Shown here: positions 1-53,901 of the stretch, one piece after another | Numbering within the stretch: the stretch's first letter is position 1 | How the letters are laid out: each line of letters opens with the position of its first letter | Virus record (IMG/VR): IMGVR_UViG_3300042261_000981 | Coordinates: 1 to 53,901 of that record | Reading direction: 5' to 3' (one strand) | Source of the DNA: a virus | Lineage: Duplodnaviria > Caudoviricetes | DNA: 53,901 bases | Translations under genes and position numbers: made by a program | Notes under the pieces: model-generated | The model's input: the letters and a program-made list of their open reading frames with translations, nothing else | Told to the model about the DNA's origin: nothing | Database searches by the model: none

Positions 1-86
1 AACCGACATATCTTATTAAATAAATTATTGACTTTATCTATTTTATCCAAGTCCTGTCTTTCGAATATTTCAAAAGTAGTTATCAT
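1..86 (-). CDS. 5' part of a hypothetical protein running off the window (MITTFEIFER...)
   Basis: Open frame from ATG at 86, TAATATATA motif just upstream, capsid-targeting-like N-terminus. Confidence 0.6.
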   Translation of the reverse strand, partial: MITTFEIFERQDLDKIDKVNNLFNKICR

Positions 87-97
87 GAATCTATATA

Positions 98-1996
98 TTA
101 AAATTTTATTTTAGATTTCAATTCATGTAATTCACCTAACCAAATATCTGATTCTGAAGTGTTTTCTAATTTCTTGTGTTTCTCTCTTAATTTATCATAT
201 TCGTCTTTTATTTCTAAAAGTCTGTCTTTTGTTAATGAAGAAATAGACATTCCTAAAAGATAATGATAACTCTCATCGACTCTTTCGAATTTATGTTTTT
301 CTAATTCAGCATCAAGAATATCTTTAGATTTTTTATAAACTATAATATCACCATCAATAACTAATTTAAGAAATCTTATCTTATTATGTGCGATTTTAAT
401 TTCTCTACTTAATTCTTCTAATAGATATATCTTTCTCTTCACATAATAATCCATTCTTATATTGTAAAAATCTTCTAATATTTCATATTGATCATTATAT
501 TTTTTAATTTTACAGTTAGAATCAAAAAGATGCATATTCTTTGTAGATATGTATGTCTCAAGATTTAACTTCTTATAAATATTATTACCATCAAAAAGAT
601 TATCCATCATTTCTTTGGATAAAACTAATTTTATATCAATGACTTGATCTGTGCAATTTTTAACGTAGTCTTTAATTATTTTATCTTCAATAAGTTTATC
701 AAGTTTCTTGAAATACTCATCATTCCACATCCCTATAGGTAATTCTGTAATTCTAATTACATTAGCATTTGGTTTATCATACACTCCTCTTGTTATATAT
801 CTTCCATTTTCTATATCGTGTATTATTTCTCCCTTAAATCCTTTATAAAAAGGTAAAACTTCTTTGGTTTTCTTTCCTTGTATTCTATTAGATAAATAAG
901 ATATTAAATCTAATGGATTGAACATAGGAACATTTGAAGAATATCCTGTTCCAACACCAAAAGCCCCATTAACTAATGCCATAGGAATAATGGGAACATA
1001 ATATTTTGGTTCGATTGGTGCACCATCATCATCTAAATAATCAAGAATATCATTATCTTCTTTCCTGAAAATATAACTAGTTATATCACTTAATCTTGTG
1101 AAGATATATCTTGGTGAAGCACTATCACTCCCACCTTTTATACGTGAACCGAATTGTCCTTTTGGGGATAATAGATTTATATTATTAGTTCCAACAAAAT
1201 CTTGAGCCATTCCAACGATAGCTTCTTCTAATGAAGTATTGCCGTGATGATAAGCTGCCATATCTATAATTGCTCCTGAGAGAGATGAGACCTTGATCTC
1301 CGAATGAATATTCTTTTTTATTAAAGTATAAAACGCTTTGCGTTGTCCAGGTTTGAATCCGTCTATCGTGTTAGGTATTTGTCTAACATTATTATACATA
1401 GAGAACTCCATAAGTTCGTTATTTATGAACTTATCGTATGTTTGCTTTGTGCTTAATTTGTCTGTGAAATCTATTGGTTGATATAATTTGAGCCAATCTT
1501 TACGATCATCTGCCCTTTTACCATTGAAGAGCATATCCATCAAATCTTTTGTCTCTTCTTTATCATAGTGAAAACGGATGAGATGTTTATTGATTTTCTT
1601 GAAAAACTCTTTCATCTCATCAGGTTCGATGGTGCCAAGACCTTTTATCCATTTAAGATCATAACCACGCAGATTACTTTTATCTTTTTGATAATCAGAT
1701 AATTTATAATAGTATTTATAAGTTTTTCCTTTTGTCGCTTTTATTATAGGAGTTGCGAAGTCATATACAAAATCCATATGAAGAAGTTCTGGCCAATAAG
1801 TATCAAAGAGGTTCATTAGAAGACCTCTGATATGGTTGCCGTCACAATTATGGACTAATATATTATCTTTTTGATTTTTGGAGATATAGAATGTGTTGTC
1901 GTCTTCAACTTCTATATCATACATTATTGTATCTTGGGTGAGTGTTTGTATGTTATCTATGTCTAAAATATCAAAATCGTTAGGGTTTAACTTCAT
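98..1996 (-). CDS. Type IIA DNA topoisomerase C-terminal precursor: split-intein C fragment (50 aa) + rest of TOPRIM + GyrA/ParC-like breakage-reunion domain
   Basis: MYDIEV...ILVHN|C intein end, then CDGNHIRGLL, DGFKPGQRK, YHHGNTSL and catalytic ASPRYIF. Confidence 0.95.
   Translation of the reverse strand: MKLNPNDFDILDIDNIQTLTQDTIMYDIEVEDDNTFYISKNQKDNILVHNCDGNHIRGLLMNLFDTYWPELLHMDFVYDFATPIIKATKGKTYKYYYKLSDYQKDKSNLRGYDLKWIKGLGTIEPDEMKEFFKKINKHLIRFHYDKEETKDLMDMLFNGKRADDRKDWLKLYQPIDFTDKLSTKQTYDKFINNELMEFSMYNNVRQIPNTIDGFKPGQRKAFYTLIKKNIHSEIKVSSLSGAIIDMAAYHHGNTSLEEAIVGMAQDFVGTNNINLLSPKGQFGSRIKGGSDSASPRYIFTRLSDITSYIFRKEDNDILDYLDDDGAPIEPKYYVPIIPMALVNGAFGVGTGYSSNVPMFNPLDLISYLSNRIQGKKTKEVLPFYKGFKGEIIHDIENGRYITRGVYDKPNANVIRITELPIGMWNDEYFKKLDKLIEDKIIKDYVKNCTDQVIDIKLVLSKEMMDNLFDGNNIYKKLNLETYISTKNMHLFDSNCKIKKYNDQYEILEDFYNIRMDYYVKRKIYLLEELSREIKIAHNKIRFLKLVIDGDIIVYKKSKDILDAELEKHKFERVDESYHYLLGMSISSLTKDRLLEIKDEYDKLREKHKKLENTSESDIWLGELHELKSKIKF
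1847..1996 (-). other. Split intein C-terminal half
   Basis: Block F (YDIEV) and terminal His-Asn followed by Cys as +1 nucleophile. Confidence 0.92.
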
Positions 1997-2089
1997 TATT
2001 GTTCATTTCTTTTTGATATATATTTAATAATGTGGGTTTGGTTTAATTTTAATATTTTATTTTAATATATAAAGAAAAAAGATCAAGGT

Positions 2090-2236
2090 ATGAAAAGTTT
2101 TGATCAATTTGTTAAAGAAAACATCGAACAAAAACCAAAATATAAAACAGTTCTGGACAATGAACAAGAAGAATCAGATGGTTCTGAGTTTGAAAAGGTT
2201 GTTGATGTTGTTGGGGATGAAAAGGAAGAAAAATAA
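2090..2236 (+). CDS. Small acidic protein (48 aa, MKSFDQFVKE...), not in ORF track
   Basis: Read by hand; TAATATATA at 2063; N-terminus resembles the T4 capsid targeting sequence. Confidence 0.7.
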   Translation: MKSFDQFVKENIEQKPKYKTVLDNEQEESDGSEFEKVVDVVGDEKEEK

Positions 2237-2303
2237 TTTCTAAATATTTTTTTATATCATCTTATTTTATTACTTTTGTAAAAGTTAAAAAAATTAAGGT
2301 GAT

Positions 2304-2981
2304 ATGGCACATAAAAATAGATTAAGGGAACTCAGAGAAAATACGGTTATTAACAACAAATCCAAACACGAGGATAAGGACATTTATGCTTGTATTATGC
2401 GTGTTATGGAATATATAAAAGAAAAATATCCAGAATTGATTCTTGTCCATAAAAAACAAATGCTAATAAAAGATATTGTCAATTATGTAAAAAAGACCAC
2501 AGGAAACGATGATTTTCATTACGAATTAGATTCGACATTTATAAAACCAGATGGGGGAATATTATTCATTAAAGTTGGAGATATGTTATTTCCAATATTG
2601 ATGTCCGAAAGAAAAAATCAAGGCACCAACGATTTAAGATTACTTGAAGGAAAAAAGAAACAAGGGAAAGGGAATGCTGTTGAGAGACTTGGTAAGAACG
2701 TAATTGGGCTTAGGACTTTGATGATTCCATATGGCATATTTCCATTTATTTGTTTTGGTGATGGGTGCGATTTTGAAGATGGTTCATCTATTAGAGACAG
2801 AGTTGTCGTAATCAACCAATATGGCAAACTAAACAAAATTTATGTTAAAAAAGAGAACGGTTTAGAAAGGGGATCTTTCTTTTTTCGTTCTGAGCATTGG
2901 TCAATAGATGAAATGTTTGAAATTATGAAAGAAATAGTGGATCAATCAGTAAATTATTACAAAGAAAAGGGGGTTATATAA
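2304..2981 (+). CDS. EcoRI-family type II restriction endonuclease
   Basis: IKPDGG...ERKNQG catalytic PD-(D/E)xK motif; GNAVERLGKN resembles EcoRI GNAIERSHKN; host-type promoter box at 2271. Confidence 0.85.
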   Translation: MAHKNRLRELRENTVINNKSKHEDKDIYACIMRVMEYIKEKYPELILVHKKQMLIKDIVNYVKKTTGNDDFHYELDSTFIKPDGGILFIKVGDMLFPILMSERKNQGTNDLRLLEGKKKQGKGNAVERLGKNVIGLRTLMIPYGIFPFICFGDGCDFEDGSSIRDRVVVINQYGKLNKIYVKKENGLERGSFFFRSEHWSIDEMFEIMKEIVDQSVNYYKEKGVI

Positions 2982-2993
2982 CCCCCTTTTCTT
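2962..2993. terminator. Bidirectional terminator-like perfect palindrome between the convergent nuclease and methyltransferase
   Basis: aagaaaagggggttat/ataacccccttttctt. Confidence 0.8.
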
Positions 2994-4098
2994 ATTTTTC
3001 TAAAACATATAATAATTCTTTAACTTTTATATTTCTATCTGTTAGATTTCTCGATGCTCTATAAGTATTATAATCTTTTTCAAGTAAAGTTAATCTACCA
3101 TTTTTCTCCATTATCTCTTTAACTATATCAGTTGGTATAATTCCTTCATTATTATAAGATAAAAGAATAAATTTCGATTTAGTATTTTCAATCAGATCAT
3201 TTAAAGATTTAATAGCGGATTCTTTTTTATTATAATTTGATTTCTGCCAATCTTTTGGTATTCCAGATACTTCGCTTATTTCTTTTGGATATTCATAATT
3301 TAGAATTGTATTTAACATATGATAATTCGAACCGTATGGATGTTGATTGTATGGTGGGTCGTAATATGTCAGATCTATTTCTTTTTTCATAGATTTAACT
3401 AATTCGTTAATGTCTTTATTTAAAACTTTAACTTGACATTCATTATCAGAAAATATGGGATATTCCAAGTTGATTTCCCCCATTATTCTCACAAGAGCAT
3501 TTTCACCATCGCCTCCAAATTTTCCTATTCCAGTTGATTTACTTTTATAAAAACCTTTGAATACTCCACCCGTATTATTATTTATAGAAGCCTTTATTAG
3601 TAATGGCGATATTAAAAATTTTTCAACACCTTCATCTAATTTATACTCTGTTATTGTCCTTCTTATATTGTCTATGATTTTAGCGTTCTCGTTTGTATAA
3701 AAACATCTTTCGCCAGATTGTGGATTTTTTGTGTCTTTCGGTGAATATAGTTCTTCTATTATACCTACATTTAAATCTGTTCTATTTTTTTTAATATTTA
3801 AATCATCTATATAATGTCTTATTAGTTTTTCATCTACTTCAGATTTATTTGACAAAAAACAAGAGTTTATAACATAAGAATATTCTTCAAAATCATTGGA
3901 TATAAGAATATTAGAATGTTGTTTTAAATATCTACTCACAACACCAGAACCAGCAAACCCGTCTAATGTTGATAATTTATCTTTATTTAATATGTTTTTA
4001 ACAAGTTGAATTCCATCATCAATGAATGACAATAAACTTCTTTTGTTTCCAATATATGTTATTATTTGGTCGGTTAAGAATTTTTGATTTTCTGGCAT
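2992..4098 (-). CDS. N6-adenine DNA methyltransferase (D12/FokI-like alpha class)
   Basis: YIGNK, DGFAGSG (motif I), DPPY (motif IV), LSYNNEG. Confidence 0.92.
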   Translation of the reverse strand: MPENQKFLTDQIITYIGNKRSLLSFIDDGIQLVKNILNKDKLSTLDGFAGSGVVSRYLKQHSNILISNDFEEYSYVINSCFLSNKSEVDEKLIRHYIDDLNIKKNRTDLNVGIIEELYSPKDTKNPQSGERCFYTNENAKIIDNIRRTITEYKLDEGVEKFLISPLLIKASINNNTGGVFKGFYKSKSTGIGKFGGDGENALVRIMGEINLEYPIFSDNECQVKVLNKDINELVKSMKKEIDLTYYDPPYNQHPYGSNYHMLNTILNYEYPKEISEVSGIPKDWQKSNYNKKESAIKSLNDLIENTKSKFILLSYNNEGIIPTDIVKEIMEKNGRLTLLEKDYNTYRASRNLTDRNIKVKELLYVLEK

Positions 4099-4109
4099 TT
4101 TTAAGTTGA

Positions 4110-4268
4110 TTACTTTTTGATTTCATCTAAATATTTTTCTATAAGAAATTGAATAAGTTTGGATTTATTGATATTTTCTTTTTCTATATATTCATTAAAC
4201 CTCAAATCAACATCTTCTTCCATAGTGAAGAAAACCTTAACTTTTCTTTTTTTCTTAAAATCTTCCAT
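4110..4268 (-). CDS. Small ribbon-helix-helix-like protein (52 aa), not in ORF track
   Basis: MEDFKKKRKVKVFFTMEEDVDLRFNEYIEKENINKSKLIQFLIEKYL: beta strand plus two helices; abuts the methyltransferase. Confidence 0.65.
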   Translation of the reverse strand: MEDFKKKRKVKVFFTMEEDVDLRFNEYIEKENINKSKLIQFLIEKYLDEIKK

Positions 4269-4445
4269 ATATGTTAGTTTTATTTTCTTATAGAAAGAAA
4301 TAGAGAAATTGTTTAATAGTATATATTAAAAATATTTTTCCATTTTCTACTTATTCTCAACTTTTTAACTTTTTTTAACATTTTTTCTACCATTTTTCTA
4401 CTTTTGGTTGAAATAATTTTTATATATACGAATAAAAAGAAAATT

Positions 4446-4595
4446 ATGGAAAAACAAACTGAAATATTATTTATCATTAACAATGAACTGTATAACTTTT
4501 TAGATGAAAACTTTGAAGATATACCAAGATATATAGAATATCTAATATATAAAGATATTAAAGAAAATAATATATTGATAAATGATACTATCTAA
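4446..4595 (+). CDS. Small RHH-like hypothetical protein
   Basis: ATG at 4446; overlaps the start of the HNH gene. Confidence 0.45.
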   Translation: MEKQTEILFIINNELYNFLDENFEDIPRYIEYLIYKDIKENNILINDTI

Positions 4596-5403
4596 AACTA
4601 TATCAATAAAACCATCTAACAAGAATAAGAATTATTATACCAATAAAGGTTATGATACTTCTACTAACACCATAAATGTTAAAGTAGAAGATTTACCACC
4701 ATATTCTCATTTCAAGATAAAAGTTAAATGTGATGTTTGCTGTAAAGAAAAGGAACTGCTTTATTTCAAATATATGAAGAATACTAAAAATAATACTATT
4801 CATTATGCCTGTTCCCAAAAATGTTCAGTAAGTAAATTGATGGACACCTTTAATAAGAATTATGGTTGTGTATCAAGTCAGCATCCAGATATTAAATTAA
4901 AACAATCAAAAACCAATAATGAACTCTATGGCGGAAATTCTCCTCAATGTGATAAATCAGTTAAACAAAAGTCATATGATACTATGATTGAAAAATATGG
5001 ATTTCAATATTCTCTACAAAATGAAGTTATTAAAGATAAGTTTCTCGCTAATATAGATAGAACGGTTGAAAAAACAATAAAGACAAAAGTAGAAAGAGGA
5101 CTAATGGTAGATTATAATAATTGGGACACTTATATAGAATATAGGAAATTAGTTCTCTGTGAAACAAGAAAACATAAGAATAAATTATTCAACGAATGGA
5201 ATGGTTTAGATTATTATGATGATGAATATATTAAAGATAATTCAAACGTTAAAGATAAATCATATCCTTCAATAGACCATAAATTATCTATACTATATGG
5301 ATTTAATAATCAAATAGATCCATATAAAATTGGTGGAATAAATAATCTGTGTATAACAAAGAGGACTAACAATAGTAAGAAGAATTCTAAAAACTCAATC
5401 TGA
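4582..5403 (+). CDS. Putative HNH homing endonuclease with Cys-rich N-terminus
   Basis: CDVC...CSQKC zinc motif, three YG-x4-Q repeats, C-terminal SIDHK...NL...N..K. Confidence 0.75.
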   Translation: MILSKTISIKPSNKNKNYYTNKGYDTSTNTINVKVEDLPPYSHFKIKVKCDVCCKEKELLYFKYMKNTKNNTIHYACSQKCSVSKLMDTFNKNYGCVSSQHPDIKLKQSKTNNELYGGNSPQCDKSVKQKSYDTMIEKYGFQYSLQNEVIKDKFLANIDRTVEKTIKTKVERGLMVDYNNWDTYIEYRKLVLCETRKHKNKLFNEWNGLDYYDDEYIKDNSNVKDKSYPSIDHKLSILYGFNNQIDPYKIGGINNLCITKRTNNSKKNSKNSI

Positions 5404-5592
5404 TTTCTTTTCCCTTATAATTTCAGATACAACTTGATTTATTTTCTTATCAACAACATCACTTTTAGGTAAAGTTTTTAATGCTTCTTTTTTATCTTCT
5501 AATTTTTTAATTGCTTGTTTTTGTTTCTCGTCTCTGTCTGCCCCTTCATATTCGAAGTTTTGTTTTGTCGTCTTTGGTTTTTCTTCTTCCAT
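5395..5592 (-). CDS. Small charged hypothetical protein
   Basis: Directly follows the topoisomerase N-half. Confidence 0.6.
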   Translation of the reverse strand: MEEEKPKTTKQNFEYEGADRDEKQKQAIKKLEDKKEALKTLPKSDVVDKKINQVVSEIIREKKSD

Positions 5593-5596
5593 AGTT

Positions 5597-7375
5597 TTAT
5601 TCTTTCTTTTTCAGAACTTTATCAGTTTTTAATATATCATTTGCTTTCAACATCACAACTTCATTTCCTCTCAATATAGGCAGTTTGTGATTTTCGCCAA
5701 AAGAATATATTTCACCATTTATAGTGATATTCACAACATTAGTTTTAACAGATTTAATTATGTTCTTAACTTTTTTCCATCTATTATTATGAGTAAAGAC
5801 ATAATCTTCATAAGTAATATCTTTAATTGGAACATATCCCCTTTTAGTTAGAACTAATGTATTTTCATCTATACAATCAGCGTCTGCCATTAAAACCACT
5901 TTCCCATATCTCAATTTTTTCAAATCAGTATATTTTTTACCGAATTCAAGTCCCAATATGTTTATTATGTTTTTAATTTCTTCATTATCTTTTAATTTTC
6001 CCATATTAACATCTCTGACGTTTAATGGCTTACCTTTTAATGGGAAAACTCCATAGTAATCTGGATCTGGAACAGAAGATAGTCCAGCGATTACTGAAGA
6101 ACTAGCACTATCACCCTCAGCCAAGAAAATCATACACTTCTCTGACTCCGCCGTTCCAGCTTTTGCAGCGTCGTCTAATTTTCCTATTTTTACTTTAGAT
6201 TTGGCTATATCTTTTTTAGCATCGAAATCTTCTTTAATCATAAGAAATCTAAGAAGTTCTTCTATCATTTCTGATGTTGCTATCTTTTTAATAGTAGTAT
6301 CTGAAACTTCTGGAGCAGTTACTTTACTTATTAAATTTTCTTTAGATTGTGTATCGAATACAGGATTAACTACTTTAGAATTAACAAATATAAATAAATG
6401 ATTTTTAATGTCATTTTGTTTTACATTTAATTTCTTATTCCTTTTCAGTAAATTTTCTTGTATTCTTTTTGTTATTTGGTTGGTAACAGAGTTTACGTGT
6501 GTTCCACCATTATATGTAGATATACCATTAACCATTGATATTTGGTTAAATGAATTGTCTAATGATCTAGATACTCCAATTTCCCATTTATCATCTAGTT
6601 TTTCATAGAACATTTCTTGTTCACCAACGAACATTTCCATGTAAGATTTGAAATTCTTTGTTGGGATGAGAACATCATTATAATATACTTTGACTTTATT
6701 ACAATATACAGATACATCAATACATCTTTTTATCATGATTGATTCGATCTCTTCATCGATACCACTTAGCTCAAAACGTGCAAAATCAGGATAAAAAGTA
6801 ATTTTAGTATATTGTTTCTTACTCGCCTTTATTTTAGGTTTATTTATCTTATTTAAATTGTCTTCAAATACTTGTTCATATTTCTTCTTACCATCACACG
6901 TCTCAAGTATGAACTTCTTGGAAAAGATATTGGTTAGTTTGGCTCCTAGACCATTCTTTCCGCCCCATGTTCTTTCGATATTATCGTCAAAATTTTCTCC
7001 TGCTAGGAGATGTCCGAATATTAATTCTGGAATATAACATTTTTCTTTTGTGTGCATTTCAACAGGAATACCACTTCCGTCATTTTCAACTGATATTGAA
7101 TCTTTTGTTACATTAACTTTTATGTATTTGACATCACCACTACGAATATAGTGATCTGATGCGTTGGTGAGAATTTCATCGAATAATTTAAGGAAGCCAG
7201 GATTGAAGTTAGTGGGTTTATTAACTATTTTAATATTATTAAGATCTTTTGGATCTTCTACTACGAATAGATTTCTTGTTTCCGTAATGACTGATCCAAC
7301 GTATGTATCTGGTCTTAGAAGGACGTGTTCTTTGTGTGTAAGTTTTTGATATTTTTCTGAATTGCTTTTAACCAT
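5597..7375 (-). CDS. Type IIA DNA topoisomerase N-terminal precursor: GHKL ATPase + start of TOPRIM + split-intein N fragment
   Basis: EHVLLRPDTYVGS, EILTNASD, NDGSGIP, GGKNGLGAK, EGDSA, PLKGK, MADAD|CIDENTLV. Confidence 0.95.
   Translation of the reverse strand: MVKSNSEKYQKLTHKEHVLLRPDTYVGSVITETRNLFVVEDPKDLNNIKIVNKPTNFNPGFLKLFDEILTNASDHYIRSGDVKYIKVNVTKDSISVENDGSGIPVEMHTKEKCYIPELIFGHLLAGENFDDNIERTWGGKNGLGAKLTNIFSKKFILETCDGKKKYEQVFEDNLNKINKPKIKASKKQYTKITFYPDFARFELSGIDEEIESIMIKRCIDVSVYCNKVKVYYNDVLIPTKNFKSYMEMFVGEQEMFYEKLDDKWEIGVSRSLDNSFNQISMVNGISTYNGGTHVNSVTNQITKRIQENLLKRNKKLNVKQNDIKNHLFIFVNSKVVNPVFDTQSKENLISKVTAPEVSDTTIKKIATSEMIEELLRFLMIKEDFDAKKDIAKSKVKIGKLDDAAKAGTAESEKCMIFLAEGDSASSSVIAGLSSVPDPDYYGVFPLKGKPLNVRDVNMGKLKDNEEIKNIINILGLEFGKKYTDLKKLRYGKVVLMADADCIDENTLVLTKRGYVPIKDITYEDYVFTHNNRWKKVKNIIKSVKTNVVNITINGEIYSFGENHKLPILRGNEVVMLKANDILKTDKVLKKKE
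5600..5875 (-). other. Split intein N-terminal half (92 aa)
   Basis: Block A CIDENTLVLTKRG, block B-like GENHKL, stop after DKVLKKKE. Confidence 0.92.
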
Positions 7376-7456
7376 TGAATAACATTTAGTTTTTCTTATA
7401 TATTAGCAGAATAAGGTTTTGTTTTTTATAAAAATTTTTTAATATATAGTAATGTA

Positions 7457-7729
7457 ATGATGAGAAATATAAAAAACTATAATATATTTAATGAAAGTTC
7501 TGGAAACATGTTTCTTCAACTTCTATTGGATAGTGTATATCTATTCAAAGTGAAAGATTTTAGCACTACATTAATTGGAAGATATGATAACATAAAAGAT
7601 TGTTATTATATACAAAGAGGAGATGGATTAAAGTATGAATATACTTCAGATAGAATTGTTTGGAGTAAAAAATTAAAATGCGAGATAGTTATTAATGAAA
7701 ATGATCCTTACGGAGAAGAAATATGGTGA
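7457..7729 (+). CDS. Hypothetical protein, C-terminal DPYGEEIW
   Basis: ORF, TAATATATA at 7440, capsid-targeting-like N-terminus. Confidence 0.75.
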   Translation: MMRNIKNYNIFNESSGNMFLQLLLDSVYLFKVKDFSTTLIGRYDNIKDCYYIQRGDGLKYEYTSDRIVWSKKLKCEIVINENDPYGEEIW

Positions 7730-7733
7730 GAAT

Positions 7734-8282
7734 ATGATAACAAAATTTTTAAGATTTATTAACGAGGACTTAAATTTCGATTTCGATGAAAACGATTGGA
7801 GCGAGATCGAAAAAATAAAGACGGATACCACTCATAGAAGAGGCGAATTTTTACCATACGAAATAGAATATTTTGAGAAGATTGGTCTAACTTTACAAGC
7901 TAAAAATATGTTATCTGAAAGAACTCCACAATATAGAGTAAGTGTTACTAAAAGAATAAATGCTGTAAATGATAATAGATTTGCAGGATCTACAAATCCC
8001 AAAAAAGAACCATTTCATATAAATTATCATATCAGTTTAACTGATCAACATGGTAATACTATAAAAAATTTTTTGACTGGAGAAATGAGTCCAGAAACTC
8101 CATTTGATACTATAAAACCCATAGTTAAAAGAATATTGAAAGAAATATATATTATATTATGGGAAAAAGGTTGGGATCCAGAAGCTGCCAGAAAGCAAAA
8201 AGAACAAAGAGAAAAATCATTTTTAAAACATAAAGATGAAGATCCATACGGCGAAGAAAAATGGGAGGAGGACGAAAAATGA
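7734..8282 (+). CDS. Hypothetical protein with DPYGEEKW
   Basis: Start moved to MITKFLRFINE at 7734. Confidence 0.75.
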   Translation: MITKFLRFINEDLNFDFDENDWSEIEKIKTDTTHRRGEFLPYEIEYFEKIGLTLQAKNMLSERTPQYRVSVTKRINAVNDNRFAGSTNPKKEPFHINYHISLTDQHGNTIKNFLTGEMSPETPFDTIKPIVKRILKEIYIILWEKGWDPEAARKQKEQREKSFLKHKDEDPYGEEKWEEDEK

Positions 8283-8719
8283 TATATAAATACGATGAAT
8301 TTTTAAATGAAACACACTATGTCGATTTAACACCGTATGAATATGCTGTTAAACCAGGAGCTTATAAGAATGCTGTAAATATAGGTTGGTTAGATAAAGG
8401 ACAAGATTATACAAAAGGAGAAGTTCCTGTAGGATTTTTGAAAAAACTAGCTAACGCTGAAATATTGGCTCATCATAAAGGGGGACATAGATGCCCTTTC
8501 TGTGGTGGCGGATATAGTAGTCAGGTTCATTATGTACAAGGAAACGGAATTAAATATGTATTTCCTCAAATGTTATCTCATTATATAAGTGAACATAATT
8601 ATAAACCGCCTCAGGAATTTATTGATGCTGTAATGTCTTTAAAAGACAAAAAAGAAGAAAGATTCAAACAAGAATTTCATCCCCCTAGTGGAGGATCACG
8701 TGGTTGGCCTTGGGGTTAA
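8279..8719 (+). CDS. Conserved hypothetical protein, probable metal binder
   Basis: GWL...GHRCPFC...HYISEHNYKPPQEF; start MIYKYDEFLNE overlaps the previous stop. Confidence 0.75.
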   Translation: MIYKYDEFLNETHYVDLTPYEYAVKPGAYKNAVNIGWLDKGQDYTKGEVPVGFLKKLANAEILAHHKGGHRCPFCGGGYSSQVHYVQGNGIKYVFPQMLSHYISEHNYKPPQEFIDAVMSLKDKKEERFKQEFHPPSGGSRGWPWG

Positions 8720-8732
8720 AATCCATCCAGCC

Positions 8733-8938
8733 TTATTCGACTTTTTCAAAATTGGAAGCATCAATGTGTAATTCGTGACCATTTATAAAAACTCTTAAAT
8801 GATTTTTAGCAACTCCTCTAACAACACCCTCTTAAGTCTTACTTTATCTCCAGTTTTTATTTTGGCTGAACTCATTGCGTTTTTCATCAATTCATCCATA
8901 TTTAATTCGAACTCCTCAAAAGTTTTTAAATTGTTCAT
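8733..8938 (-). pseudogene. Frameshifted small KOW/SH3-like gene
   Basis: MNNLKTFEEF...GDKVRLK continues in another frame as EGVVRGVAKNHLRVFINGHELHIDASNFEKVE. Confidence 0.55.
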
Positions 8939-9025
8939 GGATTTTTCTTTTCTTTTACTCTATATATTTTTTTATTTTTTTCAATTAGTGATATTTAATA
9001 TATACTAGAAAAGACAAAAAATTAA

Positions 9026-9745
9026 ATGAGAATATCAAGTCAAAATAATCAATTTATATTTCAATTCCCGGTTGACTTTATGACTAAATATCTATATGAG
9101 AAATTTCAAATATTTCTTGACAATATGCGTATGCCCTATGACAACGCTCTGGATTATCTTAATTCTACTATCAAAGAGATTGTATTTCCATCAGTAACAT
9201 ATGAAAATGTACAACAGAGATTATATGGTGGCAAGACAGTAGAAATGAAATCAGCTAAAAATATTTTTGACACATATCAACACGAACTTGATATTACTTT
9301 TAGAAGTGTAGATTCACATACAAATTATTTTATGATGCAAGAAATTCTCACAGAATTTTATCTGAACACTAGGAAACCCTATGTTCCATATTTCTCTTTA
9401 GCTATATTAGATAAAAATGGAGATTTAATTTATACAGTATTATTTAAAAATATTATATTAAAATCACAAGGAGAAAATAGATTTCAATATCAAAAACAAG
9501 ATGTAAGTGAACAAACTTTTTCTATTACATTTGGTTTTAACTATTTAGATATTATTTGGGAATTGAGAAATAATCCTTTAGAAAACTCTTCTACTATATT
9601 CGATTTACCTTTAGGACAAGGTTATTGGATAAGGAGAGATAAACCAGATTGGGAAAGTTTGAATAATATACAATTAACAAAAGAAAGAAAAAATCCTATA
9701 ATTTATCCAGATGAAAGACCAACTTATGGTACTTCACAAATATAA
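9026..9745 (+). CDS. Probable tail-tube-fold structural protein (T4 gp3/gp19-like)
   Basis: Pattern IKEIVFPS...LDITF...NYF...LAILD...F.N...FSITFGFN typical of tube/terminator proteins; late-type motif upstream. Confidence 0.5.
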   Translation: MRISSQNNQFIFQFPVDFMTKYLYEKFQIFLDNMRMPYDNALDYLNSTIKEIVFPSVTYENVQQRLYGGKTVEMKSAKNIFDTYQHELDITFRSVDSHTNYFMMQEILTEFYLNTRKPYVPYFSLAILDKNGDLIYTVLFKNIILKSQGENRFQYQKQDVSEQTFSITFGFNYLDIIWELRNNPLENSSTIFDLPLGQGYWIRRDKPDWESLNNIQLTKERKNPIIYPDERPTYGTSQI

Positions 9746-9763
9746 AAAATAATAACCAGAAAA

Positions 9764-10036
9764 ATGAGAATAAGAAGATTATCAGAAGAAATAGGTTTCT
9801 CCTATACAAATAAAGAAGAAGAAGTCGCTCAAGATAAAACAAATGTTAAAAAAGCACCTAAATTAGGTCTATTAAATAATATTTTAAAACCTATAGCTAA
9901 AAGCGCATTCGAAGCTGGTAAATCTGGTATAACATTTGATGAATGGTGGAATGATTTTGCTGGCGGTGATCAAGCAGATAGTGCCCCAAAACAGAGGAAT
10001 TCAATGGGATTCATAGCAAATAGAGAAAGAGTATAA
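9764..10036 (+). CDS. Hypothetical protein
   Basis: ORF in operon context. Confidence 0.65.
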   Translation: MRIRRLSEEIGFSYTNKEEEVAQDKTNVKKAPKLGLLNNILKPIAKSAFEAGKSGITFDEWWNDFAGGDQADSAPKQRNSMGFIANRERV

Positions 10037-10097
10037 ATAAAATTTAAAAAAACTTCTGTCATTCGCTCGCTTATAATATCTATCAAATTATTAAATT

Positions 10098-11261
10098 ATG
10101 GTAGATACACTAGAAAAAAAGCAAGGAATGGTTGTAGATGACGATTTCTTCGAAAAATTAAAGAACGAAAACAAAGTTTTCAAGTACAAGAGCAAAGACA
10201 AACACGCCACACTAACAGATGACTACCTTTTCTTTTTGAAGAAACTAGAAGAGGATTCTAAAACATTCAAACAAATAGAAGAAGGAGAAGTTGTAGAAGG
10301 AAAAATCGTTGAAGTCAACGGTAAAGAAATTATTATTGACATCAATTTTAAAGATACTGTGTTCGTCGAAAGCAAAACTATCGACAAAGACATGTTTGAA
10401 AATTTACATGCCGGGGAACCTATTAAAGTTATGATCACTGAAATAAGTGATGAACCATATTACATTAAAGGATCATTAAACGATCTTTTAAAACTCAACA
10501 TATCCAATGTTGTTAAAGAACATTTCAACGAAAATATTCACTTTTTCGCTACAGTAAAAGAATCACAACCCGCCGGATATTATCTAAACTTAGAAGTAGA
10601 TGGTCAAATTGTAGACGCTTTTATGCCTAATACATTAGCAGGAGTTAATAAACTCCACGATCCAACGTCCATTGTTGGTGAGAAATTCGAGGTAATGATT
10701 GAAACATTAGAACAAGATAAAGGTGTTTATGTTGTAAGTCGTAAAAAATATCTTGAAAATCTAATTCCAGAAAGAATCAAACAATTGAAAAAAGAATGGA
10801 TTAGAAATAAAAATAAGGTTTATGACGGAATAGTAACAGGATCAACTCCTTTCGGAGTATTCATCGAATTCTGTGAATATTTAACATGCATGATACATCG
10901 TTATAATGTTAATCCAGAGTGGCAACCAGATGAAAAATGGTCAACACTTAAACCAGGTATGACTGTTCCTTTCTATATCAAAGATATTATAACTAGAAAG
11001 AATAAAGTTATAGCTACACAAATTTTAAGAGAATCTCTTTGGGATACCATTAAAGTAGATGATGTAGTAAAAGGTAAAGTCATATCAATCAAACCTTTTG
11101 GAGCTCTTATACAATTGGATGATGAAACAAATGGTTTAATTCAGAATACTTATCTTCAAAAAAACAAAATTGACTTAACTATGGGTCAAGAAATTGAAGT
11201 TAGGGTTACAAGTATAATGAAAGACGAAAGAAAAATCAATCTTTCATTGGTAAAATTGTAA
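10098..11261 (+). CDS. Multi-S1-domain protein, ribosomal protein bS1-like
   Basis: About four S1 repeats (EGEVVEGKIV, PFGVFIEF, VKGKVISIKPFGALIQL, RKINLSL). Confidence 0.85.
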   Translation: MVDTLEKKQGMVVDDDFFEKLKNENKVFKYKSKDKHATLTDDYLFFLKKLEEDSKTFKQIEEGEVVEGKIVEVNGKEIIIDINFKDTVFVESKTIDKDMFENLHAGEPIKVMITEISDEPYYIKGSLNDLLKLNISNVVKEHFNENIHFFATVKESQPAGYYLNLEVDGQIVDAFMPNTLAGVNKLHDPTSIVGEKFEVMIETLEQDKGVYVVSRKKYLENLIPERIKQLKKEWIRNKNKVYDGIVTGSTPFGVFIEFCEYLTCMIHRYNVNPEWQPDEKWSTLKPGMTVPFYIKDIITRKNKVIATQILRESLWDTIKVDDVVKGKVISIKPFGALIQLDDETNGLIQNTYLQKNKIDLTMGQEIEVRVTSIMKDERKINLSLVKL

Positions 11262-11280
11262 AAACTGACATTAAATCATT

Positions 11281-11327
11281 AATATATAAAAATGATAGCA
11301 ATTAAATTGCTATCATTTTTATATATT
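11281..11327. terminator. Long inverted repeat, terminator-like
   Basis: 23-bp arms aatatataaaaatgatagcaatt / aattgctatcatttttatatatt. Confidence 0.7.
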
Positions 11328-11372
11328 GAATTATTTTATTAATTTAGCGACGTAAAAAATAAAATTAACTAA

Positions 11373-11855
11373 ATGAAAGACTTCAAGCTTTTCGGTGGGC
11401 AGGAATTAGAGGATCTTGGAAAATACATTAAGGAGTATTACGCTCAGAACCCAGATATTAAGATATTTGTTGGTACTGACTCTGCTCAGCATGGAAAAGT
11501 AACAAAATACGCTACTGTCGTATCTCTTTTACGTCCAGGTAAGGGTGTTCACATCGTTTTCAAAAGAACTAACATTCGTAGAGAAAGAGATATGTTCACA
11601 CGTCTATGGAATGAAGTAGAATACTCCCGTGAGGTTGCAGACTATATTCACGATGAAATGGAAGGAATCTACCCACACGAAGACAATGTTAAGATTCCAG
11701 TCGTTCATATGGACTTTAACAAATCTCCAAAACACAAATCTAATGTTGTCCACGACTTATCCGTTGGATATATGAAAGGATTTGGATATGAAGTTCATAC
11801 TAAACCTGATAGCTGGTGTTCGACATACGCAGCAGACGAACTTGTCAAGAAATAA
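11373..11855 (+). CDS. RNase H-like protein, YkuK/DUF458 family
   Basis: IFVGTDS, RLWNEV, HMDFN, KPDSWCSTYAAD. Confidence 0.85.
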   Translation: MKDFKLFGGQELEDLGKYIKEYYAQNPDIKIFVGTDSAQHGKVTKYATVVSLLRPGKGVHIVFKRTNIRRERDMFTRLWNEVEYSREVADYIHDEMEGIYPHEDNVKIPVVHMDFNKSPKHKSNVVHDLSVGYMKGFGYEVHTKPDSWCSTYAADELVKK

Positions 11856-11907
11856 AACGGAAGTACAGACTTGGATTTCTGATCCTCTGTCATAGACTCC
11901 GTTTTTT

Positions 11908-11940
11908 GAAACACTCAAACTTTGTTTGAGTGTTTTTTTT
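11908..11940 (+). terminator. Intrinsic terminator
   Basis: aaacactcaaac ttt gtttgagtgttt followed by a T run. Confidence 0.8.
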
Positions 11941-11981
11941 GTTCTGTGAATTTTATATATAGCGTAAAATAATCTTGACAA

Positions 11982-12404
11982 ATGATCATTTCATTTGAAT
12001 TATATAACGAAAGCCTAAAGAATTTTTCTTTCCTCGTGGATAAAGAAGAACTTAATAATTATTTTTGTGAAAAGATTGATTCTAATACTCTTATGGAATT
12101 ATATAAGGAACCATTATATTTCAATGATAAAGAAATAAAATATATTTTTTTATATACAAAAGGCGAAAATTATCTTGGTAGAAAAAAGAAACAAAGTTTT
12201 TCTCACAAACCTTTAGAAAATTTAGAATTTAGAGTTGATAAATATTCTGTGAGATTCAAGGGCGAAACTCATACGATGTATATTCTAATTGTTAATAAAG
12301 ATAGGGAACAATATATGTTCTATGCAAGAAATCTCGTATCTTGTTTTAGAAAGGTAGATGAATTAAAAAAGACAACTAAAAAGTCATTTAAGGACTGGTT
12401 ATGA
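11982..12404 (+). CDS. Hypothetical protein
   Basis: ORF, MIISFELYNE N-terminus. Confidence 0.7.
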   Translation: MIISFELYNESLKNFSFLVDKEELNNYFCEKIDSNTLMELYKEPLYFNDKEIKYIFLYTKGENYLGRKKKQSFSHKPLENLEFRVDKYSVRFKGETHTMYILIVNKDREQYMFYARNLVSCFRKVDELKKTTKKSFKDWL

Positions 12405-14119
12405 AAAACGTAGATTCTTATGAATTGCATATTATAAATGAAAGTTTTGATTATAGACTTTACGAAACAAAGAAAAGTAATTTTTTTCTTGGCGTTCAAA
12501 ATGACTTAAAGAAAAAACTATCATTAAATTTATATTTTGTTGGAACTTTCCAAATGGGAATATCTGCTTTATACCCAATAGTTGAGGCTTTAATGCACAA
12601 CGAAAGAGTTATGGGCATTACTGACGAACGAATTGTTCTACTAACCTTATTTGCCATAACACAAATTTTACACGTTTTTAACGATGACTTCAAGAGAATT
12701 AAAGAAGAACTCAAAGATCAAGGTCTTATGGAATGGGCTAACAAGGTAAAAGAAACTGTATTATCTGTTAGTAGATTATTTAAGTTTGTTGCAGAGAGTT
12801 TTGGAAAAATTGTTGATGCTTTTACTGACATGTTTGCTTATGTGGCTTTGGCAATTCCTTTTGAAGCTGTTGTATTAGATTTAATTATGAAACATGGATT
12901 AGATACTAAAACATTTCCATATGAAATTGGATTAATTGGTGTTGGAGTAGGTATATTTTCTATTAAGACTTTAATAAGTAAAATATGGGAGAAAATAAAA
13001 GGAAAGAGAAATGAATCTTATTTGATTGAAAATAATATTAACGATGAACATTTATTAGTATCAGCTTTCCCAGGAATGCGTCTTATATCTGGTTTCCCAG
13101 GCATAGGTAAGAGTCATTTCTTCAGAGTTATGCAACAAGATGGTATTAAAAAAGTATTAGATTCAGATTCTACTAATTTTTCATGGATAGAGAAGGGAGT
13201 TAGAAATCCTGATTTTCCAAATAACTATATTGATCATATAAAGAAAAATAAAGATAAAGCAGATATTATTCTAATATCATCACATGATGTTGTAAGAAAA
13301 GCTTTAGTCGAAAATAATATTCCTTTTATATTAGTTTATCCGAATAGAAATATAAAGGAAGAATATATTGCTAGATATAGACAAAGAGGCAGTGATGAAA
13401 AATTTGTTAAATTATTAGAAGATAATTGGGATAAATTTATAGATGATTGTGAAAAACAAAAAGGATGTAAACATGTGGTTATTCATAGCGGAGAATACTT
13501 AAGTAATAAGATAGAAGACTTGATGAAGGATGATGAAGTAAATGAAAGACTCTTTGGAAGAAAAAAAGAAAAACATAAAGTTAAGACATTAAAAGATTGG
13601 ATGTTTGTTAAAAAAGGCGAACCTCCAATGACTTTTACCGAAGAAGAAAATGAAAAATTCCAAAAAGAGAAAAGAGTTATTAAGAAAAATTATAGAAAGA
13701 GATTAGACAGGATTTTGCTGGTTTGTCCTTACGGTGAAGAAAAATGGGAGAACGAAAGCGTGAAAAGCTTATTAGACCCTTACGGAGAAGAAGATTGGGA
13801 AGAAAATAAGAATCTCTATATTATTTATGTTATAGGTCAAGATGCTAATTTTCTAGCAAAGAAAAAAATTAGAAAACAAGGAAGGTGGGATGACCCCTAT
13901 TATGAAATAGCTTATAAAGAAAGACACGGTAGATTAGTATTCGATAGAGGATTTAATGTGAACGACCCATATCCAGCAAAAAAAGTAGAAGAAATATTAA
14001 ATGGAACAGAATTAGTTGGTTATACAACAGGATTTAGTAATGTTAGATTTGATACATTAGAAAATATAATACAAGGGACAGGAATAAATATCGATGATAT
14101 TAATTTCATGCATAGATAA
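12401..14119 (+). CDS. Mosaic protein: hydrophobic N-domain, P-loop kinase-like domain, C-terminal modules with CPYGEEKW and DPYGEEDW
   Basis: Hydrophobic helices; GFPGIGKS Walker A and DSDS. Confidence 0.75.
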   Translation: MKNVDSYELHIINESFDYRLYETKKSNFFLGVQNDLKKKLSLNLYFVGTFQMGISALYPIVEALMHNERVMGITDERIVLLTLFAITQILHVFNDDFKRIKEELKDQGLMEWANKVKETVLSVSRLFKFVAESFGKIVDAFTDMFAYVALAIPFEAVVLDLIMKHGLDTKTFPYEIGLIGVGVGIFSIKTLISKIWEKIKGKRNESYLIENNINDEHLLVSAFPGMRLISGFPGIGKSHFFRVMQQDGIKKVLDSDSTNFSWIEKGVRNPDFPNNYIDHIKKNKDKADIILISSHDVVRKALVENNIPFILVYPNRNIKEEYIARYRQRGSDEKFVKLLEDNWDKFIDDCEKQKGCKHVVIHSGEYLSNKIEDLMKDDEVNERLFGRKKEKHKVKTLKDWMFVKKGEPPMTFTEEENEKFQKEKRVIKKNYRKRLDRILLVCPYGEEKWENESVKSLLDPYGEEDWEENKNLYIIYVIGQDANFLAKKKIRKQGRWDDPYYEIAYKERHGRLVFDRGFNVNDPYPAKKVEEILNGTELVGYTTGFSNVRFDTLENIIQGTGINIDDINFMHR

Positions 14120-14122
14120 GAT

Positions 14123-14968
14123 ATGAAAGTAAAGAAACTAAAAGACTATAATAAAAAAAGAATAATGGTCATAGTCGGTTCGGCTAGATCTGAAGATAAT
14201 TGCCCTGGACAAGATAGTAAAACTGGGAAAATAGTTAAAGATGCCCTTAAAGATCTACCCAAAGACATCGAAATAGATTTAGTAGATTTATCTATACAAT
14301 TAGATAAACCGATTATTCAACCTTGTAAGGGATGTATTTCAACTGCCGGTGGGGCTCACTGCCATTTCCCATGTGATTGCTTCTTTAAAGGGGATAAAGA
14401 ACATCCTGATTTTATGTCTGATTTCGATATTTATAAAAGAATGTTGAAGGCAGACGCTTTTATAGTCTTTTCTCCTATTAACTGGTGGAATGTTCCAACA
14501 CAAGTTAAAGCTTTCTTCGATAGATTAACATGTGGATCTTTAACAATAACAGCAAAACAGGCACAAGAACTTTGGCCAGATGATGCTAAAAACGCAAAGA
14601 AAACAAAGAAATTTTCAGAAACGGAAGAATGTAAAAAGATGGTAAAGAACCATTTGGAAGGCAAAATTGGAGCCTTTTATATTCACGGAGATGATGGTGC
14701 TGATGATTATAAAGATAGAAAATTCCCAGCTAGTATGACTAAATATGAAATTGGTAAATATAATGAACCAAAGAATTGTATTCTTCCTATTGTTTGGCAA
14801 TGTAGATATATGGGAATTGATGTTCCTGAAGAATTAATAGATGCTTTTTATATAAATGAAGATATAAGTTATAGTGAAGCTAATGATAGACTTAAAAATG
14901 GTAAAATGGAATATGCTATTAAAAAAGCACATAAATTGATAATAGATACCTATGAATATCTTGACTAA
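14123..14968 (+). CDS. Flavodoxin-fold NADPH-dependent FMN reductase / iron-sulfur flavoprotein family
   Basis: IVGSAR, PCKGC...CHFPCDC, ADAFIVFSPINW, KAFFDRL. Confidence 0.85.
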   Translation: MKVKKLKDYNKKRIMVIVGSARSEDNCPGQDSKTGKIVKDALKDLPKDIEIDLVDLSIQLDKPIIQPCKGCISTAGGAHCHFPCDCFFKGDKEHPDFMSDFDIYKRMLKADAFIVFSPINWWNVPTQVKAFFDRLTCGSLTITAKQAQELWPDDAKNAKKTKKFSETEECKKMVKNHLEGKIGAFYIHGDDGADDYKDRKFPASMTKYEIGKYNEPKNCILPIVWQCRYMGIDVPEELIDAFYINEDISYSEANDRLKNGKMEYAIKKAHKLIIDTYEYLD

Positions 14969-15192
14969 ATATTATGATTTCATAAAAGAAAATGTAGAAA
15001 CTACAAAAGTAGAAGTAGATGGCAACTATCTATATCACTTATATTATGAAGATGGAAGAAATCACAATGAAACTTCCAGATATTTAAAAAATCTTTTAAA
15101 AGATAAAGATGTAAGTTTGGCATAAAGATACAGAACCTCTTGGTGATTATGGTGTATATTTAATAAGATTAGATAGAAATAAAATTATTTAA
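14952..15192 (+). pseudogene. Frameshifted small gene
   Basis: MNILTKYYDFIKE... stops at 15125; a second frame WHKDTEPLGDYGVYLIRL ends at 15192, abutting the next ATG. Confidence 0.45.
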
Positions 15193-15999
15193 ATGTTTAA
15201 CATAGGAGATAGAGTAATTTATATTTATAAAGGAAAAAGATACGAATTTAAGGGAGGCATGCAAGAACTTGACGGACTTAATGGCACTGTGATAGATATT
15301 CATTTGATTGATTTTGAAGGTGTTGTCGGCATTCAATTTGATGAAAGTATAAGGAAATTTGGTGGGCATAATTGTGAAGGTAGAGGGAAAGAAGGATATT
15401 GTAGATATGTATCTAAAAACGAAGTAGAACATATTGAAGAAAAAGGAGATATAAAGTGGTTTAATGGGGACAAATTCGAAAATAAAAATATAATATATAG
15501 TAACATGATAACAAAATTCGATAATTATATTAAAGAAGAATTTAATCTTATACATAAAATAGGAGTGGCTATGGACCTAAGTAAACCTGATGATGATATT
15601 ATAAAAAAAATAATAAGAATTGTTAGAAAACAAGGAGTAGATGAGGGAAGATATAAAGTAGAATATCTCGACAATGGTGGTAAAACATGGCGTCCTAGTA
15701 GAATAAATAGTTATGTTATAATAAGGGTTCCAAAAGATTTTAAAGACGTGGATCCATATGGTGAAGAAGAATGGGAAGAAAATAAACCAATAAGAATAAG
15801 AATAGATAGACACGTTTATGAACATAATTGGAGACATTATTATATGTTTTATGTAAACGATAGGAAATTAGAAGTATCAGATTCTAATGTAGAGACACTA
15901 ATAGAATTATTGGAGAGACCCAGTAAAAGAAGAGAAGAAGAAAGAGAAAGAGCCAAAAAAAGAGCCAATGATGATCTCAGAAAAGATCTCTTTAATTAA
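15193..15999 (+). CDS. SH3/KOW-like domain in frame with a DPYGEE-family protein (internal start at 15505)
   Basis: FNIGDRV N-domain; internal TAATATATA (15491) then MITKFDNYIKE. Confidence 0.7.
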   Translation: MFNIGDRVIYIYKGKRYEFKGGMQELDGLNGTVIDIHLIDFEGVVGIQFDESIRKFGGHNCEGRGKEGYCRYVSKNEVEHIEEKGDIKWFNGDKFENKNIIYSNMITKFDNYIKEEFNLIHKIGVAMDLSKPDDDIIKKIIRIVRKQGVDEGRYKVEYLDNGGKTWRPSRINSYVIIRVPKDFKDVDPYGEEEWEENKPIRIRIDRHVYEHNWRHYYMFYVNDRKLEVSDSNVETLIELLERPSKRREEERERAKKRANDDLRKDLFN

Positions 16000-16742
16000 T
16001 GATTTTTCATCCACTGATTAAAAGCACCAACCCACATTTGTAAAAGTTCCATATGTTCTTGGACAGTAACACCATAAACATGATTGTCAACTTTCATAGG
16101 ACTTTTTGTATCTGTACCCATTTGTGATCCATAAGGCCAACTATTTCTTACAATCGTTATTCTAGATATAGGATTTTCTATATTCCTATCTTTTTTTCTT
16201 AACAAATAAGAAACTAAATGCCCTTGTTTTAATTGTTTTGAAAGACCATACCAAGTTTCTACGAATTCTTTATCGTATCTTGGATCATTTATATCCATAC
16301 ATGAAGACCACCCTCTACCGGTAGATTGCCCTATTATATCATATGGATGTCTTGAGATAACTACAGTATATTCTTTATCTTTTAATGTATTATTCTTACT
16401 ATCTTCGTAAGCTTTAAGAAGATCTTCTCTTCCTAATTTTACAAACAGTCTTCCAATTTTTATCTCTCTACCGTCTTTATCTATACATATTCCTTTAATA
16501 TAATCTTTTATAGGATACCTATACCAATTCATATAATCTATAATTTCTTGTGGAATTCTTATTTGCCATTTGTTTGGATCTACTTCAATATCAAAATATA
16601 TTCTATAATAATTTTTATCGTGATCAGCAAATCTTTTAAAATATTCTTTATATATTTGTTGATCCTTTCCATCTAAATATTTATGATAAGGTTTATAACT
16701 ATTAAAAGTTACTGCTTCATTATATTGTACGAAATTATACAT
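15996..16742 (-). CDS. Conserved phage hypothetical protein
   Basis: ISRHPYDIIGQSTGRGWSSCM; start set at MYNFVQYNE after the promoter motif. Confidence 0.75.
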   Translation of the reverse strand: MYNFVQYNEAVTFNSYKPYHKYLDGKDQQIYKEYFKRFADHDKNYYRIYFDIEVDPNKWQIRIPQEIIDYMNWYRYPIKDYIKGICIDKDGREIKIGRLFVKLGREDLLKAYEDSKNNTLKDKEYTVVISRHPYDIIGQSTGRGWSSCMDINDPRYDKEFVETWYGLSKQLKQGHLVSYLLRKKDRNIENPISRITIVRNSWPYGSQMGTDTKSPMKVDNHVYGVTVQEHMELLQMWVGAFNQWMKNH

Positions 16743-16839
16743 AAAATTATATATTAATTTTTTTTTATTCAAATTTATGTCGTATTTTTGTAAAACAAAT
16801 TCAGAAAATTAATATATAATCAAAAAAGGAGAATTAAAA

Positions 16840-17229
16840 ATGTCGTAGATTCACAACAAGTTAATTACTGTAGCAAGACAAGATCTTACCCCAGGCTATC
16901 AAGCCACACAGGCAACTCACGCCGCATTATTATTCGCACAAGAATTTCCGTAGATTTATAAAGAATGGTCAAAAGACCCATATTTAGCTTTGCTTTCTAT
17001 TAAGAATGAGCAAGAGCTTATAAATCTCATTTCCAAATTAGAAAAATCCAAAATTAAATTTTCAGTCTTTAGGGAACCTGATATTAACAATCAGATTACC
17101 TCAATTTGTATTGAACCTTCTGAGGCATCAAGAAAGGCTACTAGTTCTTTGCCTAAAATGTTAAGAGATTTAGCGACTGAAAATCAAATAGATAAAAATA
17201 ACTGTTTACAAAAGGAGGAAGTATTATGA
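16840..17229 (+). CDS. Peptidyl-tRNA hydrolase 2 (Pth2)-like protein interrupted by two in-frame TAG codons
   Basis: AGGAG SD then MS*IHNKLITVARQDLTPGYQATQATHAA...FP*IYKEW...LLSIKNEQEL...FREPDINNQITSICIEP...SSLP; TAG at 16846 and 16951. Confidence 0.8.
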
Positions 17230-17390
17230 AGAATCAAGAAATATGGGAAATAACAGAGAAAATCATCAGTGCTATGAAATATTTAAATCAATTAAAAGAT
17301 GAAGACAGAAAAAAAATTTTTTGGAGAGATTTAGAGGAAGATTGGTTTGATTATTTAGAAAATAAAATAAACGGAGGAGATAAAGAATGA
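17226..17390 (+). CDS. Small hypothetical protein (54 aa), not in ORF track
   Basis: AGGAGG SD; ATGA overlaps with both neighbours. Confidence 0.75.
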   Translation: MKNQEIWEITEKIISAMKYLNQLKDEDRKKIFWRDLEEDWFDYLENKINGGDKE

Positions 17391-17686
17391 AAATAGAAGA
17401 ATTGGATATAATGTATAGTAATCATGTAAAAGTATTTAGAGATTTTTTTAATAAAAATTTCAATGGGGATGAAAATAATCTATTAGTTTTTCCAGAAGGT
17501 GATAATCTATCTATAGAATGGATATTCAAAGACTATCGTTATGGATTTTATATAGATTATGAAATTGAAAAATCATCATTCTATTTTGTATCAAAAGAAA
17601 AATATGGAGAATTAACAATATCATGCTTATTAAATGATGAATGCAGTTCGGATTTAATAAAAATAATTAACAAAAGAATATCATAA
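17387..17686 (+). CDS. Hypothetical protein
   Basis: GGAGG SD, translationally coupled. Confidence 0.75.
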   Translation: MKIEELDIMYSNHVKVFRDFFNKNFNGDENNLLVFPEGDNLSIEWIFKDYRYGFYIDYEIEKSSFYFVSKEKYGELTISCLLNDECSSDLIKIINKRIS

Positions 17687-17701
17687 AGAAAGGAGGACGA
17701 T

Positions 17702-17725
17702 ATGTCGTAGGTAAAGCCGCCATAA
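17702..17725 (+). other. Minigene ATG TCG TAG GTA AAG CCG CCA TAA (M-S-amber-V-K-P-P)
   Basis: AAAGGAGG SD just upstream; same first three codons as the Pth2-like gene. Confidence 0.65.
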
Positions 17726-17818
17726 GGTGTAAAGTAAAATCAGCAAAACAAGTTTAATCATTATCGACTTGTAAATTAAAGATGATGAAACATTTATAAC
17801 AAAAATAAAATTAAAATT

Positions 17819-18232
17819 ATGAAAACAACAACAAACGCTGGTGTTACGTACACCTACAATAAATATGAAGTTATTGAAAAAATCAACAAAACTATTGCTT
17901 TAATTGAAGCTTGGATTAGTGAAAACAATTATCAAATATCAGGTAAAATTGATAGGAATCTTGAAGATAAATGGAGTAATTTATCTAAGAGTCAGGTGAA
18001 GAAAATTCAGAGATATTGTTTTTGGATTGAAAGAAAACCTTCTTTAAGAAATGTTAATACATTCTTTGGTATTTTGTCTAAATATTTCAAAATTGAAAGA
18101 GTTCATGTTAAGATTTCTGCCAAAGAAGAAGCCATTCAAAAATCCAGAAAAGAATGGATTAAAGCAAGAAATGAAGCCGATAAAGCTTTGAAGGCATACA
18201 AAGCAGAGAAAGGCGATTTTTATAAAAAATAA
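17819..18232 (+). CDS. Basic helical hypothetical protein
   Basis: ORF between the minigene and the first tRNA. Confidence 0.8.
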   Translation: MKTTTNAGVTYTYNKYEVIEKINKTIALIEAWISENNYQISGKIDRNLEDKWSNLSKSQVKKIQRYCFWIERKPSLRNVNTFFGILSKYFKIERVHVKISAKEEAIQKSRKEWIKARNEADKALKAYKAEKGDFYKK

Positions 18233-18256
18233 TTTTTTTAGTTTAGAATAATTTAA

Positions 18257-18264
18257 TATCTTTG
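18257..18264 (+). promoter_or_regulatory. Bacteroidota-type -7 box TATCTTTG upstream of tRNA
   Basis: Matches TAnnTTTG; same motif found upstream of other transcription units. Confidence 0.55.
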
Positions 18265-18286
18265 CCTATCGTATGATAGGCAAAAT

Positions 18287-18359
18287 CCGACAGTAGCTCA
18301 GTTGGTAGAGCGGAAGCCTCTAGATCTTCAAGTCGCGGGTTCGAATCCTGTCTGTCGGG
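18287..18359 (+). tRNA. tRNA with CUA anticodon (amber suppressor), C31-U39 mismatch, no encoded CCA
   Basis: Acceptor ccgacag/ctgtcgg, D arm gctc/gagc, loop ctCTAga, T loop ttcgaat. Confidence 0.85.
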
Positions 18360-18373
18360 CAAAAATAAATAAT

Positions 18374-18781
18374 ATGCTTAAAAAGAACGAATTTAACGCT
18401 TTAGGTGACATTACTGTAGAAGAAGCCTGTAGATTTGGTCTTTTAGAAGAAATGTCAGGAACTCAAGTTCAAGAAAAATTTGGTAATTATATTCCATATT
18501 CTGATGGAAAAACAAGACTTGGTAAGGAAGTCACTGTTGGGGACAGTCTTGTATACTGGGATATTAGAAAAAAGGGGAATATAAAAGGAAGTACTACACC
18601 AAAAGACAAATTAACAGTTGGTTCGAAATATGAAGTTCAAAAGGTAAGTTGGAATGGAAATAGAATAACTGTTATTAATGATCTTGGCAAAAAATCTGTT
18701 GTTGGGACAGATAGGTTTGTTTTTGAAAATAAAAAAATAATTTCACCGATTGATCCTTACGGGGAAGAGTATTGGTATTAA
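18374..18781 (+). CDS. Hypothetical protein, C-terminal DPYGEEYW
   Basis: Start moved to 18374 because the ORF-track start lies inside the tRNA. Confidence 0.75.
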   Translation: MLKKNEFNALGDITVEEACRFGLLEEMSGTQVQEKFGNYIPYSDGKTRLGKEVTVGDSLVYWDIRKKGNIKGSTTPKDKLTVGSKYEVQKVSWNGNRITVINDLGKKSVVGTDRFVFENKKIISPIDPYGEEYWY

Positions 18782-18786
18782 AATAA

Positions 18787-18861
18787 CGGATAGTAGCTTA
18801 GATTGGTCTAAAGCGGTAGTCTCTAAAACTACCATCGTGGGTTCGAATCCCACCTATCTGA
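18787..18861 (+). tRNA. tRNA with CUA anticodon (amber suppressor), no encoded CCA
   Basis: Acceptor cggatag/ctatctg, anticodon stem gtagt/actac, loop ctCTAaa, T arm gtggg/cccac. Confidence 0.92.
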
Positions 18862-18876
18862 CTAAAACATAAAAAC

Positions 18877-19566
18877 ATGCCAAACTGGGTAACAAACGTT
18901 CTAACCATAGATTGTTCAAATGAAATCTTAGAACAAATAAGAGATTTTATCAAAAACGATAAAAGAGTTATAGATTTCGATAAAATCATACCAATGCCAG
19001 AAAGTCTTAGAGTATCTGATAATAGCCTTGGGTCACTTGCTTTACACGCCATTTATTACAAACCATCTAAAGCATCTACTGATGCCGACCCTTACGGTGA
19101 AGAGGATTGGGAAGATCTTGATAAATATAAGGAATCATATATATCAGATGAAGAAGTGCATAAAAGATTTAATAAATTATCAGAAAAAGATAAAGAAGAG
19201 GCTACAAATTTAGCAAAGATATATAAAGATAATTTAGATAACTACGGAAGTAAAACTTGGTACGATTGGGCTTGCAGAAATTGGGGGACTAAATGGAATG
19301 CTAGTGAATCTAGTATTGACAACAATGGAGATATTCGTTTTGAGACAGCATGGGCAACACCACACCCGGTTATAAGAAGATTGAGTGAAATTTTTCCAAC
19401 AGCCACGTTTACAGTTAAATTCGCAGATGAAGATATAGGTAATAATTGTGGTTCATATCAAATAAAAAATGGCGAAGATATTTTCTTCGAAGAAGGCGAC
19501 GAAGATTTCGCGTATGATGTAAAAGGTTGGTCCAGAGAAGATTGGAATAGCGACGATGAAAATTAA
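18877..19566 (+). CDS. YubB/Api92-like ferredoxin-fold (DUF1281-like) protein with inserted DPYGEEDW
   Basis: MPNW, DFDKIIPMP, WYDW..NWGTKWNA, FETAW, ADEDIG. Confidence 0.8.
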   Translation: MPNWVTNVLTIDCSNEILEQIRDFIKNDKRVIDFDKIIPMPESLRVSDNSLGSLALHAIYYKPSKASTDADPYGEEDWEDLDKYKESYISDEEVHKRFNKLSEKDKEEATNLAKIYKDNLDNYGSKTWYDWACRNWGTKWNASESSIDNNGDIRFETAWATPHPVIRRLSEIFPTATFTVKFADEDIGNNCGSYQIKNGEDIFFEEGDEDFAYDVKGWSREDWNSDDEN

Positions 19567-19648
19567 TTTTTGTCTTTAGAAAAAACTAAAGAAAAAAGTT
19601 AATATATACGGTGTATGTTTGACCGTACCAAATTATTCAATACAAAAA

Positions 19649-19689
19649 AGCCAGGCTTGATTTCTAAAAGGGATAAGTCTGGTTTTTTT
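19649..19689 (+). terminator. Terminator-like hairpin in the phoH leader
   Basis: ccaggctt...aagtctgg followed by T7. Confidence 0.5.
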
Positions 19690-19716
19690 ATTGCGAACAA
19701 AAAAACATTGAAGCTT

Positions 19717-20547
19717 ATGGGAAAACGAAGAAATAACATGCTTTCACCACTCAACGCTGATGAGGATATTCTTGATGCAGTTTATAGCTCACGTCGTATT
19801 TCCAATGACACATTGTTTACAAAGAAACAATATGCGGAGGTTCTTCTAAAAAAAGTAAATTTAAAATGTAAGAGCCAACGTCAGAAGGAATTTGTAAACA
19901 TGATAGATGAAAAAGAGATTACTATCTGTGTTGGTGAATCGGGTGTGGGTAAAAGTTATTTGTCAATAGCTAAAGCGTTAGAATTGATCAAAGATTCTTC
20001 TAAGGGTTACGAAAAAATCTTTATTATTACTCCAATTGTCGAGTCTGAGGATAATATTGGATTTCTAAAAGGAAGTTTAACTGAAAAGTTGGATCCTTAT
20101 TTATATTCCATATATTATCTAATAGATAAAATAGTTGGTGAAGAGGTTAGGAAGAAACTAGTTGAGAATGAAGTTATAAGTCCATTGTGTATATCTTATT
20201 TAAGAGGAGTTAATATAGATAATGCGATTTTGATTTCAGATGAAACGCAGAATATGACAATAAAAGGTATAAAAACATTATTAACTCGTATAGGTTTTAA
20301 TTCTAAATTTATATTATCGGGGGATATAAATCAAATTGATAGATTTAAAAACGAAAACGACTCTGGATTAAAATACGCTTTTGAAAATCTCAGAGAAATT
20401 GAAGGTATAGGACTTTTCGAATTTACAAAGGAGGATATTGTAAGAAATAGAATTATTGGGGAAATTCTTGAAAAGTTTAAGCCAAAGACGGTCGAACAAA
20501 CATTAGTGCAAACACCAAAAAGAAAAAAGAAAGGAGATACTATATAA
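19717..20547 (+). CDS. phoH: PhoH family ATPase
   Basis: GESGVGKS, IGFLKG, YLRG, DETQN, LTRIG, GDINQID, DIVRN; start chosen downstream of the leader hairpin. Confidence 0.92.
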   Translation: MGKRRNNMLSPLNADEDILDAVYSSRRISNDTLFTKKQYAEVLLKKVNLKCKSQRQKEFVNMIDEKEITICVGESGVGKSYLSIAKALELIKDSSKGYEKIFIITPIVESEDNIGFLKGSLTEKLDPYLYSIYYLIDKIVGEEVRKKLVENEVISPLCISYLRGVNIDNAILISDETQNMTIKGIKTLLTRIGFNSKFILSGDINQIDRFKNENDSGLKYAFENLREIEGIGLFEFTKEDIVRNRIIGEILEKFKPKTVEQTLVQTPKRKKKGDTI

Positions 20548-20548
20548 A

Positions 20549-20574
20549 AAAAGGGGGAGTTTAACTCCCCTTTT
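20549..20574. terminator. Bidirectional terminator
   Basis: ggggagtt t aactcccc flanked by A and T runs between convergent genes. Confidence 0.8.
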
Positions 20575-20578
20575 CCTT

Positions 20579-21133
20579 TTATTTCTCCCACCAGTTTTCT
20601 TCACCATAAGGATCTATACCTTTCATCTTTGTTTCAGTATCTTTTTTGATCCTTTCATATTCTTCTCTTTCGACTTTTATTTTAGATCTAAGTTGAGATT
20701 TTTCCTCCTCTCCAATATCATTGGCTTCATATTTATTAAAAATATTTATAATCTTATCTTGTTTAACAAAAGTTAATGTTCCTTGATCTGGTCCGCCTTC
20801 TACATTTGCAATTATAAGAGATTTCATCATGTCTGAAATTAAATATAAATCTCCATAACTATATCTATCATTATCGCCATATAAACTACCAGATTTTACA
20901 TACCCCTTAAATCTCTTTATGAAATTTTCAATATAATCATAAGGTAATATAACCTTTGGTCCAGTCTCTCCTTTTTTAGGTCTGGGATATTCTCTTCTAT
21001 TGTCCTCAGCATATCTTTTTCTTAATGCATCTAGATTTGAATAGACAAAATCATCAACATCAAATCCATTTGGTACTAAAATAACGTAGCTAGTTGAGCT
21101 ACTATTACTTACAAATCCACTTCTTATTTTCAT
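20579..21133 (-). CDS. MKIRSGFVSNSSSTS-leader protein with DPYGEENW
   Basis: ORF translation. Confidence 0.85.
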   Translation of the reverse strand: MKIRSGFVSNSSSTSYVILVPNGFDVDDFVYSNLDALRKRYAEDNRREYPRPKKGETGPKVILPYDYIENFIKRFKGYVKSGSLYGDNDRYSYGDLYLISDMMKSLIIANVEGGPDQGTLTFVKQDKIINIFNKYEANDIGEEEKSQLRSKIKVEREEYERIKKDTETKMKGIDPYGEENWWEK

Positions 21134-21663
21134 AATTCGTCAAATTTTTTAATTTTATTAGATTCTTTCATATCTAATCCATCTTCATCGTCCCACTCTT
21201 CCTCACCGTAAGGATCATGAACTTTCATTTTATCTTTTAATATTTCTCTTTTAAGTTTTCTTTCTGATGCTTTATCTTTATACTTGAAAATGTCTTCTTT
21301 ATGTTTATTTTCGATGACATTCATCTTATCCATTTCTCTTTTACTAATAAGTTTTATTATGCCCGATTCCTCTTGACAAGCTTCGTATGCAATAAAGATA
21401 ATATAATCATTAAGAAGTGTTTGTAATGGCAAAAACAATCTATTTTCGTATTCATGGCAAATACCATCCTTTATGAATTTTTTAATATCAGACTCTTTAA
21501 GGGTATTAACATTGTTATAATCATCCATATAAACTTTTTTCTTGCCTTTGTTCTTATCCAAGAATGCTTCTTTGGCTGTATCAAAATCAAAATCATCTGG
21601 TAAATATACCAAAATGAAAGATGATCCGCTACTATTACTTACAAATCCTGTTCTTATTTTCAT
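21130..21663 (-). CDS. MKIRTGFVSNSSGSS-leader protein with DPYGEEEW
   Basis: ORF translation. Confidence 0.85.
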   Translation of the reverse strand: MKIRTGFVSNSSGSSFILVYLPDDFDFDTAKEAFLDKNKGKKKVYMDDYNNVNTLKESDIKKFIKDGICHEYENRLFLPLQTLLNDYIIFIAYEACQEESGIIKLISKREMDKMNVIENKHKEDIFKYKDKASERKLKREILKDKMKVHDPYGEEEWDDEDGLDMKESNKIKKFDEL

Positions 21664-22226
21664 AATTCTTTAAATTTTTTTATTTTGTGTGATTCATCAA
21701 TTGGTCCTCTTTCTAATTCGTCTAATGTATCTGGCACCTTATCTAAATCTTCATCCCAATCTTCTTCACCGTATGGATCATGCTTGATCATTTTATTTTT
21801 AAGATATTCCCTTTTTTTCTTTTTTAATCCAGCTAAGTCCTTGAATTTTCTAGTATTATCAGAGGATAAGGAATCCATATTGGCGAATTTATCAAATAAT
21901 CTCTTATCTACTCTTTCTATCCTGTCATAACCTTCATAATCCAATGTAGTTTCATATACAACATAATCTTCAAAAAAGAAAGATATATCATAAAAATCCA
22001 TTCTACCTCTTCTTCCTTTCTGAACAAAAAGATCAATATCTTCCTTTTTTAATGCTCCAAGAAAATTTTTAATATCATGATAATTACCAAAATCTTCATG
22101 CTCTTTATTTTTATACTTATCCAACATGTATTCTACATGAGAATCATAATCAAAATCTGGCGGAATGTATAACAATACAAAAGAAGATGAACTACTATTA
22201 CTTACAAAACCTGATCTTATTTTCAT
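21660..22226 (-). CDS. MKIRSGFVSNSSSSS-leader protein with DPYGEEDW
   Basis: Start moved to 22226 by analogy with its neighbours. Confidence 0.85.
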   Translation of the reverse strand: MKIRSGFVSNSSSSSFVLLYIPPDFDYDSHVEYMLDKYKNKEHEDFGNYHDIKNFLGALKKEDIDLFVQKGRRGRMDFYDISFFFEDYVVYETTLDYEGYDRIERVDKRLFDKFANMDSLSSDNTRKFKDLAGLKKKKREYLKNKMIKHDPYGEEDWDEDLDKVPDTLDELERGPIDESHKIKKFKEL

Positions 22227-22242
22227 CAAATAATATTTTTTT

Positions 22243-22620
22243 TTAATATCGATGACTGATATATTCATCGTCGACTTCAACTACATTAGAAAGAAACCAC
22301 CCCATATCAAAATTATCCATAATAGTATATACTTCTATAGTATTTTCTTTTTCTTCAACATCCCAACTATCATATGGCTCAATACCATACATGAGATTTC
22401 TTATCTTTGTACCAAATAAATCAGTATCATTCTCATCCCAATTTTCTTCACCATAAGGATCATCATCAGAATAAACTCTCTCAGATTCACTATACATAAG
22501 TTTATTACAAACATCCAAATGATTCTTAATCATTTCTATTTGCTCTTCGTTTAGTCCTTCCTTTTTAATTATATAACTAGAAGAACTACTATTACTTATA
22601 AAATATAATCTTAATTTCAT
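22243..22620 (-). CDS. MKLRLYFISNSSSSS-leader protein with internal DPYGEENW
   Basis: ORF translation. Confidence 0.85.
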   Translation of the reverse strand: MKLRLYFISNSSSSSYIIKKEGLNEEQIEMIKNHLDVCNKLMYSESERVYSDDDPYGEENWDENDTDLFGTKIRNLMYGIEPYDSWDVEEKENTIEVYTIMDNFDMGWFLSNVVEVDDEYISHRY

Positions 22621-22626
22621 ATTTTT

Positions 22627-23199
22627 TTAATATTCTTCTTCATATGGGTATTCATATTCCCATTCTTCTTCCCCGTAAGGATCATTTTTACTTATTGTCA
22701 TTTTTGGTTTATCATCCCAAAAAAATTTTCTTCTACCTAATGGGTGTTTTCTTGGTTTTCCCATCCATTCTAAATCTCCTTTTAAATATCTAAGTTCTAG
22801 TCTATATATCATTTCATCTACACTATCAAATTTTAATTTATCAGGGGCATAATAAAATTCTAATCTAAAGTCTTCCGGACCCAATTTATCATTAACTTCC
22901 AACCAAGTCATAGTAAGATCTTTTATATCTATTTTTACTTTCTCTCTATAAATCAAACTTTTATTTCTTTCTTCTTCATCTTCAACGTATTGTTTGCTTA
23001 TAGGATCCCAATTGAATTTACTAGCAGCCCAAGATCTTTTGATATGAGTAAATGTAATACTATCATTTTCTTTGGTATCATCTATTATTATACGACTAAA
23101 TGACGCCATTTTTAATTTTTTAGATATTTCTTCTAATTTTATAAGAACGGTATAATAATCATCTTCAATATTTTCAAATATTTTAAAGTTAATAATCAT
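22627..23199 (-). CDS. Hypothetical protein, C-terminal DPYGEEEW
   Basis: ORF, TAATATATA upstream. Confidence 0.75.
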   Translation of the reverse strand: MIINFKIFENIEDDYYTVLIKLEEISKKLKMASFSRIIIDDTKENDSITFTHIKRSWAASKFNWDPISKQYVEDEEERNKSLIYREKVKIDIKDLTMTWLEVNDKLGPEDFRLEFYYAPDKLKFDSVDEMIYRLELRYLKGDLEWMGKPRKHPLGRRKFFWDDKPKMTISKNDPYGEEEWEYEYPYEEEY

Positions 23200-23231
23200 T
23201 ATATTATTTAATTTTCTACTATATATTATTT

Positions 23232-24290
23232 TTAGATTTTATAAATTGGACAATCTCTCCCACAATGCAATAACCTACCCTTAAACTCTTTGGTTTTTTC
23301 ATTATTCCATACATCATTCAAAAAATCGTCACAATCTATTACTGATATGCCTTTCTCCCAATTTGTAGTATTGGTAGCGAAAGAACACGGGAAATAATCT
23401 CCTTTAACGTTAATATAACTGGAATAGATAGTTGCTTCACATGGCTCGACCATGGCTTCCATCATTTTATAGTTCTTTCTTCCTTCTATTGATTTCAGGA
23501 ATTTGAAACTACCACAACTATCAAAACCAATTGGAATATTATTATCTATAGCCCTATCAACAAGCGCCTTAAATTTATCTTGACTTAATTGTAAAAATCC
23601 TGTTTTTGCACACCCTTTTGTTTTAAGTGATAAGAAAACTATTGCGTTTAATTTTTGCAATCTATTATCTGTCTTTATATCATCAAGAGTTTGCATAGCA
23701 TCATCAAATGTTTCTTCACTCAACATGAAGTGAATATTAGTTTGCTTCAATCCCCTATCAGTTAACTCTTTTACTGCATTGTATGTAGTATCTTTATCAT
23801 ATTTAGATACAGCGCAAGCCCCAACGGTCGATGCTAACCTATCAAAAAGTTCATCGTTCATCCTACTACCATTGATAGTAATATTTGGAATAACTCCTTT
23901 ACTATGACAATATTTCATGATATTCCATAGATCGGGATTTCCATCTATATTACCAATACCTAAAGCTACTTGAGTTACTGTAGGTGGGAGTTTTTCGAGA
24001 ACTGTTTGGAATGTTTCTAGACTCATGTTTTCTCCTCTTGGAGTGTTCTCTTTATAACAGAATTTACAGATACCGTGTACTCCGTTACAAACGGTTGATA
24101 TTTCAATGTCTGCTATTTCTGGGAGTCCTACGCTCAGGTCTCCATCGTCTTCTTTTGTTTCTCCCCATCTAACGAAGAAACCATTTGATTTATTGAAAAT
24201 GAAATTGTAATTCTTACTTTGCAGAACCTTTGTGTTGGCGTCCTCAACCAGTCTGGCTGTTTCACCATTGGATAATTTTATCTCTATCAT
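23232..24290 (-). CDS. Radical SAM protein with SPASM/twitch-like C-terminus
   Basis: CNGVHGICKFC (CX6CX2C), NITING, PCEA...INVKGDYFPCSF, CGRDCP. Confidence 0.88.
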   Translation of the reverse strand: MIEIKLSNGETARLVEDANTKVLQSKNYNFIFNKSNGFFVRWGETKEDDGDLSVGLPEIADIEISTVCNGVHGICKFCYKENTPRGENMSLETFQTVLEKLPPTVTQVALGIGNIDGNPDLWNIMKYCHSKGVIPNITINGSRMNDELFDRLASTVGACAVSKYDKDTTYNAVKELTDRGLKQTNIHFMLSEETFDDAMQTLDDIKTDNRLQKLNAIVFLSLKTKGCAKTGFLQLSQDKFKALVDRAIDNNIPIGFDSCGSFKFLKSIEGRKNYKMMEAMVEPCEATIYSSYINVKGDYFPCSFATNTTNWEKGISVIDCDDFLNDVWNNEKTKEFKGRLLHCGRDCPIYKI

Positions 24291-24388
24291 ATTATGAAAT
24301 TTTGTACAAAGATATTAAAAAATTTTAAATAACTAAAATTTATATTTTGAATAATTTATATTGTTTATATTTTTTAATATATAGTCAT

Positions 24389-25135
24389 ATGATTACTGAA
24401 TTTTCTCAATACACAGATAATAATAATCTAATTGGTAAAGTAGCTGTTTTAAAAGACAGAACAGACGCTGTATATTGGGAAGGTATCAAAGGTATCAATG
24501 GATGTCAACCAATATTTGTTGATACTGGTTATCAAAAGGGACTTTCTATTCAAATAACAGACCATCACATTCACAACGTGAAAACTTTATTTAAAGGATT
24601 ATTAGCATATCCTAAGGCAAGAGATTGGCCTGATAGAGATATATTGTGGAATTTAGATAAATTTGATATAATGAAAAGAGAAGATTTTGATAAATATATG
24701 CAAGACAAAAAGAAAAGAATAGAAGAATTGAAATTATTACATATTCAACATGATCCTTATGGTGAAGAAATATGGGAAAATTATAATAAATTATATGAAT
24801 GGAGATTCTTGAAAAAGAAAAAAGAATTAGGCATTGATCCTTATGGCGAGGAGGATTGGGGTGAAGAAATAGATAAAGATCTCAAATTTTATAATGTTAA
24901 GTATATAGTTCCTAGAAATTGGTTCAATAACCCTTTAGAAATTTTAAAAACAAATCTTCATTTCACTCCAAAAGAAATAATAGAAAATTATGAAATATCT
25001 TCATATGATTATGTTAAAGATAATTTTATAGGGAATGTAAAAGTGCAATCATATTTATCCAGATTGGAGTTACAAGAATATTTTAATAAGCACTCTACTA
25101 TAATTGAAAAATTCATAGTTCGTGTTTTTTTTTAA
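24389..25135 (+). CDS. Hypothetical protein with two DPYGEExW motifs
   Basis: Start moved to MITEFSQY after TAATATATA at 24375. Confidence 0.75.
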   Translation: MITEFSQYTDNNNLIGKVAVLKDRTDAVYWEGIKGINGCQPIFVDTGYQKGLSIQITDHHIHNVKTLFKGLLAYPKARDWPDRDILWNLDKFDIMKREDFDKYMQDKKKRIEELKLLHIQHDPYGEEIWENYNKLYEWRFLKKKKELGIDPYGEEDWGEEIDKDLKFYNVKYIVPRNWFNNPLEILKTNLHFTPKEIIENYEISSYDYVKDNFIGNVKVQSYLSRLELQEYFNKHSTIIEKFIVRVFF

Positions 25136-25179
25136 TGATATAATTTAATATATAGCAAAGAAGAAATAAAATACAAAAA

Positions 25180-27624
25180 ATGATAAAAAATTATAAATCT
25201 TTTCTTAAGGATTCCATACTCGAAGCAAAAGTAAATAAGGTTAAAAGAGAGAATCTTAATGTTGGTGATTACGTAATGACTTGTGGAGAGTTTGATGGAG
25301 TTAATTTAGAATATCAAATGGGTAGAATTTTGAAAGTGGGACCTTACGGAAACATACTTGTGGAATTCGAAGAATCTTTTAGTAAAAACTTCCATGCTGG
25401 ATTTAAGGACATTGGTAAAAAAGGTCATTGTTTTTATGTTCCTTTAGATAATATTGCTTCTAATAATAGAGAAGAATTTGAGAAAATTATTAAGAAAGTT
25501 GGAGAAGAACAAAAAAATAAAGGAAAAAGACTAAACGCTACATACAAAGATGGTGACGTTGTCGTTGGTATTGGAGTTCTTAAAAGAGGAGGCGGTTATG
25601 GAGGCGGCAGAGAAATTAAAATAAATATAGACGGCGAAGTTGGTATAATATATTATAGTTTTGGTAGAGGATGTGTAAATCCTGAAGATAGGAATGAAAA
25701 GAATAATGAAATATTCTGGGTAGGATTTCTTGATAGATTTGATGAACAATATATGAATCAAGATCAAGATGGACTTCCTAAAAATAGAGCAGGATTACAA
25801 GTTGATAAAATTCACATGAGACTTGCTACTGAAGAAGAAAAAGAACAAGTAAAAGATAAATTAAATCCATACTTAAAAGAAATAGAAAGTCTTAAAATAG
25901 AATTTAAGCCAGGTGATGTAGTTATCGCAGATGGTAATTACCAAGGTCTAGAGATGAAGAATGAGATGGGAATTGTTAGAACCGTTAGAAATCCTTACGG
26001 TGCTGGAAGAGGTAGAAATCAATATGGTGTACAATTCCTAAATAAATTCAATGATTATTTATATGATGTTGATTATTTATTAGGAGATAAAACAGGATAT
26101 ATTTTAACAAAAGCATATTTAAGACTAGCAACGGATGAAGAAAAAGAAAAAGTCGGTGTAGAATTAAAAAGACTGAAAGCTCAAATAGATGAATTTAATC
26201 ACCCATATAAAAAGGGAGATTATGTTATAACTAGCGGTGAGATGCAAGGAGTTGTTCTTGATGGCCAAGTTGGTATTGTCAGAGATATAAGAGGTGAATC
26301 TCCAAGAGATCAATTTACTGTAGAATTCATTGTGAATTTTAGTCAAGGATTGACTAAAATTGGAAAATATAGTAATTGCTTAACAGTTGGGCGTGCAAAT
26401 TTATCTAGACCAAGAGAAGACGATAATATTCCAGATCTCATTAAGAAACTGGAAGACAATGAAATAATGCCTTTCAAATGTAGTAATCCATTGGCTATGC
26501 TTTTATCTAGAATTAATTTCAAATTAAAATCTCCATTTATGGCTCAATCTTATTTTGATGTCACAGATAAAAATGATGCTATCTCATATCTTCCGCTTGA
26601 TAAATTTAAGCGTTTAGAAAAAAGAGAAGATCCATATAAATCTAGACTACGTCAGGCTACTAAACTAGGTAAATTCTTTAGAATGTTAAATAAAGATCTT
26701 ACAGATAAAGAAGTAGAAGCACTCGGAAATGCTTTCAAAGGAGCTTTCGATATTTGTATAAGTGGATTATCTGATAAACTTAGATTAGTATCTGGAGAAG
26801 ACATGCGTTTCTGGTATAATGGTAAAAATTATGTACACGGTGGTGGTAGTTTGAACTCTTCTTGTATGCAAGGAGATAATAAAGGTAGAGAAATGCAAAT
26901 GTTTGTTGATAATCCAGGAGTTATACAAATGCTTATATTACTTGATAGTAATTTGAAATTATTAGCAAGAGCTAATGTTTGGAGACTTGTAGAGCCATAC
27001 GGTGCGACATATATGGAATATATTTATTGCAGACATGAAAAAGATAGAGAATTGTTTTTAATGTACGCAAAACAACGTGGATGGATATGTGGTGATGGTG
27101 TTGGTGGAAGATATAGTGGAAATAGACCTTCAAATATGGTTTGTCTATTAACACGTAGAGATAAAAAATATCAAATGGGTAGAGATGCTTTGGATCATTT
27201 CGATACTTTCCGTTTACATGATGGAGATGGTTATCAATATTGTAGTAATAACAGTTGGAAAATGCCAAAAGATTTTGTTATGCCAACTTGGGATGATATT
27301 CCAAAGGGTAAAACGCCAGAACCAAAACCATCATCAGATCCTACAGAACCAGTAAAACCTATAGCTGGTAAAGCTGGTCCAAACGCAGTGGTTTTCAAAG
27401 AAGGAGATAAGGTTGTATATAAACATCCAGGCAAAGAGAACGATGGAAAAACTGGAGTGTTTGTTGGGTACAGAGATGATGGCAAATATAGAATTAAGTT
27501 CGATGGTGTAGATAAGAAATTCGCAGCCAATCCTAAAAACATATTTCCAAATCTTGATGTAAAGCCAGAAGGAGTAAAGCCTGAAGAAATAAAACCTGAA
27601 GAAAAACCAGAAGAAAATGTATAA
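25180..27624 (+). CDS. Large multidomain protein: repeated SH3/KOW-like modules plus a conserved phage SSCM domain
   Basis: Five GD(Y/V/K)V...G.G...(V/I).F repeats; VSGED...LNSSCM...ARANVW domain; Pro/Glu/Lys tail. Confidence 0.85.
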   Translation: MIKNYKSFLKDSILEAKVNKVKRENLNVGDYVMTCGEFDGVNLEYQMGRILKVGPYGNILVEFEESFSKNFHAGFKDIGKKGHCFYVPLDNIASNNREEFEKIIKKVGEEQKNKGKRLNATYKDGDVVVGIGVLKRGGGYGGGREIKINIDGEVGIIYYSFGRGCVNPEDRNEKNNEIFWVGFLDRFDEQYMNQDQDGLPKNRAGLQVDKIHMRLATEEEKEQVKDKLNPYLKEIESLKIEFKPGDVVIADGNYQGLEMKNEMGIVRTVRNPYGAGRGRNQYGVQFLNKFNDYLYDVDYLLGDKTGYILTKAYLRLATDEEKEKVGVELKRLKAQIDEFNHPYKKGDYVITSGEMQGVVLDGQVGIVRDIRGESPRDQFTVEFIVNFSQGLTKIGKYSNCLTVGRANLSRPREDDNIPDLIKKLEDNEIMPFKCSNPLAMLLSRINFKLKSPFMAQSYFDVTDKNDAISYLPLDKFKRLEKREDPYKSRLRQATKLGKFFRMLNKDLTDKEVEALGNAFKGAFDICISGLSDKLRLVSGEDMRFWYNGKNYVHGGGSLNSSCMQGDNKGREMQMFVDNPGVIQMLILLDSNLKLLARANVWRLVEPYGATYMEYIYCRHEKDRELFLMYAKQRGWICGDGVGGRYSGNRPSNMVCLLTRRDKKYQMGRDALDHFDTFRLHDGDGYQYCSNNSWKMPKDFVMPTWDDIPKGKTPEPKPSSDPTEPVKPIAGKAGPNAVVFKEGDKVVYKHPGKENDGKTGVFVGYRDDGKYRIKFDGVDKKFAANPKNIFPNLDVKPEGVKPEEIKPEEKPEENV

Positions 27625-28483
27625 GAAGTTCGAAGATAGTAGAGAATTTGGAAAATTATTTGCTAATCAAAAGTTTAAAAGATCATATTCTGATTTTATA
27701 AATTGGACTATGGAGAAGTTATATAAACCTAATGGAAACTGGGGAAGACTTTTACAAGATGGAAATTATGGTGTTATAAATACTAATTTCTCTTTAGAAA
27801 AAGCACCAATGAGCCCACAAATTAGAGAATTTTATAAAAAAGTTCATGATAACATAGATCCAAAATGGTCGTTATTAAATTATGTTAATACACATTGGAC
27901 TAGTTTTATGCACATTATAAACACAATAAATTATTGGATTGATACTAAACAAATAAAAAACGAAAGACCATTCAATTTCCAATATGACCACTTTGAAGAA
28001 TTAGAAAGATTAAAATCTGTGTTAATTAGAGTTGATAAATATATTTTTATGCCAAATGATAACCTTACTTGTTTTCACAAAATAATGGGAGCAATAGCAA
28101 CAACAACCTATATAGGAAACTTGGCAGAAAACACAACACTAGAATCTCTATCCAGTCTTGGTCATGTAACAGATGTTGTGAAAAGTAAACCAGGACAAAG
28201 AGTTGATACTCACGGTGGTGTGGATTTAAGATTTAAATTAGATGGTGTTCCAAAAACATTACAATGTAAAGCTTGTCCAACTATGATTAGACAAGGGAAT
28301 AATTATATTTTCAGTGATGTGAGTAATCCTGAAAATTACAACGTAGATTTCTTTTCTTTTGTGGTAAAAGGAGTTTTATATGTTTTTAACACATACAGAG
28401 ATGGAAAAAGATATATATTTGATCACAATGAAATAACTTATACATTTGATCAAAGTCTTTTAAGATATAAACTGGAATTATGA
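27617..28483 (+). CDS. Hypothetical protein, possible PD-(D/E)xK nuclease fold
   Basis: G..AE...VD..GGVD...TLQCK pattern. Confidence 0.5.
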   Translation: MYKKFEDSREFGKLFANQKFKRSYSDFINWTMEKLYKPNGNWGRLLQDGNYGVINTNFSLEKAPMSPQIREFYKKVHDNIDPKWSLLNYVNTHWTSFMHIINTINYWIDTKQIKNERPFNFQYDHFEELERLKSVLIRVDKYIFMPNDNLTCFHKIMGAIATTTYIGNLAENTTLESLSSLGHVTDVVKSKPGQRVDTHGGVDLRFKLDGVPKTLQCKACPTMIRQGNNYIFSDVSNPENYNVDFFSFVVKGVLYVFNTYRDGKRYIFDHNEITYTFDQSLLRYKLEL

Positions 28484-29058
28484 TATATAGATTTGATGAA
28501 TATATTAAGGAGGAATTTGATTTCTTTGACGATGTTGTAATGTTTCCAATAAAATATAAGAAAAAAATCCAAAAGATAATAGATTGGCCTGTAGTAAAAT
28601 ACATAGAGAGAAAAACTAAAAATTTAACAGAAGAGGAAAAAATATTAAAAATAGCAAAAATTGCGAATACTTTAGACAAATGGTTTTCCCCTTTTAATAG
28701 TGTAGTTGGCGCTGCTGTTTTTTCTGGAATTTCTGCTGTAAATGCTATGATGCACATAAAAACACAACCGGTTGGTATGATTGAAATTTATGCTATGTTA
28801 ACAGCAATAGCGGCTTATGGTTCTCTTAATAAAGAATATAGATTATTAGCTAAGAAAAATTATCAAAAAATTAAAAAAGTTTTTATAGACAATGCTAATA
28901 AAATTGGAAACGATAATGATCCTTACGGTGAGGAACAATGGTTTGATGAAGATAACACTATAGCAAGAGCAGACGCAATAAGATACAATAAAAGATTTAA
29001 GCATTTAGAAGATATGCCTTGGTTTGGATTACATAGTAAAAAAGATGTAATGCCATAA
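28480..29058 (+). CDS. Membrane-type hypothetical protein with DPYGEEQW
   Basis: Two hydrophobic segments; MIYRFDEYIKE N-terminus. Confidence 0.75.
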   Translation: MIYRFDEYIKEEFDFFDDVVMFPIKYKKKIQKIIDWPVVKYIERKTKNLTEEEKILKIAKIANTLDKWFSPFNSVVGAAVFSGISAVNAMMHIKTQPVGMIEIYAMLTAIAAYGSLNKEYRLLAKKNYQKIKKVFIDNANKIGNDNDPYGEEQWFDEDNTIARADAIRYNKRFKHLEDMPWFGLHSKKDVMP

Positions 29059-29092
29059 AAAAAATTGAAAAATAAATTTAATATATAAGATT

Positions 29093-29593
29093 ATGATAAA
29101 AACTTGGAACAAATACTTTGAGAGTTTAATTATACCAGGACTTAAATTGGATGATTTTGTTAGTGGTATTGAACCATCTGGAAAAGCTCATAAAAATATA
29201 TTATCTATATTTTTTAACACTTATGAAAATTATGTAGATGATGATGATCCTCAGAAACATATTTATAAAGTAAATGACCTAACTGGTGATGTTTTAGCAA
29301 ATGGTAGAGTTCAATTTAGAGCATTGGTTTTTGGTAAACAAGAATTAGAATCTGTAATTAGAAATAATATAGTTAATCTTTGTATGAATGAATTTTATGA
29401 TAATTTTCCAAATAACTTAAATATTTTTGGAATAGATATTAAACCAATATCTTTCATACATAAAGAAGATCTTAAATTCACTTTTGAAAATCTACTAACA
29501 TTAGACGAACTAAAAAGAATAATAACATCAGTGTCAGGATTTAGTTTTAGTGGTGAAAGAGAAGGATATTTGATCTGGAGAAAAAATTTATAA
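29093..29593 (+). CDS. Hypothetical protein
   Basis: ORF, TAATATATA at 29079. Confidence 0.75.
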   Translation: MIKTWNKYFESLIIPGLKLDDFVSGIEPSGKAHKNILSIFFNTYENYVDDDDPQKHIYKVNDLTGDVLANGRVQFRALVFGKQELESVIRNNIVNLCMNEFYDNFPNNLNIFGIDIKPISFIHKEDLKFTFENLLTLDELKRIITSVSGFSFSGEREGYLIWRKNL

Positions 29594-29629
29594 AATATTG
29601 GATACACACTACCATATCCACAAGAAGGT

Positions 29630-29986
29630 ATGAAAAACGGAGATAGAGTGAAATATGAAAAACCAGGTTCCGAACATGACGGAATGACTGGAATATATCT
29701 CGGTATGAGAGAAGATGGAAAGTGTCACGTGAGATTTGATGATGGCACTAAATTCGCCGCTAATCCACAAAGATTACATCTGATAGATGGCGAAGAAGAA
29801 GAACAAAGCTATGATCCATACGGTGAAGAAAGTTGGTCAACGCAAAGAAAAGGTTCACATACAGCCAGTAGTGGCAGTAGGCAAACCTCTTCAAATCCAG
29901 ATTTAGATTATTTGGATCAATTACGCAGGATGGGGACAAAAGAAAATTATACCAAGAAATACAACGATTTCCTTAAATTAAGGTAA
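29630..29986 (+). CDS. KOW/SH3-like protein with DPYGEESW
   Basis: Domain clearly similar to the last module of 25180..27624 (DG.TG...DGK...FD...KFAANP). Confidence 0.75.
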   Translation: MKNGDRVKYEKPGSEHDGMTGIYLGMREDGKCHVRFDDGTKFAANPQRLHLIDGEEEEQSYDPYGEESWSTQRKGSHTASSGSRQTSSNPDLDYLDQLRRMGTKENYTKKYNDFLKLR

Positions 29987-30250
29987 ATATTTACTGTCCT
30001 TCACTTTTACTATGACTTCGGGAAATCCCTCGATCATAGCATGTTGGTGTAAAGCATCGTACGCATCATCCAGACTATGAAATTCAGCGTCTTTTTGTGC
30101 TAGTACATAATCCCCATAATGGGTGAGATCCCCAATGAATTCATTTTTAGCCATCACCTGCATGGCGTAAAAAGGATATAATAAAATAACTTTTCTTTTT
30201 ATTATATACTTTTTACTCTCTACTTTTAGTATTTGGAATGATGGTATCAT
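29978..30250 (-). CDS. Hypothetical protein
   Basis: ORF; start uncertain. Confidence 0.55.
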   Translation of the reverse strand: MIPSFQILKVESKKYIIKRKVILLYPFYAMQVMAKNEFIGDLTHYGDYVLAQKDAEFHSLDDAYDALHQHAMIEGFPEVIVKVKDSKYLP

Positions 30251-30433
30251 TTCTTTTACAGACTAAATTTCTTCTTTTTAATTTATTAATATTCCTTTAC
30301 ATCATCTCGTGTGAGAAAGATTATCCCACTATTGGTTTTCATATTGATTACTTTCCTATTAGGATTCATAGAAAACCAATTCTTTGCTTGTTTCTTGTAC
30401 TGTTTCTCGGTTTTACCAATACCGTCCAATGTT

Positions 30434-30820
30434 TTAATTCTTTTCATTTTTCTTTTTATTTTTTTGGTTATAATTTTTCAAAATTGTTTGTTCTTCTTCA
30501 CTTAATCCCTTAAATCCAAATTTTTTCATTTTATCTAAAACCATTTCAATTTTTGAAGTTTTTCCTCTAACAACATAGATTAAGGCTTCATCTGATGTAT
30601 CAAATAATTTTCTATCCCCTTTATCATCTAAAATAGTTCCTTTTTCGTCGTCTCTGATCCAATATTGTTCTACTTCAAATAAGACTTCTTCATTCTCTAC
30701 AATTTGTACTAAGACTTTATGAATAATTCCACTTTTCTCAACTCCTCCTGTTTTTAGATTAGATGTAACCCAAACTACATTATAATCAACTACTTCTAAC
30801 TCTCTATATTCTGCTGCCAT
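30434..30820 (-). CDS. Hypothetical protein
   Basis: ORF in a minus-strand run. Confidence 0.65.
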   Translation of the reverse strand: MAAEYRELEVVDYNVVWVTSNLKTGGVEKSGIIHKVLVQIVENEEVLFEVEQYWIRDDEKGTILDDKGDRKLFDTSDEALIYVVRGKTSKIEMVLDKMKKFGFKGLSEEEQTILKNYNQKNKKKNEKN

Positions 30821-31053
30821 ACTACATCATATCCATTAAATATTTCAACTTCTTTATCCCATTCATCTTTTATCCATATTGGGTATTCCAACATTATTGC
30901 GTCATATGCCTCCCAAAATATTTTTGTTTCGAAAGGTTCAATGTAAGGTGAATACTTTTCTTGTATTTTATAACAAGATACTGCTCTTATTATAATATCT
31001 ACATATTTTAATGGTATTGATAATACAACTTTTGGCATATTAAGTACAATCAA
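30796..31053 (-). CDS. Hypothetical protein (ends in TAG)
   Basis: ORF in a minus-strand run. Confidence 0.55.
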   Translation of the reverse strand: MIVLNMPKVVLSIPLKYVDIIIRAVSCYKIQEKYSPYIEPFETKIFWEAYDAIMLEYPIWIKDEWDKEVEIFNGYDVVWQQNIES

Positions 31054-31534
31054 AAATTACTCTATTTCCGTTTTCGTGTCTTATAAATATTAATGGAGAT
31101 ATTTCTTTCTTGATTTTTTCTACGTTCTCATCATCAAAAGTATAATATCCAATTCCATTATGCCAATTTACAAGAGATTTTCTTTTTAATCTTTTAAGGT
31201 CATCTCTATCTATATAGAATATTTCACCACTGGGTATTCCAACTATATAGATTTCAAATTTAAGTTTTATTATTTTTTCTTTATAGTTTGGGTATGCAAA
31301 TTGAAACCATCCCATCTTACTATATCTATAAATATTAACTACCAAGTCCCATATATTTATACCAATGGACATCATAGTTAAAACAAAGACAAATCCTGCT
31401 ATGACAAGCATTATCATCTTCGCTACAGTCATATCCGAAAAAAAGAAATCAGTAAAACTGAAATCTTTTAAGTCCCATCCACCATAGGGATCGTAGTTGT
31501 TATTATAATAATCGTTATATGTCATATCGACCAA
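31040..31534 (-). CDS. Membrane hypothetical protein (variant motif DPYGGW)
   Basis: One long hydrophobic segment. Confidence 0.65.
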   Translation of the reverse strand: MVDMTYNDYYNNNYDPYGGWDLKDFSFTDFFFSDMTVAKMIMLVIAGFVFVLTMMSIGINIWDLVVNIYRYSKMGWFQFAYPNYKEKIIKLKFEIYIVGIPSGEIFYIDRDDLKRLKRKSLVNWHNGIGYYTFDDENVEKIKKEISPLIFIRHENGNRVIFDCT

Positions 31535-31915
31535 TTTTCTTCACCAAATGGGTCTAATTCACAAAATATTTGTTCACTTGGTTTTATATTATGTTTTTTG
31601 TATAGTCTTTAAAATAAATAAAAATTTCAAACGGAACAGCAAATATAAGTAAAAATATTATCAATAACAAAATAAAAGTAATAATTGTTGTTTCAAATAA
31701 CGCATTGACAATAATGGTGATATTTTTTGACCCTTAATTTTATTAAGACTTTCTTTTTGTTTCACTATATTTCTTCTATGCTGTTCCAATAATTCCCGCA
31801 AACGTCTATCATCTTCTCTCATTTCTCTTTTGAATTTTCTTTCCTTAAAAAAGAAAATCAAATAAGACATAGAGAATATTGGTAAAAGTACAAATAATAA
31901 TAATAACGATGTCAT
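31522..31915 (-). pseudogene. Damaged pair of small membrane-protein genes; remnant ends ELDPFGEENWSI
   Basis: ORF 31661..31915 breaks after KISPL; a hydrophobic frame and a DPFGEENW frame follow out of frame. Confidence 0.5.
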
Positions 31916-31917
31916 AA

Positions 31918-32244
31918 TTAATTATTCCAATCTTCTTCACCGTAAGGATCTAAAGGAGATACAACTCTTTTAGAAGGATTCTTCTTAATTGGTGCATTTA
32001 CATAATTCTGTAAATTTATCCTACGTCTTCTTTCTCTTTCTAATCTTTCTCTTGCCCTTTCTCTTTCTCTAATTCTTTTTCTTTTCAACGCGCTTGATAT
32101 TCCACTAATAATGAAATATAAACTAATAGTCCCCGAGATCAAGGCTCCAGCTAGTAAAGCATTATAAATGTTTTTAGTTATAAAATAAGTTAGAGCCAAG
32201 GAACTGGCAATAATAAATATAGAAAAGAATAATCTCTTGAACAT
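31918..32244 (-). CDS. Small two-TM membrane protein, C-terminal DPYGEEDW
   Basis: Hydrophobic N-half, Arg/Glu-rich tail; TAATTTTG box upstream. Confidence 0.8.
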   Translation of the reverse strand: MFKRLFFSIFIIASSLALTYFITKNIYNALLAGALISGTISLYFIISGISSALKRKRIRERERARERLERERRRRINLQNYVNAPIKKNPSKRVVSPLDPYGEEDWNN

Positions 32245-32302
32245 TATTAAGCGGATTTTACATCACAAAATTAATAAAAGTTATTGATTAAAAAAAAATT
32301 AT

Positions 32303-32675
32303 TTACGAAATATCGTCCTTTTTCAACATACTGATTTTGACACCTGATGATATACATCCACCCCTTGTGTCTTTGTCAATCTTCTCCAACGACAACATGT
32401 CTTCCACCTATGGTCTCTAACTCTACTCCATCTTTTAATTTATAAAAATATTTAAGTGGAACTAATAATATTGGTTCACTAATTTTCGGAAAATGTTCTG
32501 GATGACAAATAGCAAATCCCAATTCTTTGAGATCTTCTTCGGTATAATCGTAAATATCAACCTTTTTTGATTTTTCAAATTCATCAAGCCATTCAGGATC
32601 CCAAAATTCTTCACCATATGGGTCTTCTGGAGTAACTATCCTTCTTTCTAGAAATTTATTATATTTATGTATCAT
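32303..32675 (-). pseudogene. Hypothetical DPYGEEFW protein with probable C-terminal frameshift
   Basis: ORF stops at VVGED; another frame continues IDKDTRGGCISSGVKIS to 32303. Confidence 0.55.
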
Positions 32676-33193
32676 TTTAGTTTTAATACCAAAAGAGCCA
32701 TTAATGTCTTGCCATCGACAAATTCTGATCTTTTTACTTCTTCTTTTGTCATCTCTATTATTTCTATTTCTTCATTCTCGCTCTCTAATCCTCCACCTTG
32801 AGCAATCTTTTGAGAAACAGTGGCAAAATAGATTGATATTCTTTCATTTGTTTTTCCAGGAGTTGGAAAATATGGTTTTACTATTTGATTTATAGTGTCT
32901 GTTTGATAACCCAATTCTTCTAAAATCTCTCTTTTCATTGTTTCCATTTCATTCTCACCAACATGATCTATCATACCTGCACAAAGCTCTAATATAACCA
33001 TTTTTGGACCTGGACGAAATTGTTTTGTGAAAATGTATTTATTCTTAACTGTGTCATATACCACGGCACATACAGCATCTTTTGAATTGACGTATTCTCT
33101 TACTACGGGTCCTCTTTTCCCTTGTAGATTTAGTTTATGGACTTTAAAAAATCCGCCTTGTTGTTCTGGAGGGTTATCTGATATAATTTTCAT
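32672..33193 (-). CDS. NUDIX hydrolase (ADP-ribose/NDP-sugar pyrophosphatase type)
   Basis: QFRP, ELCAGMID...KREILEELGY Nudix box, GGGL..ENEEI. Confidence 0.92.
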   Translation of the reverse strand: MKIISDNPPEQQGGFFKVHKLNLQGKRGPVVREYVNSKDAVCAVVYDTVKNKYIFTKQFRPGPKMVILELCAGMIDHVGENEMETMKREILEELGYQTDTINQIVKPYFPTPGKTNERISIYFATVSQKIAQGGGLESENEEIEIIEMTKEEVKRSEFVDGKTLMALLVLKLK

Positions 33194-33243
33194 AATGATA
33201 TATATTAAAAGATATAATTGAAAAAATTATATATACTCAAAAT

Positions 33244-33482
33244 ATGGAAATGTTAATAAAAAATATAGATCTTTTTAAACATAGAAACGATCTTGCCAAA
33301 CCACAAAAAACTAAAATAAAATCATTCAAAGAAATTTATAAGACTTATAAAAAACTTAACTGGGATGAATATAAAGATGGTTTTAATAGTTTTTAATAGA
33401 TGATACTCCTGAAGTGAGGAAAGGACTATCTAAATGGGTAAAATCACATAAGAAAGAGTTGGGATATAAAAAATGGAAGTAA
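33244..33482 (+). pseudogene. Small gene broken by two frameshifts
   Basis: MEMLIKNIDL...; ttttaatag duplication near 33380-33399; tail GLSKWVKSHKKELGY in another frame. Confidence 0.45.
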
Positions 33483-33501
33483 AAATTAAATATATAGTAA
33501 T

Positions 33502-34503
33502 GTGATTAGATATATCAAAACATACGAACAATATTTTGGTAGTAAACCTAAAACAGGTCAAATAATTTATATGACTGACGATTTAGTTAATAATATGGCT
33601 AGAGCTCACGGTAATAAATATGCCGCTGCTGTGCTCAATTTACTAAAAGCAGACAGAGATAAATTAATAGACAATCATGCTAATTATTTAAGCGTAGAAA
33701 CAGACGGAACAATTTCTTACTTGGATGGAAGATATTTAAAAGAAGAAACTGAATATAATCCAGCAAATTATGACGATGCAAGAAGAAGACAAAAAGTTAA
33801 AGCTACAAAGATATTACAAAAGATATTAAAACCAGAATATATTCCACAGGAACAAACAGTAATAGAACAATTTTCAACCTATTGGAAAACTTTATATGAT
33901 GAATCTACAAGAGTAGAGGAACTCGTAGGTGAAGATATATTAAGAGCTTATAATTATAATAATGAAGTAAATGGATCTTTGGGATCATGTGCTGGATTTA
34001 GTGAATATACAGTTAAAGAAACTCATAAAAAGAGATTTGAAGTTCTAATAAAAAATCCTGAAAATTTTACAGCTTTTGTAGTATGGAAAGATGGTAAAAT
34101 AGTAGGTAGAAGAATTGGTGTTAAAGGTATTCAAACTAAAACACACGGGTTCTTCCAAGAAGGCGAACTTTATAAATACTTAAATAATTTCTATGGTCCT
34201 GGATATGGTTCGCAGGCTAATAAAATGATTGAGGCTTTAGCTTTAAAACAAGGTTATGTCGCCGAATATGGTTCATACTGTAAATGTTTTTTGAAAGATA
34301 AAAAGAAATTAAGAGAAGAAGATGTATTTAGAATAAAAGTTCAAAATGGTCTTGATCAAAAAGCAATGTTTCCTGCTTTTGATTCAATGGTCGTTAACTT
34401 TCAAACGAATGAAGTAGCTTCAAGAGTTCCTGGGCCAAGTAAAAATCCTGAACCAGGATGGACTAAATTCTATGGAGCTGTCCCACCTTCATATGGGCGT
34501 TAA
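33502..34503 (+). CDS. Hypothetical protein, related to the C-terminal domain of 25180..27624
   Basis: Shared D..ISYL, RQ..K..K, V.GED...Y, L.SC motifs. Confidence 0.8.
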   Translation: MIRYIKTYEQYFGSKPKTGQIIYMTDDLVNNMARAHGNKYAAAVLNLLKADRDKLIDNHANYLSVETDGTISYLDGRYLKEETEYNPANYDDARRRQKVKATKILQKILKPEYIPQEQTVIEQFSTYWKTLYDESTRVEELVGEDILRAYNYNNEVNGSLGSCAGFSEYTVKETHKKRFEVLIKNPENFTAFVVWKDGKIVGRRIGVKGIQTKTHGFFQEGELYKYLNNFYGPGYGSQANKMIEALALKQGYVAEYGSYCKCFLKDKKKLREEDVFRIKVQNGLDQKAMFPAFDSMVVNFQTNEVASRVPGPSKNPEPGWTKFYGAVPPSYGR

Positions 34504-35705
34504 ACACCATTTAATTTATCTCTTATTTTTTTCTTAAGTTGAGACATATTATGAATTCTATTATTATATGAATTTTTTTCGTATTGTATGAATTGTAAAT
34601 CGAATTCCTGTCTGAAGGTTGCTTCACCTCCAATTAAACAAATTTGTTCTTCTCTCCAACTCTCAATTCTAGAAATTTCTTTCAATGGAGTATATTCTAT
34701 AATCATTTCTCTTATATTTCCAATATATGTTTTATCATTATCAACATCATATTTTATAAAATAAGTTATTTTATTGTCTATTTTTTTCTCATAAATATCC
34801 AATCCTAAATTTCTTAAATAACTTAATACTCCGGAAATTGAACAATTATGATATTTTAATTTATCTTCATTGAATATTATTTTAGTATCCATTCTACCAG
34901 GAACTTGCCACCAGTAAACTCTTTTGGAAGCAAAAGCATTTTTATCTGGGTGATCATATGGCAATTCAGAATTACTTAATAATTCGTAAAATAAATTATA
35001 ACCATTTGGAGTGGATGTAAGAATGATTTTAGAATTTTCAATAGATGATATTGTTGGTATTATAGAATAATAAAAAGGACGAATTATACTATCTGGGATT
35101 TTAGCAAATTCATCAATATATAATAAATCTATAGTATTACTAACGGCAGGTTCTTTTGTTCTGGATTGACTCTGCACTCTGCATCCATTTTCGAATTGTA
35201 AATATCTTTCATTCCAATTAATAACTCCAACTTTCAAAAAGAAAGGCAATAATTTATAAATATCTTTTATTTTTCTAATAATTTCTTTGGTTGTTTCTGA
35301 TTTGTTAGCAACGATCATAACACCTTTATCTTTATTAAATAATATCATGTGTAAAATTGTTATAACAGCTAAAACTGTTTTCCCAATTTGTCTGGAAGCC
35401 ATTAAAATAGAATATCTATTCTCTGTATATAATTTTAATATATCTTTTTGGTAATCTCTCAACTCTATTTTTCCAATACTACCATCCTCTAATTTAATTT
35501 TACAATAATGTTCAGCAAAATAATATATCGAGAGTTTACATTTTATATACTCATCTATTTCATTTTGACTCATTGCAAATTTAATGCCAGCCTTTCTAAC
35601 TCCATTTATATTTTGAAAATAAATCTTATTATATCTGGATACTTGCTCAGCTAAATTATATTTATCTATTAATTCATTAATAGATTCCGTTGTATATATT
35701 TTCAT
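34500..35705 (-). CDS. T4 gp17-like terminase large subunit ATPase domain without nuclease domain
   Basis: LRDYQ, SRQIGKT, ANK, LYIDEFA, TSTPNG, FRQEF then ends; start set at ATG 35705. Confidence 0.85.
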   Translation of the reverse strand: MKIYTTESINELIDKYNLAEQVSRYNKIYFQNINGVRKAGIKFAMSQNEIDEYIKCKLSIYYFAEHYCKIKLEDGSIGKIELRDYQKDILKLYTENRYSILMASRQIGKTVLAVITILHMILFNKDKGVMIVANKSETTKEIIRKIKDIYKLLPFFLKVGVINWNERYLQFENGCRVQSQSRTKEPAVSNTIDLLYIDEFAKIPDSIIRPFYYSIIPTISSIENSKIILTSTPNGYNLFYELLSNSELPYDHPDKNAFASKRVYWWQVPGRMDTKIIFNEDKLKYHNCSISGVLSYLRNLGLDIYEKKIDNKITYFIKYDVDNDKTYIGNIREMIIEYTPLKEISRIESWREEQICLIGGEATFRQEFDLQFIQYEKNSYNNRIHNMSQLKKKIRDKLNGV

Positions 35706-35752
35706 AAATCTCTTTTTATCGTATATATTATACAAACTCGGTCAAAAAACAT

Positions 35753-35793
35753 AAAAAAACAGCATATATTTTGTTCATACATGCTGTTTTTTT
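35753..35793. terminator. Terminator-like hairpin
   Basis: aaaaaaacagcat...atgctgttttttt. Confidence 0.6.
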
Positions 35794-35811
35794 ATACAAA
35801 TGTAAAAATGA

Positions 35812-36396
35812 CTACTTAAATGAATGTTTTTTAATAAGAGAATTTAATCTCTTTGATATTTCTTCTAGTTTTTGAACATCTATAAGTTCTTCGATCCAAT
35901 TTTCTTCACCGTAAGGATCTACCTCTCTATTTTCTTTAATATTTTTAGTCCATTGTGAATTTTTCCAACACTCTTCAAGTTCATTTAATATTTTTTCTAC
36001 GTCTGGTTTTATTTCAACGAGGTCTTCGTCTCTTATTACATCATTAGTTTGATCTAATAGATATAGAAGATATTTTTCGGATTGACTCATATTATCATAA
36101 TAATCATCGGCTATTCTTAAAACATAATCTAGATTCATAGCTAGATTTTCTATCCTTTTAGTTTTAGATTCTGTTTCCTTTATTAAATTGTTATATTCTT
36201 TTATGTATTCAGATCTACCAAAAAAAGATTTAACGGGTTGATAGAAATCTTTTTCTAGCAAACTTAATTCATCTAAAATATCTTTTATTTCTTTTTCGGC
36301 GATATTTTTATATTTCTTTTGCTGTATAAACCCTTGTGTTTTATCTTTTATATATTTGAAATAATTGTAGCTAAGTGAAAAATCGTCTTCTTTCAT
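35812..36396 (-). CDS. Helical hypothetical protein with DPYGEENW (ends in TAG)
   Basis: ORF translation. Confidence 0.75.
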   Translation of the reverse strand: MKEDDFSLSYNYFKYIKDKTQGFIQQKKYKNIAEKEIKDILDELSLLEKDFYQPVKSFFGRSEYIKEYNNLIKETESKTKRIENLAMNLDYVLRIADDYYDNMSQSEKYLLYLLDQTNDVIRDEDLVEIKPDVEKILNELEECWKNSQWTKNIKENREVDPYGEENWIEELIDVQKLEEISKRLNSLIKKHSFK

Positions 36397-37335
36397 TTAA
36401 TCAAATTTTTTTTTTAATAAAATCTCATCATAAGTGGATCTTATTCCTTCTTCTAAACTTATTTTTGGCTCCCATCCAAGATTTCTTAATTTAGTTGTAT
36501 CAAGAAATTTTCTTGGAGTTCCGTCTGGATAACTATCATTAAAATATACTTTTCCTTCATATCCAACTATATCTTGTATAGTCCATGCTAGTCTTCTAAT
36601 ACTAATTTCTTCACCACTACCAACATTTATTATGTCACTACTATCATAATTATTCATTAAAAAGATAGAAGCGTCTGCTAAATCTGATACGTGTAAAAAC
36701 TCCCTTAACGGTTTCCCTGTTCCCCATAATTCCATTATCGGTAGATTATTCTTTTTAGCGTAGTGGAACTTACGTATCATCCCAGGTAAAACATGTGACG
36801 TTTTAGGATCGTAATTATCATTGATACTACCATAGAGATTTGTGGGCATTATAGAAATAAAATTAGTTCCATATTGCTTATTATATTTTTGACACATGAT
36901 TATACCTGCTATTTTAGCTATAGCATAACCATCATTAGTCTTCTCCAAAGGTCCAGATAACAAATATTCTTCTTTTATAGGTTGTTCACAATCTCTCGGA
37001 TAAATACAACTAGAACCTAAAAATAATAATTTTTTAACTTCGTATTTGTGACAAGACTTTATAATATTACATTCTACCATTAAATTTTCATAAGTGAAAT
37101 CAGCGGGATATGTTGAATTGGCATATATCCCCCCAACTCTTGCTGCTGCTAAAAAAACATAATCTGGTCTCATTAAATCAAAAAAATGATCTGTTGCATT
37201 TTGATCAATAAGATTCAATTCATTTTTATTCATTGTAAGAATATTATTATAACTAAGTTCTTTTAATTTCTTAACTATAGAAGAGCCAACTAGTCCCTTG
37301 TGCCCAGCTACAAAGATTTTATCGTTGTTATTCAT
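36397..37335 (-). CDS. fcl: GDP-L-fucose synthase
   Basis: AGHKGLVGS, AAARVGGI, LGSSCIYP, YAIAKIAG, MPTNLYG, SHVLP, WGTGKPLREFLHV, PDGTPRK. Confidence 0.95.
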   Translation of the reverse strand: MNNNDKIFVAGHKGLVGSSIVKKLKELSYNNILTMNKNELNLIDQNATDHFFDLMRPDYVFLAAARVGGIYANSTYPADFTYENLMVECNIIKSCHKYEVKKLLFLGSSCIYPRDCEQPIKEEYLLSGPLEKTNDGYAIAKIAGIIMCQKYNKQYGTNFISIMPTNLYGSINDNYDPKTSHVLPGMIRKFHYAKKNNLPIMELWGTGKPLREFLHVSDLADASIFLMNNYDSSDIINVGSGEEISIRRLAWTIQDIVGYEGKVYFNDSYPDGTPRKFLDTTKLRNLGWEPKISLEEGIRSTYDEILLKKKFD

Positions 37336-37516
37336 TTTTTATTATTTCATTTTCATTAAAAAATTGCATCCAATCTTTACCAAACTCTTCGGCATTTAAG
37401 ACATATGGATAATCGGCGTTTTCTAATATTCTAATAATAGTAAATTCAGTATCTACATCATAAGGCAGAAGATCCTTAGCGTCTTCTGTTATCTTTACTC
37501 TATCGCCTATTTTCAT
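37328..37516 (-). CDS. Small SH3/KOW-like protein
   Basis: MKIGDRVKI...; coupled to neighbours. Confidence 0.7.
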   Translation of the reverse strand: MKIGDRVKITEDAKDLLPYDVDTEFTIIRILENADYPYVLNAEEFGKDWMQFFNENEIIKNE

Positions 37517-37908
37517 TCGAATTTATTTATTTTTTTCATTTCTTGTTTCAAATCTTCTTCATAATATTTTTCCAAATATTGAATTTCAAAATCTTCTAAT
37601 TCTTCTCTTTGTTTAATGATATCGTAATTACTTTTTTTAGTTGATCTTGTTGTTTTTACTTTATCTTTATCTTTTGGATCCCAATACCATTTTGGTATTC
37701 CGTAAGTATTTTTGAAAAACTCAAACCACATATCTATAGCAGAAGCTTTGTCAATGCTTTTATGATTGAAACTATTAGCCATTTCTGGGAATTCTTTACC
37801 GAATTTTCTGTTTATTTTGAAGAAAGCATTTACTTTATCCTCATCAGTTACTTCATCATAAGAATTCTTATTCTTAAATATTCTATCTACTATTTGTATG
37901 AAATCCAT
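37513..37908 (-). CDS. Hypothetical protein, possibly T4 gp62-like clamp-loader small subunit
   Basis: FKINRKF...MANSFN...KW pattern and size. Confidence 0.4.
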   Translation of the reverse strand: MDFIQIVDRIFKNKNSYDEVTDEDKVNAFFKINRKFGKEFPEMANSFNHKSIDKASAIDMWFEFFKNTYGIPKWYWDPKDKDKVKTTRSTKKSNYDIIKQREELEDFEIQYLEKYYEEDLKQEMKKINKFE

Positions 37909-37959
37909 TTAATAAAATCTTTTCAATTATATGAAAAGATAAAAGAAAAGTTTAAAAAT

Positions 37960-38796
37960 TTAATCACACACAGTGATCTCATCTGTCATAGAAGGGATGT
38001 ATTCTTTACCTTTATCATCTATAAAAACTAAATTCGGGAAATCATACATTCCAGCTTTATTTACTATTTTTGCTATTTTTGCTTTTACTGGAACTTTTTT
38101 CCAACCGAGTTCCCCACCCATCCATTTTCGGGTTTCTTTCATCTCTATAAAATAAACATTTTTACCGATTAACATCTTCTTAATATCATCATTAAAATTC
38201 ACGTTTCGTTCAGGATATACATGCATTCTGTAATATGGATTGCCCATAAACATAGTGTATATGTTAAAAGATGCAGTATCTCCCCATGTTTCTTCACCGT
38301 ATGGGTCTGCTGGATTATCGCTTAGTACTAGCTTAGCTTTTTTTTTAAAATTGAAAAATTCGTTTATATAACCTCTTCCAGTAAAAGCTTTACCACTAAA
38401 GATTTCTTTAGGTTTTTTTCTATCCTCTTCCCAAGCTTTTTCTCTAGCTTTATCTTCTCTGATTCTATTCCATAAAAATTCATCTATATTATATAAACAG
38501 TCCCTTAGGGTATTTGAAGTATCATTGTATATTATGGTATATCCCAGATCTTTCATGTCTCTTACTCTATAAGTAAAGACGTCCTTTCCTATTTTATAGA
38601 CAGATATTCTATATCTTCCTGTTATAGATAATGCTTTCTGTTTTCCTTCCATTCTAAATGGATACCCCTCATTATTCATTAGAGAATCAATTTCATGTTT
38701 TGTGAAATATTGTTCTGGTGGTTTTTTATCTTCCACTGGTGGCTTGTTTATGATTACAGCCTCAAAATTTTTATATGTAGTTATTATATCTTTCAT
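37960..38796 (-). CDS. Two-module hypothetical protein with DPYGEETW
   Basis: ORF translation. Confidence 0.75.
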   Translation of the reverse strand: MKDIITTYKNFEAVIINKPPVEDKKPPEQYFTKHEIDSLMNNEGYPFRMEGKQKALSITGRYRISVYKIGKDVFTYRVRDMKDLGYTIIYNDTSNTLRDCLYNIDEFLWNRIREDKAREKAWEEDRKKPKEIFSGKAFTGRGYINEFFNFKKKAKLVLSDNPADPYGEETWGDTASFNIYTMFMGNPYYRMHVYPERNVNFNDDIKKMLIGKNVYFIEMKETRKWMGGELGWKKVPVKAKIAKIVNKAGMYDFPNLVFIDDKGKEYIPSMTDEITVCD

Positions 38797-39161
38797 TTCA
38801 CTAGCATTTCAAAATTATATCCTTTTATTATGAAATTCAAATAAAGAATATCCCTGTATGATCCTTCATATAATTGAATATTGAAGTCATAACCTATTTC
38901 TTTCAATTCTGGAATATATTTATTAATTTGATCAGTTATTAAATTTCTTATGTCTGAAACTGGAACTTTCGTTTCCCATAAAAAATACTCAAGATTAGCC
39001 CCAAGATTTGGTTCCCCATATAAAGCTCCTTTATTAGTAAAAAGAGCCATTTCTAATTTTTGAACAATTACTTCTATAACGTCATCTTCAACTAATCTTT
39101 CGCTATGAAATCTTGGATGTCCGTCATACTTAATATATAAATCTTTAAAATCTAAAACCAT
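38793..39161 (-). CDS. Baseplate wedge gp25/GpW-like protein
   Basis: LFTNKGALYGEPNLGANLEYFLWE...I.KYIPE. Confidence 0.7.
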   Translation of the reverse strand: MVLDFKDLYIKYDGHPRFHSERLVEDDVIEVIVQKLEMALFTNKGALYGEPNLGANLEYFLWETKVPVSDIRNLITDQINKYIPELKEIGYDFNIQLYEGSYRDILYLNFIIKGYNFEMLVK

Positions 39162-39559
39162 TATTTATTCTTATTTTTCTTCCATTCGTTATAAATTTCA
39201 TTGAAGTTATCTAGATTTCTTTTTGCTTTATTAAATATCTTTTCTAACTTTTTTTTCTCATATTCATAATTTTCTTCTTCATCATGTATTCTAATTGTGC
39301 CGTACAAGTGGGTAAATCCTTTTTTATCTTTTTCTTTATTTCTTGGATCTTCTTTCCAATTTTCAACTTTCCACACACTTAAATTTCCAGCTAGTCTATT
39401 GGCTTCTCTTCTAGAATTTGCTAAAATATATCTCACGTGAAAATGATCTCTTCCTTCCATTCCACTATCATAAACATCATATATGTGTTTTTCTTCATTC
39501 CAATCTTCCTCACCATATGGATCTACTGAGTTTACTTCGTTGAATCTTATTATTTTCAC
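39161..39559 (-). CDS. Hypothetical protein, N-terminal DPYGEEDW
   Basis: GTG start, TAATATATA upstream. Confidence 0.75.
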   Translation of the reverse strand: MKIIRFNEVNSVDPYGEEDWNEEKHIYDVYDSGMEGRDHFHVRYILANSRREANRLAGNLSVWKVENWKEDPRNKEKDKKGFTHLYGTIRIHDEEENYEYEKKKLEKIFNKAKRNLDNFNEIYNEWKKNKNK

Positions 39560-39614
39560 AAAAACAGACTTTCTTTTTCTTATATATATTAAAAATTATA
39601 ACTCGTAAATTAAA

Positions 39615-39881
39615 GTGGTTAGTATCTCGGTCAAAGACTATATAGGAAAAGTAAAAGACGGTATAGCTGTCTTATTATCAATAAACATAGATGATTCCAT
39701 ATACCAAATGATATTTTGGTTTAATAGGGATTGTAAATATGTCTTAACTCCAGACGAAAATTTATTAAAACTACTTAATATAAAAAGTATTTATGAGTAC
39801 GAACATATAAACGATCTATTGGAAAAGATATTCAAAGAACTCCCTCCTGTTAAAGAACTTTTTGAAAAATTCGAAATTTAA
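39615..39881 (+). CDS. Hypothetical protein
   Basis: ORF fills the gap. Confidence 0.65.
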   Translation: MVSISVKDYIGKVKDGIAVLLSINIDDSIYQMIFWFNRDCKYVLTPDENLLKLLNIKSIYEYEHINDLLEKIFKELPPVKELFEKFEI

Positions 39882-39911
39882 TTTAATATATAAAAGAAAA
39901 CATCATTTTTA

Positions 39912-40865
39912 ATGATTCGAACTTTTGAAGAATATAATTTTTTCAACGAAGAAGAAGAAAAAATTGATCTCTATAATATAATATATCATAAAATTCTAAA
40001 TGGAGAATTGTTAATATACTACACTGGAAAACCTTATTATGGTAGATATACTTATAGAGCCATTAAAAATGAGGGAATTGATGGAGAAGACCACAATGAT
40101 GTAGATCCATACGGTGAAGAGATATGGAACGAACTACCAGAAGGTTTTCAAATATGGAGAGAAACTGGTTTATCTGAAGGTTCTATTATAACAGTACATT
40201 TTGGCGGAAAACAAGTTATTATAGCTAGAAAATCATCATTTTTGCCATATAATAAAAAATATAGTGATCTTAAGAAATTATTAAATACGAGATATAGAGG
40301 AAATTTGCCTTCTACTCTTGGAGCTTCTCCTTATGATTACAAAGGGGACCAAATAGAATTAGCTAAAGAACTCGGATTGGACGAATCAGTAAATGAACAA
40401 CTTATAGCGATATTAGGAGCAGTTCCTTTAATGTTATTTTTAACTATATTTGCAAGTAGAGGATTAATAACAAGAAAAGTCTATAAACACTTAATTAAAA
40501 AGGCAAATAATGTAGATATTCAAGTAAGATTATTAAATTTAAATAACGCTGCGGCTTTAGTGCATCAATATGACGTTGTCCCATTTTTTATGTCAAATAA
40601 AACTATTGACGATGGGAGGTTTTATTATATTCGTATAATTTCTGAAGAAAGAAGAATGGACGATGTAGATCCTTATGGCGAAGAGGAATGGGGAGAAGAA
40701 GCTACAGAAATATTAATATCGCAAAATACCAGAAAAATGTTAGTAAAAAATATTCCTATGGATGATTATCCAAAATTGCCTATAGCATCTAAAAGAATTG
40801 TTAAATTAACAAAAGGAGAATATAGACAAATTGTAGAAAAAATAACACCTTTAATTCGACAATAA
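39912..40865 (+). CDS. Two-module protein with two DPYGEExW motifs and a central TM helix
   Basis: ORF translation. Confidence 0.78.
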   Translation: MIRTFEEYNFFNEEEEKIDLYNIIYHKILNGELLIYYTGKPYYGRYTYRAIKNEGIDGEDHNDVDPYGEEIWNELPEGFQIWRETGLSEGSIITVHFGGKQVIIARKSSFLPYNKKYSDLKKLLNTRYRGNLPSTLGASPYDYKGDQIELAKELGLDESVNEQLIAILGAVPLMLFLTIFASRGLITRKVYKHLIKKANNVDIQVRLLNLNNAAALVHQYDVVPFFMSNKTIDDGRFYYIRIISEERRMDDVDPYGEEEWGEEATEILISQNTRKMLVKNIPMDDYPKLPIASKRIVKLTKGEYRQIVEKITPLIRQ

Positions 40866-41275
40866 TGGATAATTTAATGAAATATTCCATCTTCGAACAA
40901 CAAATATCATTTAGAAAAGATGGTGAACTTACATTCTTTACTAAAAGAAAAGATATAAAAATTGATATAGAATTACCAGAAAGTAATGCTAAAGGGCTAA
41001 TGTTTAGAAAAAATCTTCCAAATAATGCTGGTATGTTATTTGAATTTGAAGGTGAAGAAATTCTATCCTTTTGGATGAAGAATACATATATTCCTTTAGA
41101 TATAATATATGTCGACGCTAGACATCAAATAGTAGATATAAAACACGCTAAACCTTTAAGTACTAAATCTCTTCCATCAAAAAAACCAGCCAAATACGTT
41201 GTTGAAGTAAATGCTGGTTTTTGTGATGAAAATAATATAGGAGAAGGAGATTTTATGGATTATTCTATAATTTAA
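40865..41275 (+). CDS. DUF192 family protein
   Basis: GLMFRKNLP..GMLF, FWMKNTYIPLDI, YVVEVNAG. Confidence 0.9.
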   Translation: MDNLMKYSIFEQQISFRKDGELTFFTKRKDIKIDIELPESNAKGLMFRKNLPNNAGMLFEFEGEEILSFWMKNTYIPLDIIYVDARHQIVDIKHAKPLSTKSLPSKKPAKYVVEVNAGFCDENNIGEGDFMDYSII

Positions 41276-42528
41276 TCTAAATATTTTATTTTCCACCCCT
41301 TATGATTATCATATTTGCCTTCTAGAACATAATAAACATTTCTTCTACATAAATTATGATCTTTACAGAATTGATTTAATGAATGATCTATATATTCCTT
41401 GCCTTCTGGATCTATAAATAGAATTTTTCTTACAGAAGACATTTTTATTTTTTTATTACTTTCTGATATTTTTTTCTTATGATCTTCTGTTTTATATTTT
41501 ATTATATCTCCGTTATAACTTTTCAAGTGTATTGAATTATTGTCTTTATATACAACATTATCTGGATAAAGGGGAATTTTTCCAGATTTAGTGTCAATTA
41601 TATAAGTTGGTATGGCATAGCCACTAGTCCAACCTCTTAAACTAGATATGATTTCTAAACCTTTATCTAAGCTAGTTCTAAAATGAGATGAACCAAGTAT
41701 TTTATCTGTTTGATAAATATAATAAGGAACTACACGATTTATTAATAATTTGTGCATTAATTTTCTCATAGTATCCACGTCATCGTTAATTCCTTTGAGG
41801 AGAACTGTTTGTGAACGCATAACGATACCACAATCGGCGATTTTATTTAATGCTATTGAACACTCATCTGTTATTTCATCTGGATGAATAAAATGAATGC
41901 TAAGGTATAATGGATGATATTTCTTTAATATATTAAGAAGTTTATCATTGATTCTACTGGGAAGAACAACAGGAACTTTAGTTCCAATTCTTATCATTTC
42001 GACGTGTTTTATCTTTTTAATTTCACTTAAAAGAAATTCTATCTTATCATCAGGTAGAGTTAAAGGATCTCCACCTGAGATTAAAACGTCTCTAATTTCT
42101 GGATGTTCGGATATGTATTTAATACCTTCAATCCATTGTTCTTTTTTATAGTTGTTTTTATCAAAAATACGTGATCTAACACAGTATCTACAATTTGTAG
42201 AACAAAAATTTGTTACTATGAATAATACCCTATCTGGATATTTATGTATGATGCAATCAGTTTTTTTGTATTGGTCTTCAGCGAGAGGGTCTTCATTTTC
42301 ATCTGGAGACACATTGAATTCATCAATAGTTGGTACTACTGTTCTTCTAAGGGTATCGTTATCTTTAACGACGTTTAAGAAATATGGTGTGATTCTTAGA
42401 GGTAGGTTATTTACATTGGTGAGATTTTCTTCTTTTCTTAACTTTAGATTTTCTTTTAATTGTTGCAAATTCTTTATTGAGGTAGCAACTTCTTTGAGCC
42501 AGACATCCTCCGCATCAATTGTTTTCAT
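41272..42528 (-). CDS. KamA/EpmB-family radical SAM aminomutase fused to a NUMOD-like DNA-binding tail
   Basis: EDPLAE, HKYPDR, CSTNCRYC, ISGGDPL, QTVLLKGIND, GKIP; tail EDHKKKISES...SLNQFCKDHNL...HKGW. Confidence 0.9.
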   Translation of the reverse strand: MKTIDAEDVWLKEVATSIKNLQQLKENLKLRKEENLTNVNNLPLRITPYFLNVVKDNDTLRRTVVPTIDEFNVSPDENEDPLAEDQYKKTDCIIHKYPDRVLFIVTNFCSTNCRYCVRSRIFDKNNYKKEQWIEGIKYISEHPEIRDVLISGGDPLTLPDDKIEFLLSEIKKIKHVEMIRIGTKVPVVLPSRINDKLLNILKKYHPLYLSIHFIHPDEITDECSIALNKIADCGIVMRSQTVLLKGINDDVDTMRKLMHKLLINRVVPYYIYQTDKILGSSHFRTSLDKGLEIISSLRGWTSGYAIPTYIIDTKSGKIPLYPDNVVYKDNNSIHLKSYNGDIIKYKTEDHKKKISESNKKIKMSSVRKILFIDPEGKEYIDHSLNQFCKDHNLCRRNVYYVLEGKYDNHKGWKIKYLD

Positions 42529-42737
42529 CGTACTTTATATTTCTTTCCTTTCATTTGTTTTTATTGGGTCTTTCAGCTTATATACTCTCTATTTTAAAAG
42601 TTTGCATTATATATCTACATTAAGATATCGTTTTTTTCCATTTTTTTACAATACACGTTTGTAAATATCAATTTTTATTGAAGTTTGCAAATATATGAAA
42701 AATTATTTTATTAAAAAAAATTGAATATATTTTTAAT

Positions 42738-43133
42738 TCATTGAATGTGTCCTTTTCCATTGAACGCTTTACCGGAAAAGACTGTTGCTTTTGGTTTTTT
42801 TGGTTTTTCTTGTTGGACAAAATTTTCATAGTCATCGACTATTGGTTGAGATTCTGGGTCATCTTTTTCTGCATATATTCTATCTAAAAGAACCCTATAA
42901 AATAATATATCTTTTACAACATCATCAAAATTTAAGGGTCTTTTTTTGTTATCTTCATTAAACATATATTTTAAATCTCCCATATAATGTAAGATTTTTT
43001 TCATATTGCTTTCTTTTAGAAAGTATTGTCTTATTTCAGACGATGTCATTCCTTTTTTCCTATATATTCCATCAACTATATGCTTTAATCTTTCATAGAT
43101 TTGAATAGTTACTGGATTCGCTATACCTATCAT
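42738..43133 (-). CDS. Hypothetical protein
   Basis: Start set after TAATATATA at 43157-43165. Confidence 0.65.
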   Translation of the reverse strand: MIGIANPVTIQIYERLKHIVDGIYRKKGMTSSEIRQYFLKESNMKKILHYMGDLKYMFNEDNKKRPLNFDDVVKDILFYRVLLDRIYAEKDDPESQPIVDDYENFVQQEKPKKPKATVFSGKAFNGKGHIQ

Positions 43134-43214
43134 TTTAAACTTATAATTTTTTTGATTATATATTAAAAAAATATCGAAGATTTTTAATATATACATTTAA
43201 AACCACTAAAAATT

Positions 43215-44441
43215 ATGAATATCAGGGAAACTTTTTTAAATTTGACAAAGTTCACAATTCCACACGGTAAAGAAGATACACTCAGACAATATTTACCAAA
43301 CGGAGTTAAAAGAGACGAGTTTGGTAACTATATGATTACCGTCGGTAATAGTGAAACTTTATTTACATCACACCTCGACACTTGTTGTCACGAAATGGAG
43401 AAAGTAAATCATGTTATAGAAGGAAATATAATAAAAACTGACGGTACAACTATACTAGGTGGAGATAATAAAACTGGTGTAGTTATACTTCTAAACATGA
43501 TAGAACATAATATTCCCGGATGTTATTACTTTTTTGCTGGAGAAGAACCAACAGCAAAAGATGGTGGTTTATACGGTTCAAAACATGCATTAGCCGCAAA
43601 CCCAGAATTCTTTAAGAAATTTAAAAGAGCTGTCTGTTTTGATAGAAAACACCACGGTTCTATAGTGACCCGTCAAATGGCAAGATTCACTTGTAGTGAA
43701 GCATTCGTTGAATCTCTAATTGAAGAATTTAAAAGACAAGGACTTGAATATCATCCAGATCAAACTGGTTGGTACACAGACACAGCTGTATTTCTTAATG
43801 TAATTCCTGAAGTTACTAATTTATCAAGTGGTACTTGGTATGAACATAGTGATAATGAATATGTTGATATGAATTATCTAGAAAAGGTAGCAGAAGCTGC
43901 CTGTCATATAAATTGGGAAAATTTACCTACGGTCAGAGTAGCAAAAAGAGAATCTTCTAAAGAAGAAACTACTGTTCATACTTTCAAGAAGTTTGCAAAT
44001 CTTAATAGTGATAAAAAAATATTTTATAAGATTTGTGGATATATGGATATGTTCAATTTCTTATGTTTGAATGATGATGAATTTGAGCCAGGACTTAATA
44101 TGATATTCTCACGTTGGCACGAGGAAGTTCGTATTCTTATTAAAGTGGAAAATGGAGTAATCTTTCTAAATAATGAAAGAGTTGGTGATTTGAAAGCTTT
44201 TGAGAAGATGTTAAATATAGGATTTGAACAAAAAGTAGATTTAAATAGTTTTGTAGAAGAAATAGAAGATATATCAGATCAAATAGAATCTGATAATATT
44301 CCAGAAAAAGCTTTGATTAGAGTACTTGATAAACATGGTGTCACAATGCAAGATTTGATAGCTTATTTTCAAGAAAAGGATTGTCAATTAAAGGACTGGG
44401 CTACAATTAATCCAAAGACAGGTAAATTTACTTTGAGGTAA
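43215..44441 (+). CDS. M20/M28-like zinc peptidase
   Basis: TSHLDT, LGGDNKTG, GEE, FDRK, YTDT, YEHSDNE. Confidence 0.85.
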   Translation: MNIRETFLNLTKFTIPHGKEDTLRQYLPNGVKRDEFGNYMITVGNSETLFTSHLDTCCHEMEKVNHVIEGNIIKTDGTTILGGDNKTGVVILLNMIEHNIPGCYYFFAGEEPTAKDGGLYGSKHALAANPEFFKKFKRAVCFDRKHHGSIVTRQMARFTCSEAFVESLIEEFKRQGLEYHPDQTGWYTDTAVFLNVIPEVTNLSSGTWYEHSDNEYVDMNYLEKVAEAACHINWENLPTVRVAKRESSKEETTVHTFKKFANLNSDKKIFYKICGYMDMFNFLCLNDDEFEPGLNMIFSRWHEEVRILIKVENGVIFLNNERVGDLKAFEKMLNIGFEQKVDLNSFVEEIEDISDQIESDNIPEKALIRVLDKHGVTMQDLIAYFQEKDCQLKDWATINPKTGKFTLR

Positions 44442-44499
44442 ATTCTTCAAACAATTTTCGTATTTTTCTTTATATAAAATAAAAACATTTACTAAATAA

Positions 44500-46212
44500 A
44501 TGCCTGATGTCGCATTAACTAATAGATCCTACAACGAAACAATAAAGAGGGCAGACCAATATTGTAAAAGTAAAGAATATGAGAACGCTCTAGATCTTTA
44601 CAAGAAATCTCTTGGTCTCAAACCTGATATGGAATATCCCGCCAAACAGATAGGGAAACTTAATAATATTTTAGATCTAAAGAAGAAAATAAGCGACATA
44701 TCCGCTTCTTATTCTTATAACAAAGCAATGCAGTTGGCACTTAAAACAGTGCTCAATGCCACATACGGGGCATTTGCCAATAAATATTTCGTTTTATCAA
44801 ATTCAAAAATAGCTAACGCCATCACAGCGATGGGTAGAGATCTTATTAGATATATGATTGTATCTACAGAAAATTATTTCTACAATATATGGCATACTGA
44901 TACTAAAAACCAAGAAATTCTTGGGTCTGAATATATTGCAGTTGGAAAGACTGATGGTAAATATTACTTTCTAAATAAAGAGTTCAAAAAAATAGACAGA
45001 CCTTATCAATTTTTCAATACTGGTGAATCTGGTGATATATTATTATCCAGACAAATAAATATGAGTAGATTAAGAAAAGTAGATGATATTGGTAGTGTTG
45101 GTGATTTTGAAATATTATATGAATATAAAATCTTTGACATAAAAGAAATAAAACCATTAGATGTTAAACCTAAGTGGGTAAAAGGAGTTGATAATGATTC
45201 TATGTTTTATCATGGAAATAATCCTATAAGTATGTATGGAGATACAGACTCTTATTATTTTTCGTATAAGCCATTAATGGAGTCTTGTGGATATGAGGGT
45301 AACGAATTAGAATTCATTTTACATTTTGATAAAGTAATAATGAAAAAACTTCACGCACAATTCCTTGAAGTTTATGCTAAAAGATATGGTGTTACCAACA
45401 AACAGGATTTTGAGTTGGAAACAATTAGTAAATCAATTCTTTTCTTTGAAAAGAAGAACTATTTGAAGAACATAGTTTGGGAAGATGGTATTTTCTTTGA
45501 ACCTTTGGAATATTTCTCACCAACTGGAATTAAGATTGTAAGAAGTGAAACACCACCGTTTGTGCGTGGTAAAGATCAAAAGGGCGGTATTTGGGAATTC
45601 ATTAGATATTTATTCCAAAATTCTGATAATTTGAATATTAAAGACATTCTTAGAATTGTAAAACAAATTAGAAAAGAATTTGATTTAGAAGAAATTGATA
45701 ATATTTCAAGTCAAACTGGATGTTCAAATTATAGGGATAAAGTAATAAATGACACAACTGACATAGAAATAGAAAAGGGAGCTCATTACGCAGTAAAGGC
45801 TGCGGCCTTCTATAATTACTTATTGAATAGAAATTCAGAATATAAAACTAAATATGATATGGTTAGGGGTGGAACAAGAATAAAATATTATTATTGTAAA
45901 CATGACAAACATAACGTATTTGGTTATCTAAGAGGAATGCATCCCACAGAAATAACAGAAAAAGAAAGAGTCATATTTGATTATGATGCTCAATTTGATA
46001 AAACAGTTCTCTCCATTTGTAATAGTTTCTTAAAGGCTCTTGATCTTCCAATGATCAATAAGAGAATGGGTGTATTGGGATCTTTATTTGCATTCAAATT
46101 ACAACAACCAAAAAGAGAAGAGGAAGTCGAGGATGAAGGTCCAGTCGTTGGTATGTTGTTCAACGTTGATGATGATGAACACGAAGATGATGATGATGAT
46201 TATTTCAAATAA
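44500..46212 (+). CDS. Family B DNA polymerase, C-terminal subunit with N-terminal TPR-like extension
   Basis: QLALKTVLNATYG (motif B), YGDTDS (motif C), KKNY, GIKIVRSETP; no exonuclease domain or motif A. Confidence 0.92.
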   Translation: MPDVALTNRSYNETIKRADQYCKSKEYENALDLYKKSLGLKPDMEYPAKQIGKLNNILDLKKKISDISASYSYNKAMQLALKTVLNATYGAFANKYFVLSNSKIANAITAMGRDLIRYMIVSTENYFYNIWHTDTKNQEILGSEYIAVGKTDGKYYFLNKEFKKIDRPYQFFNTGESGDILLSRQINMSRLRKVDDIGSVGDFEILYEYKIFDIKEIKPLDVKPKWVKGVDNDSMFYHGNNPISMYGDTDSYYFSYKPLMESCGYEGNELEFILHFDKVIMKKLHAQFLEVYAKRYGVTNKQDFELETISKSILFFEKKNYLKNIVWEDGIFFEPLEYFSPTGIKIVRSETPPFVRGKDQKGGIWEFIRYLFQNSDNLNIKDILRIVKQIRKEFDLEEIDNISSQTGCSNYRDKVINDTTDIEIEKGAHYAVKAAAFYNYLLNRNSEYKTKYDMVRGGTRIKYYYCKHDKHNVFGYLRGMHPTEITEKERVIFDYDAQFDKTVLSICNSFLKALDLPMINKRMGVLGSLFAFKLQQPKREEEVEDEGPVVGMLFNVDDDEHEDDDDDYFK

Positions 46213-46253
46213 TTGATTTTTTTATTTTAATATATAATCAAAAAGATTATATC

Positions 46254-47183
46254 ATGCCTTTAACATTTCAAAAATATTTTGAAGAATATACAAGTTATCA
46301 TTCTTTTACAGATTTATTAAATCTGACTAAAGAAGTATCCGATTACGTTTATAATAACGATATTACCAAAAGCCAACTCTTTGATGAATTTAAGGAGACT
46401 GATGATGGTTATGTTATTCTTTTTAATAGAAGTGGAAAGAAAAATTATTTTATTGATCTTAAAAAGAAGAAAGTCTTTGATGATAATAAAGACGAACAAC
46501 TAATAGATTCAGTTTATGAAGATATTGAAAATCTTTATAATATAATAAAAAATTACGAATTTATGGTTAATATTAAACAAATAGATGAGAAAATAAAAAC
46601 ATTTGATGAAATTGTAGAGAAATTAGATTCTACAGATTATGACTATGATAATATAATACAAATGTTAAAATCCCAACACGGTTGGGGAGATTTAAGTGGA
46701 CAATATTTCGAAGATTTCGAAAATTCTGAATATTTTAATGATCCTATAACAGACGGAGAATATGCAGATCAAATGCACAAGTGGTTATATGCAAACCAAA
46801 CAGGAGCAGATGATTCTGTATATGAATCATTTGAGGGAGATTATAAATCTAAATTATCTCATAAATATACATCATTGAAAAGAGGAATTTTAGATATTCT
46901 TGATAAGACATTAAATAGTGATGCTACGAAACTTCAAGGATTTATGGAAGATTATATTGATCCAGAGTCAAACGAGATATTAGAAGGATTTGTAGAAGAT
47001 GCCGATATATTTGATTTTTACTTAAAATATCAAGCTGACATAGATCAGATTCTTAAAGATAGAGAATATTATAATGATCCACCAGAAGTAGAAAGTCTGT
47101 ATGATTATGTCATTGATGGGACATTTGATGCTGTGGTTTATTGTATGGAGGATATGAAAAAGGAATTATTTGATAATGATTAA
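46254..47183 (+). CDS. Acidic hypothetical protein
   Basis: ORF, TAATATATA at 46228. Confidence 0.8.
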   Translation: MPLTFQKYFEEYTSYHSFTDLLNLTKEVSDYVYNNDITKSQLFDEFKETDDGYVILFNRSGKKNYFIDLKKKKVFDDNKDEQLIDSVYEDIENLYNIIKNYEFMVNIKQIDEKIKTFDEIVEKLDSTDYDYDNIIQMLKSQHGWGDLSGQYFEDFENSEYFNDPITDGEYADQMHKWLYANQTGADDSVYESFEGDYKSKLSHKYTSLKRGILDILDKTLNSDATKLQGFMEDYIDPESNEILEGFVEDADIFDFYLKYQADIDQILKDREYYNDPPEVESLYDYVIDGTFDAVVYCMEDMKKELFDND

Positions 47184-47487
47184 GAGATTCAAGTTATATG
47201 AGTCTATTAATAAAGAATATGTTGTGGATTATCACGATGTCCCAAAAGAAGTGGGTAATGCTCTTTATGATATAGCAAGGGAAAGAGGGTATCATAATCA
47301 TTGTTATATCGAAGTAGTGGTGGGAGATGAAGCAAAACCAGAAGATGAAGTTAAAAATTTAGAAAATGTTCTAATAGATTATGGCGACGGGTACTTTTAT
47401 GAAAGAGGAGATAATGTCATAGTTGATTGGCTTATAGATAATGGAGCTAAAGAAGGAGATGAAGTAACCTTCAAAATATGGTGGTAA
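47176..47487 (+). CDS. Hypothetical protein
   Basis: MIKRFKLYE N-terminus. Confidence 0.7.
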   Translation: MIKRFKLYESINKEYVVDYHDVPKEVGNALYDIARERGYHNHCYIEVVVGDEAKPEDEVKNLENVLIDYGDGYFYERGDNVIVDWLIDNGAKEGDEVTFKIWW

Positions 47488-47504
47488 AAAATAATATCTA
47501 TGTA

Positions 47505-48416
47505 ATGAATAACTTAAAGAGTTTCGATGAATATTATAAAACAAACGAGGGATTTTTTGAAAATTTTTCTGGTCGTTTAATTTTCGACCGTATAAAAAGA
47601 GAACTTCAAAATGATGAAAATTTGAGAAGATTGACAACAGGTAATTCTGAGGGGGAATCGCGTGATAAATTTTATAAATATTCTATGAATGGCGGTGATA
47701 TTATTTCTGTGTCCATTGGTGGAGGCGAATTTCATAATCCTCCTCAAATTTATTTCAATAATAATAATATGAGCAGAGAAGTAAATAGTAAGATAATAAT
47801 TAACATTTATAATTTTCTAGAAGAAAAGTATCAAGGAGTTAACGAAGGTTTTGGAAAAAATATAGTAACCGCAGGGTTGTTATCTTTGGCTTTAGCGTCT
47901 GGTAAAGGACAGGATATAAGTAAAATGCATCCTTATAAAGTTGTAAAACTAACGATGAATGATAAAGAGAAACTTCATATGCCAAAAAAACCGGATGAAC
48001 ATAAAACAGCTACTCCATTTAAAAAACCTAGTGGTTCTGCTCCAACTTCAACTCATCATTCCCATAAACCAAAACCTAAAAAAATAAATACAACTGAATA
48101 TGGTATTATTACAAAAAAGGATAGAGATATTGATGAGCTAAAACCATTGAAACCTAGAACTATTACAAACGTGAATAAGCCAGACATAAAACCAGCTAAG
48201 ATTAAAAAAATTGTTAATAGAAGAACAAAAGAAGAACAAGAGGAATTTGTAAACCATTTGTGTAAAGTAGCAAAGAAAATGGATAGGGATCAAAGAAAAA
48301 CTAGAGGTAATAAAGTAGGTAATAAAGTAATAGGATGTTTAAGTAGTTCTGCAGCTAAATGGAAAGAAGCAGATAGACAAGCAAAAATTAGAAAAAACAG
48401 AGATCCACACTGGTAA
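47505..48416 (+). CDS. Two-module hypothetical protein with basic C-terminal half
   Basis: MNNLKSFDEYYKTNE start; internal VNEG followed by a hydrophobic stretch. Confidence 0.75.
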   Translation: MNNLKSFDEYYKTNEGFFENFSGRLIFDRIKRELQNDENLRRLTTGNSEGESRDKFYKYSMNGGDIISVSIGGGEFHNPPQIYFNNNNMSREVNSKIIINIYNFLEEKYQGVNEGFGKNIVTAGLLSLALASGKGQDISKMHPYKVVKLTMNDKEKLHMPKKPDEHKTATPFKKPSGSAPTSTHHSHKPKPKKINTTEYGIITKKDRDIDELKPLKPRTITNVNKPDIKPAKIKKIVNRRTKEEQEEFVNHLCKVAKKMDRDQRKTRGNKVGNKVIGCLSSSAAKWKEADRQAKIRKNRDPHW

Positions 48417-48534
48417 AAATTAATTTAATATCATGAATAATATAAAGTCGAATATAGATAAAATATTAATTATATTCATTCCAGCCTTCTTATCTAAGAA
48501 GTAATTATAGTTTTGAAGAACTTTTCAGGGCATT

Positions 48535-48563
48535 AAAAAACCACTTATTTGAGTGGTTTTTTT
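48535..48563. terminator. Bidirectional terminator
   Basis: aaaaaaccactt attt gagtggtttttt. Confidence 0.75.
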
Positions 48564-48565
48564 AT

Positions 48566-48868
48566 TTAGATATACATTATATTATCTTTAGGATTATGTC
48601 CTATTATTTTCCCTGTATATTTTTCCCCCTTAAAAATTCCATATTCCACACCCTTGCAGCATTTATCTTTTTTATTCTTTTTCTTCTCATTCAATTTCTT
48701 TTTCTTCTTTTTCTTGGGTTTCATACCTCCACATACGCTACAATGGCCACAATGTTCTGTAAGATTCCATTTCATCTTGCCTTTTTTTCTTTTCTTCTTA
48801 CCACATGAACACGCTGGAACATCACCTGAACCTTGTTCAAAAAGTTGATTAAATTTTTTAATTTGCAT
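48566..48868 (-). CDS. Lys/Cys-rich small basic protein
   Basis: CSC, HCGHCSVC, poly-Lys tracts; MQIKKFNQLFE start. Confidence 0.7.
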   Translation of the reverse strand: MQIKKFNQLFEQGSGDVPACSCGKKKRKKGKMKWNLTEHCGHCSVCGGMKPKKKKKKKLNEKKKNKKDKCCKGVEYGIFKGEKYTGKIIGHNPKDNIMYI

Positions 48869-48869
48869 A

Positions 48870-49193
48870 TTACTTCTTATATTTTTCGTTAATAAAATCT
48901 ATGTGTTCATTTATCTTTTGAAAATTAAAAGAACCAATCGCTGCTTCTACTTTCACTTTCTCTAGAGTAAGAACTTCTTGTTTTGCTTTTTCTTGCTGAA
49001 CATAATTATATAAAACTTCAGTTAGTTCTTCTATACCATCTAAAGATATGTTAACATCGCCATCAATATATCCTCTATTACCATCAATTTTAACGGTGAC
49101 ATTTTCTTTTATAATAGAATATAAATCATTCTTAGTTTTATCCGTATATTTACGAGTATCAATTCTACCAATTTTTTTTGTAAATTTATCCAT
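48870..49193 (-). CDS. Hypothetical protein
   Basis: ORF in operon. Confidence 0.7.
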   Translation of the reverse strand: MDKFTKKIGRIDTRKYTDKTKNDLYSIIKENVTVKIDGNRGYIDGDVNISLDGIEELTEVLYNYVQQEKAKQEVLTLEKVKVEAAIGSFNFQKINEHIDFINEKYKK

Positions 49194-49212
49194 GTTCTTT
49201 TATTTTTTTTAT

Positions 49213-49671
49213 TTATTCTCCGTAGAATAAGTTCACTAAACTTTCATTCTTTGGTTCTTTTTCTTCGCTTTTTTTCTTTTTTATGTATTTATCTCTTTTT
49301 TCCTGACTATCCGAAGATGTAGCCCATCCTTTTATTTTCCTTTTACCAGCAGTTTTAGGAAAAAATCTCTCATTTGTCTTTTCTTCTTCCTGTGCTTGGA
49401 CCACAGGTTTGGTTTCTTCTTTTTCCTTTGGTTTTCCTGTTTTTATTTTATTCTCACCTATAATTTTTTTAAGTTTTTTTGGAGATAAGTTTTTAAGTTC
49501 TTTCTTACTTTTGCCTGATTTCTTAGCAGCAAGTTTTATTAATTCTTTTACAGAAACACCTTCTAAAACGGCAAATCCTCCAACCTCTGTATATTTACTA
49601 GGTTTTTGTTTCATTTGAAGGTGGTCGTATTCTGTGAATTTTAATAAATTGCCAATTTTATCTTTTGCCAT
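49213..49671 (-). CDS. Lys-rich hypothetical protein
   Basis: ORF, TAATATATA upstream. Confidence 0.75.
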   Translation of the reverse strand: MAKDKIGNLLKFTEYDHLQMKQKPSKYTEVGGFAVLEGVSVKELIKLAAKKSGKSKKELKNLSPKKLKKIIGENKIKTGKPKEKEETKPVVQAQEEEKTNERFFPKTAGKRKIKGWATSSDSQEKRDKYIKKKKSEEKEPKNESLVNLFYGE

Positions 49672-49707
49672 AATTCTGTAATTATTTTTTTATTATATAT
49701 TAATATT

Positions 49708-49969
49708 TTATTTCAATAAATCTCTTAAATCATCTATTAATTTTTTAGCATTTTCTCTTCTTATTCTCTCTAGATTTTGTTTTCTTCGCTCTTCTTCTCT
49801 TTCTTCTTCTAATCTTCTTCGCTCTTCTTTTAATCTTCTTCTCTCTTTATCCTTTTCTAAGATTAAAATCTTCATTCTTTAATTTCTTAATGAGCATATT
49901 CGCTATATCGTTGTCTGGATTATTATCAAACCATCCCCAACCCTCATTGAATTTCTTTACTTTTTTCAT
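49708..49969 (-). pseudogene. Internally deleted fourth paralog of the 49966-51414 family
   Basis: MKKVKKFNEGWG...KKLKNEDFNL joins out of frame to LEKDKERRR...DDLRDLLK. Confidence 0.65.
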
Positions 49970-50415
49970 CCTAGCTTATTTATTATGTTTTGAATTCTTT
50001 CCTTTTTTTGTCTATCCACTTCTTTTCTCTGTCTATCCGCTCTTGAATTAATGTAATCTTCTACATATTTATATAATCTTTTGGCTTCTTTATTTGTAAC
50101 TTCAACTTTTTCGTAATTTAAATATAAAAAATAATTGTAATCTCTCCAAGAGTCCAATTCGAATTCTTTACATAATTCAATGACTACATCTTCCTCTTCA
50201 CATTCTTCTTCACCATAAGGATCCATTGGATTATATTCTTGTTTATCTTGTTTTTTTATAATAAAAGATCGTTCGCCGAATTTAAATCCAAATTCAACAT
50301 CTCTATCTAAATCAATTGTAGTTAGATAATTATAAATTTTATCTACGACATTTTTATATTTAGAACCAAATAATCCTTCATTAAGATATTCTTGATATGT
50401 ATTTAAATTATTCAT
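49966..50415 (-). CDS. Paralog-family protein with DPYGEEEC
   Basis: MNNLNTYQEYLNE start; similar to 50995..51414. Confidence 0.82.
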   Translation of the reverse strand: MNNLNTYQEYLNEGLFGSKYKNVVDKIYNYLTTIDLDRDVEFGFKFGERSFIIKKQDKQEYNPMDPYGEEECEEEDVVIELCKEFELDSWRDYNYFLYLNYEKVEVTNKEAKRLYKYVEDYINSRADRQRKEVDRQKKERIQNIINKLG

Positions 50416-51002
50416 TTTCTATAATTTTCTTTTAAGAAATCCATGAATGAAGTTTTCATAGCGGCGCTCTTTTCTCTTCTTATTCTTTCTTCTTCCGCTA
50501 ATCTTTCTTGCCTTATTCTTTCTTCTTCTTTAGCTAGTCTTTCTTTTTCTATTTTTTCACCATTTTGAAAGAATTCCCATAATTTATCGAAAGCTTTATC
50601 ACTAACTATTTGCTGAACATTATTTATTGTTATAATTCTCTTGTTTTTATCCTCATCTTTCCTCTCTTTTTGAATCATTATTATTAGTTCTTTTAAGTTT
50701 TTAGGACTTTCATCTTCCCAATTTTCTTCACCATATGGATCTATTGGATTTGTTTTATTTCTATTTATAATGTATGTATAAAATAATATATCCTTATCGT
50801 CCGCGCTTTTTAATGATGAATAATGATATTTAAGATCGAATTTTAAGAGTTTTAAATTAATTCCTTTTTTTAATTTCTCTAATATACGATAAATTAAATC
50901 ATCGTCCTGCTCGAGAAACTCTTGTTGTTTTATTTCTTTTGGTTTCTCTCCAGGTCTTTTACCAAATATATTAAACTCGTTCAAATGTTGTAAATTACGC
51001 AT
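50412..51002 (-). CDS. Paralog-family protein with DPYGEENW
   Basis: ERLA.EEERIR tandem repeat in the tail. Confidence 0.8.
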   Translation of the reverse strand: MRNLQHLNEFNIFGKRPGEKPKEIKQQEFLEQDDDLIYRILEKLKKGINLKLLKFDLKYHYSSLKSADDKDILFYTYIINRNKTNPIDPYGEENWEDESPKNLKELIIMIQKERKDEDKNKRIITINNVQQIVSDKAFDKLWEFFQNGEKIEKERLAKEEERIRQERLAEEERIRREKSAAMKTSFMDFLKENYRK

Positions 51003-51414
51003 TTTCTATAATATCCATTGCTTTTTTTAGTTTCAAATCCAATTCGTCTCTTTTTTGATTCTTTTTTCTTTTATTTATAATATTAATTATTTTCTTACAT
51101 TCAAAATGTCCACAGTCAACTTTTTCTCCATTTATGTATAATCTATACGGCGCCCCATCATTCTCAATTTCTACTTCAACTTCATCTGGTTCAACTTCCT
51201 CACCATAAGGATCCATTTCGTTCAACGCTTTACTTTTTTGAGGTTTTATATAAAATCTATAACAACTAGATCCGTATGGACTATTACCCTTTACTATTTG
51301 ATTAATATCGACTTTATTGACATAGTTTAGTAATTTATCTATTACACTTTTATATCTTGAGCCAAATAACCAAGACTCATTCAGATATTCATCGTATGAT
51401 TTTAGATTATTCAT
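50995..51414 (-). CDS. Paralog-family protein with DPYGEEVE
   Basis: MNNLKSYDEYLNE start. Confidence 0.82.
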   Translation of the reverse strand: MNNLKSYDEYLNESWLFGSRYKSVIDKLLNYVNKVDINQIVKGNSPYGSSCYRFYIKPQKSKALNEMDPYGEEVEPDEVEVEIENDGAPYRLYINGEKVDCGHFECKKIINIINKRKKNQKRDELDLKLKKAMDIIENA

Positions 51415-51538
51415 AATAGAATTAATTTTTCTTTATGGCTATATATTAATTATGAATCTCCGATTTTTTTAAACTTGATAGAAAAGTAAGTATATAAAAA
51501 TGGATGATTAATAATTTACTAACTAAAACTAAATAATT

Positions 51539-51832
51539 ATGGAAAACAAAGAATTAATGCAAGACGTTGTTGAAAAGTGGGGTGAAGAAGCCCAGTTGGA
51601 TATGATCGTTGAAAAAAGTCTTCTTCTTGCTCTTGCAATTCAGAAGTTGAGAAGAACCGATCGTAAGGAAGATTACATAGAATATTCTAAAAATTACAAC
51701 GATGTTTGTGAAAGAGTAGCTGAAATGAAAATCATGACCCAACAGGCAGAATTCCTTTTCAACACGACAGAAATTAACAATCATTATGAAAACAAGATTA
51801 AGCATCTCACAGAAGCATTGAAAGAATTCTAA
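51539..51832 (+). CDS. Degenerate MazG-like helical protein
   Basis: WGEEAQLDMIVE..L..AIQK.R...E..AE..IM..Q pattern, with acidic residues partly lost. Confidence 0.55.
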   Translation: MENKELMQDVVEKWGEEAQLDMIVEKSLLLALAIQKLRRTDRKEDYIEYSKNYNDVCERVAEMKIMTQQAEFLFNTTEINNHYENKIKHLTEALKEF

Positions 51833-51840
51833 GATGTAAA

Positions 51841-51858
51841 GGAGGGAAGTCTCCCTCC
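51841..51858. terminator. GC-rich hairpin
   Basis: ggaggga agtc tccctcc. Confidence 0.5.
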
Positions 51859-51879
51859 TATTAATCTCCACACACAATT

Positions 51880-52383
51880 ATGATAAGTATAATAGTATCA
51901 ATAGCAAAAAATGGATGTATAGGAGGCAATAATACTCTCCTTTGGAAGCAATCAGAAGATCTTAAAAGATTTAAGATGTTGACTGAAAACCATGTAATTA
52001 TAATGGGAGAAAATACTTATAACTCTCTTCCAAATAGACCATTAAAAAATAGAATGAATATAGTCATTACACAAGACTATCATTTCAAATCAGAAGTTCC
52101 ACATCTAGTACCAGCTTTTAGTATTGATGATGCTTTAGCTAAAGCCAATTTTTTTGGAAAAGATGAAAGTGAATTTTTTATAATAGGAGGTGGTTCTATT
52201 TATAAACAGTTTTTACCTTTATCTGATAAATTGTATATAACTAGAATAGATGCTGAAATAGAAGGTGATACTTATTTTCCGGAATTAGGAGAAGAATGGA
52301 AGAAAACATTCGAAGAATATCACGATAAAGACGATAAGAATCAGTATAATTATATTTACGAAATATACGAAAAGAATTTATAA
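51880..52383 (+). CDS. folA: Dihydrofolate reductase
   Basis: IG..N.LLW, DLKRFK, IMGENT, RPLKNR, IIGGGSIY, GDTYFP. Confidence 0.95.
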   Translation: MISIIVSIAKNGCIGGNNTLLWKQSEDLKRFKMLTENHVIIMGENTYNSLPNRPLKNRMNIVITQDYHFKSEVPHLVPAFSIDDALAKANFFGKDESEFFIIGGGSIYKQFLPLSDKLYITRIDAEIEGDTYFPELGEEWKKTFEEYHDKDDKNQYNYIYEIYEKNL

Positions 52384-52548
52384 ATTCTTCTTATATTTCA
52401 TACTGGATAAATAACAATCCGTATTACATCCTTTACACTTATTCTGGGGTATTTTAATATTTTTTATAATACCATTAATTGCACATAAGATTGCTATTCC
52501 TATTATAATATAAACTAATACTAATTGCATATTTTATAACATTATATA

Positions 52549-52575
52549 AAAAAAGAGGACTAAATCCTCTTTTTT
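52549..52575. terminator. Terminator downstream of tmRNA
   Basis: aaaaaagagga ctaaa tcctcttttttt. Confidence 0.7.
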
Positions 52576-52655
52576 TGATTACCACCCGGTGCGCCACTCT
52601 ATTTAATCTAATAGAGAAATCTAAAAACCACACCCGCTTGGGATGTGGAAATATG

Positions 52656-53040
52656 TGGACCCGCGGGGATTCGAACCCCGTTCCAACACTGCCTTTAAGA
52701 AATGTACTACAAGTTTATTTGATTTTTCTACTATCAACAAAATATTTAATTCTATGGGTCGAATTAAAAATTACCGAAACCGTTAATATTTATCCTCTAA
52801 ACGGAATTTGTAGAATAGAGTTTACTGAGTTTTGCTTCGGCTTACGCTAAAATCAAATCTTCGACTAAAGATTCAGTATAAACTTTGCCAGTCAAAGAAG
52901 TGGGGATACTCATGATATCCTCAGCGTTCATTTTATAATTGCCATTTATTGTTTACCTACATACTTGTAAATCGCTTTATAGACATTGCGATACTTGCAA
53001 TTTCGCTATTTCTCATTGCTGTCTAAAGCCTGTCGGGCCC
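52656..53040 (-). ncRNA. ssrA: tmRNA
   Basis: 5' GGGCCCG pairs with 3' CGGGTCC-A giving G3.U70; T arm gggg ttcgaat cccc; internal tag frame 52943..52842 ending ILA-stop. Confidence 0.9.
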
Positions 53041-53219
53041 ATTAAATTAAAGAACGTTTATATTATATATTGTTTTAATTATAGTCTGTTTTTTCCATTT
53101 TGTTTTGCAAAATTAATTAAAATTTTGCAAAACTTTTCTTCTTTTTATCAACAGTTTCCTGAATGGAAAATCCTTGTTCAGAATCTTTCACAAGTCTATA
53201 CACCCAAATTTTCATCATA

Positions 53220-53414
53220 TTATTTCTTTTTCTTGTTAAAAAGTAAATGACCGTAAGTTCCTATAATAAACAGAATTATTGAAATCGCCACAAACCCAGC
53301 GTTTAACCAGAAATTTTTAATGAAAAAAACACTTATTAAGAATAGTCCAACTGCAATTGTGTTCAAAAAATATTTCAAACACCCAGCATCGTAATAATCG
53401 TATCTAGAGTACAT
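53220..53414 (-). CDS. Small two-TM membrane protein
   Basis: Two hydrophobic helices; TACCTTTG box upstream. Confidence 0.65.
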   Translation of the reverse strand: MYSRYDYYDAGCLKYFLNTIAVGLFLISVFFIKNFWLNAGFVAISIILFIIGTYGHLLFNKKKK

Positions 53415-53463
53415 TTTTCAAATTTAATATACAAAGGTATAATAAATAAATTTAAATTAAAAA

Positions 53464-53790
53464 TTAAAATTGAATTTTTAATTTGAAATCTTTAAATCCT
53501 TCCGCAACAAATGTTACTTCATCTTCATGTAGAGGATCTAAATAAACCTCAAAATTCAATAGGTTGCCTACTTTTGTAGGAACTTCAATTTTATCTAAAA
53601 TAATACCTTTAGAAAATATAAAATTCACTTCTCTTATAGCTTCAATCACTTTAATATTAGTTATTAAAGTTTTATATTCAATGGGTTCATCGTCATCAAA
53701 AAGAAAGGAATCTCTTATTTCATATATCTTAGATACGATTTCATTGCCTATCATATAATCTTTTGTATCTCTTACATCTATTCCTTCCAT
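53464..53790 (-). CDS. Hypothetical protein
   Basis: ORF translation. Confidence 0.7.
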   Translation of the reverse strand: MEGIDVRDTKDYMIGNEIVSKIYEIRDSFLFDDDEPIEYKTLITNIKVIEAIREVNFIFSKGIILDKIEVPTKVGNLLNFEVYLDPLHEDEVTFVAEGFKDFKLKIQF

Positions 53791-53901
53791 TATTGAAATT
53801 TTATTTCTGCCAAATGTGGTATTAATTCCTGTTGTATTTCTTCTTTTGTTATGTTTGGATATCGTTCCTTTATATTTTCAAACAATTTATCAGCGTCTTT
53901 T

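Follow-up and report, generated by a model that had tools for sequence, protein, structure and literature searches.

DPYGEExW, a conserved peptide that looks like an address or cutting label on accessory proteins of a huge-phage lineage

Tag copies and their carriers in the window

The viral DNA analysed here (the window, 53,901 nucleotides at its full length) is a fragment of a huge-phage genome, and it is syntenic with the region at 678-720 kb of the 735-kb record LR756501. A six-frame search confirmed the original prediction of 25 exact DPYGEE copies in 23 ORFs, including its 12 plus-strand starts; the other 13 copies lie on the minus strand. In a greedy ORF set, 23 of 97 window ORFs are tagged, two of them with two copies each. 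All 25 copies are in frame on the coding strand, and 23 have xW directly after them (all but those at 50206 and 51196), as had been claimed. The predicted variants CPYGEEKW, DPFGEENW and DPYGGW also exist, DPFGEENW in a short unlisted frame. The sites, with one neighbouring radical SAM gene, are as follows.

7703..7720, plus: DPYGEE(IW), residue 83 of 90-aa ORF 7457-7729; C-terminal, W then stop
8241..8258, plus: DPYGEE(KW), residue 183 of 195-aa ORF 7695-8282; C-terminal
13724..13747, plus: variant CPYGEEKW, residue 442 of 572-aa ORF 12401-14119
13775..13792, plus: DPYGEE(DW), residue 459 of 572-aa ORF 12401-14119; internal
15751..15768, plus: DPYGEE(EW), residue 187 of 268-aa ORF 15193-15999; internal
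18752..18769, plus: DPYGEE(YW), residue 151 of 159-aa ORF 18302-18781; C-terminal
19087..19104, plus: DPYGEE(DW), residue 71 of 229-aa ORF 18877-19566; upstream of DUF1281_C (residues 139-213)
20597..20614, minus: DPYGEE(NW), residue 174 of 184-aa ORF 20579-21133 (MKIRxGFVSNSSS family); C-terminal
21199..21216, minus: DPYGEE(EW), residue 150 of 177-aa ORF 21130-21663 (MKIR family); after a long helix
21762..21779, minus: DPYGEE(DW), residue 168 of 206-aa ORF 21660-22280 (MKIR family)
22444..22461, minus: DPYGEE(NW), residue 54 of 125-aa ORF 22243-22620
22666..22683, minus: DPYGEE(EW), residue 173 of 190-aa ORF 22627-23199; near C-terminus
23232..24290, minus: radical SAM gene with weak SPASM match, 352 aa; tagged genes on both sides
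24752..24769, plus: DPYGEE(IW), residue 136 of 262-aa ORF 24347-25135; internal
24836..24853, plus: DPYGEE(DW), residue 164 of 262-aa ORF 24347-25135; second copy
28918..28935, plus: DPYGEE(QW), residue 147 of 192-aa ORF 28480-29058
29813..29830, plus: DPYGEE(SW), residue 62 of 118-aa ORF 29630-29986; after a small KOW/Tudor-like barrel (residues 2-44)
31475..31492, minus: variant DPYGGW, residue 15 of 164-aa ORF 31040-31534; before a hydrophobic membrane-like segment
31531..31554, minus: variant DPFGEENW, then SI-stop; short frame downstream of ORF 31661-31915, outside the listed ORFs
31933..31950, minus: DPYGEE(DW), residue 99 of 108-aa ORF 31918-32244; C-terminal
32607..32624, minus: DPYGEE(FW), residue 18 of 99-aa ORF 32376-32675; N-terminal class, MIHKYNKFLERRIVTPE leader
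35902..35919, minus: DPYGEE(NW), residue 160 of 194-aa ORF 35812-36396
38290..38307, minus: DPYGEE(TW), residue 164 of 278-aa ORF 37960-38796
39506..39523, minus: DPYGEE(DW), residue 13 of 132-aa ORF 39161-39559; N-terminal class
40104..40121, plus: DPYGEE(IW), residue 65 of 317-aa ORF 39912-40865
40668..40685, plus: DPYGEE(EW), residue 253 of 317-aa ORF 39912-40865
50206..50223, minus: DPYGEE(EC, no W), residue 65 of 149-aa ORF 49966-50415
50724..50741, minus: DPYGEE(NW), residue 88 of 196-aa ORF 50412-51002
51196..51213, minus: DPYGEE(VE, no W), residue 68 of 139-aa ORF 50995-51414

A hydrophobic residue precedes DPYGEExW and an acidic run follows it. The tag separates two modules whose relatives differ in ORF 15193-15999, and its position is kept in all four aligned relatives of ORF 22243-22620, two of which have variants (DPFGEEEW, and DPYGEEEN, which lacks the W). 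Membrane-like proteins are among the carriers, and the protein of ORF 31918-32244 has a hydrophobic segment at its N-terminus. As predicted for the core enzymes, the window's topoisomerase II, S1, PolB, TerL, PhoH, DHFR and Fcl are untagged, as are its Dam-like methylase and KamA-like enzyme.

Selection on the peptide

The excess over shuffled sequence is clear: a degenerate DNA pattern for DPYGEE has 25 matches in the window, and 0.00 are expected from 100 dinucleotide-preserving shuffles. The 25 window places within three mismatches of the commonest tag 18-mer encode DPYGEE (24) or CPYGEE (1), and none of them is out of frame or non-coding, the two kinds of copy that the original prediction had named as evidence against it. 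It had also read variable third codon positions as selection on the peptide. The codon counts bear out the variation (GAT 21, GAC 4; TAC 14, TAT 11; GGT 18, GGC 3, GGA 2, GGG 2), but the synonymous sites of the window tags are not neutral, with TAC in 14 of 25 tags versus 13 of 52 occurrences in the same context (p=9e-4) and GGT in 18 of 25 versus 42 of 138 (p=2e-5). DPYGEExW is nevertheless under strong selection as a peptide, because exact copies outnumber one-mismatch copies keeping the W by 129 to 5 (window plus LR756501), synonymous sites vary, and out-of-frame or non-coding copies are lacking.

An explanation in which the peptide is a by-product of a DNA or RNA signal (a recombination joint, a selfish in-frame repeat or an RNA site) is largely refuted, and we give it almost no chance. 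The lean of window synonymous sites toward one 18-mer beyond context (p=9e-4 to 2e-5) would suit such a signal, as would the ordinary codons of the carriers outside the tag and the position of tags at shuffling boundaries. However, all four Gly codons and both codons each for D, Y and E are used, 100 of the 106 copies within ORFs of LR756501 retain the W two codons further on, and no copy is out of frame or outside an ORF. Moreover, the TAC and GGT bias in LR756501 matches the context bias of the whole genome (p=0.68 and 0.42), with some CCT enrichment persisting (p=0.006), and the variants (DPFGEE, DPYGED, DPYNEE) are conservative in protein.

Distribution among phages

LR756501 has 109 coding tag sites in 91 of its 1066 ORFs, and none were found in its 636-642-kb relatives LR756504 and LR756502 or in Cellulophaga phage Calle_2. 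The notion of a phage-wide system in general therefore did not hold; on the genomes compared, the tag is confined to one huge-phage lineage, whose host is probably a member of the Bacteroidetes, going by published relatives. A search of cellular genomes yielded none with many copies of DPYGEExW. As originally predicted, no printed description of the tag was found, as far as literature searches reach.

Comparison of the window with LR756501 indicates that tag carriers are the variable genes that lie between conserved syntenic core genes. Only residues 32-216 of ORF 12401-14119 match the syntenic 232-aa ORF of LR756501, and its tagged part is thus an extension. Similarly, residues 23-144 of ORF 37960-38796 match the whole of an untagged, syntenic 147-aa ORF, so the tag and a C-terminal module have been added.

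Carriers, positions and multi-module chains

Once the tag is masked, 114 tagged proteins fall into 107 BLAST clusters. The tag thus appears to ride on otherwise unrelated, fast-changing accessory proteins. Carriers include a dCMP deaminase, a CCA-adding enzyme, GNAT and SAM methylase proteins, DUF7919, DUF1281_C and zinc ribbons, and in those with known Pfam domains the tag always lies outside the Pfam envelope. AlphaFold gives pLDDT <50 at and after the tag in both of two models; in the model of ORF 21130-21663, this holds from residue 153 onward.

Among 356 tag instances, 90 lie at most 30 residues from the first Met, 116 lie no more than 12 residues ahead of the stop, and the other 150 are internal, which supports the predicted placement both at termini and within the chain. 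Most of the N-terminal tags follow a leader of the MIKKFKIFEQ type. Other ORFs resemble beads on a string, with a tag at each joint and up to 12 tags. One 673-aa ORF comprises six repeats of a small barrel, a basic helix and a tag, and in a 1233-aa ORF a deaminase and a CCA-adding enzyme are linked by tagged barrels. In a library of 1.84 billion proteins, 401 representatives match the tag profile, the best with up to 12 matched stretches, and the median tag-to-tag spacing is 118 aa. Even within the small set compared, a stand-alone, C-terminally tagged homologue exists for 12 of 272 internal modules. These arrangements show that the tag marks module ends.

Possible functions of the tag

DPYGEExW looks like an undescribed address or cutting label common to roughly a quarter of the window's proteins and some ninety of those of LR756501. 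We tentatively prefer, with rather less than even confidence, a capsid-targeting and processing label on the model of the T4 CTS, with the head maturation protease as its cutter. The peptide would be a portable label, placed in flexible tails and linkers and recognised by a single phage-encoded partner, and it would recruit cargo modules to the head core during assembly. Cleavage behind G-E-E by a Glu-specific head maturation protease would follow, and the freed modules inside the head would enter the next cell together with the DNA. Such cutting would yield the same free modules in the head from single tagged proteins and from multi-module chains. We infer the binding and cutting of the tag, the cutter's identity and the capsid destination of the cargo.

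Head maturation proteases follow a rule of the form S/A/G-x-E, and G-E-E would fit a Glu-specific rule of this kind, provided that a small P3 residue is allowed. Excerpts of PMC5694885 and PMC10052503 describe the gp21/gp175/gp245 family as cutting after Glu at L/I-x-E, S-x-E and A-x-E, and in an excerpt of the review PMC9026906 the internal proteins of T4, with their CTS, are described much as the variable tag carriers are here. The tag-bearing phages encode a head maturation protease (PHROG 207 at E=1.6e-29, with a weak PF03420 match). They also have a small lineage-specific protease paralogue with the gp21 fold (5jbl, probability 1.00). In 13 of 18 relatives it bears a tag at its C-terminus, at the place occupied in the core protease by the segment FRIYDISDES. 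This paralogue seems to have lost its His and Ser and to be a pseudo-protease. The tagged paralogue, the fit of G-E-E to the protease rule, the bead-on-string chains and the MIKKFKIFEQ-type leader go beyond the original prediction.

Several observations argue against cutting or head cargo. At the 116 stop-proximal tags, which stand 2-5 residues ahead of the stop, cleavage would remove almost nothing, and the tag shows much stronger conservation than do the known gp21-family sites. Of the 14 cleavage sites mapped in SPN3US, 13 serve to remove N-terminal propeptides, according to the same excerpts (PMC5694885/PMC10052503). The core protease-scaffold protein is acidic throughout, and no lineage-specific basic patch was seen in it. 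LR756504, the tag-free relative covered by the protease search, has an orthologous protease; the protease by itself is thus an insufficient explanation of the tag. Finally, about 9% of all ORFs is a large load for a head, and some carriers are membrane-like.

Alternatively, the tag may never be cut and may instead bind one hub that gathers clients into a phage factory or condensate, the multi-tag chains acting as scaffolds. Many single-tag clients together with chains of 2 to 12 tags have the architecture of known motif-guided assemblies, the tags lie in disordered linkers, and terminal tags suit docking and not cutting. A second motif of LR756501, [VI][RK]WYKKGKL, shares the tag's grammar, occurring at C-termini and between repeats. 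Yet no hub stands out among the approximately 100 proteins that are conserved across tag-bearing DNA but absent from LR756504, and seven near-invariant residues are unusual in a docking motif; we regard docking alone as somewhat unlikely. Near-invariance of every residue would instead suit an active site, as if the Tyr-Gly or Glu-Glu were rewritten by an enzyme (the original prediction had proposed a modification of the invariant Tyr), the candidates being a radical SAM/SPASM enzyme like the tyramine spliceases (XYG) or a RimK-like ATP-grasp ligase acting on Glu. According to PMC11414181 (in excerpt), the XYG tags that spliceases modify can be at either terminus or in internal loops, and the proteins bearing them are unrelated. 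The radical SAM gene at 23232-24290 is flanked by tagged genes, tagged genes also lie next to its orthologues in three IMG/VR loci, and LR756501 has about nine CxxxCxxC proteins and, beside tagged genes, a RimK-like gene, with no LR756504 counterpart. Nonetheless, the window enzyme lacks an orthologue in LR756501, with its 109 tags, and its association is specifically with the MKIRxGFVSNSSS family. The Ser-rich N-terminus of that family may be what the enzyme really targets. In LR756501, 2 of about 9 radical SAM genes adjoin tagged genes, which is near chance by a rough estimate, and no NCBIfam or Pfam matches to the splicease family were found. We consider modification quite unlikely.

The tag could also be a passive linker, a turn, hairpin or helix cap with an acidic solubilising tail that ends modules and was spread by module shuffling without any reader. 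It is always at module ends, following a basic helix or strand, the second LR756501 motif is likewise a module-end motif, and the same octapeptide is known elsewhere in folded contexts (enolase SIEDPYGEEDW and beta-propeller hairpins). We consider a linker improbable, since it would not need seven fixed residues (129 exact copies versus 5 variants), AlphaFold gives the tag no confident structure, and sister phages manage without it. Even poorer prospects attach to a degron that passes accessory proteins to a protease or unfoldase for timed degradation. In its favour, the peptide is conserved, exposed and terminal on many accessory proteins that look short-lived, but internal copies at each chain joint and tagged metabolic enzymes are hard to square with it, and an adaptor candidate was not found.

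Comparison with known systems

The proposed capsid-targeting label resembles the T4 CTS and gp21-family propeptides in being a short conserved peptide on divergent, fast-evolving accessory proteins. Both can be terminal, and T4 Alt is processed at both ends. Members of the protease family (T4 gp21, phiKZ gp175, SPN3US gp245) cut after Glu, and tag-bearing phages encode such a protease. In contrast, the T4 CTS is N-terminal, comprising the first 10 residues, whereas 266 of 356 phage tags are C-terminal or internal. Known gp21-family cleavage sites have about two fixed residues and DPYGEExW has seven near-invariant ones, and, unlike in T4, the tag marks about 9% of all ORFs and each joint of multi-module chains.

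Polyproteins of eukaryotic RNA viruses are cut at comparable sites, those of the potyvirus NIa/TEV protease being seven residues long. As in such polyproteins, a long and strictly conserved peptide stands at each module junction of one chain, and the modules of phage chains occur as separate proteins too. However, the tag belongs to a DNA phage, whose genes are separate in the ordinary way, most tags are near a terminus of single-module proteins, and a dedicated active protease was not found, the lineage-specific paralogue seemingly being without His and Ser.

The tags of radical SAM tyramine spliceases (XYG; PlpX, RhaX), as described in the excerpted source, share the invariant Tyr-Gly, the shortness and the placement at termini or in internal loops, and the window's radical SAM/SPASM gene stands among tagged genes. 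Natural spliceotides are RiPP precursors, whereas the phage tag is on a hundred proteins; the window enzyme, moreover, is missing from LR756501 and is without a family-level match to spliceases.

Short linear motifs that address proteins to a hub include the Rubisco-binding motif of the algal pyrenoid, clamp-binding motifs and encapsulin cargo-loading peptides. Like these, DPYGEExW is found where unrelated proteins have disordered tails and linkers, with one copy per client and several per scaffold-like chain, but it is much less degenerate.

Occurrence of the tag in the window

Six-frame translation of the window (53,901 bases, 28.7% G+C) yielded the 25 exact copies of DPYGEE counted in the original prediction, at the same positions. 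A degenerate coding pattern for the tag, GAYCCNTAYGGNGARGAR, matches 25 times, and 0.00 matches are expected from 100 dinucleotide-preserving shuffles. The claim that the tag is always in frame on the coding strand holds: all copies are in frame and lie inside 23 ORFs, of 97 in a greedy, non-overlapping ORF set and of the 77 with at least 60 amino acids. Every Gly codon occurs in the tag, as do both codons each for Asp, Tyr and Glu; the variation at Asp, Tyr and Gly had been described. The variants CPYGEEKW, DPYGGW and DPFGEENW are all found. The last of these is followed by SI and a stop codon in a short frame (31531-31660, minus strand) just downstream of the ORF at 31661-31915 (minus strand), and belongs to no listed ORF; it may result from a frameshift or a sequencing error, or else be a tiny gene.

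The tag is absent from the core enzymes of the window, again as predicted. It does not occur in the split topoisomerase II, S1 protein, PolB, TerL, PhoH or DHFR, nor in the GDP-fucose synthase (Fcl), Dam-like methylase or KamA-family aminomutase. The KamA-family 2,3-aminomutase (41272-42528, minus strand) ends in a NUMOD-like (I-HmuI) piece at residues 372-412, which is a separate frame in the 735-kb tag-bearing relative LR756501. The topoisomerase II gene is split into two parts, 98-1996 and 5597-7375 (both minus strand), which match one 1082-aa ORF of LR756501 (677822-681070). The intervening 3.6 kb looks like a restriction-modification cassette placed into the topoisomerase II gene, and includes these genes:

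2304-2981, EcoRI-like endonuclease
2992-4098, D12/Dam-like methylase
4582-5403, DUF7487 protein

Relatives and spread of the tag

Core genes of the window are collinear with positions 677.8-720.3 kb of LR756501 (735,411 bases), with 50-87% amino-acid identity. PMC7162821 describes a 735-kb genome as the largest phage genome, placed in the Mahaphage clade and predicted to have a Bacteroidetes host. An 814-aa ORF of the window (25180-27624, plus strand), which falls in no Pfam or PHROG family, has matches in Cellulophaga phages and in uncultured phages with genomes of 634-735 kb; it contains four KOW/SH3-like barrels detected with a home-made HMM, and has relatives in both LR756501 and the tag-free LR756504.

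LR756501 has 109 coding sites of the tag (43 forward, 66 reverse) and none of a reversed control pattern, and 91 of its 1066 ORFs are tagged. There are no tag sites in LR756504 (636 kb), LR756502 (642 kb) or Cellulophaga phage Calle_2, and no peptide word is enriched to a comparable degree in the ORFs of LR756504. In IMG/VR, at least 115 tag-bearing stretches are found, from at least 39 contigs with at least 15 dataset prefixes. When the tag-rich 673-aa chain was compared by tblastn with 50,697 phage records, matches were confined to LR756501 and its twin, LR756503. A tag profile (36 positions, 129 rows) searched against 1.84 billion proteins found 401 representatives at E<=0.001, nearly all with multiple tags. 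Because only 89 of 293 matches in our own set, almost all of them tag carriers, reach this threshold when tested locally with the database size kept the same, the profile search misses most single-tag proteins.

Across 185,579 prokaryote species, each represented by a single genome (596 Gb in all), there are 72 single tag matches, by a rough estimate about as many as expected by chance, and no cellular genome has many copies. Host mimicry was therefore rejected. About 20 of the 72 are in Lactobacillaceae enolase, which contains SIEDPYGEEDW (locus L203 and about 20 other prokaryote loci); here the resemblance to the tag is accidental and lies within a folded enzyme. Pfam, PHROGs and NCBIfam hold no family for the tag itself, and full-text literature searches for the peptide, alone or together with phage, returned nothing relevant.

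Anatomy and position of the tag

A logo of 278 instances reads [S/K/N]-[D/E/P]-[I/V/L]-DPYGEE-[D/N/E]-W-[E/D/N]-[D/E]-[D/E], in which the W column is inflated because loci were retrieved with a pattern requiring TGG. The unbiased figures for xW are 23 of 25 copies in the window and 100 of the 106 in-ORF copies of LR756501. The core is nearly invariant, with 129 exact copies versus 5 single-mismatch copies in which W is kept. The best 150 library matches contain 397 exact copies and 35 conservative variants (DPYNEE, DPYGED, DPFGEE, DPYDEE and others). An EF-hand or DxDxDG calcium loop, with the pattern D-x-[DN]-x-[DNS]-G-x-[ILV]-x-x-x-E, was rejected, as position 5 of the logo is Tyr and position 8 is Glu when D(-2) is taken as position 1.

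For 356 tags both ends of the ORF are known; 90 of these are N-terminal (up to 30 residues from the first Met), 116 C-terminal (up to 12 residues before the stop) and 150 internal. Most N-terminal tags come after a leader of the MIKKFKIFEQ...DI kind, and of the 20 LR756501 proteins that have a MIKKFKIFEQ-type leader, 11 are tagged, versus 8.5% of all ORFs. C-terminal tags are preceded by K-R-[I/V]-[F/Y]-S-[E/D]-[L/I], and the stop usually occurs two or three residues past the W. In two aligned families the position of the tag is constant while the flanks lose or gain residues. AlphaFold models of two carriers, the window ORF at 21133-21663 and a small protein resembling a protease, encoded on an IMG/VR contig, have confident domains and pLDDT below 50 at the tag and beyond; in the former, the tag directly follows a long basic helix.

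Two other motifs were observed in the relatives. The [VI][RK]WYKKGKL motif, with acidic residues behind it, shares the grammar of the tag, in that some copies are C-terminal and others separate repeated modules of roughly 95 aa each. It occurs 14 times in LR756501, three times in IMG/VR stretches and not at all in the window. Examples in LR756501 are:

290091-291557, plus strand, ORF with [VI][RK]WYKKGKL
42908-43867, minus strand, ORF with [VI][RK]WYKKGKL
447068-447463, minus strand, ORF with [VI][RK]WYKKGKL

In LR756504, 23 proteins begin with MKY[LI]K, and an acidic run containing WD[DE]EE is found right behind this leader in five of them and at residue 115 in a sixth. The leader and acidic run may be a sister label.

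Selection on peptide or DNA

The evidence favors selection on the peptide over selection on the DNA, given the synonymous variation, the W kept two codons downstream, the conservative protein variants and the lack of out-of-frame copies. All window sites within three mismatches of the commonest 18-mer encode DPYGEE (24) or CPYGEE (1), and the search for non-coding or out-of-frame copies, which could have undermined the original prediction, returned none. Tag codons in the window do lean toward GAT CCT TAC GGT GAA GAA beyond the context bias of the window: TAC is used in 14 of 25 tags versus 13 of 52 Tyr codons before GGN (p=9e-4), and GGT in 18 of 25 versus 42 of 138 (p=2e-5). Outside the tag, the window carriers use ordinary codons (TAC 16%, GGT 30%). 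In LR756501 the TAC and GGT preferences of the tag equal the context bias of the genome as a whole (p=0.68 and 0.42), and CCT is enriched (p=0.006). Some selfish DNA repeats, such as the Rickettsia palindromic element, insert in frame. An element of this kind was rejected, because the DNA is not more conserved than the peptide and no copies occur in other frames or outside genes. A signal read in the nucleic acid is hardly credible as the function of the tag.

Carriers, modules and chains

With the tag masked, the 114 carriers (23 from the window and 91 from LR756501) form 107 BLAST clusters, so paralogy was rejected as an explanation of the tag. Carriers that can be typed with Pfam include a dCMP deaminase, CCA-adding enzyme, GNAT acetyltransferase, SAM methyltransferase, nucleotidyltransferase and phosphoribosyltransferase, as well as DUF7919, DUF6934 and zinc-ribbon proteins and, in the window, DUF1281_C. 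In every one of them the tag is outside the domain envelope. The tagged genes of the window occupy variable slots among conserved syntenic genes, and have no LR756501 orthologue apart from the tag. Two conserved window genes are lengthened by a linker, a tag and an extra module: residues 23-144 of the ORF at 37960-38796 correspond to an entire untagged LR756501 ORF of 147 aa, and in the ORF at 12401-14119 the match to a 232-aa LR756501 ORF is limited to residues 32-216.

Some ORFs are strings of modules, each of which closes with a basic helix followed by a tag. One such ORF, of 673 aa, consists of six small KOW/SH3-like barrels, and another, of 1233 aa, has the order barrel-tag-deaminase-tag-barrel-tag-barrel-tag-barrel-CCA enzyme. 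Library tag proteins reach 1537 aa and up to 12 matched stretches, and in the best 150 library matches the median spacing from tag to tag is 118 aa (interquartile range 89-135). In a small set biased to multi-tag proteins, a stand-alone homologue beginning close to its own N-terminus and closing with a tag was found for 12 of the 272 internal modules. Free interchange of fused and separate modules would mean either that the joint is cut or that fusion is harmless.

Candidate readers and the radical SAM operon

Phylogenetic profiling identified about 100 LR756501 proteins that are conserved in tag-bearing DNA and missing from LR756504, and that might include a reader, or partner that binds, cuts or modifies the tag. 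Among them are an RNase H-like protein, NUDIX, a glycosyltransferase, PPK2, RtcB, a RimK-like ATP-grasp enzyme and radical SAM enzymes, and no candidate is compelling. KOW/SH3-like barrels, found with the home-made HMM in 13 LR756501 proteins, were rejected as the reader, since only 3 of the 13 are tagged and tag-free LR756504 has barrels too.

A radical SAM gene of the window is flanked by tagged genes, as are its orthologues in three IMG/VR loci. Its SPASM match scores 20.3 bits versus the Pfam cut-off of 21.5, and LR756501 has no orthologue despite its 109 tags. The gene is in a conserved operon with three to five paralogues that begin MKIRxGFVSNSSSSS(F/Y):

23232-24290, radical SAM gene with weak SPASM domain, phrog_7293
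20579-24290, minus strand, radical SAM/SPASM operon with the MKIR paralogues (also in loci L111, L063 and L022)

The MKIR-family paralogues are tagged, and several end in KIKKFKEL. In the loci other than the window, a 132-aa SET-like gene joins the operon. An AlphaFold model of one MKIR-family member has no fold match in the PDB.

Head maturation protease and its small paralogue

The core head maturation protease, whose gene is outside the window, fronts an ORF of about 800 aa in LR756501 and LR756504 alike. The rest of this ORF comprises acidic repeats 14 residues long, a small barrel and a helical terminus. An IMG/VR orthologue matches the PHROG 207 head maturation protease (E=1.6e-29), and matches to PF03420 in the LR756501 and LR756504 proteins are weak. 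In 43 sequences of the core protease, His78 and Ser133/134 do not vary; their spacing, together with the triad given in PMC5694885, suggests which residues are catalytic. No lineage-specific basic patch was detected in the protease-scaffold protein.

LR756501 and other tag-bearing contigs also encode a protease paralogue of 160-180 aa, a modeled fold of which resembles T4 gp21 (PDB 5jbl, probability 1.00, TM-score 0.60). LR756504 has the core protease only, with no counterpart of the small paralogue. A phmmer search of the PDB gave no match for either form. Examples of the small paralogue are:

LR756501, 11314-11850, minus strand
locus L041, 5141-5662, minus strand
locus L034, 1501-1989, plus strand

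The tag is at the C-terminal end of the small paralogue in 13 of 18 relatives. His is kept in 6 of the 18 and Ser in 2, and the protein is likely a pseudo-protease. Its tag aligns with FRIYDISDES, the segment behind the core protease domain. The idea that the small tagged S77 paralogue acts as a reader by gripping its own tail is unsupported, as AlphaFold leaves the tail disordered. Co-folding of the tag module (alignment of 129 rows) with the whole core protease-scaffold protein (alignment of 43 rows) scored 0.00, which gives no answer, neither for nor against.

Possible functions of the tag

The leading reading of the tag, held tentatively, is that of a putative capsid-targeting and processing label. 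Such a label would load cargo proteins into the head, where the Glu-specific head maturation protease would process the tag. As described in PMC5694885 and PMC10052503, members of the gp21/gp175/gp245 family cut after Glu by short rules with L/I, A or S at P3. If Gly is admitted at P3 as well, the G-E-E of the tag is compatible in sequence with this rule. Three observations weigh against a capsid label: the tag is far more conserved than the known sites of this protease family, one third of the tags are a few residues before a stop, and LR756504 has an orthologous protease and no tag. A broader proposal, which is rather unlikely, is that one lineage of the largest known phages has a tag-based protein economy of the eukaryotic-virus kind. 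Up to a dozen unrelated modules would be synthesized as one chain and cut between DPYGEE and xW by a Glu-specific protease, and about 100 accessory proteins (including tRNA-repair, nucleotide-modifying and acetyl- or methyl-transfer enzymes) would be loaded into the capsid by the same label, as a first-strike kit injected with the DNA.

The tag might instead serve for docking only, as a short linear motif. Its low pLDDT in both models, its location outside all Pfam envelopes found and the unrelatedness of its carriers (107 clusters from 114) speak for such a motif, although as a full account of the tag it is somewhat doubtful. A modification site is unlikely; this reading is kept alive by the precedent of spliceases that act on XYG tags, but co-occurrence of the radical SAM gene with the tag fails in LR756501. 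A passive linker is quite improbable, and a degron would be more surprising still.

Huge-phage genes are mostly small and fast-changing, and lack a known function or a handle for study. One invariant label groups roughly 9% of ORFs in the 735-kb phage (91/1066) and 24% in the window (23/97) into a single functional class. The tag also offers an experimental handle, through antibodies, pull-downs and proteomic searches for cut or modified tag peptides, and its tagged and untagged sister clades allow phylogenetic profiling. If it is a packaging and cutting signal, sequence alone would define which proteins an uncultured phage clade injects, and this would be the first phage case of large-scale polyprotein use. 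A docking or modification tag would imply an unknown hub or enzyme. The tag could also be usable as a short orthogonal peptide tool.

Comparison with known systems

Polyprotein sites, splice tags and targeting peptides common to several proteins are all kinds of element known already. Literature searches found no account of a near-invariant eight-residue label that is carried by about one tenth of the ORFs of a phage and marks each joint of multi-module chains.

The splice tags of tyramine spliceases, as described in excerpts of PMC11414181, are XYG sequences at the termini or in loops of unrelated proteins. The Tyr-Gly of DPYGEE, invariant by the way the tag is defined, resembles them, and variants of the tag change Y to F and G to N, D or S. 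A radical SAM/SPASM gene is near tags in the window and three IMG/VR loci, and is missing from LR756501.

In T4, a 10-residue capsid-targeting sequence (CTS) loads divergent internal proteins, and Alt is trimmed at both ends, according to portions of PMC9026906; parts of PMC10052503 report more than 50 gene products inside the SPN3US head. As in T4 and the gp21-family system, these phages encode a gp21-family head maturation protease. The T4 CTS is a short N-terminal leader (the first 10 residues in IPIII), and N-terminal tags likewise share the conserved MIKKFKIFEQ-kind leader, but only 90 of 356 tags are within 30 residues of the Met. The tag resembles viral polyprotein sites in that the same motif is found at each module junction and some modules (12 of 272) also occur as free tagged proteins.

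What the first reader, a model, noticed from the sequence alone, without database searches (positions are those of the whole stretch)
16840..18861. Amber-gated translation module: Pth2-like gene with two TAGs, an amber minigene and two CUA tRNAs
Seen: the Pth2-like frame is complete only if TAG at codons 3 and 38 is read through. A second ATG TCG TAG follows a strong SD at 17702. All three ambers are preceded by a TCG or CCG codon, unusual in such AT-rich DNA, and two CUA tRNAs lie within about 1.2 kb of the minigene. Other long genes have no internal TAG, and TAG is seldom their stop. Known: very short minigenes cause peptidyl-tRNA drop-off that Pth must recycle (lambda bar), and some phages recode TAG. 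Inference: local programmed suppression rather than global recoding. The hydrolase would be made only when suppressor tRNA outcompetes RF1, acting as a timer or a sensor of host translation state, possibly against tRNA-targeting defences.
Basis: partly seen in the sequence, partly recalled or inferred. Interest (0 to 1): 0.9.

Follow-up and report, generated by a model that had tools for sequence, protein, structure and literature searches.

The report
Suppressor-tRNA-gated translation module in huge phages
A fragment of a huge freshwater phage carries two stop-codon-reading tRNAs beside a hydrolase gene and a tiny leader gene that both begin with that same stop codon, an arrangement kept in dozens of large phages that looks like a built-in sensor of whether the phage's own suppressor tRNA is working.

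Summary
The frame at 16840-17229 is a Pth2-fold protein only if TAG at codons 3 and 38 is read. An 8-codon leader at 17702-17725 starts with the same ATGTCGTAG. Two tRNA(CUA) genes follow.

It is not an accident or a pseudogene. A stop at codons 2-6 of the Pth2-like gene recurs in 22 of 25 IMG/VR relatives, in five complete huge phages and in cultured Tenacibaculum phage pT24.

The "minigene" belongs to a leader family, M-x-STOP-x-[KR]-(x)-P-P-stop, with 39 distinct examples. It lies upstream of a small ORF and next to a suppressor tRNA. In 25 of 39 the RNA just after the leader stop pairs with the downstream start codon, but not in the window's own subclade.

In one relative both gates are TAA, the leader ends in TAG and the tRNA anticodon is UUA. 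Lak phages pair their tRNA(UUA) with a TAA-gated leader.

The window and a 735-kb relative show no genome-wide TAG recoding; other carriers do.

Best reading: a circuit that senses suppressor tRNA, using gated translation and an arrest-type leader. Read-through, arrest and enzyme activity are inferred. I found no description in print.

The parts
16826..16832 (+). Shine-Dalgarno-like AAGGAGA ahead of the Pth2-like gene
   Evidence: Read. It is one of four consecutive strong SD starts, at 16840, 17226, 17387 and 17702. Elsewhere in the window only 1 of 73 first-ATG ORF starts has a strong SD.
16840..17229 (+). Pth2-like gene of 129 codons, with in-frame TAG at codon 3 (16846-16848, the 'gate') and codon 38 (16951-16953)
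   Evidence: Pfam PTH2 E 8.7e-7. AlphaFold model pLDDT 85. Foldseek top hits are all Pth2 structures, E about 2e-7. The gate is conserved in 22 of 25 IMG/VR relatives and in 6 of 7 huge or cultured phage records looked at.
17226..17686 (+). Two small SD-led ORFs (17226-17390, 54 aa; 17387-17686, 99 aa). They are variable cargo between the Pth2-like gene and the leader.
   Evidence: No Pfam or PHROG match. The 735-kb relative has different ORFs at this place.
17690..17725 (+). Leader: SD (17690-17697) plus an 8-codon ORF at 17702-17725 reading M-S-TAG-V-K-P-P-TAA. The gate is at 17708-17710.
   Evidence: 39 distinct leaders of this pattern were found in related loci. The same regular expression gives 7 hits in 2 x 735 kb of a relative.
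17758..17788 (+). 8-bp hairpin in the leader-to-ORF137 spacer (TCATTATC ... GATGATGA)
   Evidence: The 735-kb relative has TCACTATC/GATAGTGA, with a change on both sides of one pair. L059 has TCATTATC/GATAATGA. L058 lacks the hairpin. Role unknown.
17819..18232 (+). ORF137: a conserved small helical protein of unknown function. Its start has no SD.
   Evidence: 51 homologues in the protein collection and 39 IMG/VR loci. Model pLDDT 85. No PDB fold match (best E 1.5) and no Pfam family. No lead from the Atlas.
18262..18283 (+). Hairpin (9-bp stem, 4-nt loop) directly before the first tRNA
   Evidence: Hairpins of different sequence lie at the same place in L001, L002 and L021. Role unknown; it may be a processing signal.
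18287..18360 (+). tRNA(CUA) number 1, with G at position 37 and a C1-G72 pair
18374..18781 (+). 135-aa ORF lying between the two suppressor tRNAs
   Evidence: In the 735-kb relative the two tRNAs are 4 nt apart. Only a weak PHROG match, E 0.004.
18787..18862 (+). tRNA(CUA) number 2, with A at position 37, a long D loop and acceptor stem CGGATAG
   Evidence: The same type occurs in L001, L052, L058 and L064.

Best explanation
The stretch 16826-18862 is a conserved phage cassette that makes translation of a few genes depend on the phage's own suppressor tRNA.

The proposed steps (all inferred):
1. A ribosome starting the Pth2-like gene or the leader meets TAG at codon 3. While charged tRNA(CUA) is scarce, release factor ends translation after a dipeptide.
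2. Once the suppressor tRNAs work, the hydrolase is made.
3. The ribosome on the leader then runs on to K-P-P-stop. This is a RAPP-like, proline-rich ending on which I propose it pauses.
4. In most relatives the paused ribosome would sit on the 5' arm of a stem that hides the start codon of the next small ORF, switching that ORF on. This is arrest-type translational attenuation whose input is suppressor tRNA.
5. In the window's own subclade this stem is not seen, so the coupling to ORF137 there is unknown.

The Pth2-fold enzyme probably recycles peptidyl-tRNA that builds up when stop codons are read through or ribosomes pause. Its activity is unproven.

Shown: the anatomy, its conservation, the match between gate codon and anticodon, and the RNA pairing. 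Inferred: read-through, arrest, the direction of control and the enzyme activity.
For: 1. Gate conservation. A stop lies at codons 2-6 in 22 of 25 IMG/VR relatives at 35-60% identity, 16 of them distinct. The same is seen in LR756501, LR756500, LR745206, LR756504, LR756502 and cultured Tenacibaculum phage pT24. No relative has a sense codon at that place. The three without a gate (L023, L024, L026) start directly at the domain.

2. Linkage to the tRNA. A tRNA(CUA) lies within the fetched flank in 20 of 25 Pth2 loci and 27 of 39 ORF137 loci. The only two tRNA(CUA) among 59 tRNAs of the 735-kb phage sit in this cassette.

3. Covariation. In L021 the Pth2 gate is TAA, the leader gate is TAA, the leader terminator is TAG and the tRNA anticodon is UUA. 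Lak-B1, Lak-A1 and Lak-C1 have tRNA(UUA) followed by a TAA-gated leader. That leader shows a synonymous AGA/AGG change after the gate.

4. Leader family. There are 39 distinct leaders. The terminal stop is TAA in 37. The base after the gate is A in 31 and G in 7. The background for the same regular expression is 0.0012 per 260 nt.

5. RNA pairing. Pairing between the post-stop region and the downstream start beats at least 95 of 100 dinucleotide shuffles in 25 of 39 spacers. In ten ORF137 loci the MFE fold pairs the post-stop region with the ORF137 start, in most through GTTTCCAT or a close variant opposite ATGGAAAC. L063 has a two-sided change, TGCTTCCAT with ATGGAAGCA.

6. Sense reading of TAG. 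The codon-38 TAG lies inside the conserved domain in the window, L001 and L023.

7. Precedent for arrest. RAPP/RGPP/RAGP cores arrest ribosomes and control downstream genes (PMC10951233 passages; PMC12992588 abstract and section 8).

8. Pth2 fold.
Against: - In the window, L001, L058 and L059 the pairing of post-stop region with the start is no better than in shuffles (fractions 0.41, 0.89, 0.94, 0.86). The attenuator part is therefore borrowed from relatives.
- The pairing measure was chosen after seeing L024. AT-rich spacers pair easily.
- The window leader ends K-P-P, not R-A/G-P-P. No arrest has been measured for so short a peptide.
- The Pth2 positions that I recall as catalytic are changed: the Lys of GK is Tyr20 and the Asp of DAG is Glu79.
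- Nothing shows which amino acid the tRNAs carry, or that they are charged.
- The codon after the gate is ATT or another near-start codon in most genes. In two mycobacteriophages the annotated GTG start follows the TAG directly with a well-placed SD. Termination followed by re-initiation is therefore a live alternative for the hydrolase gene.
- Only about 15% of this phage's genome is in hand.
- TAG stops in the 735-kb relative show no excess of back-up stops, so there is no independent sign that suppression is strong.
Confidence: 0.6

Rival explanations
1. Plain genome-wide code 15. The phage reads TAG as an amino acid everywhere once its tRNAs are expressed. The TAGs in the hydrolase gene and the small ORF are then ordinary sense codons with no special regulatory meaning.
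For: - Several carriers of the same cassette gain coding density when TAG is read through: L004 0.53 to 0.75, L024 0.71 to 0.87, L003 0.75 to 0.86, L013 0.65 to 0.75, L014 0.67 to 0.76.
- Lak phages are known TAG recoders (PMC8346664 passages).
- The window is about 15% of its genome.
- TAG ends only 2 of 75 window ORFs.
Against: - A neutral sense codon would drift to CAA or CAG. The gate is a stop codon in every relative that has the N-terminal peptide.
- It sits at codons 2-6, not at random places.
- It is copied in a separate leader ORF.
- It changes to TAA together with the tRNA anticodon in L021.
- The window and the complete 735-kb relative gain nothing under code 15.
- The window's terminase, polymerase and topoisomerase genes have no TAG.
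Confidence: 0.12
2. Start-stop or termination-reinitiation element. TAG is a true stop. The 2-5-codon mini-ORF loads ribosomes, which restart at the adjacent ATT, ATA or GTN codon. The suppressor tRNAs are neighbours for another reason.
For: - The codon after the gate is ATT in 24 of 39 hydrolase rows, and GTG, GTA, ATA or ATC in 8 more. Six rows of that list are regex artefacts.
- IkeLoa and Myrna have ATG or GTG, then TAG, directly before the annotated GTG start, with an SD 7 nt before that GTG.
- The pT24 and Xoo-sp13 annotators placed starts downstream of the TAG.
Against: - It does not explain the TAG at codon 38 inside the domain in the window, L001 and L023.
- It does not explain the internal TAG of L024.
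- It does not explain the TAA/UUA covariation.
- It does not explain the tight linkage to suppressor tRNAs.
- The leaders show the same gate-plus-ATT context, yet a restart there would give only a 4-codon peptide.
Confidence: 0.13
3. Lambda-bar-type drop-off minigenes. ATG-TCG-TAG is translated as a two-codon ORF whose fMet-Ser-tRNA falls off and ties up a rare tRNA. The Pth2-like enzyme relieves or exploits this.
For: - The formal shape, a strong SD followed by two sense codons and a stop, occurs twice in the window.
- A Pth-fold enzyme is encoded next to it.
- The 735-kb relative carries a tRNA-Ser(CGA).
- The lambda bar-Pth link itself is recalled, not checked.
Against: - The last sense codon before the stop is not conserved. 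There are 18 kinds among 39 leaders, and TCG occurs in only 4. No particular tRNA is targeted.
- The number of codons before the stop varies from 1 to 6.
- The peptide after the stop is conserved, with synonymous changes such as CCA/CCT. This shows selection on the read-through product.
Confidence: 0.05
4. Decayed gene or assembly error. The TAGs are inactivating mutations or sequencing mistakes.
For: - L021's copy shows an apparent frameshift in mid-gene, so some copies may be damaged or mis-assembled.
Against: - The same stop position recurs in dozens of independent assemblies from different habitats and in a cultured phage.
- Three runs from two studies show no differing letter.
- The model of the read-through protein is confident.
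Confidence: 0.01

Closest known systems
Stop-codon recoding and 'code change modules' of phages (Borges et al., preprint 10.1101/2021.08.26.457843, passages seen; Lak phages, PMC8346664, passages seen)
   Same: - A phage-encoded suppressor tRNA.
- In-frame stops keep some genes silent until the tRNA is made.
- Genes for changing the code are clustered.
   Different: - In those systems many late genes carry scattered in-frame stops, and the module is a tRNA plus a synthetase plus a release factor written in standard code.
- Here the stop sits at codons 2-6 of one particular gene and in a dedicated leader.
- The cassette also occurs in phages with no genome-wide recoding.
- The words 'hydrolase' and 'leader' do not occur in the preprint's main text. 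Its supplementary tables were not visible.
RAPP/RAGP arrest peptides that unmask a downstream start: ApdA, ApdP, ApcA, SecM (PMC10951233 passages; PMC12992588 abstract and section 8; PMC7897499 from the search listing only)
   Same: - A small upstream ORF ends in [R/K]-(A/G)-P-P or R-G-P.
- A stem ties the region behind it to the start of the next gene (25 of 39 spacers).
   Different: - The known ones are tens to more than 100 residues long, sense protein export and have no internal stop.
- These leaders are 7-15 codons long.
- They are gated by a suppressible stop codon and sit next to a suppressor tRNA.
- The window's leader ends K-P-P, not R-A-P-P. Arrest is untested.
Leader-peptide attenuators that sense charged tRNA (trp, his, phe leaders), and the in-frame UGA of prfB that senses RF2
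   Same: - A short leader contains the very codon whose decoding factor is being measured.
- How the ribosome fares at that codon sets expression downstream.
   Different: - The codon sensed is a stop codon read by a phage suppressor tRNA in competition with a release factor.
- The output appears translational, by unmasking a start. It is not transcription termination or frameshifting.
Synthetic amber-codon translational switches (PMC6412442, search listing and start of the abstract only)
   Same: A UAG placed so that expression of a gene depends on a suppressor tRNA.
   Different: Those are engineered. This is a natural, conserved phage element.
Lambda bar minigenes and Pth (recalled)
   Same: A very short ORF behind a strong SD, and a link to peptidyl-tRNA hydrolysis.
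   Different: - The pre-stop codon is not conserved.
- The frame beyond the stop is conserved.

Membership tests
PTH2 peptidyl-tRNA hydrolase (Pfam PF01981) | Sequence matches the family profile above the curated cut-off | tested here: met
   29.6 bits against a cut-off of 23, residues 7-97, with TAG read as Q. The PDB profile search finds Pth2 chains, E 1.4e-7 to 2e-3.
PTH2 peptidyl-tRNA hydrolase (Pfam PF01981) | Pth2 fold | tested here: met
   The model has pLDDT 85.4. The 14 Foldseek hits with E <= 0.001 are all Pth2/Bit1-type structures or structural-genomics relatives, with TM 0.52-0.77.
PTH2 peptidyl-tRNA hydrolase (Pfam PF01981) | Catalytic Lys (in the GK motif) and Asp (in the DAG motif). 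Which residues are catalytic is recalled, not checked. | tested here: not met
   In the profile alignments the GK Lys aligns with near-invariant Tyr20. The DAG Asp aligns with invariant Glu79. The Thr (T87) and the Q..HA motif are kept. I file it as Pth2-like, not as a proven hydrolase.
PTH2 peptidyl-tRNA hydrolase (Pfam PF01981) | Hydrolysis of peptidyl-tRNA | not testable with these tools
   Needs an enzyme assay.
Stop-codon-recoded (code 15) phage | Encodes a suppressor tRNA for the recoded stop | tested here: met
   Two tRNA(CUA) genes.
Stop-codon-recoded (code 15) phage | Coding density and gene lengths rise when TAG is read as sense, and many genes carry in-frame TAG | tested here: not met
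   Window density is 0.91 against 0.91. Only the hydrolase gene gains a supported frame. The 735-kb relative gives 0.927 against 0.926. Caveat: the window is about 15% of its genome.
Stop-codon-recoded (code 15) phage | TAG is not used as a gene terminator | tested here: inconclusive
   TAG ends 2 of 75 window ORFs. The read-through tail of one of them (35812-36396, - strand) matches no PHROG family and looks non-coding. In the 735-kb relative, 43 of 954 ORFs end in TAG.
RAPP/RAGP-type ribosome arrest peptide | C-terminal core R-A/G-P-P or R-A-G-P with an essential Arg | tested here: inconclusive
   The window leader ends V-K-P-P. Relatives show RAPP (L009), KAPP (L014, L015), RPP, KPP, RGP and RGPT/RAPT. 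They resemble the core; they are not identical to it.
RAPP/RAGP-type ribosome arrest peptide | An RNA structure couples the arrest site to the start of the downstream gene | tested here: inconclusive
   Met in 25 of 39 distinct spacers of relatives. Not met in the window, L001, L058 or L059.
RAPP/RAGP-type ribosome arrest peptide | Measured elongation or termination arrest | not testable with these tools
   Needs toeprinting or in-vitro translation.
Leader-peptide sensor of a charged tRNA | The leader holds the codon read by the tRNA that is sensed | tested here: met
   The gate codon matches the neighbouring suppressor's anticodon: TAG with CUA in the window and most loci, TAA with UUA in L021 and three Lak lineages.
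Lambda bar-type drop-off minigene | A two-codon ORF whose last sense codon names the tRNA that is sequestered | tested here: not met
   There are 18 different pre-gate codons and 1-6 codons before the stop. The peptide after the stop is conserved.

The most novel reading that the evidence does not exclude
Large tRNA-rich phages share a self-contained sensor of the code switch. It has four parts:
- a suppressor tRNA;
- a stop-codon-gated arrest leader that turns on a small effector ORF;
- a stop-codon-gated Pth2-like enzyme;
- in this window and other huge phages, a phage tmRNA as well.

The circuit would measure suppressor tRNA activity against the host release factor and commit the infected cell to a new decoding state.

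This would explain 'orphan' suppressor tRNAs in phages that are not recoded:
- the universal tRNA(UUA) of Lak phages;
- the tRNA(CUA) of the 735-kb phage and of pT24;
- perhaps the tRNA(CUA) beside the 'peptidyl tRNA hydrolase' of cluster C mycobacteriophages.

It could be the evolutionary seed from which genome-wide recoding grows.
Probability: 0.35. Interest if true: 0.9.

Novelty: new variant of a known kind. Interest (0 to 1): 0.82.

Why it matters
What triggers and times the switch from standard to recoded translation in phages is an open question. The abstract of PMC10879173 says so in as many words.

This cassette offers a concrete, testable mechanism. It is a leader whose translation reports whether the suppressor tRNA beats the release factor, together with a translation-repair enzyme made only in that state.

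It gives a possible job to suppressor tRNAs that have no obvious codons to read. Lak phages all carry a tRNA for TAA, with "no other evidence" that TAA is recoded (PMC8346664).

It occurs in cultured phages, Tenacibaculum phage pT24 and cluster C mycobacteriophages, so it can be tested at the bench.

It also flags a systematic annotation error: these genes are called truncated or started downstream of the stop.

As a natural amber-sensing switch it may also interest genetic-code engineering.

Tried and rejected
- **Backup stops.** I asked whether TAG-terminated genes of the 735-kb relative are followed by close TAA or TGA stops more often than other genes. They are not (Fisher p 0.07 to 0.7; Mann-Whitney not significant).
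- **Gate motif elsewhere.** I scanned the 735-kb genome for SD + start + 1-5 codons + TAG + open frame. It gave 25 hits, mostly out-of-frame noise in repetitive genes. I drew no conclusion.
- **Amino acid carried by the suppressor tRNAs.** Comparison with other phage tRNAs gave only 0.65-0.76 identity and was not decisive. L021's tRNA(UUA) resembles annotated phage tRNA-Lys over 58 nt. This is a lead only.
- **Theta or HDV-like ribozymes beside the tRNAs.** Rfam at gathering threshold finds only the two tRNAs and a tmRNA.
- **Promoters and terminators.** The scan of 16600-19000 found fewer promoter-like sites than shuffles and no terminator on the + strand.
- **Function of ORF137.** No Pfam family, no PDB fold, no Atlas lead. 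There is no profile similarity to the L014-type ORF that follows leaders in other lineages.
- **RNA evidence.** No RNA holder of the stretch is listed. The one RNA run laid touches only tRNA-like words.
- **Literature.** Eight searches and term searches inside four papers turned up no description of a gated Pth2-like gene or a stop-gated leader. The published Borges paper is not held, so I read its preprint. Supplementary tables that could list such genes (Borges Table S2, Crisci Table S5) could not be seen.


Full report
**What the window is.**
- The 53.9-kb window is a whole IMG/VR record. It is linear, and CheckV puts its completeness at 15%. It has 28% G+C.
- Its genes include topoisomerase II subunits, a DNA polymerase, a large terminase, PhoH and a methyltransferase. 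It also carries a tmRNA (Rfam 75.6 bits).
- Part of it (6153-17233, covered in three pieces) is 82% identical in DNA to LR756501.1. That is the 735-kb phage of Al-Shayeb et al. It belongs to the Mahaphage clade together with the Lak phages and is predicted to infect Bacteroidetes (PMC7162821, passages).
- The stretch occurs in lake and freshwater metagenomes of two studies.

**Checking the observation.**
- Read through, the first frame is a Pth2-like protein.
  - Pfam PTH2 gives E 8.7e-7 across the second TAG.
  - The model has pLDDT 85.
  - The top Foldseek hits are all Pth2 structures.
- The 9-mer occurs 3 times against 0.13 expected.
- Contigs of three runs show no differing letter.

**Is TAG recoded generally?**
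- In the window a greedy set of 75 ORFs covers 90.5% under the standard code, with stops TAA 55, TGA 18 and TAG 2.
- Reading TAG through adds nothing except the hydrolase frame.
- I fetched the whole 735-kb relative.
  - Density is 0.927 under code 11, 0.926 with TAG read through and 0.923 with TGA read through.
  - TAG ends 43 of 954 ORFs.
  - In a naive code-15 set, 112 of 942 ORFs contain TAG. Nearly all of these are short terminal extensions.
- So neither genome looks globally recoded.
- Several other carriers of the cassette do gain density with TAG read through (L003, L004, L013, L014, L024). About 85% of this phage's genome is unseen.

**The gate in the hydrolase gene is conserved.**
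- A search of IMG/VR with the read-through protein gave 25 loci, many on contigs of 200-430 kb.
- In 22 of 25 (16 distinct proteins, 35-60% identity) the frame opens with M plus 1-5 residues, then a stop, then usually I or V, then the domain.
- L023, L024 and L026 lack the N-terminal peptide altogether. L023 has a TAG at the window's codon-38 site, and L024 has one elsewhere.
- The same gate is present in LR756501, LR756500, LR745206, LR756504, LR756502 and the cultured Tenacibaculum phage pT24. In pT24 the annotated CDS starts downstream of the TAG, and a tRNA-Sup lies 2.6 kb upstream.
- Xoo-sp13 has MKK-TAG upstream of its annotated start. Mycobacteriophages IkeLoa and Myrna have a start codon and TAG directly before the annotated GTG start of their "peptidyl tRNA hydrolase", with a tRNA(CUA) 100-250 nt downstream.
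- Predicted proteins in the large protein collection read MSQ or MTQ at this place. One of them (P0074) is the L002 protein, whose codon 3 is TAG, so I take these to be calls made under code 15.

**Linkage to suppressor tRNAs, and covariation.**
- A tRNA(CUA) lies in the fetched flanks of 20 of 25 loci. The exceptions are L003, L010, L013, L026 and L021.
- In the 735-kb genome the only two tRNA(CUA) among 59 tRNAs sit in this cassette, far from the tRNA arrays.
- L021 (26% G+C; hydrolase 60% and ORF137 57% identical to the window's) differs in four places at once. The hydrolase gate is TAA, the leader gate is TAA, the leader ends in TAG and the tRNA anticodon is UUA.

**The "minigene" is a conserved leader.**
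- Upstream of ORF137 homologues the window, L001, L002 and L021 have MS*VKPP, MS*SRPP, MS*IRSP and MT*VNKPP (* marks the gate). Synonymous differences follow the gate.
- A search with the ORF137 alignment gave 39 more loci.
  - 27 have M-x(1-5)-TAG-x-P-P-TAA within 260 nt upstream.
  - 35 have the hydrolase gene upstream.
  - 27 have a tRNA(CUA).
  - Seven more loci have M-[RK]-TAG-I-(V)-I-R-[GA]-P-T-TAA, and three have longer forms.
- Other lineages have such leaders before unrelated small ORFs: L004, L009, L010, L013-L015, L024, LR745206, LR756502 and LR756500 (no profile similarity).
- Across 39 distinct leaders:
  - the terminal stop is TAA in 37;
  - the base after the gate is A in 31 and G in 7, and the codon after it is ATT in 18;
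  - the codon before the gate is of 18 kinds, with TCG in 4.
- The same regular expression finds 7 hits in both strands of the 735-kb genome, which is 0.0012 per 260 nt.
- The endings (RAPP, KAPP, RPP, KPP, RGP) resemble the RAPP/RGPP/RAGP cores of ribosome arrest peptides. [quoted passage not shown]

**RNA structure.**
- In L024, L004, L003 and Lak-B1 a stem begins right after the leader's stop and ends at the next ORF's ATG.
- In ten ORF137 loci the post-stop region pairs with the ORF137 start, in most as GTTTCCAT or a close variant against ATGGAAAC. L063 shows a change on both sides.
- Summed pairing probability between the two regions beats at least 95 of 100 dinucleotide shuffles in 25 of 39 distinct spacers.
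- It does not in the window, L001, L058 and L059 (the window's own subclade), nor in L010, L013, L067, L070, L072, L074, L078, L081, L082 and L085.
- The window subclade instead has a small hairpin around the stop codon and an 8-bp hairpin at 17758-17788. The 8-bp hairpin shows one two-sided change in L001 and is absent from L058.
- I chose the pairing measure after seeing an example, so it leans towards the idea.

**Lak phages.**
- Crisci et al. report that 51 of 51 Lak genomes encode a tRNA for TAA without other evidence of TAA recoding (PMC8346664).
- In Lak-B1, Lak-A1 and Lak-C1 that tRNA(UUA) is followed by a leader M-[EK]-L-Q-[HF]-W-TAA-V-T-...-R-G-(S)-P.
  - The gate is conserved and a synonymous AGA/AGG change follows it.
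  - Next come a stem reaching the start region of a small ORF, then the Pth2-like gene.
- Nine further Lak-B records are at least 98% identical over this stretch.

**How it most likely works.** The anatomy, conservation, covariation and pairing are shown. The following steps are inferred.
- While charged suppressor tRNA is scarce, ribosomes end at codon 3 of both ORFs, at almost no cost.
- When the tRNA works, the hydrolase is made.
- The leader is then read to its proline-rich end, where the ribosome pauses on the 5' arm of the stem and frees the downstream start.
- The purine after the gate fits what I recall of contexts that favour amber suppression. I did not check this.
- The enzyme has the Pth2 fold, but Tyr and Glu stand where I recall the catalytic Lys and Asp. 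Its substrate is open.
- Recycling of short peptidyl-tRNAs from paused or read-through ribosomes is the natural guess. It fits the phage tmRNA.

**Rivals.**
- Plain code 15 is weakened by the invariance and position of the gate.
- Termination followed by re-initiation is kept alive by the ATT/GTG codon after the gate and by the mycobacteriophage starts. It fails on the internal TAGs and on the covariation.
- Bar-type drop-off minigenes fit poorly, because the pre-gate codon varies and the post-gate peptide is conserved.
- Decay or assembly error is excluded by the conservation.

**Novelty.**
- Eight literature searches and term searches in four papers found no description of this cassette. Supplementary tables could not be seen.
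- It combines two known kinds, phage stop-codon suppression and arrest-leader attenuation, into a sensor with a new input.
- I rate it a new variant of a known kind and of high interest. The mechanism is untested, and its attenuator part is not visible in the window itself.

Noticed in passing
window 52653-53040 (-): A phage-encoded tmRNA. Rfam gives 75.6 bits, E 1.2e-27, over the full model. ARAGORN reads a 33-residue tag peptide. It may belong functionally with the suppressor cassette as a rescue system for read-through ribosomes.
   Followed up: partly
window 16826-17704: An island of Shine-Dalgarno starts. Four consecutive starts (16840, 17226, 17387, 17702) have strong SDs. Elsewhere only 1 of 73 first-ATG ORF starts does (another real one is at 8279). 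ORF137 and most other genes have A-rich leaders without an SD, as expected for a Bacteroidota host. In 15 of the 16 ORF137-clade loci printed the leader's SD contains AAAGGAG or AAAGGAT; L021 has AAAAGAG.
   Followed up: partly
window 18287-18360 and 18787-18862; loci: Many phages carry two different suppressor tRNAs. Of 50 distinct ones, 46 have A37 and 4 have G37 (window number 1, L059, L001 number 1, L008). Both window tRNAs have a C1-G72 pair. Acceptor stems fall into several types, so more than one amino acid may be inserted.
   Followed up: partly
window 50343-50351 (-): A third ATGTCGTAG. It lies out of frame inside the ORF 49966-50415 (-), has no SD, and is followed by ATA and a short open frame. 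Probably chance.
   Followed up: no
L002 about 6340-6660 (same contig as L063): Between ORF137 and the tRNA(CUA) lie two stretches of about 140 nt. Each begins like a tRNA acceptor stem and ends with a T-arm-like GGTTCGA motif, but each has a long insert. They could be tRNAs with introns or tRNA-like RNAs.
   Followed up: no
L089 (Mycobacterium phage IkeLoa) 2483-3187; L087 (Myrna) 2474-3037: The annotated 'peptidyl tRNA hydrolase' (gp84 in Myrna) is preceded by a start codon plus TAG directly before its GTG start. It is followed by a tRNA with anticodon CUA. In Myrna the record calls that tRNA tRNA-Ser.
   Followed up: partly
L047 (Tenacibaculum phage pT24) 3947-4900: CDS BPT24_235 is annotated from 4082. 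The frame with the Pth2-like domain opens at 3947 with MK-TAG. The protein carries an extra C-terminal domain also seen in L008 and Xoo-sp13.
   Followed up: partly
L090 (LR756501.1 358528-358854, - strand): The 735-kb relative encodes a 174-aa open frame with an RF-1 (GGQ) domain, 94 bits. It is too short for RF1 or RF2 and may be an ArfB-like rescue factor. No such match is in the window.
   Followed up: no
L021 5001-5350: The TAA-gated Pth2-like gene of L021 changes frame in mid-gene. This may be an assembly error in an A-run or a damaged copy.
   Followed up: no
L007 about 4136 and 4974: This contig has two Pth2-like genes, both with an MTH-TAG gate, and two tRNA(CUA) genes.
   Followed up: no
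window 18877-19566 and 19615-20547: Directly after the cassette come an Api92-like protein (DUF1281_C, E 4e-16) and a PhoH-like ATPase (E 2.6e-56).
   Followed up: no
window 35812-36396 (-) and 34500-35735 (-): The ORF before the large terminase ends in TAG. Its read-through tail would overlap the terminase's TTG start, but the tail looks non-coding and matches no PHROG family. TAG is therefore probably a true stop here.
   Followed up: partly

Follow-up and report, generated by a model that had tools for sequence, protein, structure and literature searches.

A radical SAM enzyme and a shared serine-rich N-terminus as a candidate protein-modification system of phages and bacteria

Organisation of the locus

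We analysed a 53,901-nucleotide stretch of DNA from a freshwater phage (hereafter the window) that carries, on its minus strand, a tight operon in which a radical SAM enzyme gene is followed by one untagged gene and by four genes whose products begin with a common Ser-rich segment, referred to here as the tag (Table 1). The intergenic gaps from the enzyme to tagged protein 4 are 32, 6, 16, -4 and -4 nt, and the start codon of tagged protein 2 is the ATG at 22226 rather than the TTG at 22280. A preliminary description of this DNA had placed a CX6CX2C radical SAM enzyme upstream of four tandem genes with a Ser-rich N-terminus; the enzyme and the four tagged genes were all found where it had put them, but the untagged gene stands between. 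This 190-aa gene had no match in Pfam, PHROG or NCBIfam, and neighbour clustering showed that its family is not kept beside the enzyme in other loci. The same clustering revealed no third family common to viral enzyme loci, and in two of these loci (L003 and L004) approximately 40 nt separate the enzyme match from the start of the first tagged gene. The surroundings of the operon are non-structural genes, such as PhoH, according to Pfam and PHROG. Matches to the window DNA came from freshwater and lake metagenomes, possibly including the source sample, with no RNA match listed.

Table 1. Features of the radical SAM enzyme operon in the window.
Feature	Coordinates	Strand	Basis and details
Radical SAM enzyme, 352 aa	23232-24290	-	ORF, Pfam, PHROG
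Untagged intervening gene, 190 aa	22627-23199	-	ORF; DPYGEE at 22666-22683
Tagged protein 1, 125 aa	22243-22620	-	starts MKLRLYFISNSSSSSY; tag = codons 1-16 (22573-22620); DPYGEE at 22444-22461
Tagged protein 2, 188 aa	21660-22226	-	tag at 22179-22226; DPYGEE at 21762-21779
Tagged protein 3, 177 aa	21130-21663	-	tag at 21616-21663; DPYGEE at 21199-21216
Tagged protein 4, 184 aa	20579-21133	-	tag at 21086-21133; DPYGEE at 20597-20614

The hexapeptide DPYGEE had been proposed as a second common mark of the four genes. All four tagged proteins do carry it, as does the untagged gene, but it also occurs at 26 sites across the window (0 expected in shuffles), in 22 of 82 ORFs of the ATG-start set, and is missing from most enzyme-tag loci elsewhere, with 0 sites in L006-L008 and in phages KP15 and D479. 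In tagged protein 1 the motif lies inside an insert that homologues in other phages lack. As judged from these sequences, DPYGEE is a separate motif that occurs throughout this phage lineage and lies outside the enzyme-tag system. Varying synonymous codons and unconserved flanks led us to reject a repeat at the DNA level or a mobile element as its origin. No title or abstract opening among literature matches to the string concerned a phage.

The radical SAM enzyme

The enzyme matched the Pfam Radical_SAM model (PF04055; E 2.2e-9, 38.2 bits against a cut-off of 29.5), which places it within the superfamily. Its SAM-cluster site, C68-x6-C75-x2-C78, differs in spacing from the canonical CX3CX2C; among 41 homologues C68 and C78 never vary and C75 is retained in at least 90%. 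The SPASM model (PF13186/TIGR04085) scored 20.3 bits, slightly below its cut-off of 21.5. A full SPASM domain is defined by a seven-Cys motif that holds two auxiliary 4Fe-4S clusters, whereas only four C-terminal cysteines (259, 284, 302 and 347) are conserved among 41-44 homologues, which fits a single auxiliary cluster. Thus, of the “SPASM/twitch-like cysteines” noted initially, the twitch-like assignment stands and SPASM membership does not. A bacterial sister clade scored 34-41 bits with the SPASM model, above its cut-off, and retains a CX2CX5CX3C...C block and with it the second auxiliary cluster.

The AF2 model of the enzyme (pLDDT 94.4) has an N-terminal beta domain of five strands (residues 1-42) and, consistent with the conserved cysteines, a twitch-like C-terminal domain. 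The closest solved fold was SuiB (E 2.4e-10, TMq 0.63-0.69), followed by SkfB, CteB, TigE and anSME (4k39, E 1.1e-8), all of them peptide or protein maturases. At the sequence level, there was no match to PDB entries at E values up to 0.1, all NCBIfam maturase models scored far under their cut-offs, and the PHROG match (phrog_7293, E 8.8e-92 over residues 13-350) is annotated 'unknown function'.

Several more specific assignments were considered and rejected. The anaerobic sulfatase maturase model (TIGR03942, equivalog at 349 bits or more) gave no match at E values up to 0.1. An RRE-dependent RiPP maturase is at odds with the lack of a PqqD/RRE Pfam match, with the all-beta residues 1-42 and with the lack of a conserved third gene. 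Glycyl-radical activating enzymes are small, carry CX3CX2C at their N-terminus and lack a twitch or SPASM domain; here CX6CX2C starts at residue 68 and a twitch-like C-terminal domain is present. For prokaryotic viperin (pVip), the NCBIfam model viperin_w_prok scored 22.8 bits against a cut-off of 180, the PADLOC pVip match reached only E 1e-6 (26.5 bits), and viperins ranked under peptide maturases in the fold search.

The tag and the proteins that carry it

In the window the tag reads MK(I/L)RxxF(V/I)SNSSSSS(F/Y), 16 Ser-rich residues at the extreme N-terminus, and its consensus is MKIRxGFVSNSSSSSF. The back-translated pattern had four matches in the window and none in 100 shuffles; an ORF at 8799-9008 on the plus strand, picked by an SNSS regular expression, proved to be a spurious hydrophobic ORF with no tag. 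In 257 of 270 cases the motif follows the start Met by exactly five residues, and none of 150 tags departs from G6 or F7. A profile search with the tag retrieved 26,038 protein clusters (50% identity) from phages, bacteria and contigs binned as archaea. The bodies behind the tag fell into 83 BLASTP components among 241 proteins, tagged proteins range from 53 to 811 aa, and phage arrays contained up to nine different small tagged proteins. Of 148 tagged proteins sampled, 146 had no Pfam match. Two tagged proteins bear LRRs.

The four bodies in the window had been called divergent, which is true of the 125-aa protein, in that only the tag and the DPYGEE stretch are common to it and the others; the remaining three are paralogues (41%, 29% and 29% identity, with proteins 2 and 3 at 41%). 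The 125-aa protein belongs to the short subfamily with the widest distribution, in which an alignment of 21 sequences shows Q27, I31, W86 and an MDNFDM motif to be conserved. In its AF2 model residues 1-11 form a low-confidence free tail (pLDDT <50), the first strand spans residues 14-19 and the body is a small alpha/beta domain with no Foldseek match in the PDB at E values up to 0.001. Positions 1-37 of phrog_7397, also annotated 'unknown function', matched three of the four tagged proteins (E 4e-5 for protein 2, and 4e-5 and 3.2e-4 for the other two) and not the 125-aa protein; beyond this, Pfam, PHROGs, NCBIfam and PADLOC yielded nothing on the function of the tagged proteins. In the ESM Atlas all matches were hypothetical clusters from viruses (scores 0.78-0.86), and a homologue search with the 188-aa protein yielded only six proteins. 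The strings FVSNSSS and SNSSSSSF had no match in the literature searched, titles and abstract openings of the matches to FVTNSSS were unrelated, and the literature on radical SAM enzymes with phage, RiPP or NACHT contained no description of the enzyme-tag pairing.

Co-occurrence of enzyme and tag

Six viral contigs retrieved by the enzyme alone (40-78% enzyme identity, GC 23-46%) all hold three to six tagged genes nearby. Phage KP15 has two tagged genes and Vibrio phage D479 five, and the search that showed this had no match in its 14 control genomes. In the reverse direction, the tag pattern alone gave at least 120 viral loci on 112 distinct contigs; 50 of these loci hold the enzyme inside the short locus. 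Among the matches listed, whole-record searches added the enzyme in 29 of 47 and 10 of 20 records, and found it in 12 of 13 records that were at least 90% complete. Co-occurrence across genomes had been set beforehand as a check on the pairing, and it was borne out: an enzyme homologue was present in 83 of 111 searchable viral tag contigs among the matches listed, compared with a base rate for the enzyme family of 173 in 50,697 phage records, and, using the tag DNA pattern, in 75 of 120 bacterial or archaeal tag loci, within 8 kb or less. In viral loci with both genes, again among the matches listed, the tagged gene closest to the enzyme shares its strand in 46/46 cases, lies at a median distance of 267 bp and is downstream of it in 34/46. 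The arrangement is also tight in cellular loci in which both genes were called (54/54 same-strand, 49/54 within 300 bp), and in the isolate chromosomes of Veillonella parvula and Acetatifactor muris a single tagged gene adjoins the enzyme. Some of the cellular loci, including ones from Firmicutes isolates, have the pair embedded in trypsin-NACHT (Avs-like) operons.

Among cultured phages the KP15 tagged protein was found in 175 records, with per-genus counts nearly equal to those of the 173 enzyme records; nine records labelled Escherichia appeared in each search, and RB16 and phT4A were among those listed for the tagged protein. The KP15 region is annotated with putative middle promoters.

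The tag also varies with the enzyme: a Thr-9 tag accompanies the enzyme clade of <35% identity in 10/10 viral and 47/47 cellular loci (57/57), and a Ser-9 tag accompanies the main enzyme clade in 77/79 viral and 20/26 cellular loci, although these counts, like those for co-occurrence, overstate the number of independent events because both patterns are partly inherited by lineage. The enzyme was not found in 28 of 111 viral contigs, among the matches listed, or in 45 of 120 cellular loci; the majority of these are fragments or stretches no longer than 8 kb. A viral genome scored as 100% complete (G063; 132.5 kb, with direct terminal repeats) encodes two genuine tagged genes and no enzyme, a whole-record search of one 88%-complete viral record with tags found no enzyme, and in KP15 the tagged genes lie approximately 20 kb away from the enzyme.

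Predicted complex of the enzyme and the tag

A modelled complex, another of the checks named in advance, also supported the pairing. The enzyme and the 125-aa tagged protein scored 0.69 (runs 0.81, 0.69 and 0.59) and three controls 0.00-0.04. Among solved complexes 58 of 80 attain that mark, and among mismatched pairs 2 of 110, with the qualification that our run, unlike the calibration, used custom alignments and ligands and that the partner fold is uncertain (pLDDT <50). Contacts agreed between runs by at least 48%, with a partner pLDDT of at least 37. Solved SPASM-peptide complexes exist, SuiB-SuiA among the fold matches, so the score may partly reflect likeness to these. The partner interface in the model consists of residues 1-16 only, exactly the tag, which sits on the N-terminal strand of the enzyme and in an invariant cavity. 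The enzyme side comprises residues 36-43 and mostly invariant columns (107, 109, 111, 136, 138, 157, 185, 187, 216, 220, 255-259, 282, 284-285, 290 and 302-304), and tag residue 6 touches barrel residue 183.

A candidate maturase and its clients

The pairing recurs across many phages and bacteria and looks like a widespread protein-modification system. We consider it likely, from the sequence patterns and the modelled complex, that enzyme and tag form a two-component maturase-client system in which the enzyme recognises the extreme N-terminus MKxRxGFV(S/T)NSSSSSF of any protein that bears it, and the tag is then covalently altered. The original proposal that this N-terminus is the recognition or modification site is thus favoured by co-occurrence, by the co-variation of tag and enzyme clade, by the complex model and by the maturase fold neighbours; DPYGEE drops out of it.

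In the model, tag residues 1-7 would pair as a beta strand with enzyme strand 36-43, so that the N-terminal beta domain would fill the role of the RRE domain in RiPP maturases; Lys2 would contact residue 282, a nearly invariant Glu, and the Ser-rich residues 8-16 would reach into the barrel, with the SAM cluster on one side and the single auxiliary cluster on the other. A 5′-deoxyadenosyl radical would then abstract a hydrogen within G6-F16, a covalent change of the tag being what the enzyme family leads us to expect. Our leading guess for the target, weakly held, is position 9 (Ser/Thr) or a neighbouring Ser or Asn, since position 9 is the sole one that switches together with the enzyme clade. 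By analogy, and just as weakly, the outcome might be a two-electron oxidation of the anSME or BtrN type or an intramolecular cross-link of the SuiB type; formylglycine is just one candidate chemistry among several. Since the second auxiliary cluster, kept by the bacterial sister clade, has been lost from the phage clade, the chemistry may differ between clades. A single enzyme would serve many unrelated small proteins, four of them in the window, and the non-structural neighbours of the operon, together with the putative middle promoters of KP15, make it plausible that these proteins act early or midway in host takeover or conflict.

Three other explanations were weighed. The tag might be a docking peptide that stays chemically unchanged, with the variable proteins acting as exchangeable subunits that direct the enzyme to different targets, be they host proteins, nucleic acids or metabolites, or that plug and regulate it. 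Genomic linkage and the complex model fit this too, and the great diversity of the bodies, two of them LRR-bearing, would suit specificity modules. We nevertheless regard it as unlikely: tag residues 8-16 are modelled beyond the docking strand, inside the catalytic cavity and by invariant residues, the invariance of S9-S15 exceeds what a docking strand needs, and every enzyme among the fold neighbours acts on its bound peptide. It is quite improbable that the linkage is indirect, the tag serving targeting, virion packaging, secretion or controlled degradation while the enzyme gene co-travels in an accessory block of large phages. Both genes are indeed largely restricted to large phages, and the distant KP15 genes and the complete genome with tags and no enzyme point the same way, but same-strand adjacency recurs in viral contigs of 23%-46% GC, a single tagged gene abuts the enzyme in bacterial isolate chromosomes, the tag variant follows the enzyme clade and the complex controls stayed near zero. 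Very improbable is an activase that takes the C-alpha hydrogen of Gly6 (I-R-x-G-F) to leave a stable or fragmenting backbone radical and unmodified serines: although G6 and F7 are invariant, the sequence around them resembles the glycyl-radical signature RVxG[FWY] and residue 6 contacts the barrel in the model, the tag Arg lies at -2 and not -3 from the Gly, the tag is N-terminal whereas glycyl-radical enzymes hold their Gly in the C-terminal domain of a large barrel, and glycyl-radical activases, which lack twitch or SPASM domains, are not among the listed fold neighbours.

The maturase-client reading can be extended. Radical SAM maturases are known chiefly for short peptides and a few dedicated protein substrates; here one short tag at the N-terminus appears to turn any protein into a client. 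We tentatively suggest, at slightly less than even confidence, that the 16-residue N-terminus is a universal client tag marking tens of thousands of otherwise unrelated, unannotated proteins for covalent modification by one dedicated radical SAM family, and that large phages mature their arrays with one enzyme. Together with the cellular pairs in Avs-like operons, N-terminal radical modification would then be a common and hitherto overlooked currency of phage-host conflict. If the modification is real, a large set of phage 'dark matter' genes would for the first time become open to functional study, protein N-termini would gain a new kind of post-translational modification, and this chemistry would be tied to Avs-like defence operons of bacteria. 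The system lends itself to experiment, with homologues of both enzyme and tagged protein in cultured coliphage records.

Comparison with known systems

The closest solved folds belong to the SPASM/twitch RiPP maturases (SuiB-streptide, SkfB and CteB-SCIFF), which also resemble the present system in having an enzyme gene beside several substrate genes with a conserved recognition segment and a variable rest, and in the modelled docking of a peptide strand on the N-terminal domain before it enters the barrel. In contrast to their short peptides, the clients here are proteins of very different lengths with mutually unrelated bodies; conservation lies at the extreme N-terminus, and this segment itself is predicted to enter the cavity; the N-terminal domain is all-beta, with no PqqD-like RRE detected; the tag lacks Cys, Lys-Trp and any other motif known to form cross-links; and the phage clade retains one auxiliary cluster only. 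Like anSME, which acts on Ser or Cys, the enzyme is a radical SAM protein with auxiliary cluster cysteines, and its target would be a residue towards the N-terminus of a full-length protein, but anSME has two auxiliary clusters, its substrate motif C/S-x-P/A-x-R is missing from the tag, and the clients here are not sulfatases. In the prochlorosin system one maturase, ProcM, serves many tandem or scattered precursors with a constant recognition segment and a hypervariable remainder, a logic close to that proposed here; ProcM is, however, a lanthionine synthetase and follows a leader-core peptide logic rather than a whole-protein tag.

A further parallel is offered by the VMAP ternary conflict systems, which, according to Kaur et al. 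(eLife 2020, PMC7159879), combine a radical SAM-SPASM enzyme with FxSxx peptide modules, the enzyme being predicted to modify a peptide effector in an NTPase-based conflict and the conserved motif being a C-terminal peptide freed by a peptidase. The modules described here differ in their N-terminal tag on whole proteins, in motif and partner genes and in their phage-borne arrays; the likeness lies in the bacterial sister clade, which is found in operons with a trypsin-like plus NACHT/STAND protein.

Organisation of the window and the radical SAM operon

The window is a piece of a large phage genome with a GC content of about 28%. Its 53,901 bases are the whole record; its genes include a split topoisomerase II, terminase pieces, a family B polymerase, DHFR and PhoH, and the DNA that matches it comes from freshwater and lake metagenomes. 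The topoisomerase II subunit genes are parted by one DNA methyltransferase-like and one homing endonuclease-like gene, and the terminase large subunit is a partial 400-aa piece with other genes alongside. Together, the interrupted topoisomerase II and the partial terminase suggest split or invaded essential genes.

A minus-strand run of six genes, with successive gaps of 32, 6, 16, −4 and −4 nt, begins with a radical SAM enzyme and ends with four genes whose products share a Ser-rich 16-residue N-terminus, MK(I/L)RxxF(V/I)SNSSSSS(F/Y), here termed the tag. The back-translated tag pattern had four matches in the window and none in 100 shuffles. The four bodies had been described from the sequence as divergent, which holds for the 125-aa tagged protein, a family of its own; the other three are paralogues with identities of 41%, 29% and 29%.

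Features of the window and of bacterial tag loci
Feature	Record or locus	Coordinates	Strand	Remarks
Six-gene run	Window	24290-20579	-	
Gene 1, radical SAM enzyme	Window	23232-24290	-	352 aa
Gene 2	Window		-	190 aa, no tag
Genes 3-6, tagged proteins	Window		-	starts MKLRLYFISNSSSSSY, MKIRSGFVSNSSSSSF, MKIRTGFVSNSSGSSF, MKIRSGFVSNSSSTSY
125-aa tagged protein	Window	22243-22620	-	
DP(Y/F)GEE site	Window	7703-7720	+	
DP(Y/F)GEE site	Window	24752-24769	+	
DP(Y/F)GEE site	Window	24836-24853	+	
DP(Y/F)GEE site	Window	40104-40121	+	
DP(Y/F)GEE site	Window	50724-50741	-	
Api92-like protein	Window	18877-19566	+	DPYGEE site at residue 71
Topoisomerase II subunit gene	Window	98-1996	-	
Topoisomerase II subunit gene	Window	5597-7375	-	
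Gene between the subunits	Window	2992-4098	-	
Gene between the subunits	Window	4582-5403	+	
Terminase large subunit piece	Window	34500-35705		
Bacterial operon	L253	1990-7997	-	Acetatifactor muris
Bacterial operon	L278	2423-7998	+	Veillonella parvula
Long tagged protein	L268	5268-7418	-	
Long tagged protein	L289	4202-6634	-	
Long tagged proteins	L312, L313, L358-L360			

The enzyme scored above the Pfam cut-off for Radical_SAM and matched phrog_7293 (E 8.8e-92); its scores against the NCBIfam maturase models and viperin were all far under the cut-offs, and its sequence had no match among PDB sequences. Cysteines conserved among 41–44 homologues are C68, C75 and C78 (CX6CX2C) and C259, C284, C302 and C347, the last four of which point to one auxiliary cluster. 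The CX6CX2C motif noted in the preliminary description is upheld, and the SPASM/twitch-like cysteines noted there amount to one auxiliary cluster; the Pfam SPASM model itself matched slightly under its cut-off. A sister clade, mainly bacterial, keeps the full SPASM cysteine set. In the AF2 model (pLDDT 94.4) a five-stranded N-terminal beta domain precedes the barrel, and the nearest solved structures found by Foldseek were SuiB, SkfB, CteB, TigE and anSME, followed by viperin, BlsE, PqqE, BtrN and EpeE.

Linkage of tag and enzyme in viruses

When the enzyme was used as query, all six viral contigs (6/6) carried three to six tagged genes alongside, at identities of 40–78% and GC contents of 23–46%. 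The tag as query retrieved at least 120 viral loci, on 112 distinct contigs among the matches listed. Among these listed matches the enzyme lay inside 50 viral loci, with the nearest tagged gene at a median of 267 bp, on the same strand in 46/46 and downstream in 34/46; for the remaining listed loci, it was found elsewhere in the whole record in 29/47 and 10/20 records, and in 7/7 and 5/6 of those at least 90% complete. Per contig, the enzyme was present in 83 of 111 searched tag-bearing viral contigs among the matches listed, against a base rate for its family of 173 in 50,697 phage records, which confirms the co-occurrence across genomes that had been proposed as a check. The listed exceptions that are not fragments are the viral records G063 (100% complete) and G041 (88% complete). 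The pairing fails most clearly in G063, a genome rated 100% complete in which no enzyme homologue was detected; this record (behind locus L114) is 132.5 kb long and has direct terminal repeats and two genuine tagged genes.

The tagged protein of KP15 occurs in 175 records, with host-genus counts almost equal to those of the enzyme. In KP15 the enzyme and the two tagged genes are about 20 kb apart; in Vibrio phage D479 there are five tagged genes, at distances of about 1.4 to 10 kb from the enzyme. No third gene family conserved alongside the viral enzyme was found.

Linkage in cellular genomes and a bacterial operon

Searches of bacterial and archaeal assemblies with the tag pattern retrieved at least 120 loci, many of them in MAGs, some of which may be mis-binned phage; isolates with tag loci included Veillonella parvula, Acetatifactor muris, Clostridium caldaquaticum, Fusibacter tunisiensis, Lachnobacterium bovis and Flagellimonas marina. 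Among the matches listed, the enzyme lay within the locus (≤8 kb) in 75/120, and where both genes were called they were on the same strand in 54/54 and within 300 bp in 49/54.

In 28–29 of 71 cellular loci among the matches listed, the pair is preceded by a conserved ~135-aa protein and a ~740–980-aa protein, the latter with sub-threshold trypsin-like and NACHT matches and a match to PADLOC Avs2 (E 9.1e-16); four listed cellular loci also have a metallo-beta-lactamase (MBL)-fold gene like Avs1a or LmuA. The operon order is an optional MBL-fold gene, the ~740–980-aa protein, the ~135-aa protein, a tagged protein of ~130 aa with Thr at tag position 9, and the radical SAM-SPASM enzyme. The tag-enzyme pair is absent from PADLOC. 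This arrangement has the appearance of an Avs-like defence system not described before, in which a component would be modified by the radical SAM enzyme, and its gene context suggests a possible role in phage-host conflict.

Properties of the tag and tagged proteins

Tag statistics were drawn from 242 unique tagged proteins in the loci collected (53–305 aa, median 130). The GFVSNSS core is placed exactly five residues past the start Met in 257/270 cases, and M1, K2, R4, G6, F7, V8, S9, N10, S11, S12, S15 and F16 are nearly fixed, while the bodies (residue 19 onward) of 241 proteins fall into 83 BLASTP components. A 40-column profile built from 150 tags and searched against 1.84 billion cluster representatives matched 26,038 at E ≤0.001, of which 661 reached E ≤1e-10; among the best 150 of the 26,038 matches, almost every one begins at residue 1. 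In a sample of 148 tagged proteins, 146 had no named Pfam domain and two had LRRs. When the 125-aa protein was modelled with AF2 (pLDDT 76.9), residues 1–11 came out as a low-confidence tail and the fold started from S14; this fold had no match in the PDB at E ≤0.001.

Long bacterial tagged proteins of 549–811 aa, with no Pfam domain, have a hydrophobic membrane-helix-like segment immediately past the tag and an adjoining enzyme gene. A recurrent subfamily (L252, L258, L285, L314, L366 and L369; viral L008 and L063) has a Cys-rich zinc-ribbon-like stretch right after the tag (tag-CxxCG...C..GH.FC).

The tag also varies with the enzyme. Among the matches listed, a Thr-9 tag was paired with a divergent enzyme clade (<35% identity) in every enzyme-bearing locus, 10/10 viral and 47/47 cellular, and a Ser-9 tag with the main clade in 77/79 viral and 20/26 cellular loci; many of these loci are kin of one another, so the pattern fits co-evolution, short of proof.

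A proposed maturase and its clients

The complex was modelled from alignments of the enzyme and the 125-aa protein with two 4Fe-4S clusters and SAM. It scored 0.69 (runs 0.81, 0.69 and 0.59; best of three controls 0.04), a mark attained by 58/80 solved complexes and 2/110 mismatched pairs; the score is the model's own confidence, the use of our own alignments and ligands departs from the tool's calibration, and likeness to solved SPASM-peptide complexes may account for part of it. Across runs, contact agreement was at least 48% and partner pLDDT at least 37. In the model, only residues 1–16 of the partner contact the enzyme: tag residues 1–7 are predicted to pair with enzyme residues 36–43, tag residue 2 to contact residue 282, and the remaining interface to consist of barrel and twitch residues, mostly in invariant or nearly invariant columns.

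Tag and enzyme are genetically linked, the tag is strictly N-terminal and its variants are clade-specific; how the two would bind comes from modelling. The pairing is best explained as a maturase-client system whose tag would serve for docking and as the substrate. Judging from its family, the enzyme would act catalytically on the tag; the leading guesses are that it oxidises Ser/Thr9 or a neighbouring residue, or forms a cross-link, and a Gly6 radical is a minor alternative. Two rival readings, one in which adaptor proteins dock through a tag that stays unmodified and one in which tag and enzyme are linked indirectly, fit less well with the predicted contacts in the catalytic cavity and with the adjacency of the genes in isolate chromosomes.

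The DPYGEE motif is a separate phenomenon

DPYGEE had been counted as part of the tagged-protein system, an assignment that does not hold: the motif, in the form DP(Y/F)GEE and in most cases with x-W and acidic residues after it, is spread over 22 of 82 ORFs in an ATG-start set from the window and is absent from enzyme-tag loci beyond this phage lineage. Its 26 sites in the window (0 in shuffles) lie on both strands, always in the coding frame and often near C-termini or within inserts; when members of the 125-aa subfamily are aligned, DPYGEE falls inside an insert missing from the homologues of other phages. Synonymous codons at the sites vary and flanks are unconserved, so the peptide is what selection acts on. 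Five related viral records (116–243 kb), which are freshwater jumbo-phage, have 17–38 copies each (0 for a reversed-pattern control), and the motif occurs in at least 115 stretches from a small contig set. It has the look of a short linear motif shared across the lineage and may serve for docking to a common hub. One site lies in an Api92-like protein (DUF1281_C, E 4.1e-16; phrog_12644).

Comparison with known systems

In the literature searched, no description of the tag or of its pairing with the enzyme was found. The system would belong to a kind already described, in which a radical SAM maturase is genetically linked to its substrates. The nearest described idea comes from VMAP ternary systems (PMC7159879), where an FxSxx peptide is paired with a radical SAM-SPASM enzyme; that peptide is C-terminal, whereas the tag is N-terminal. 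The unusual points are that the N-terminal tag is universal and sits on complete proteins unrelated to one another, and that phages carry arrays of these proteins.
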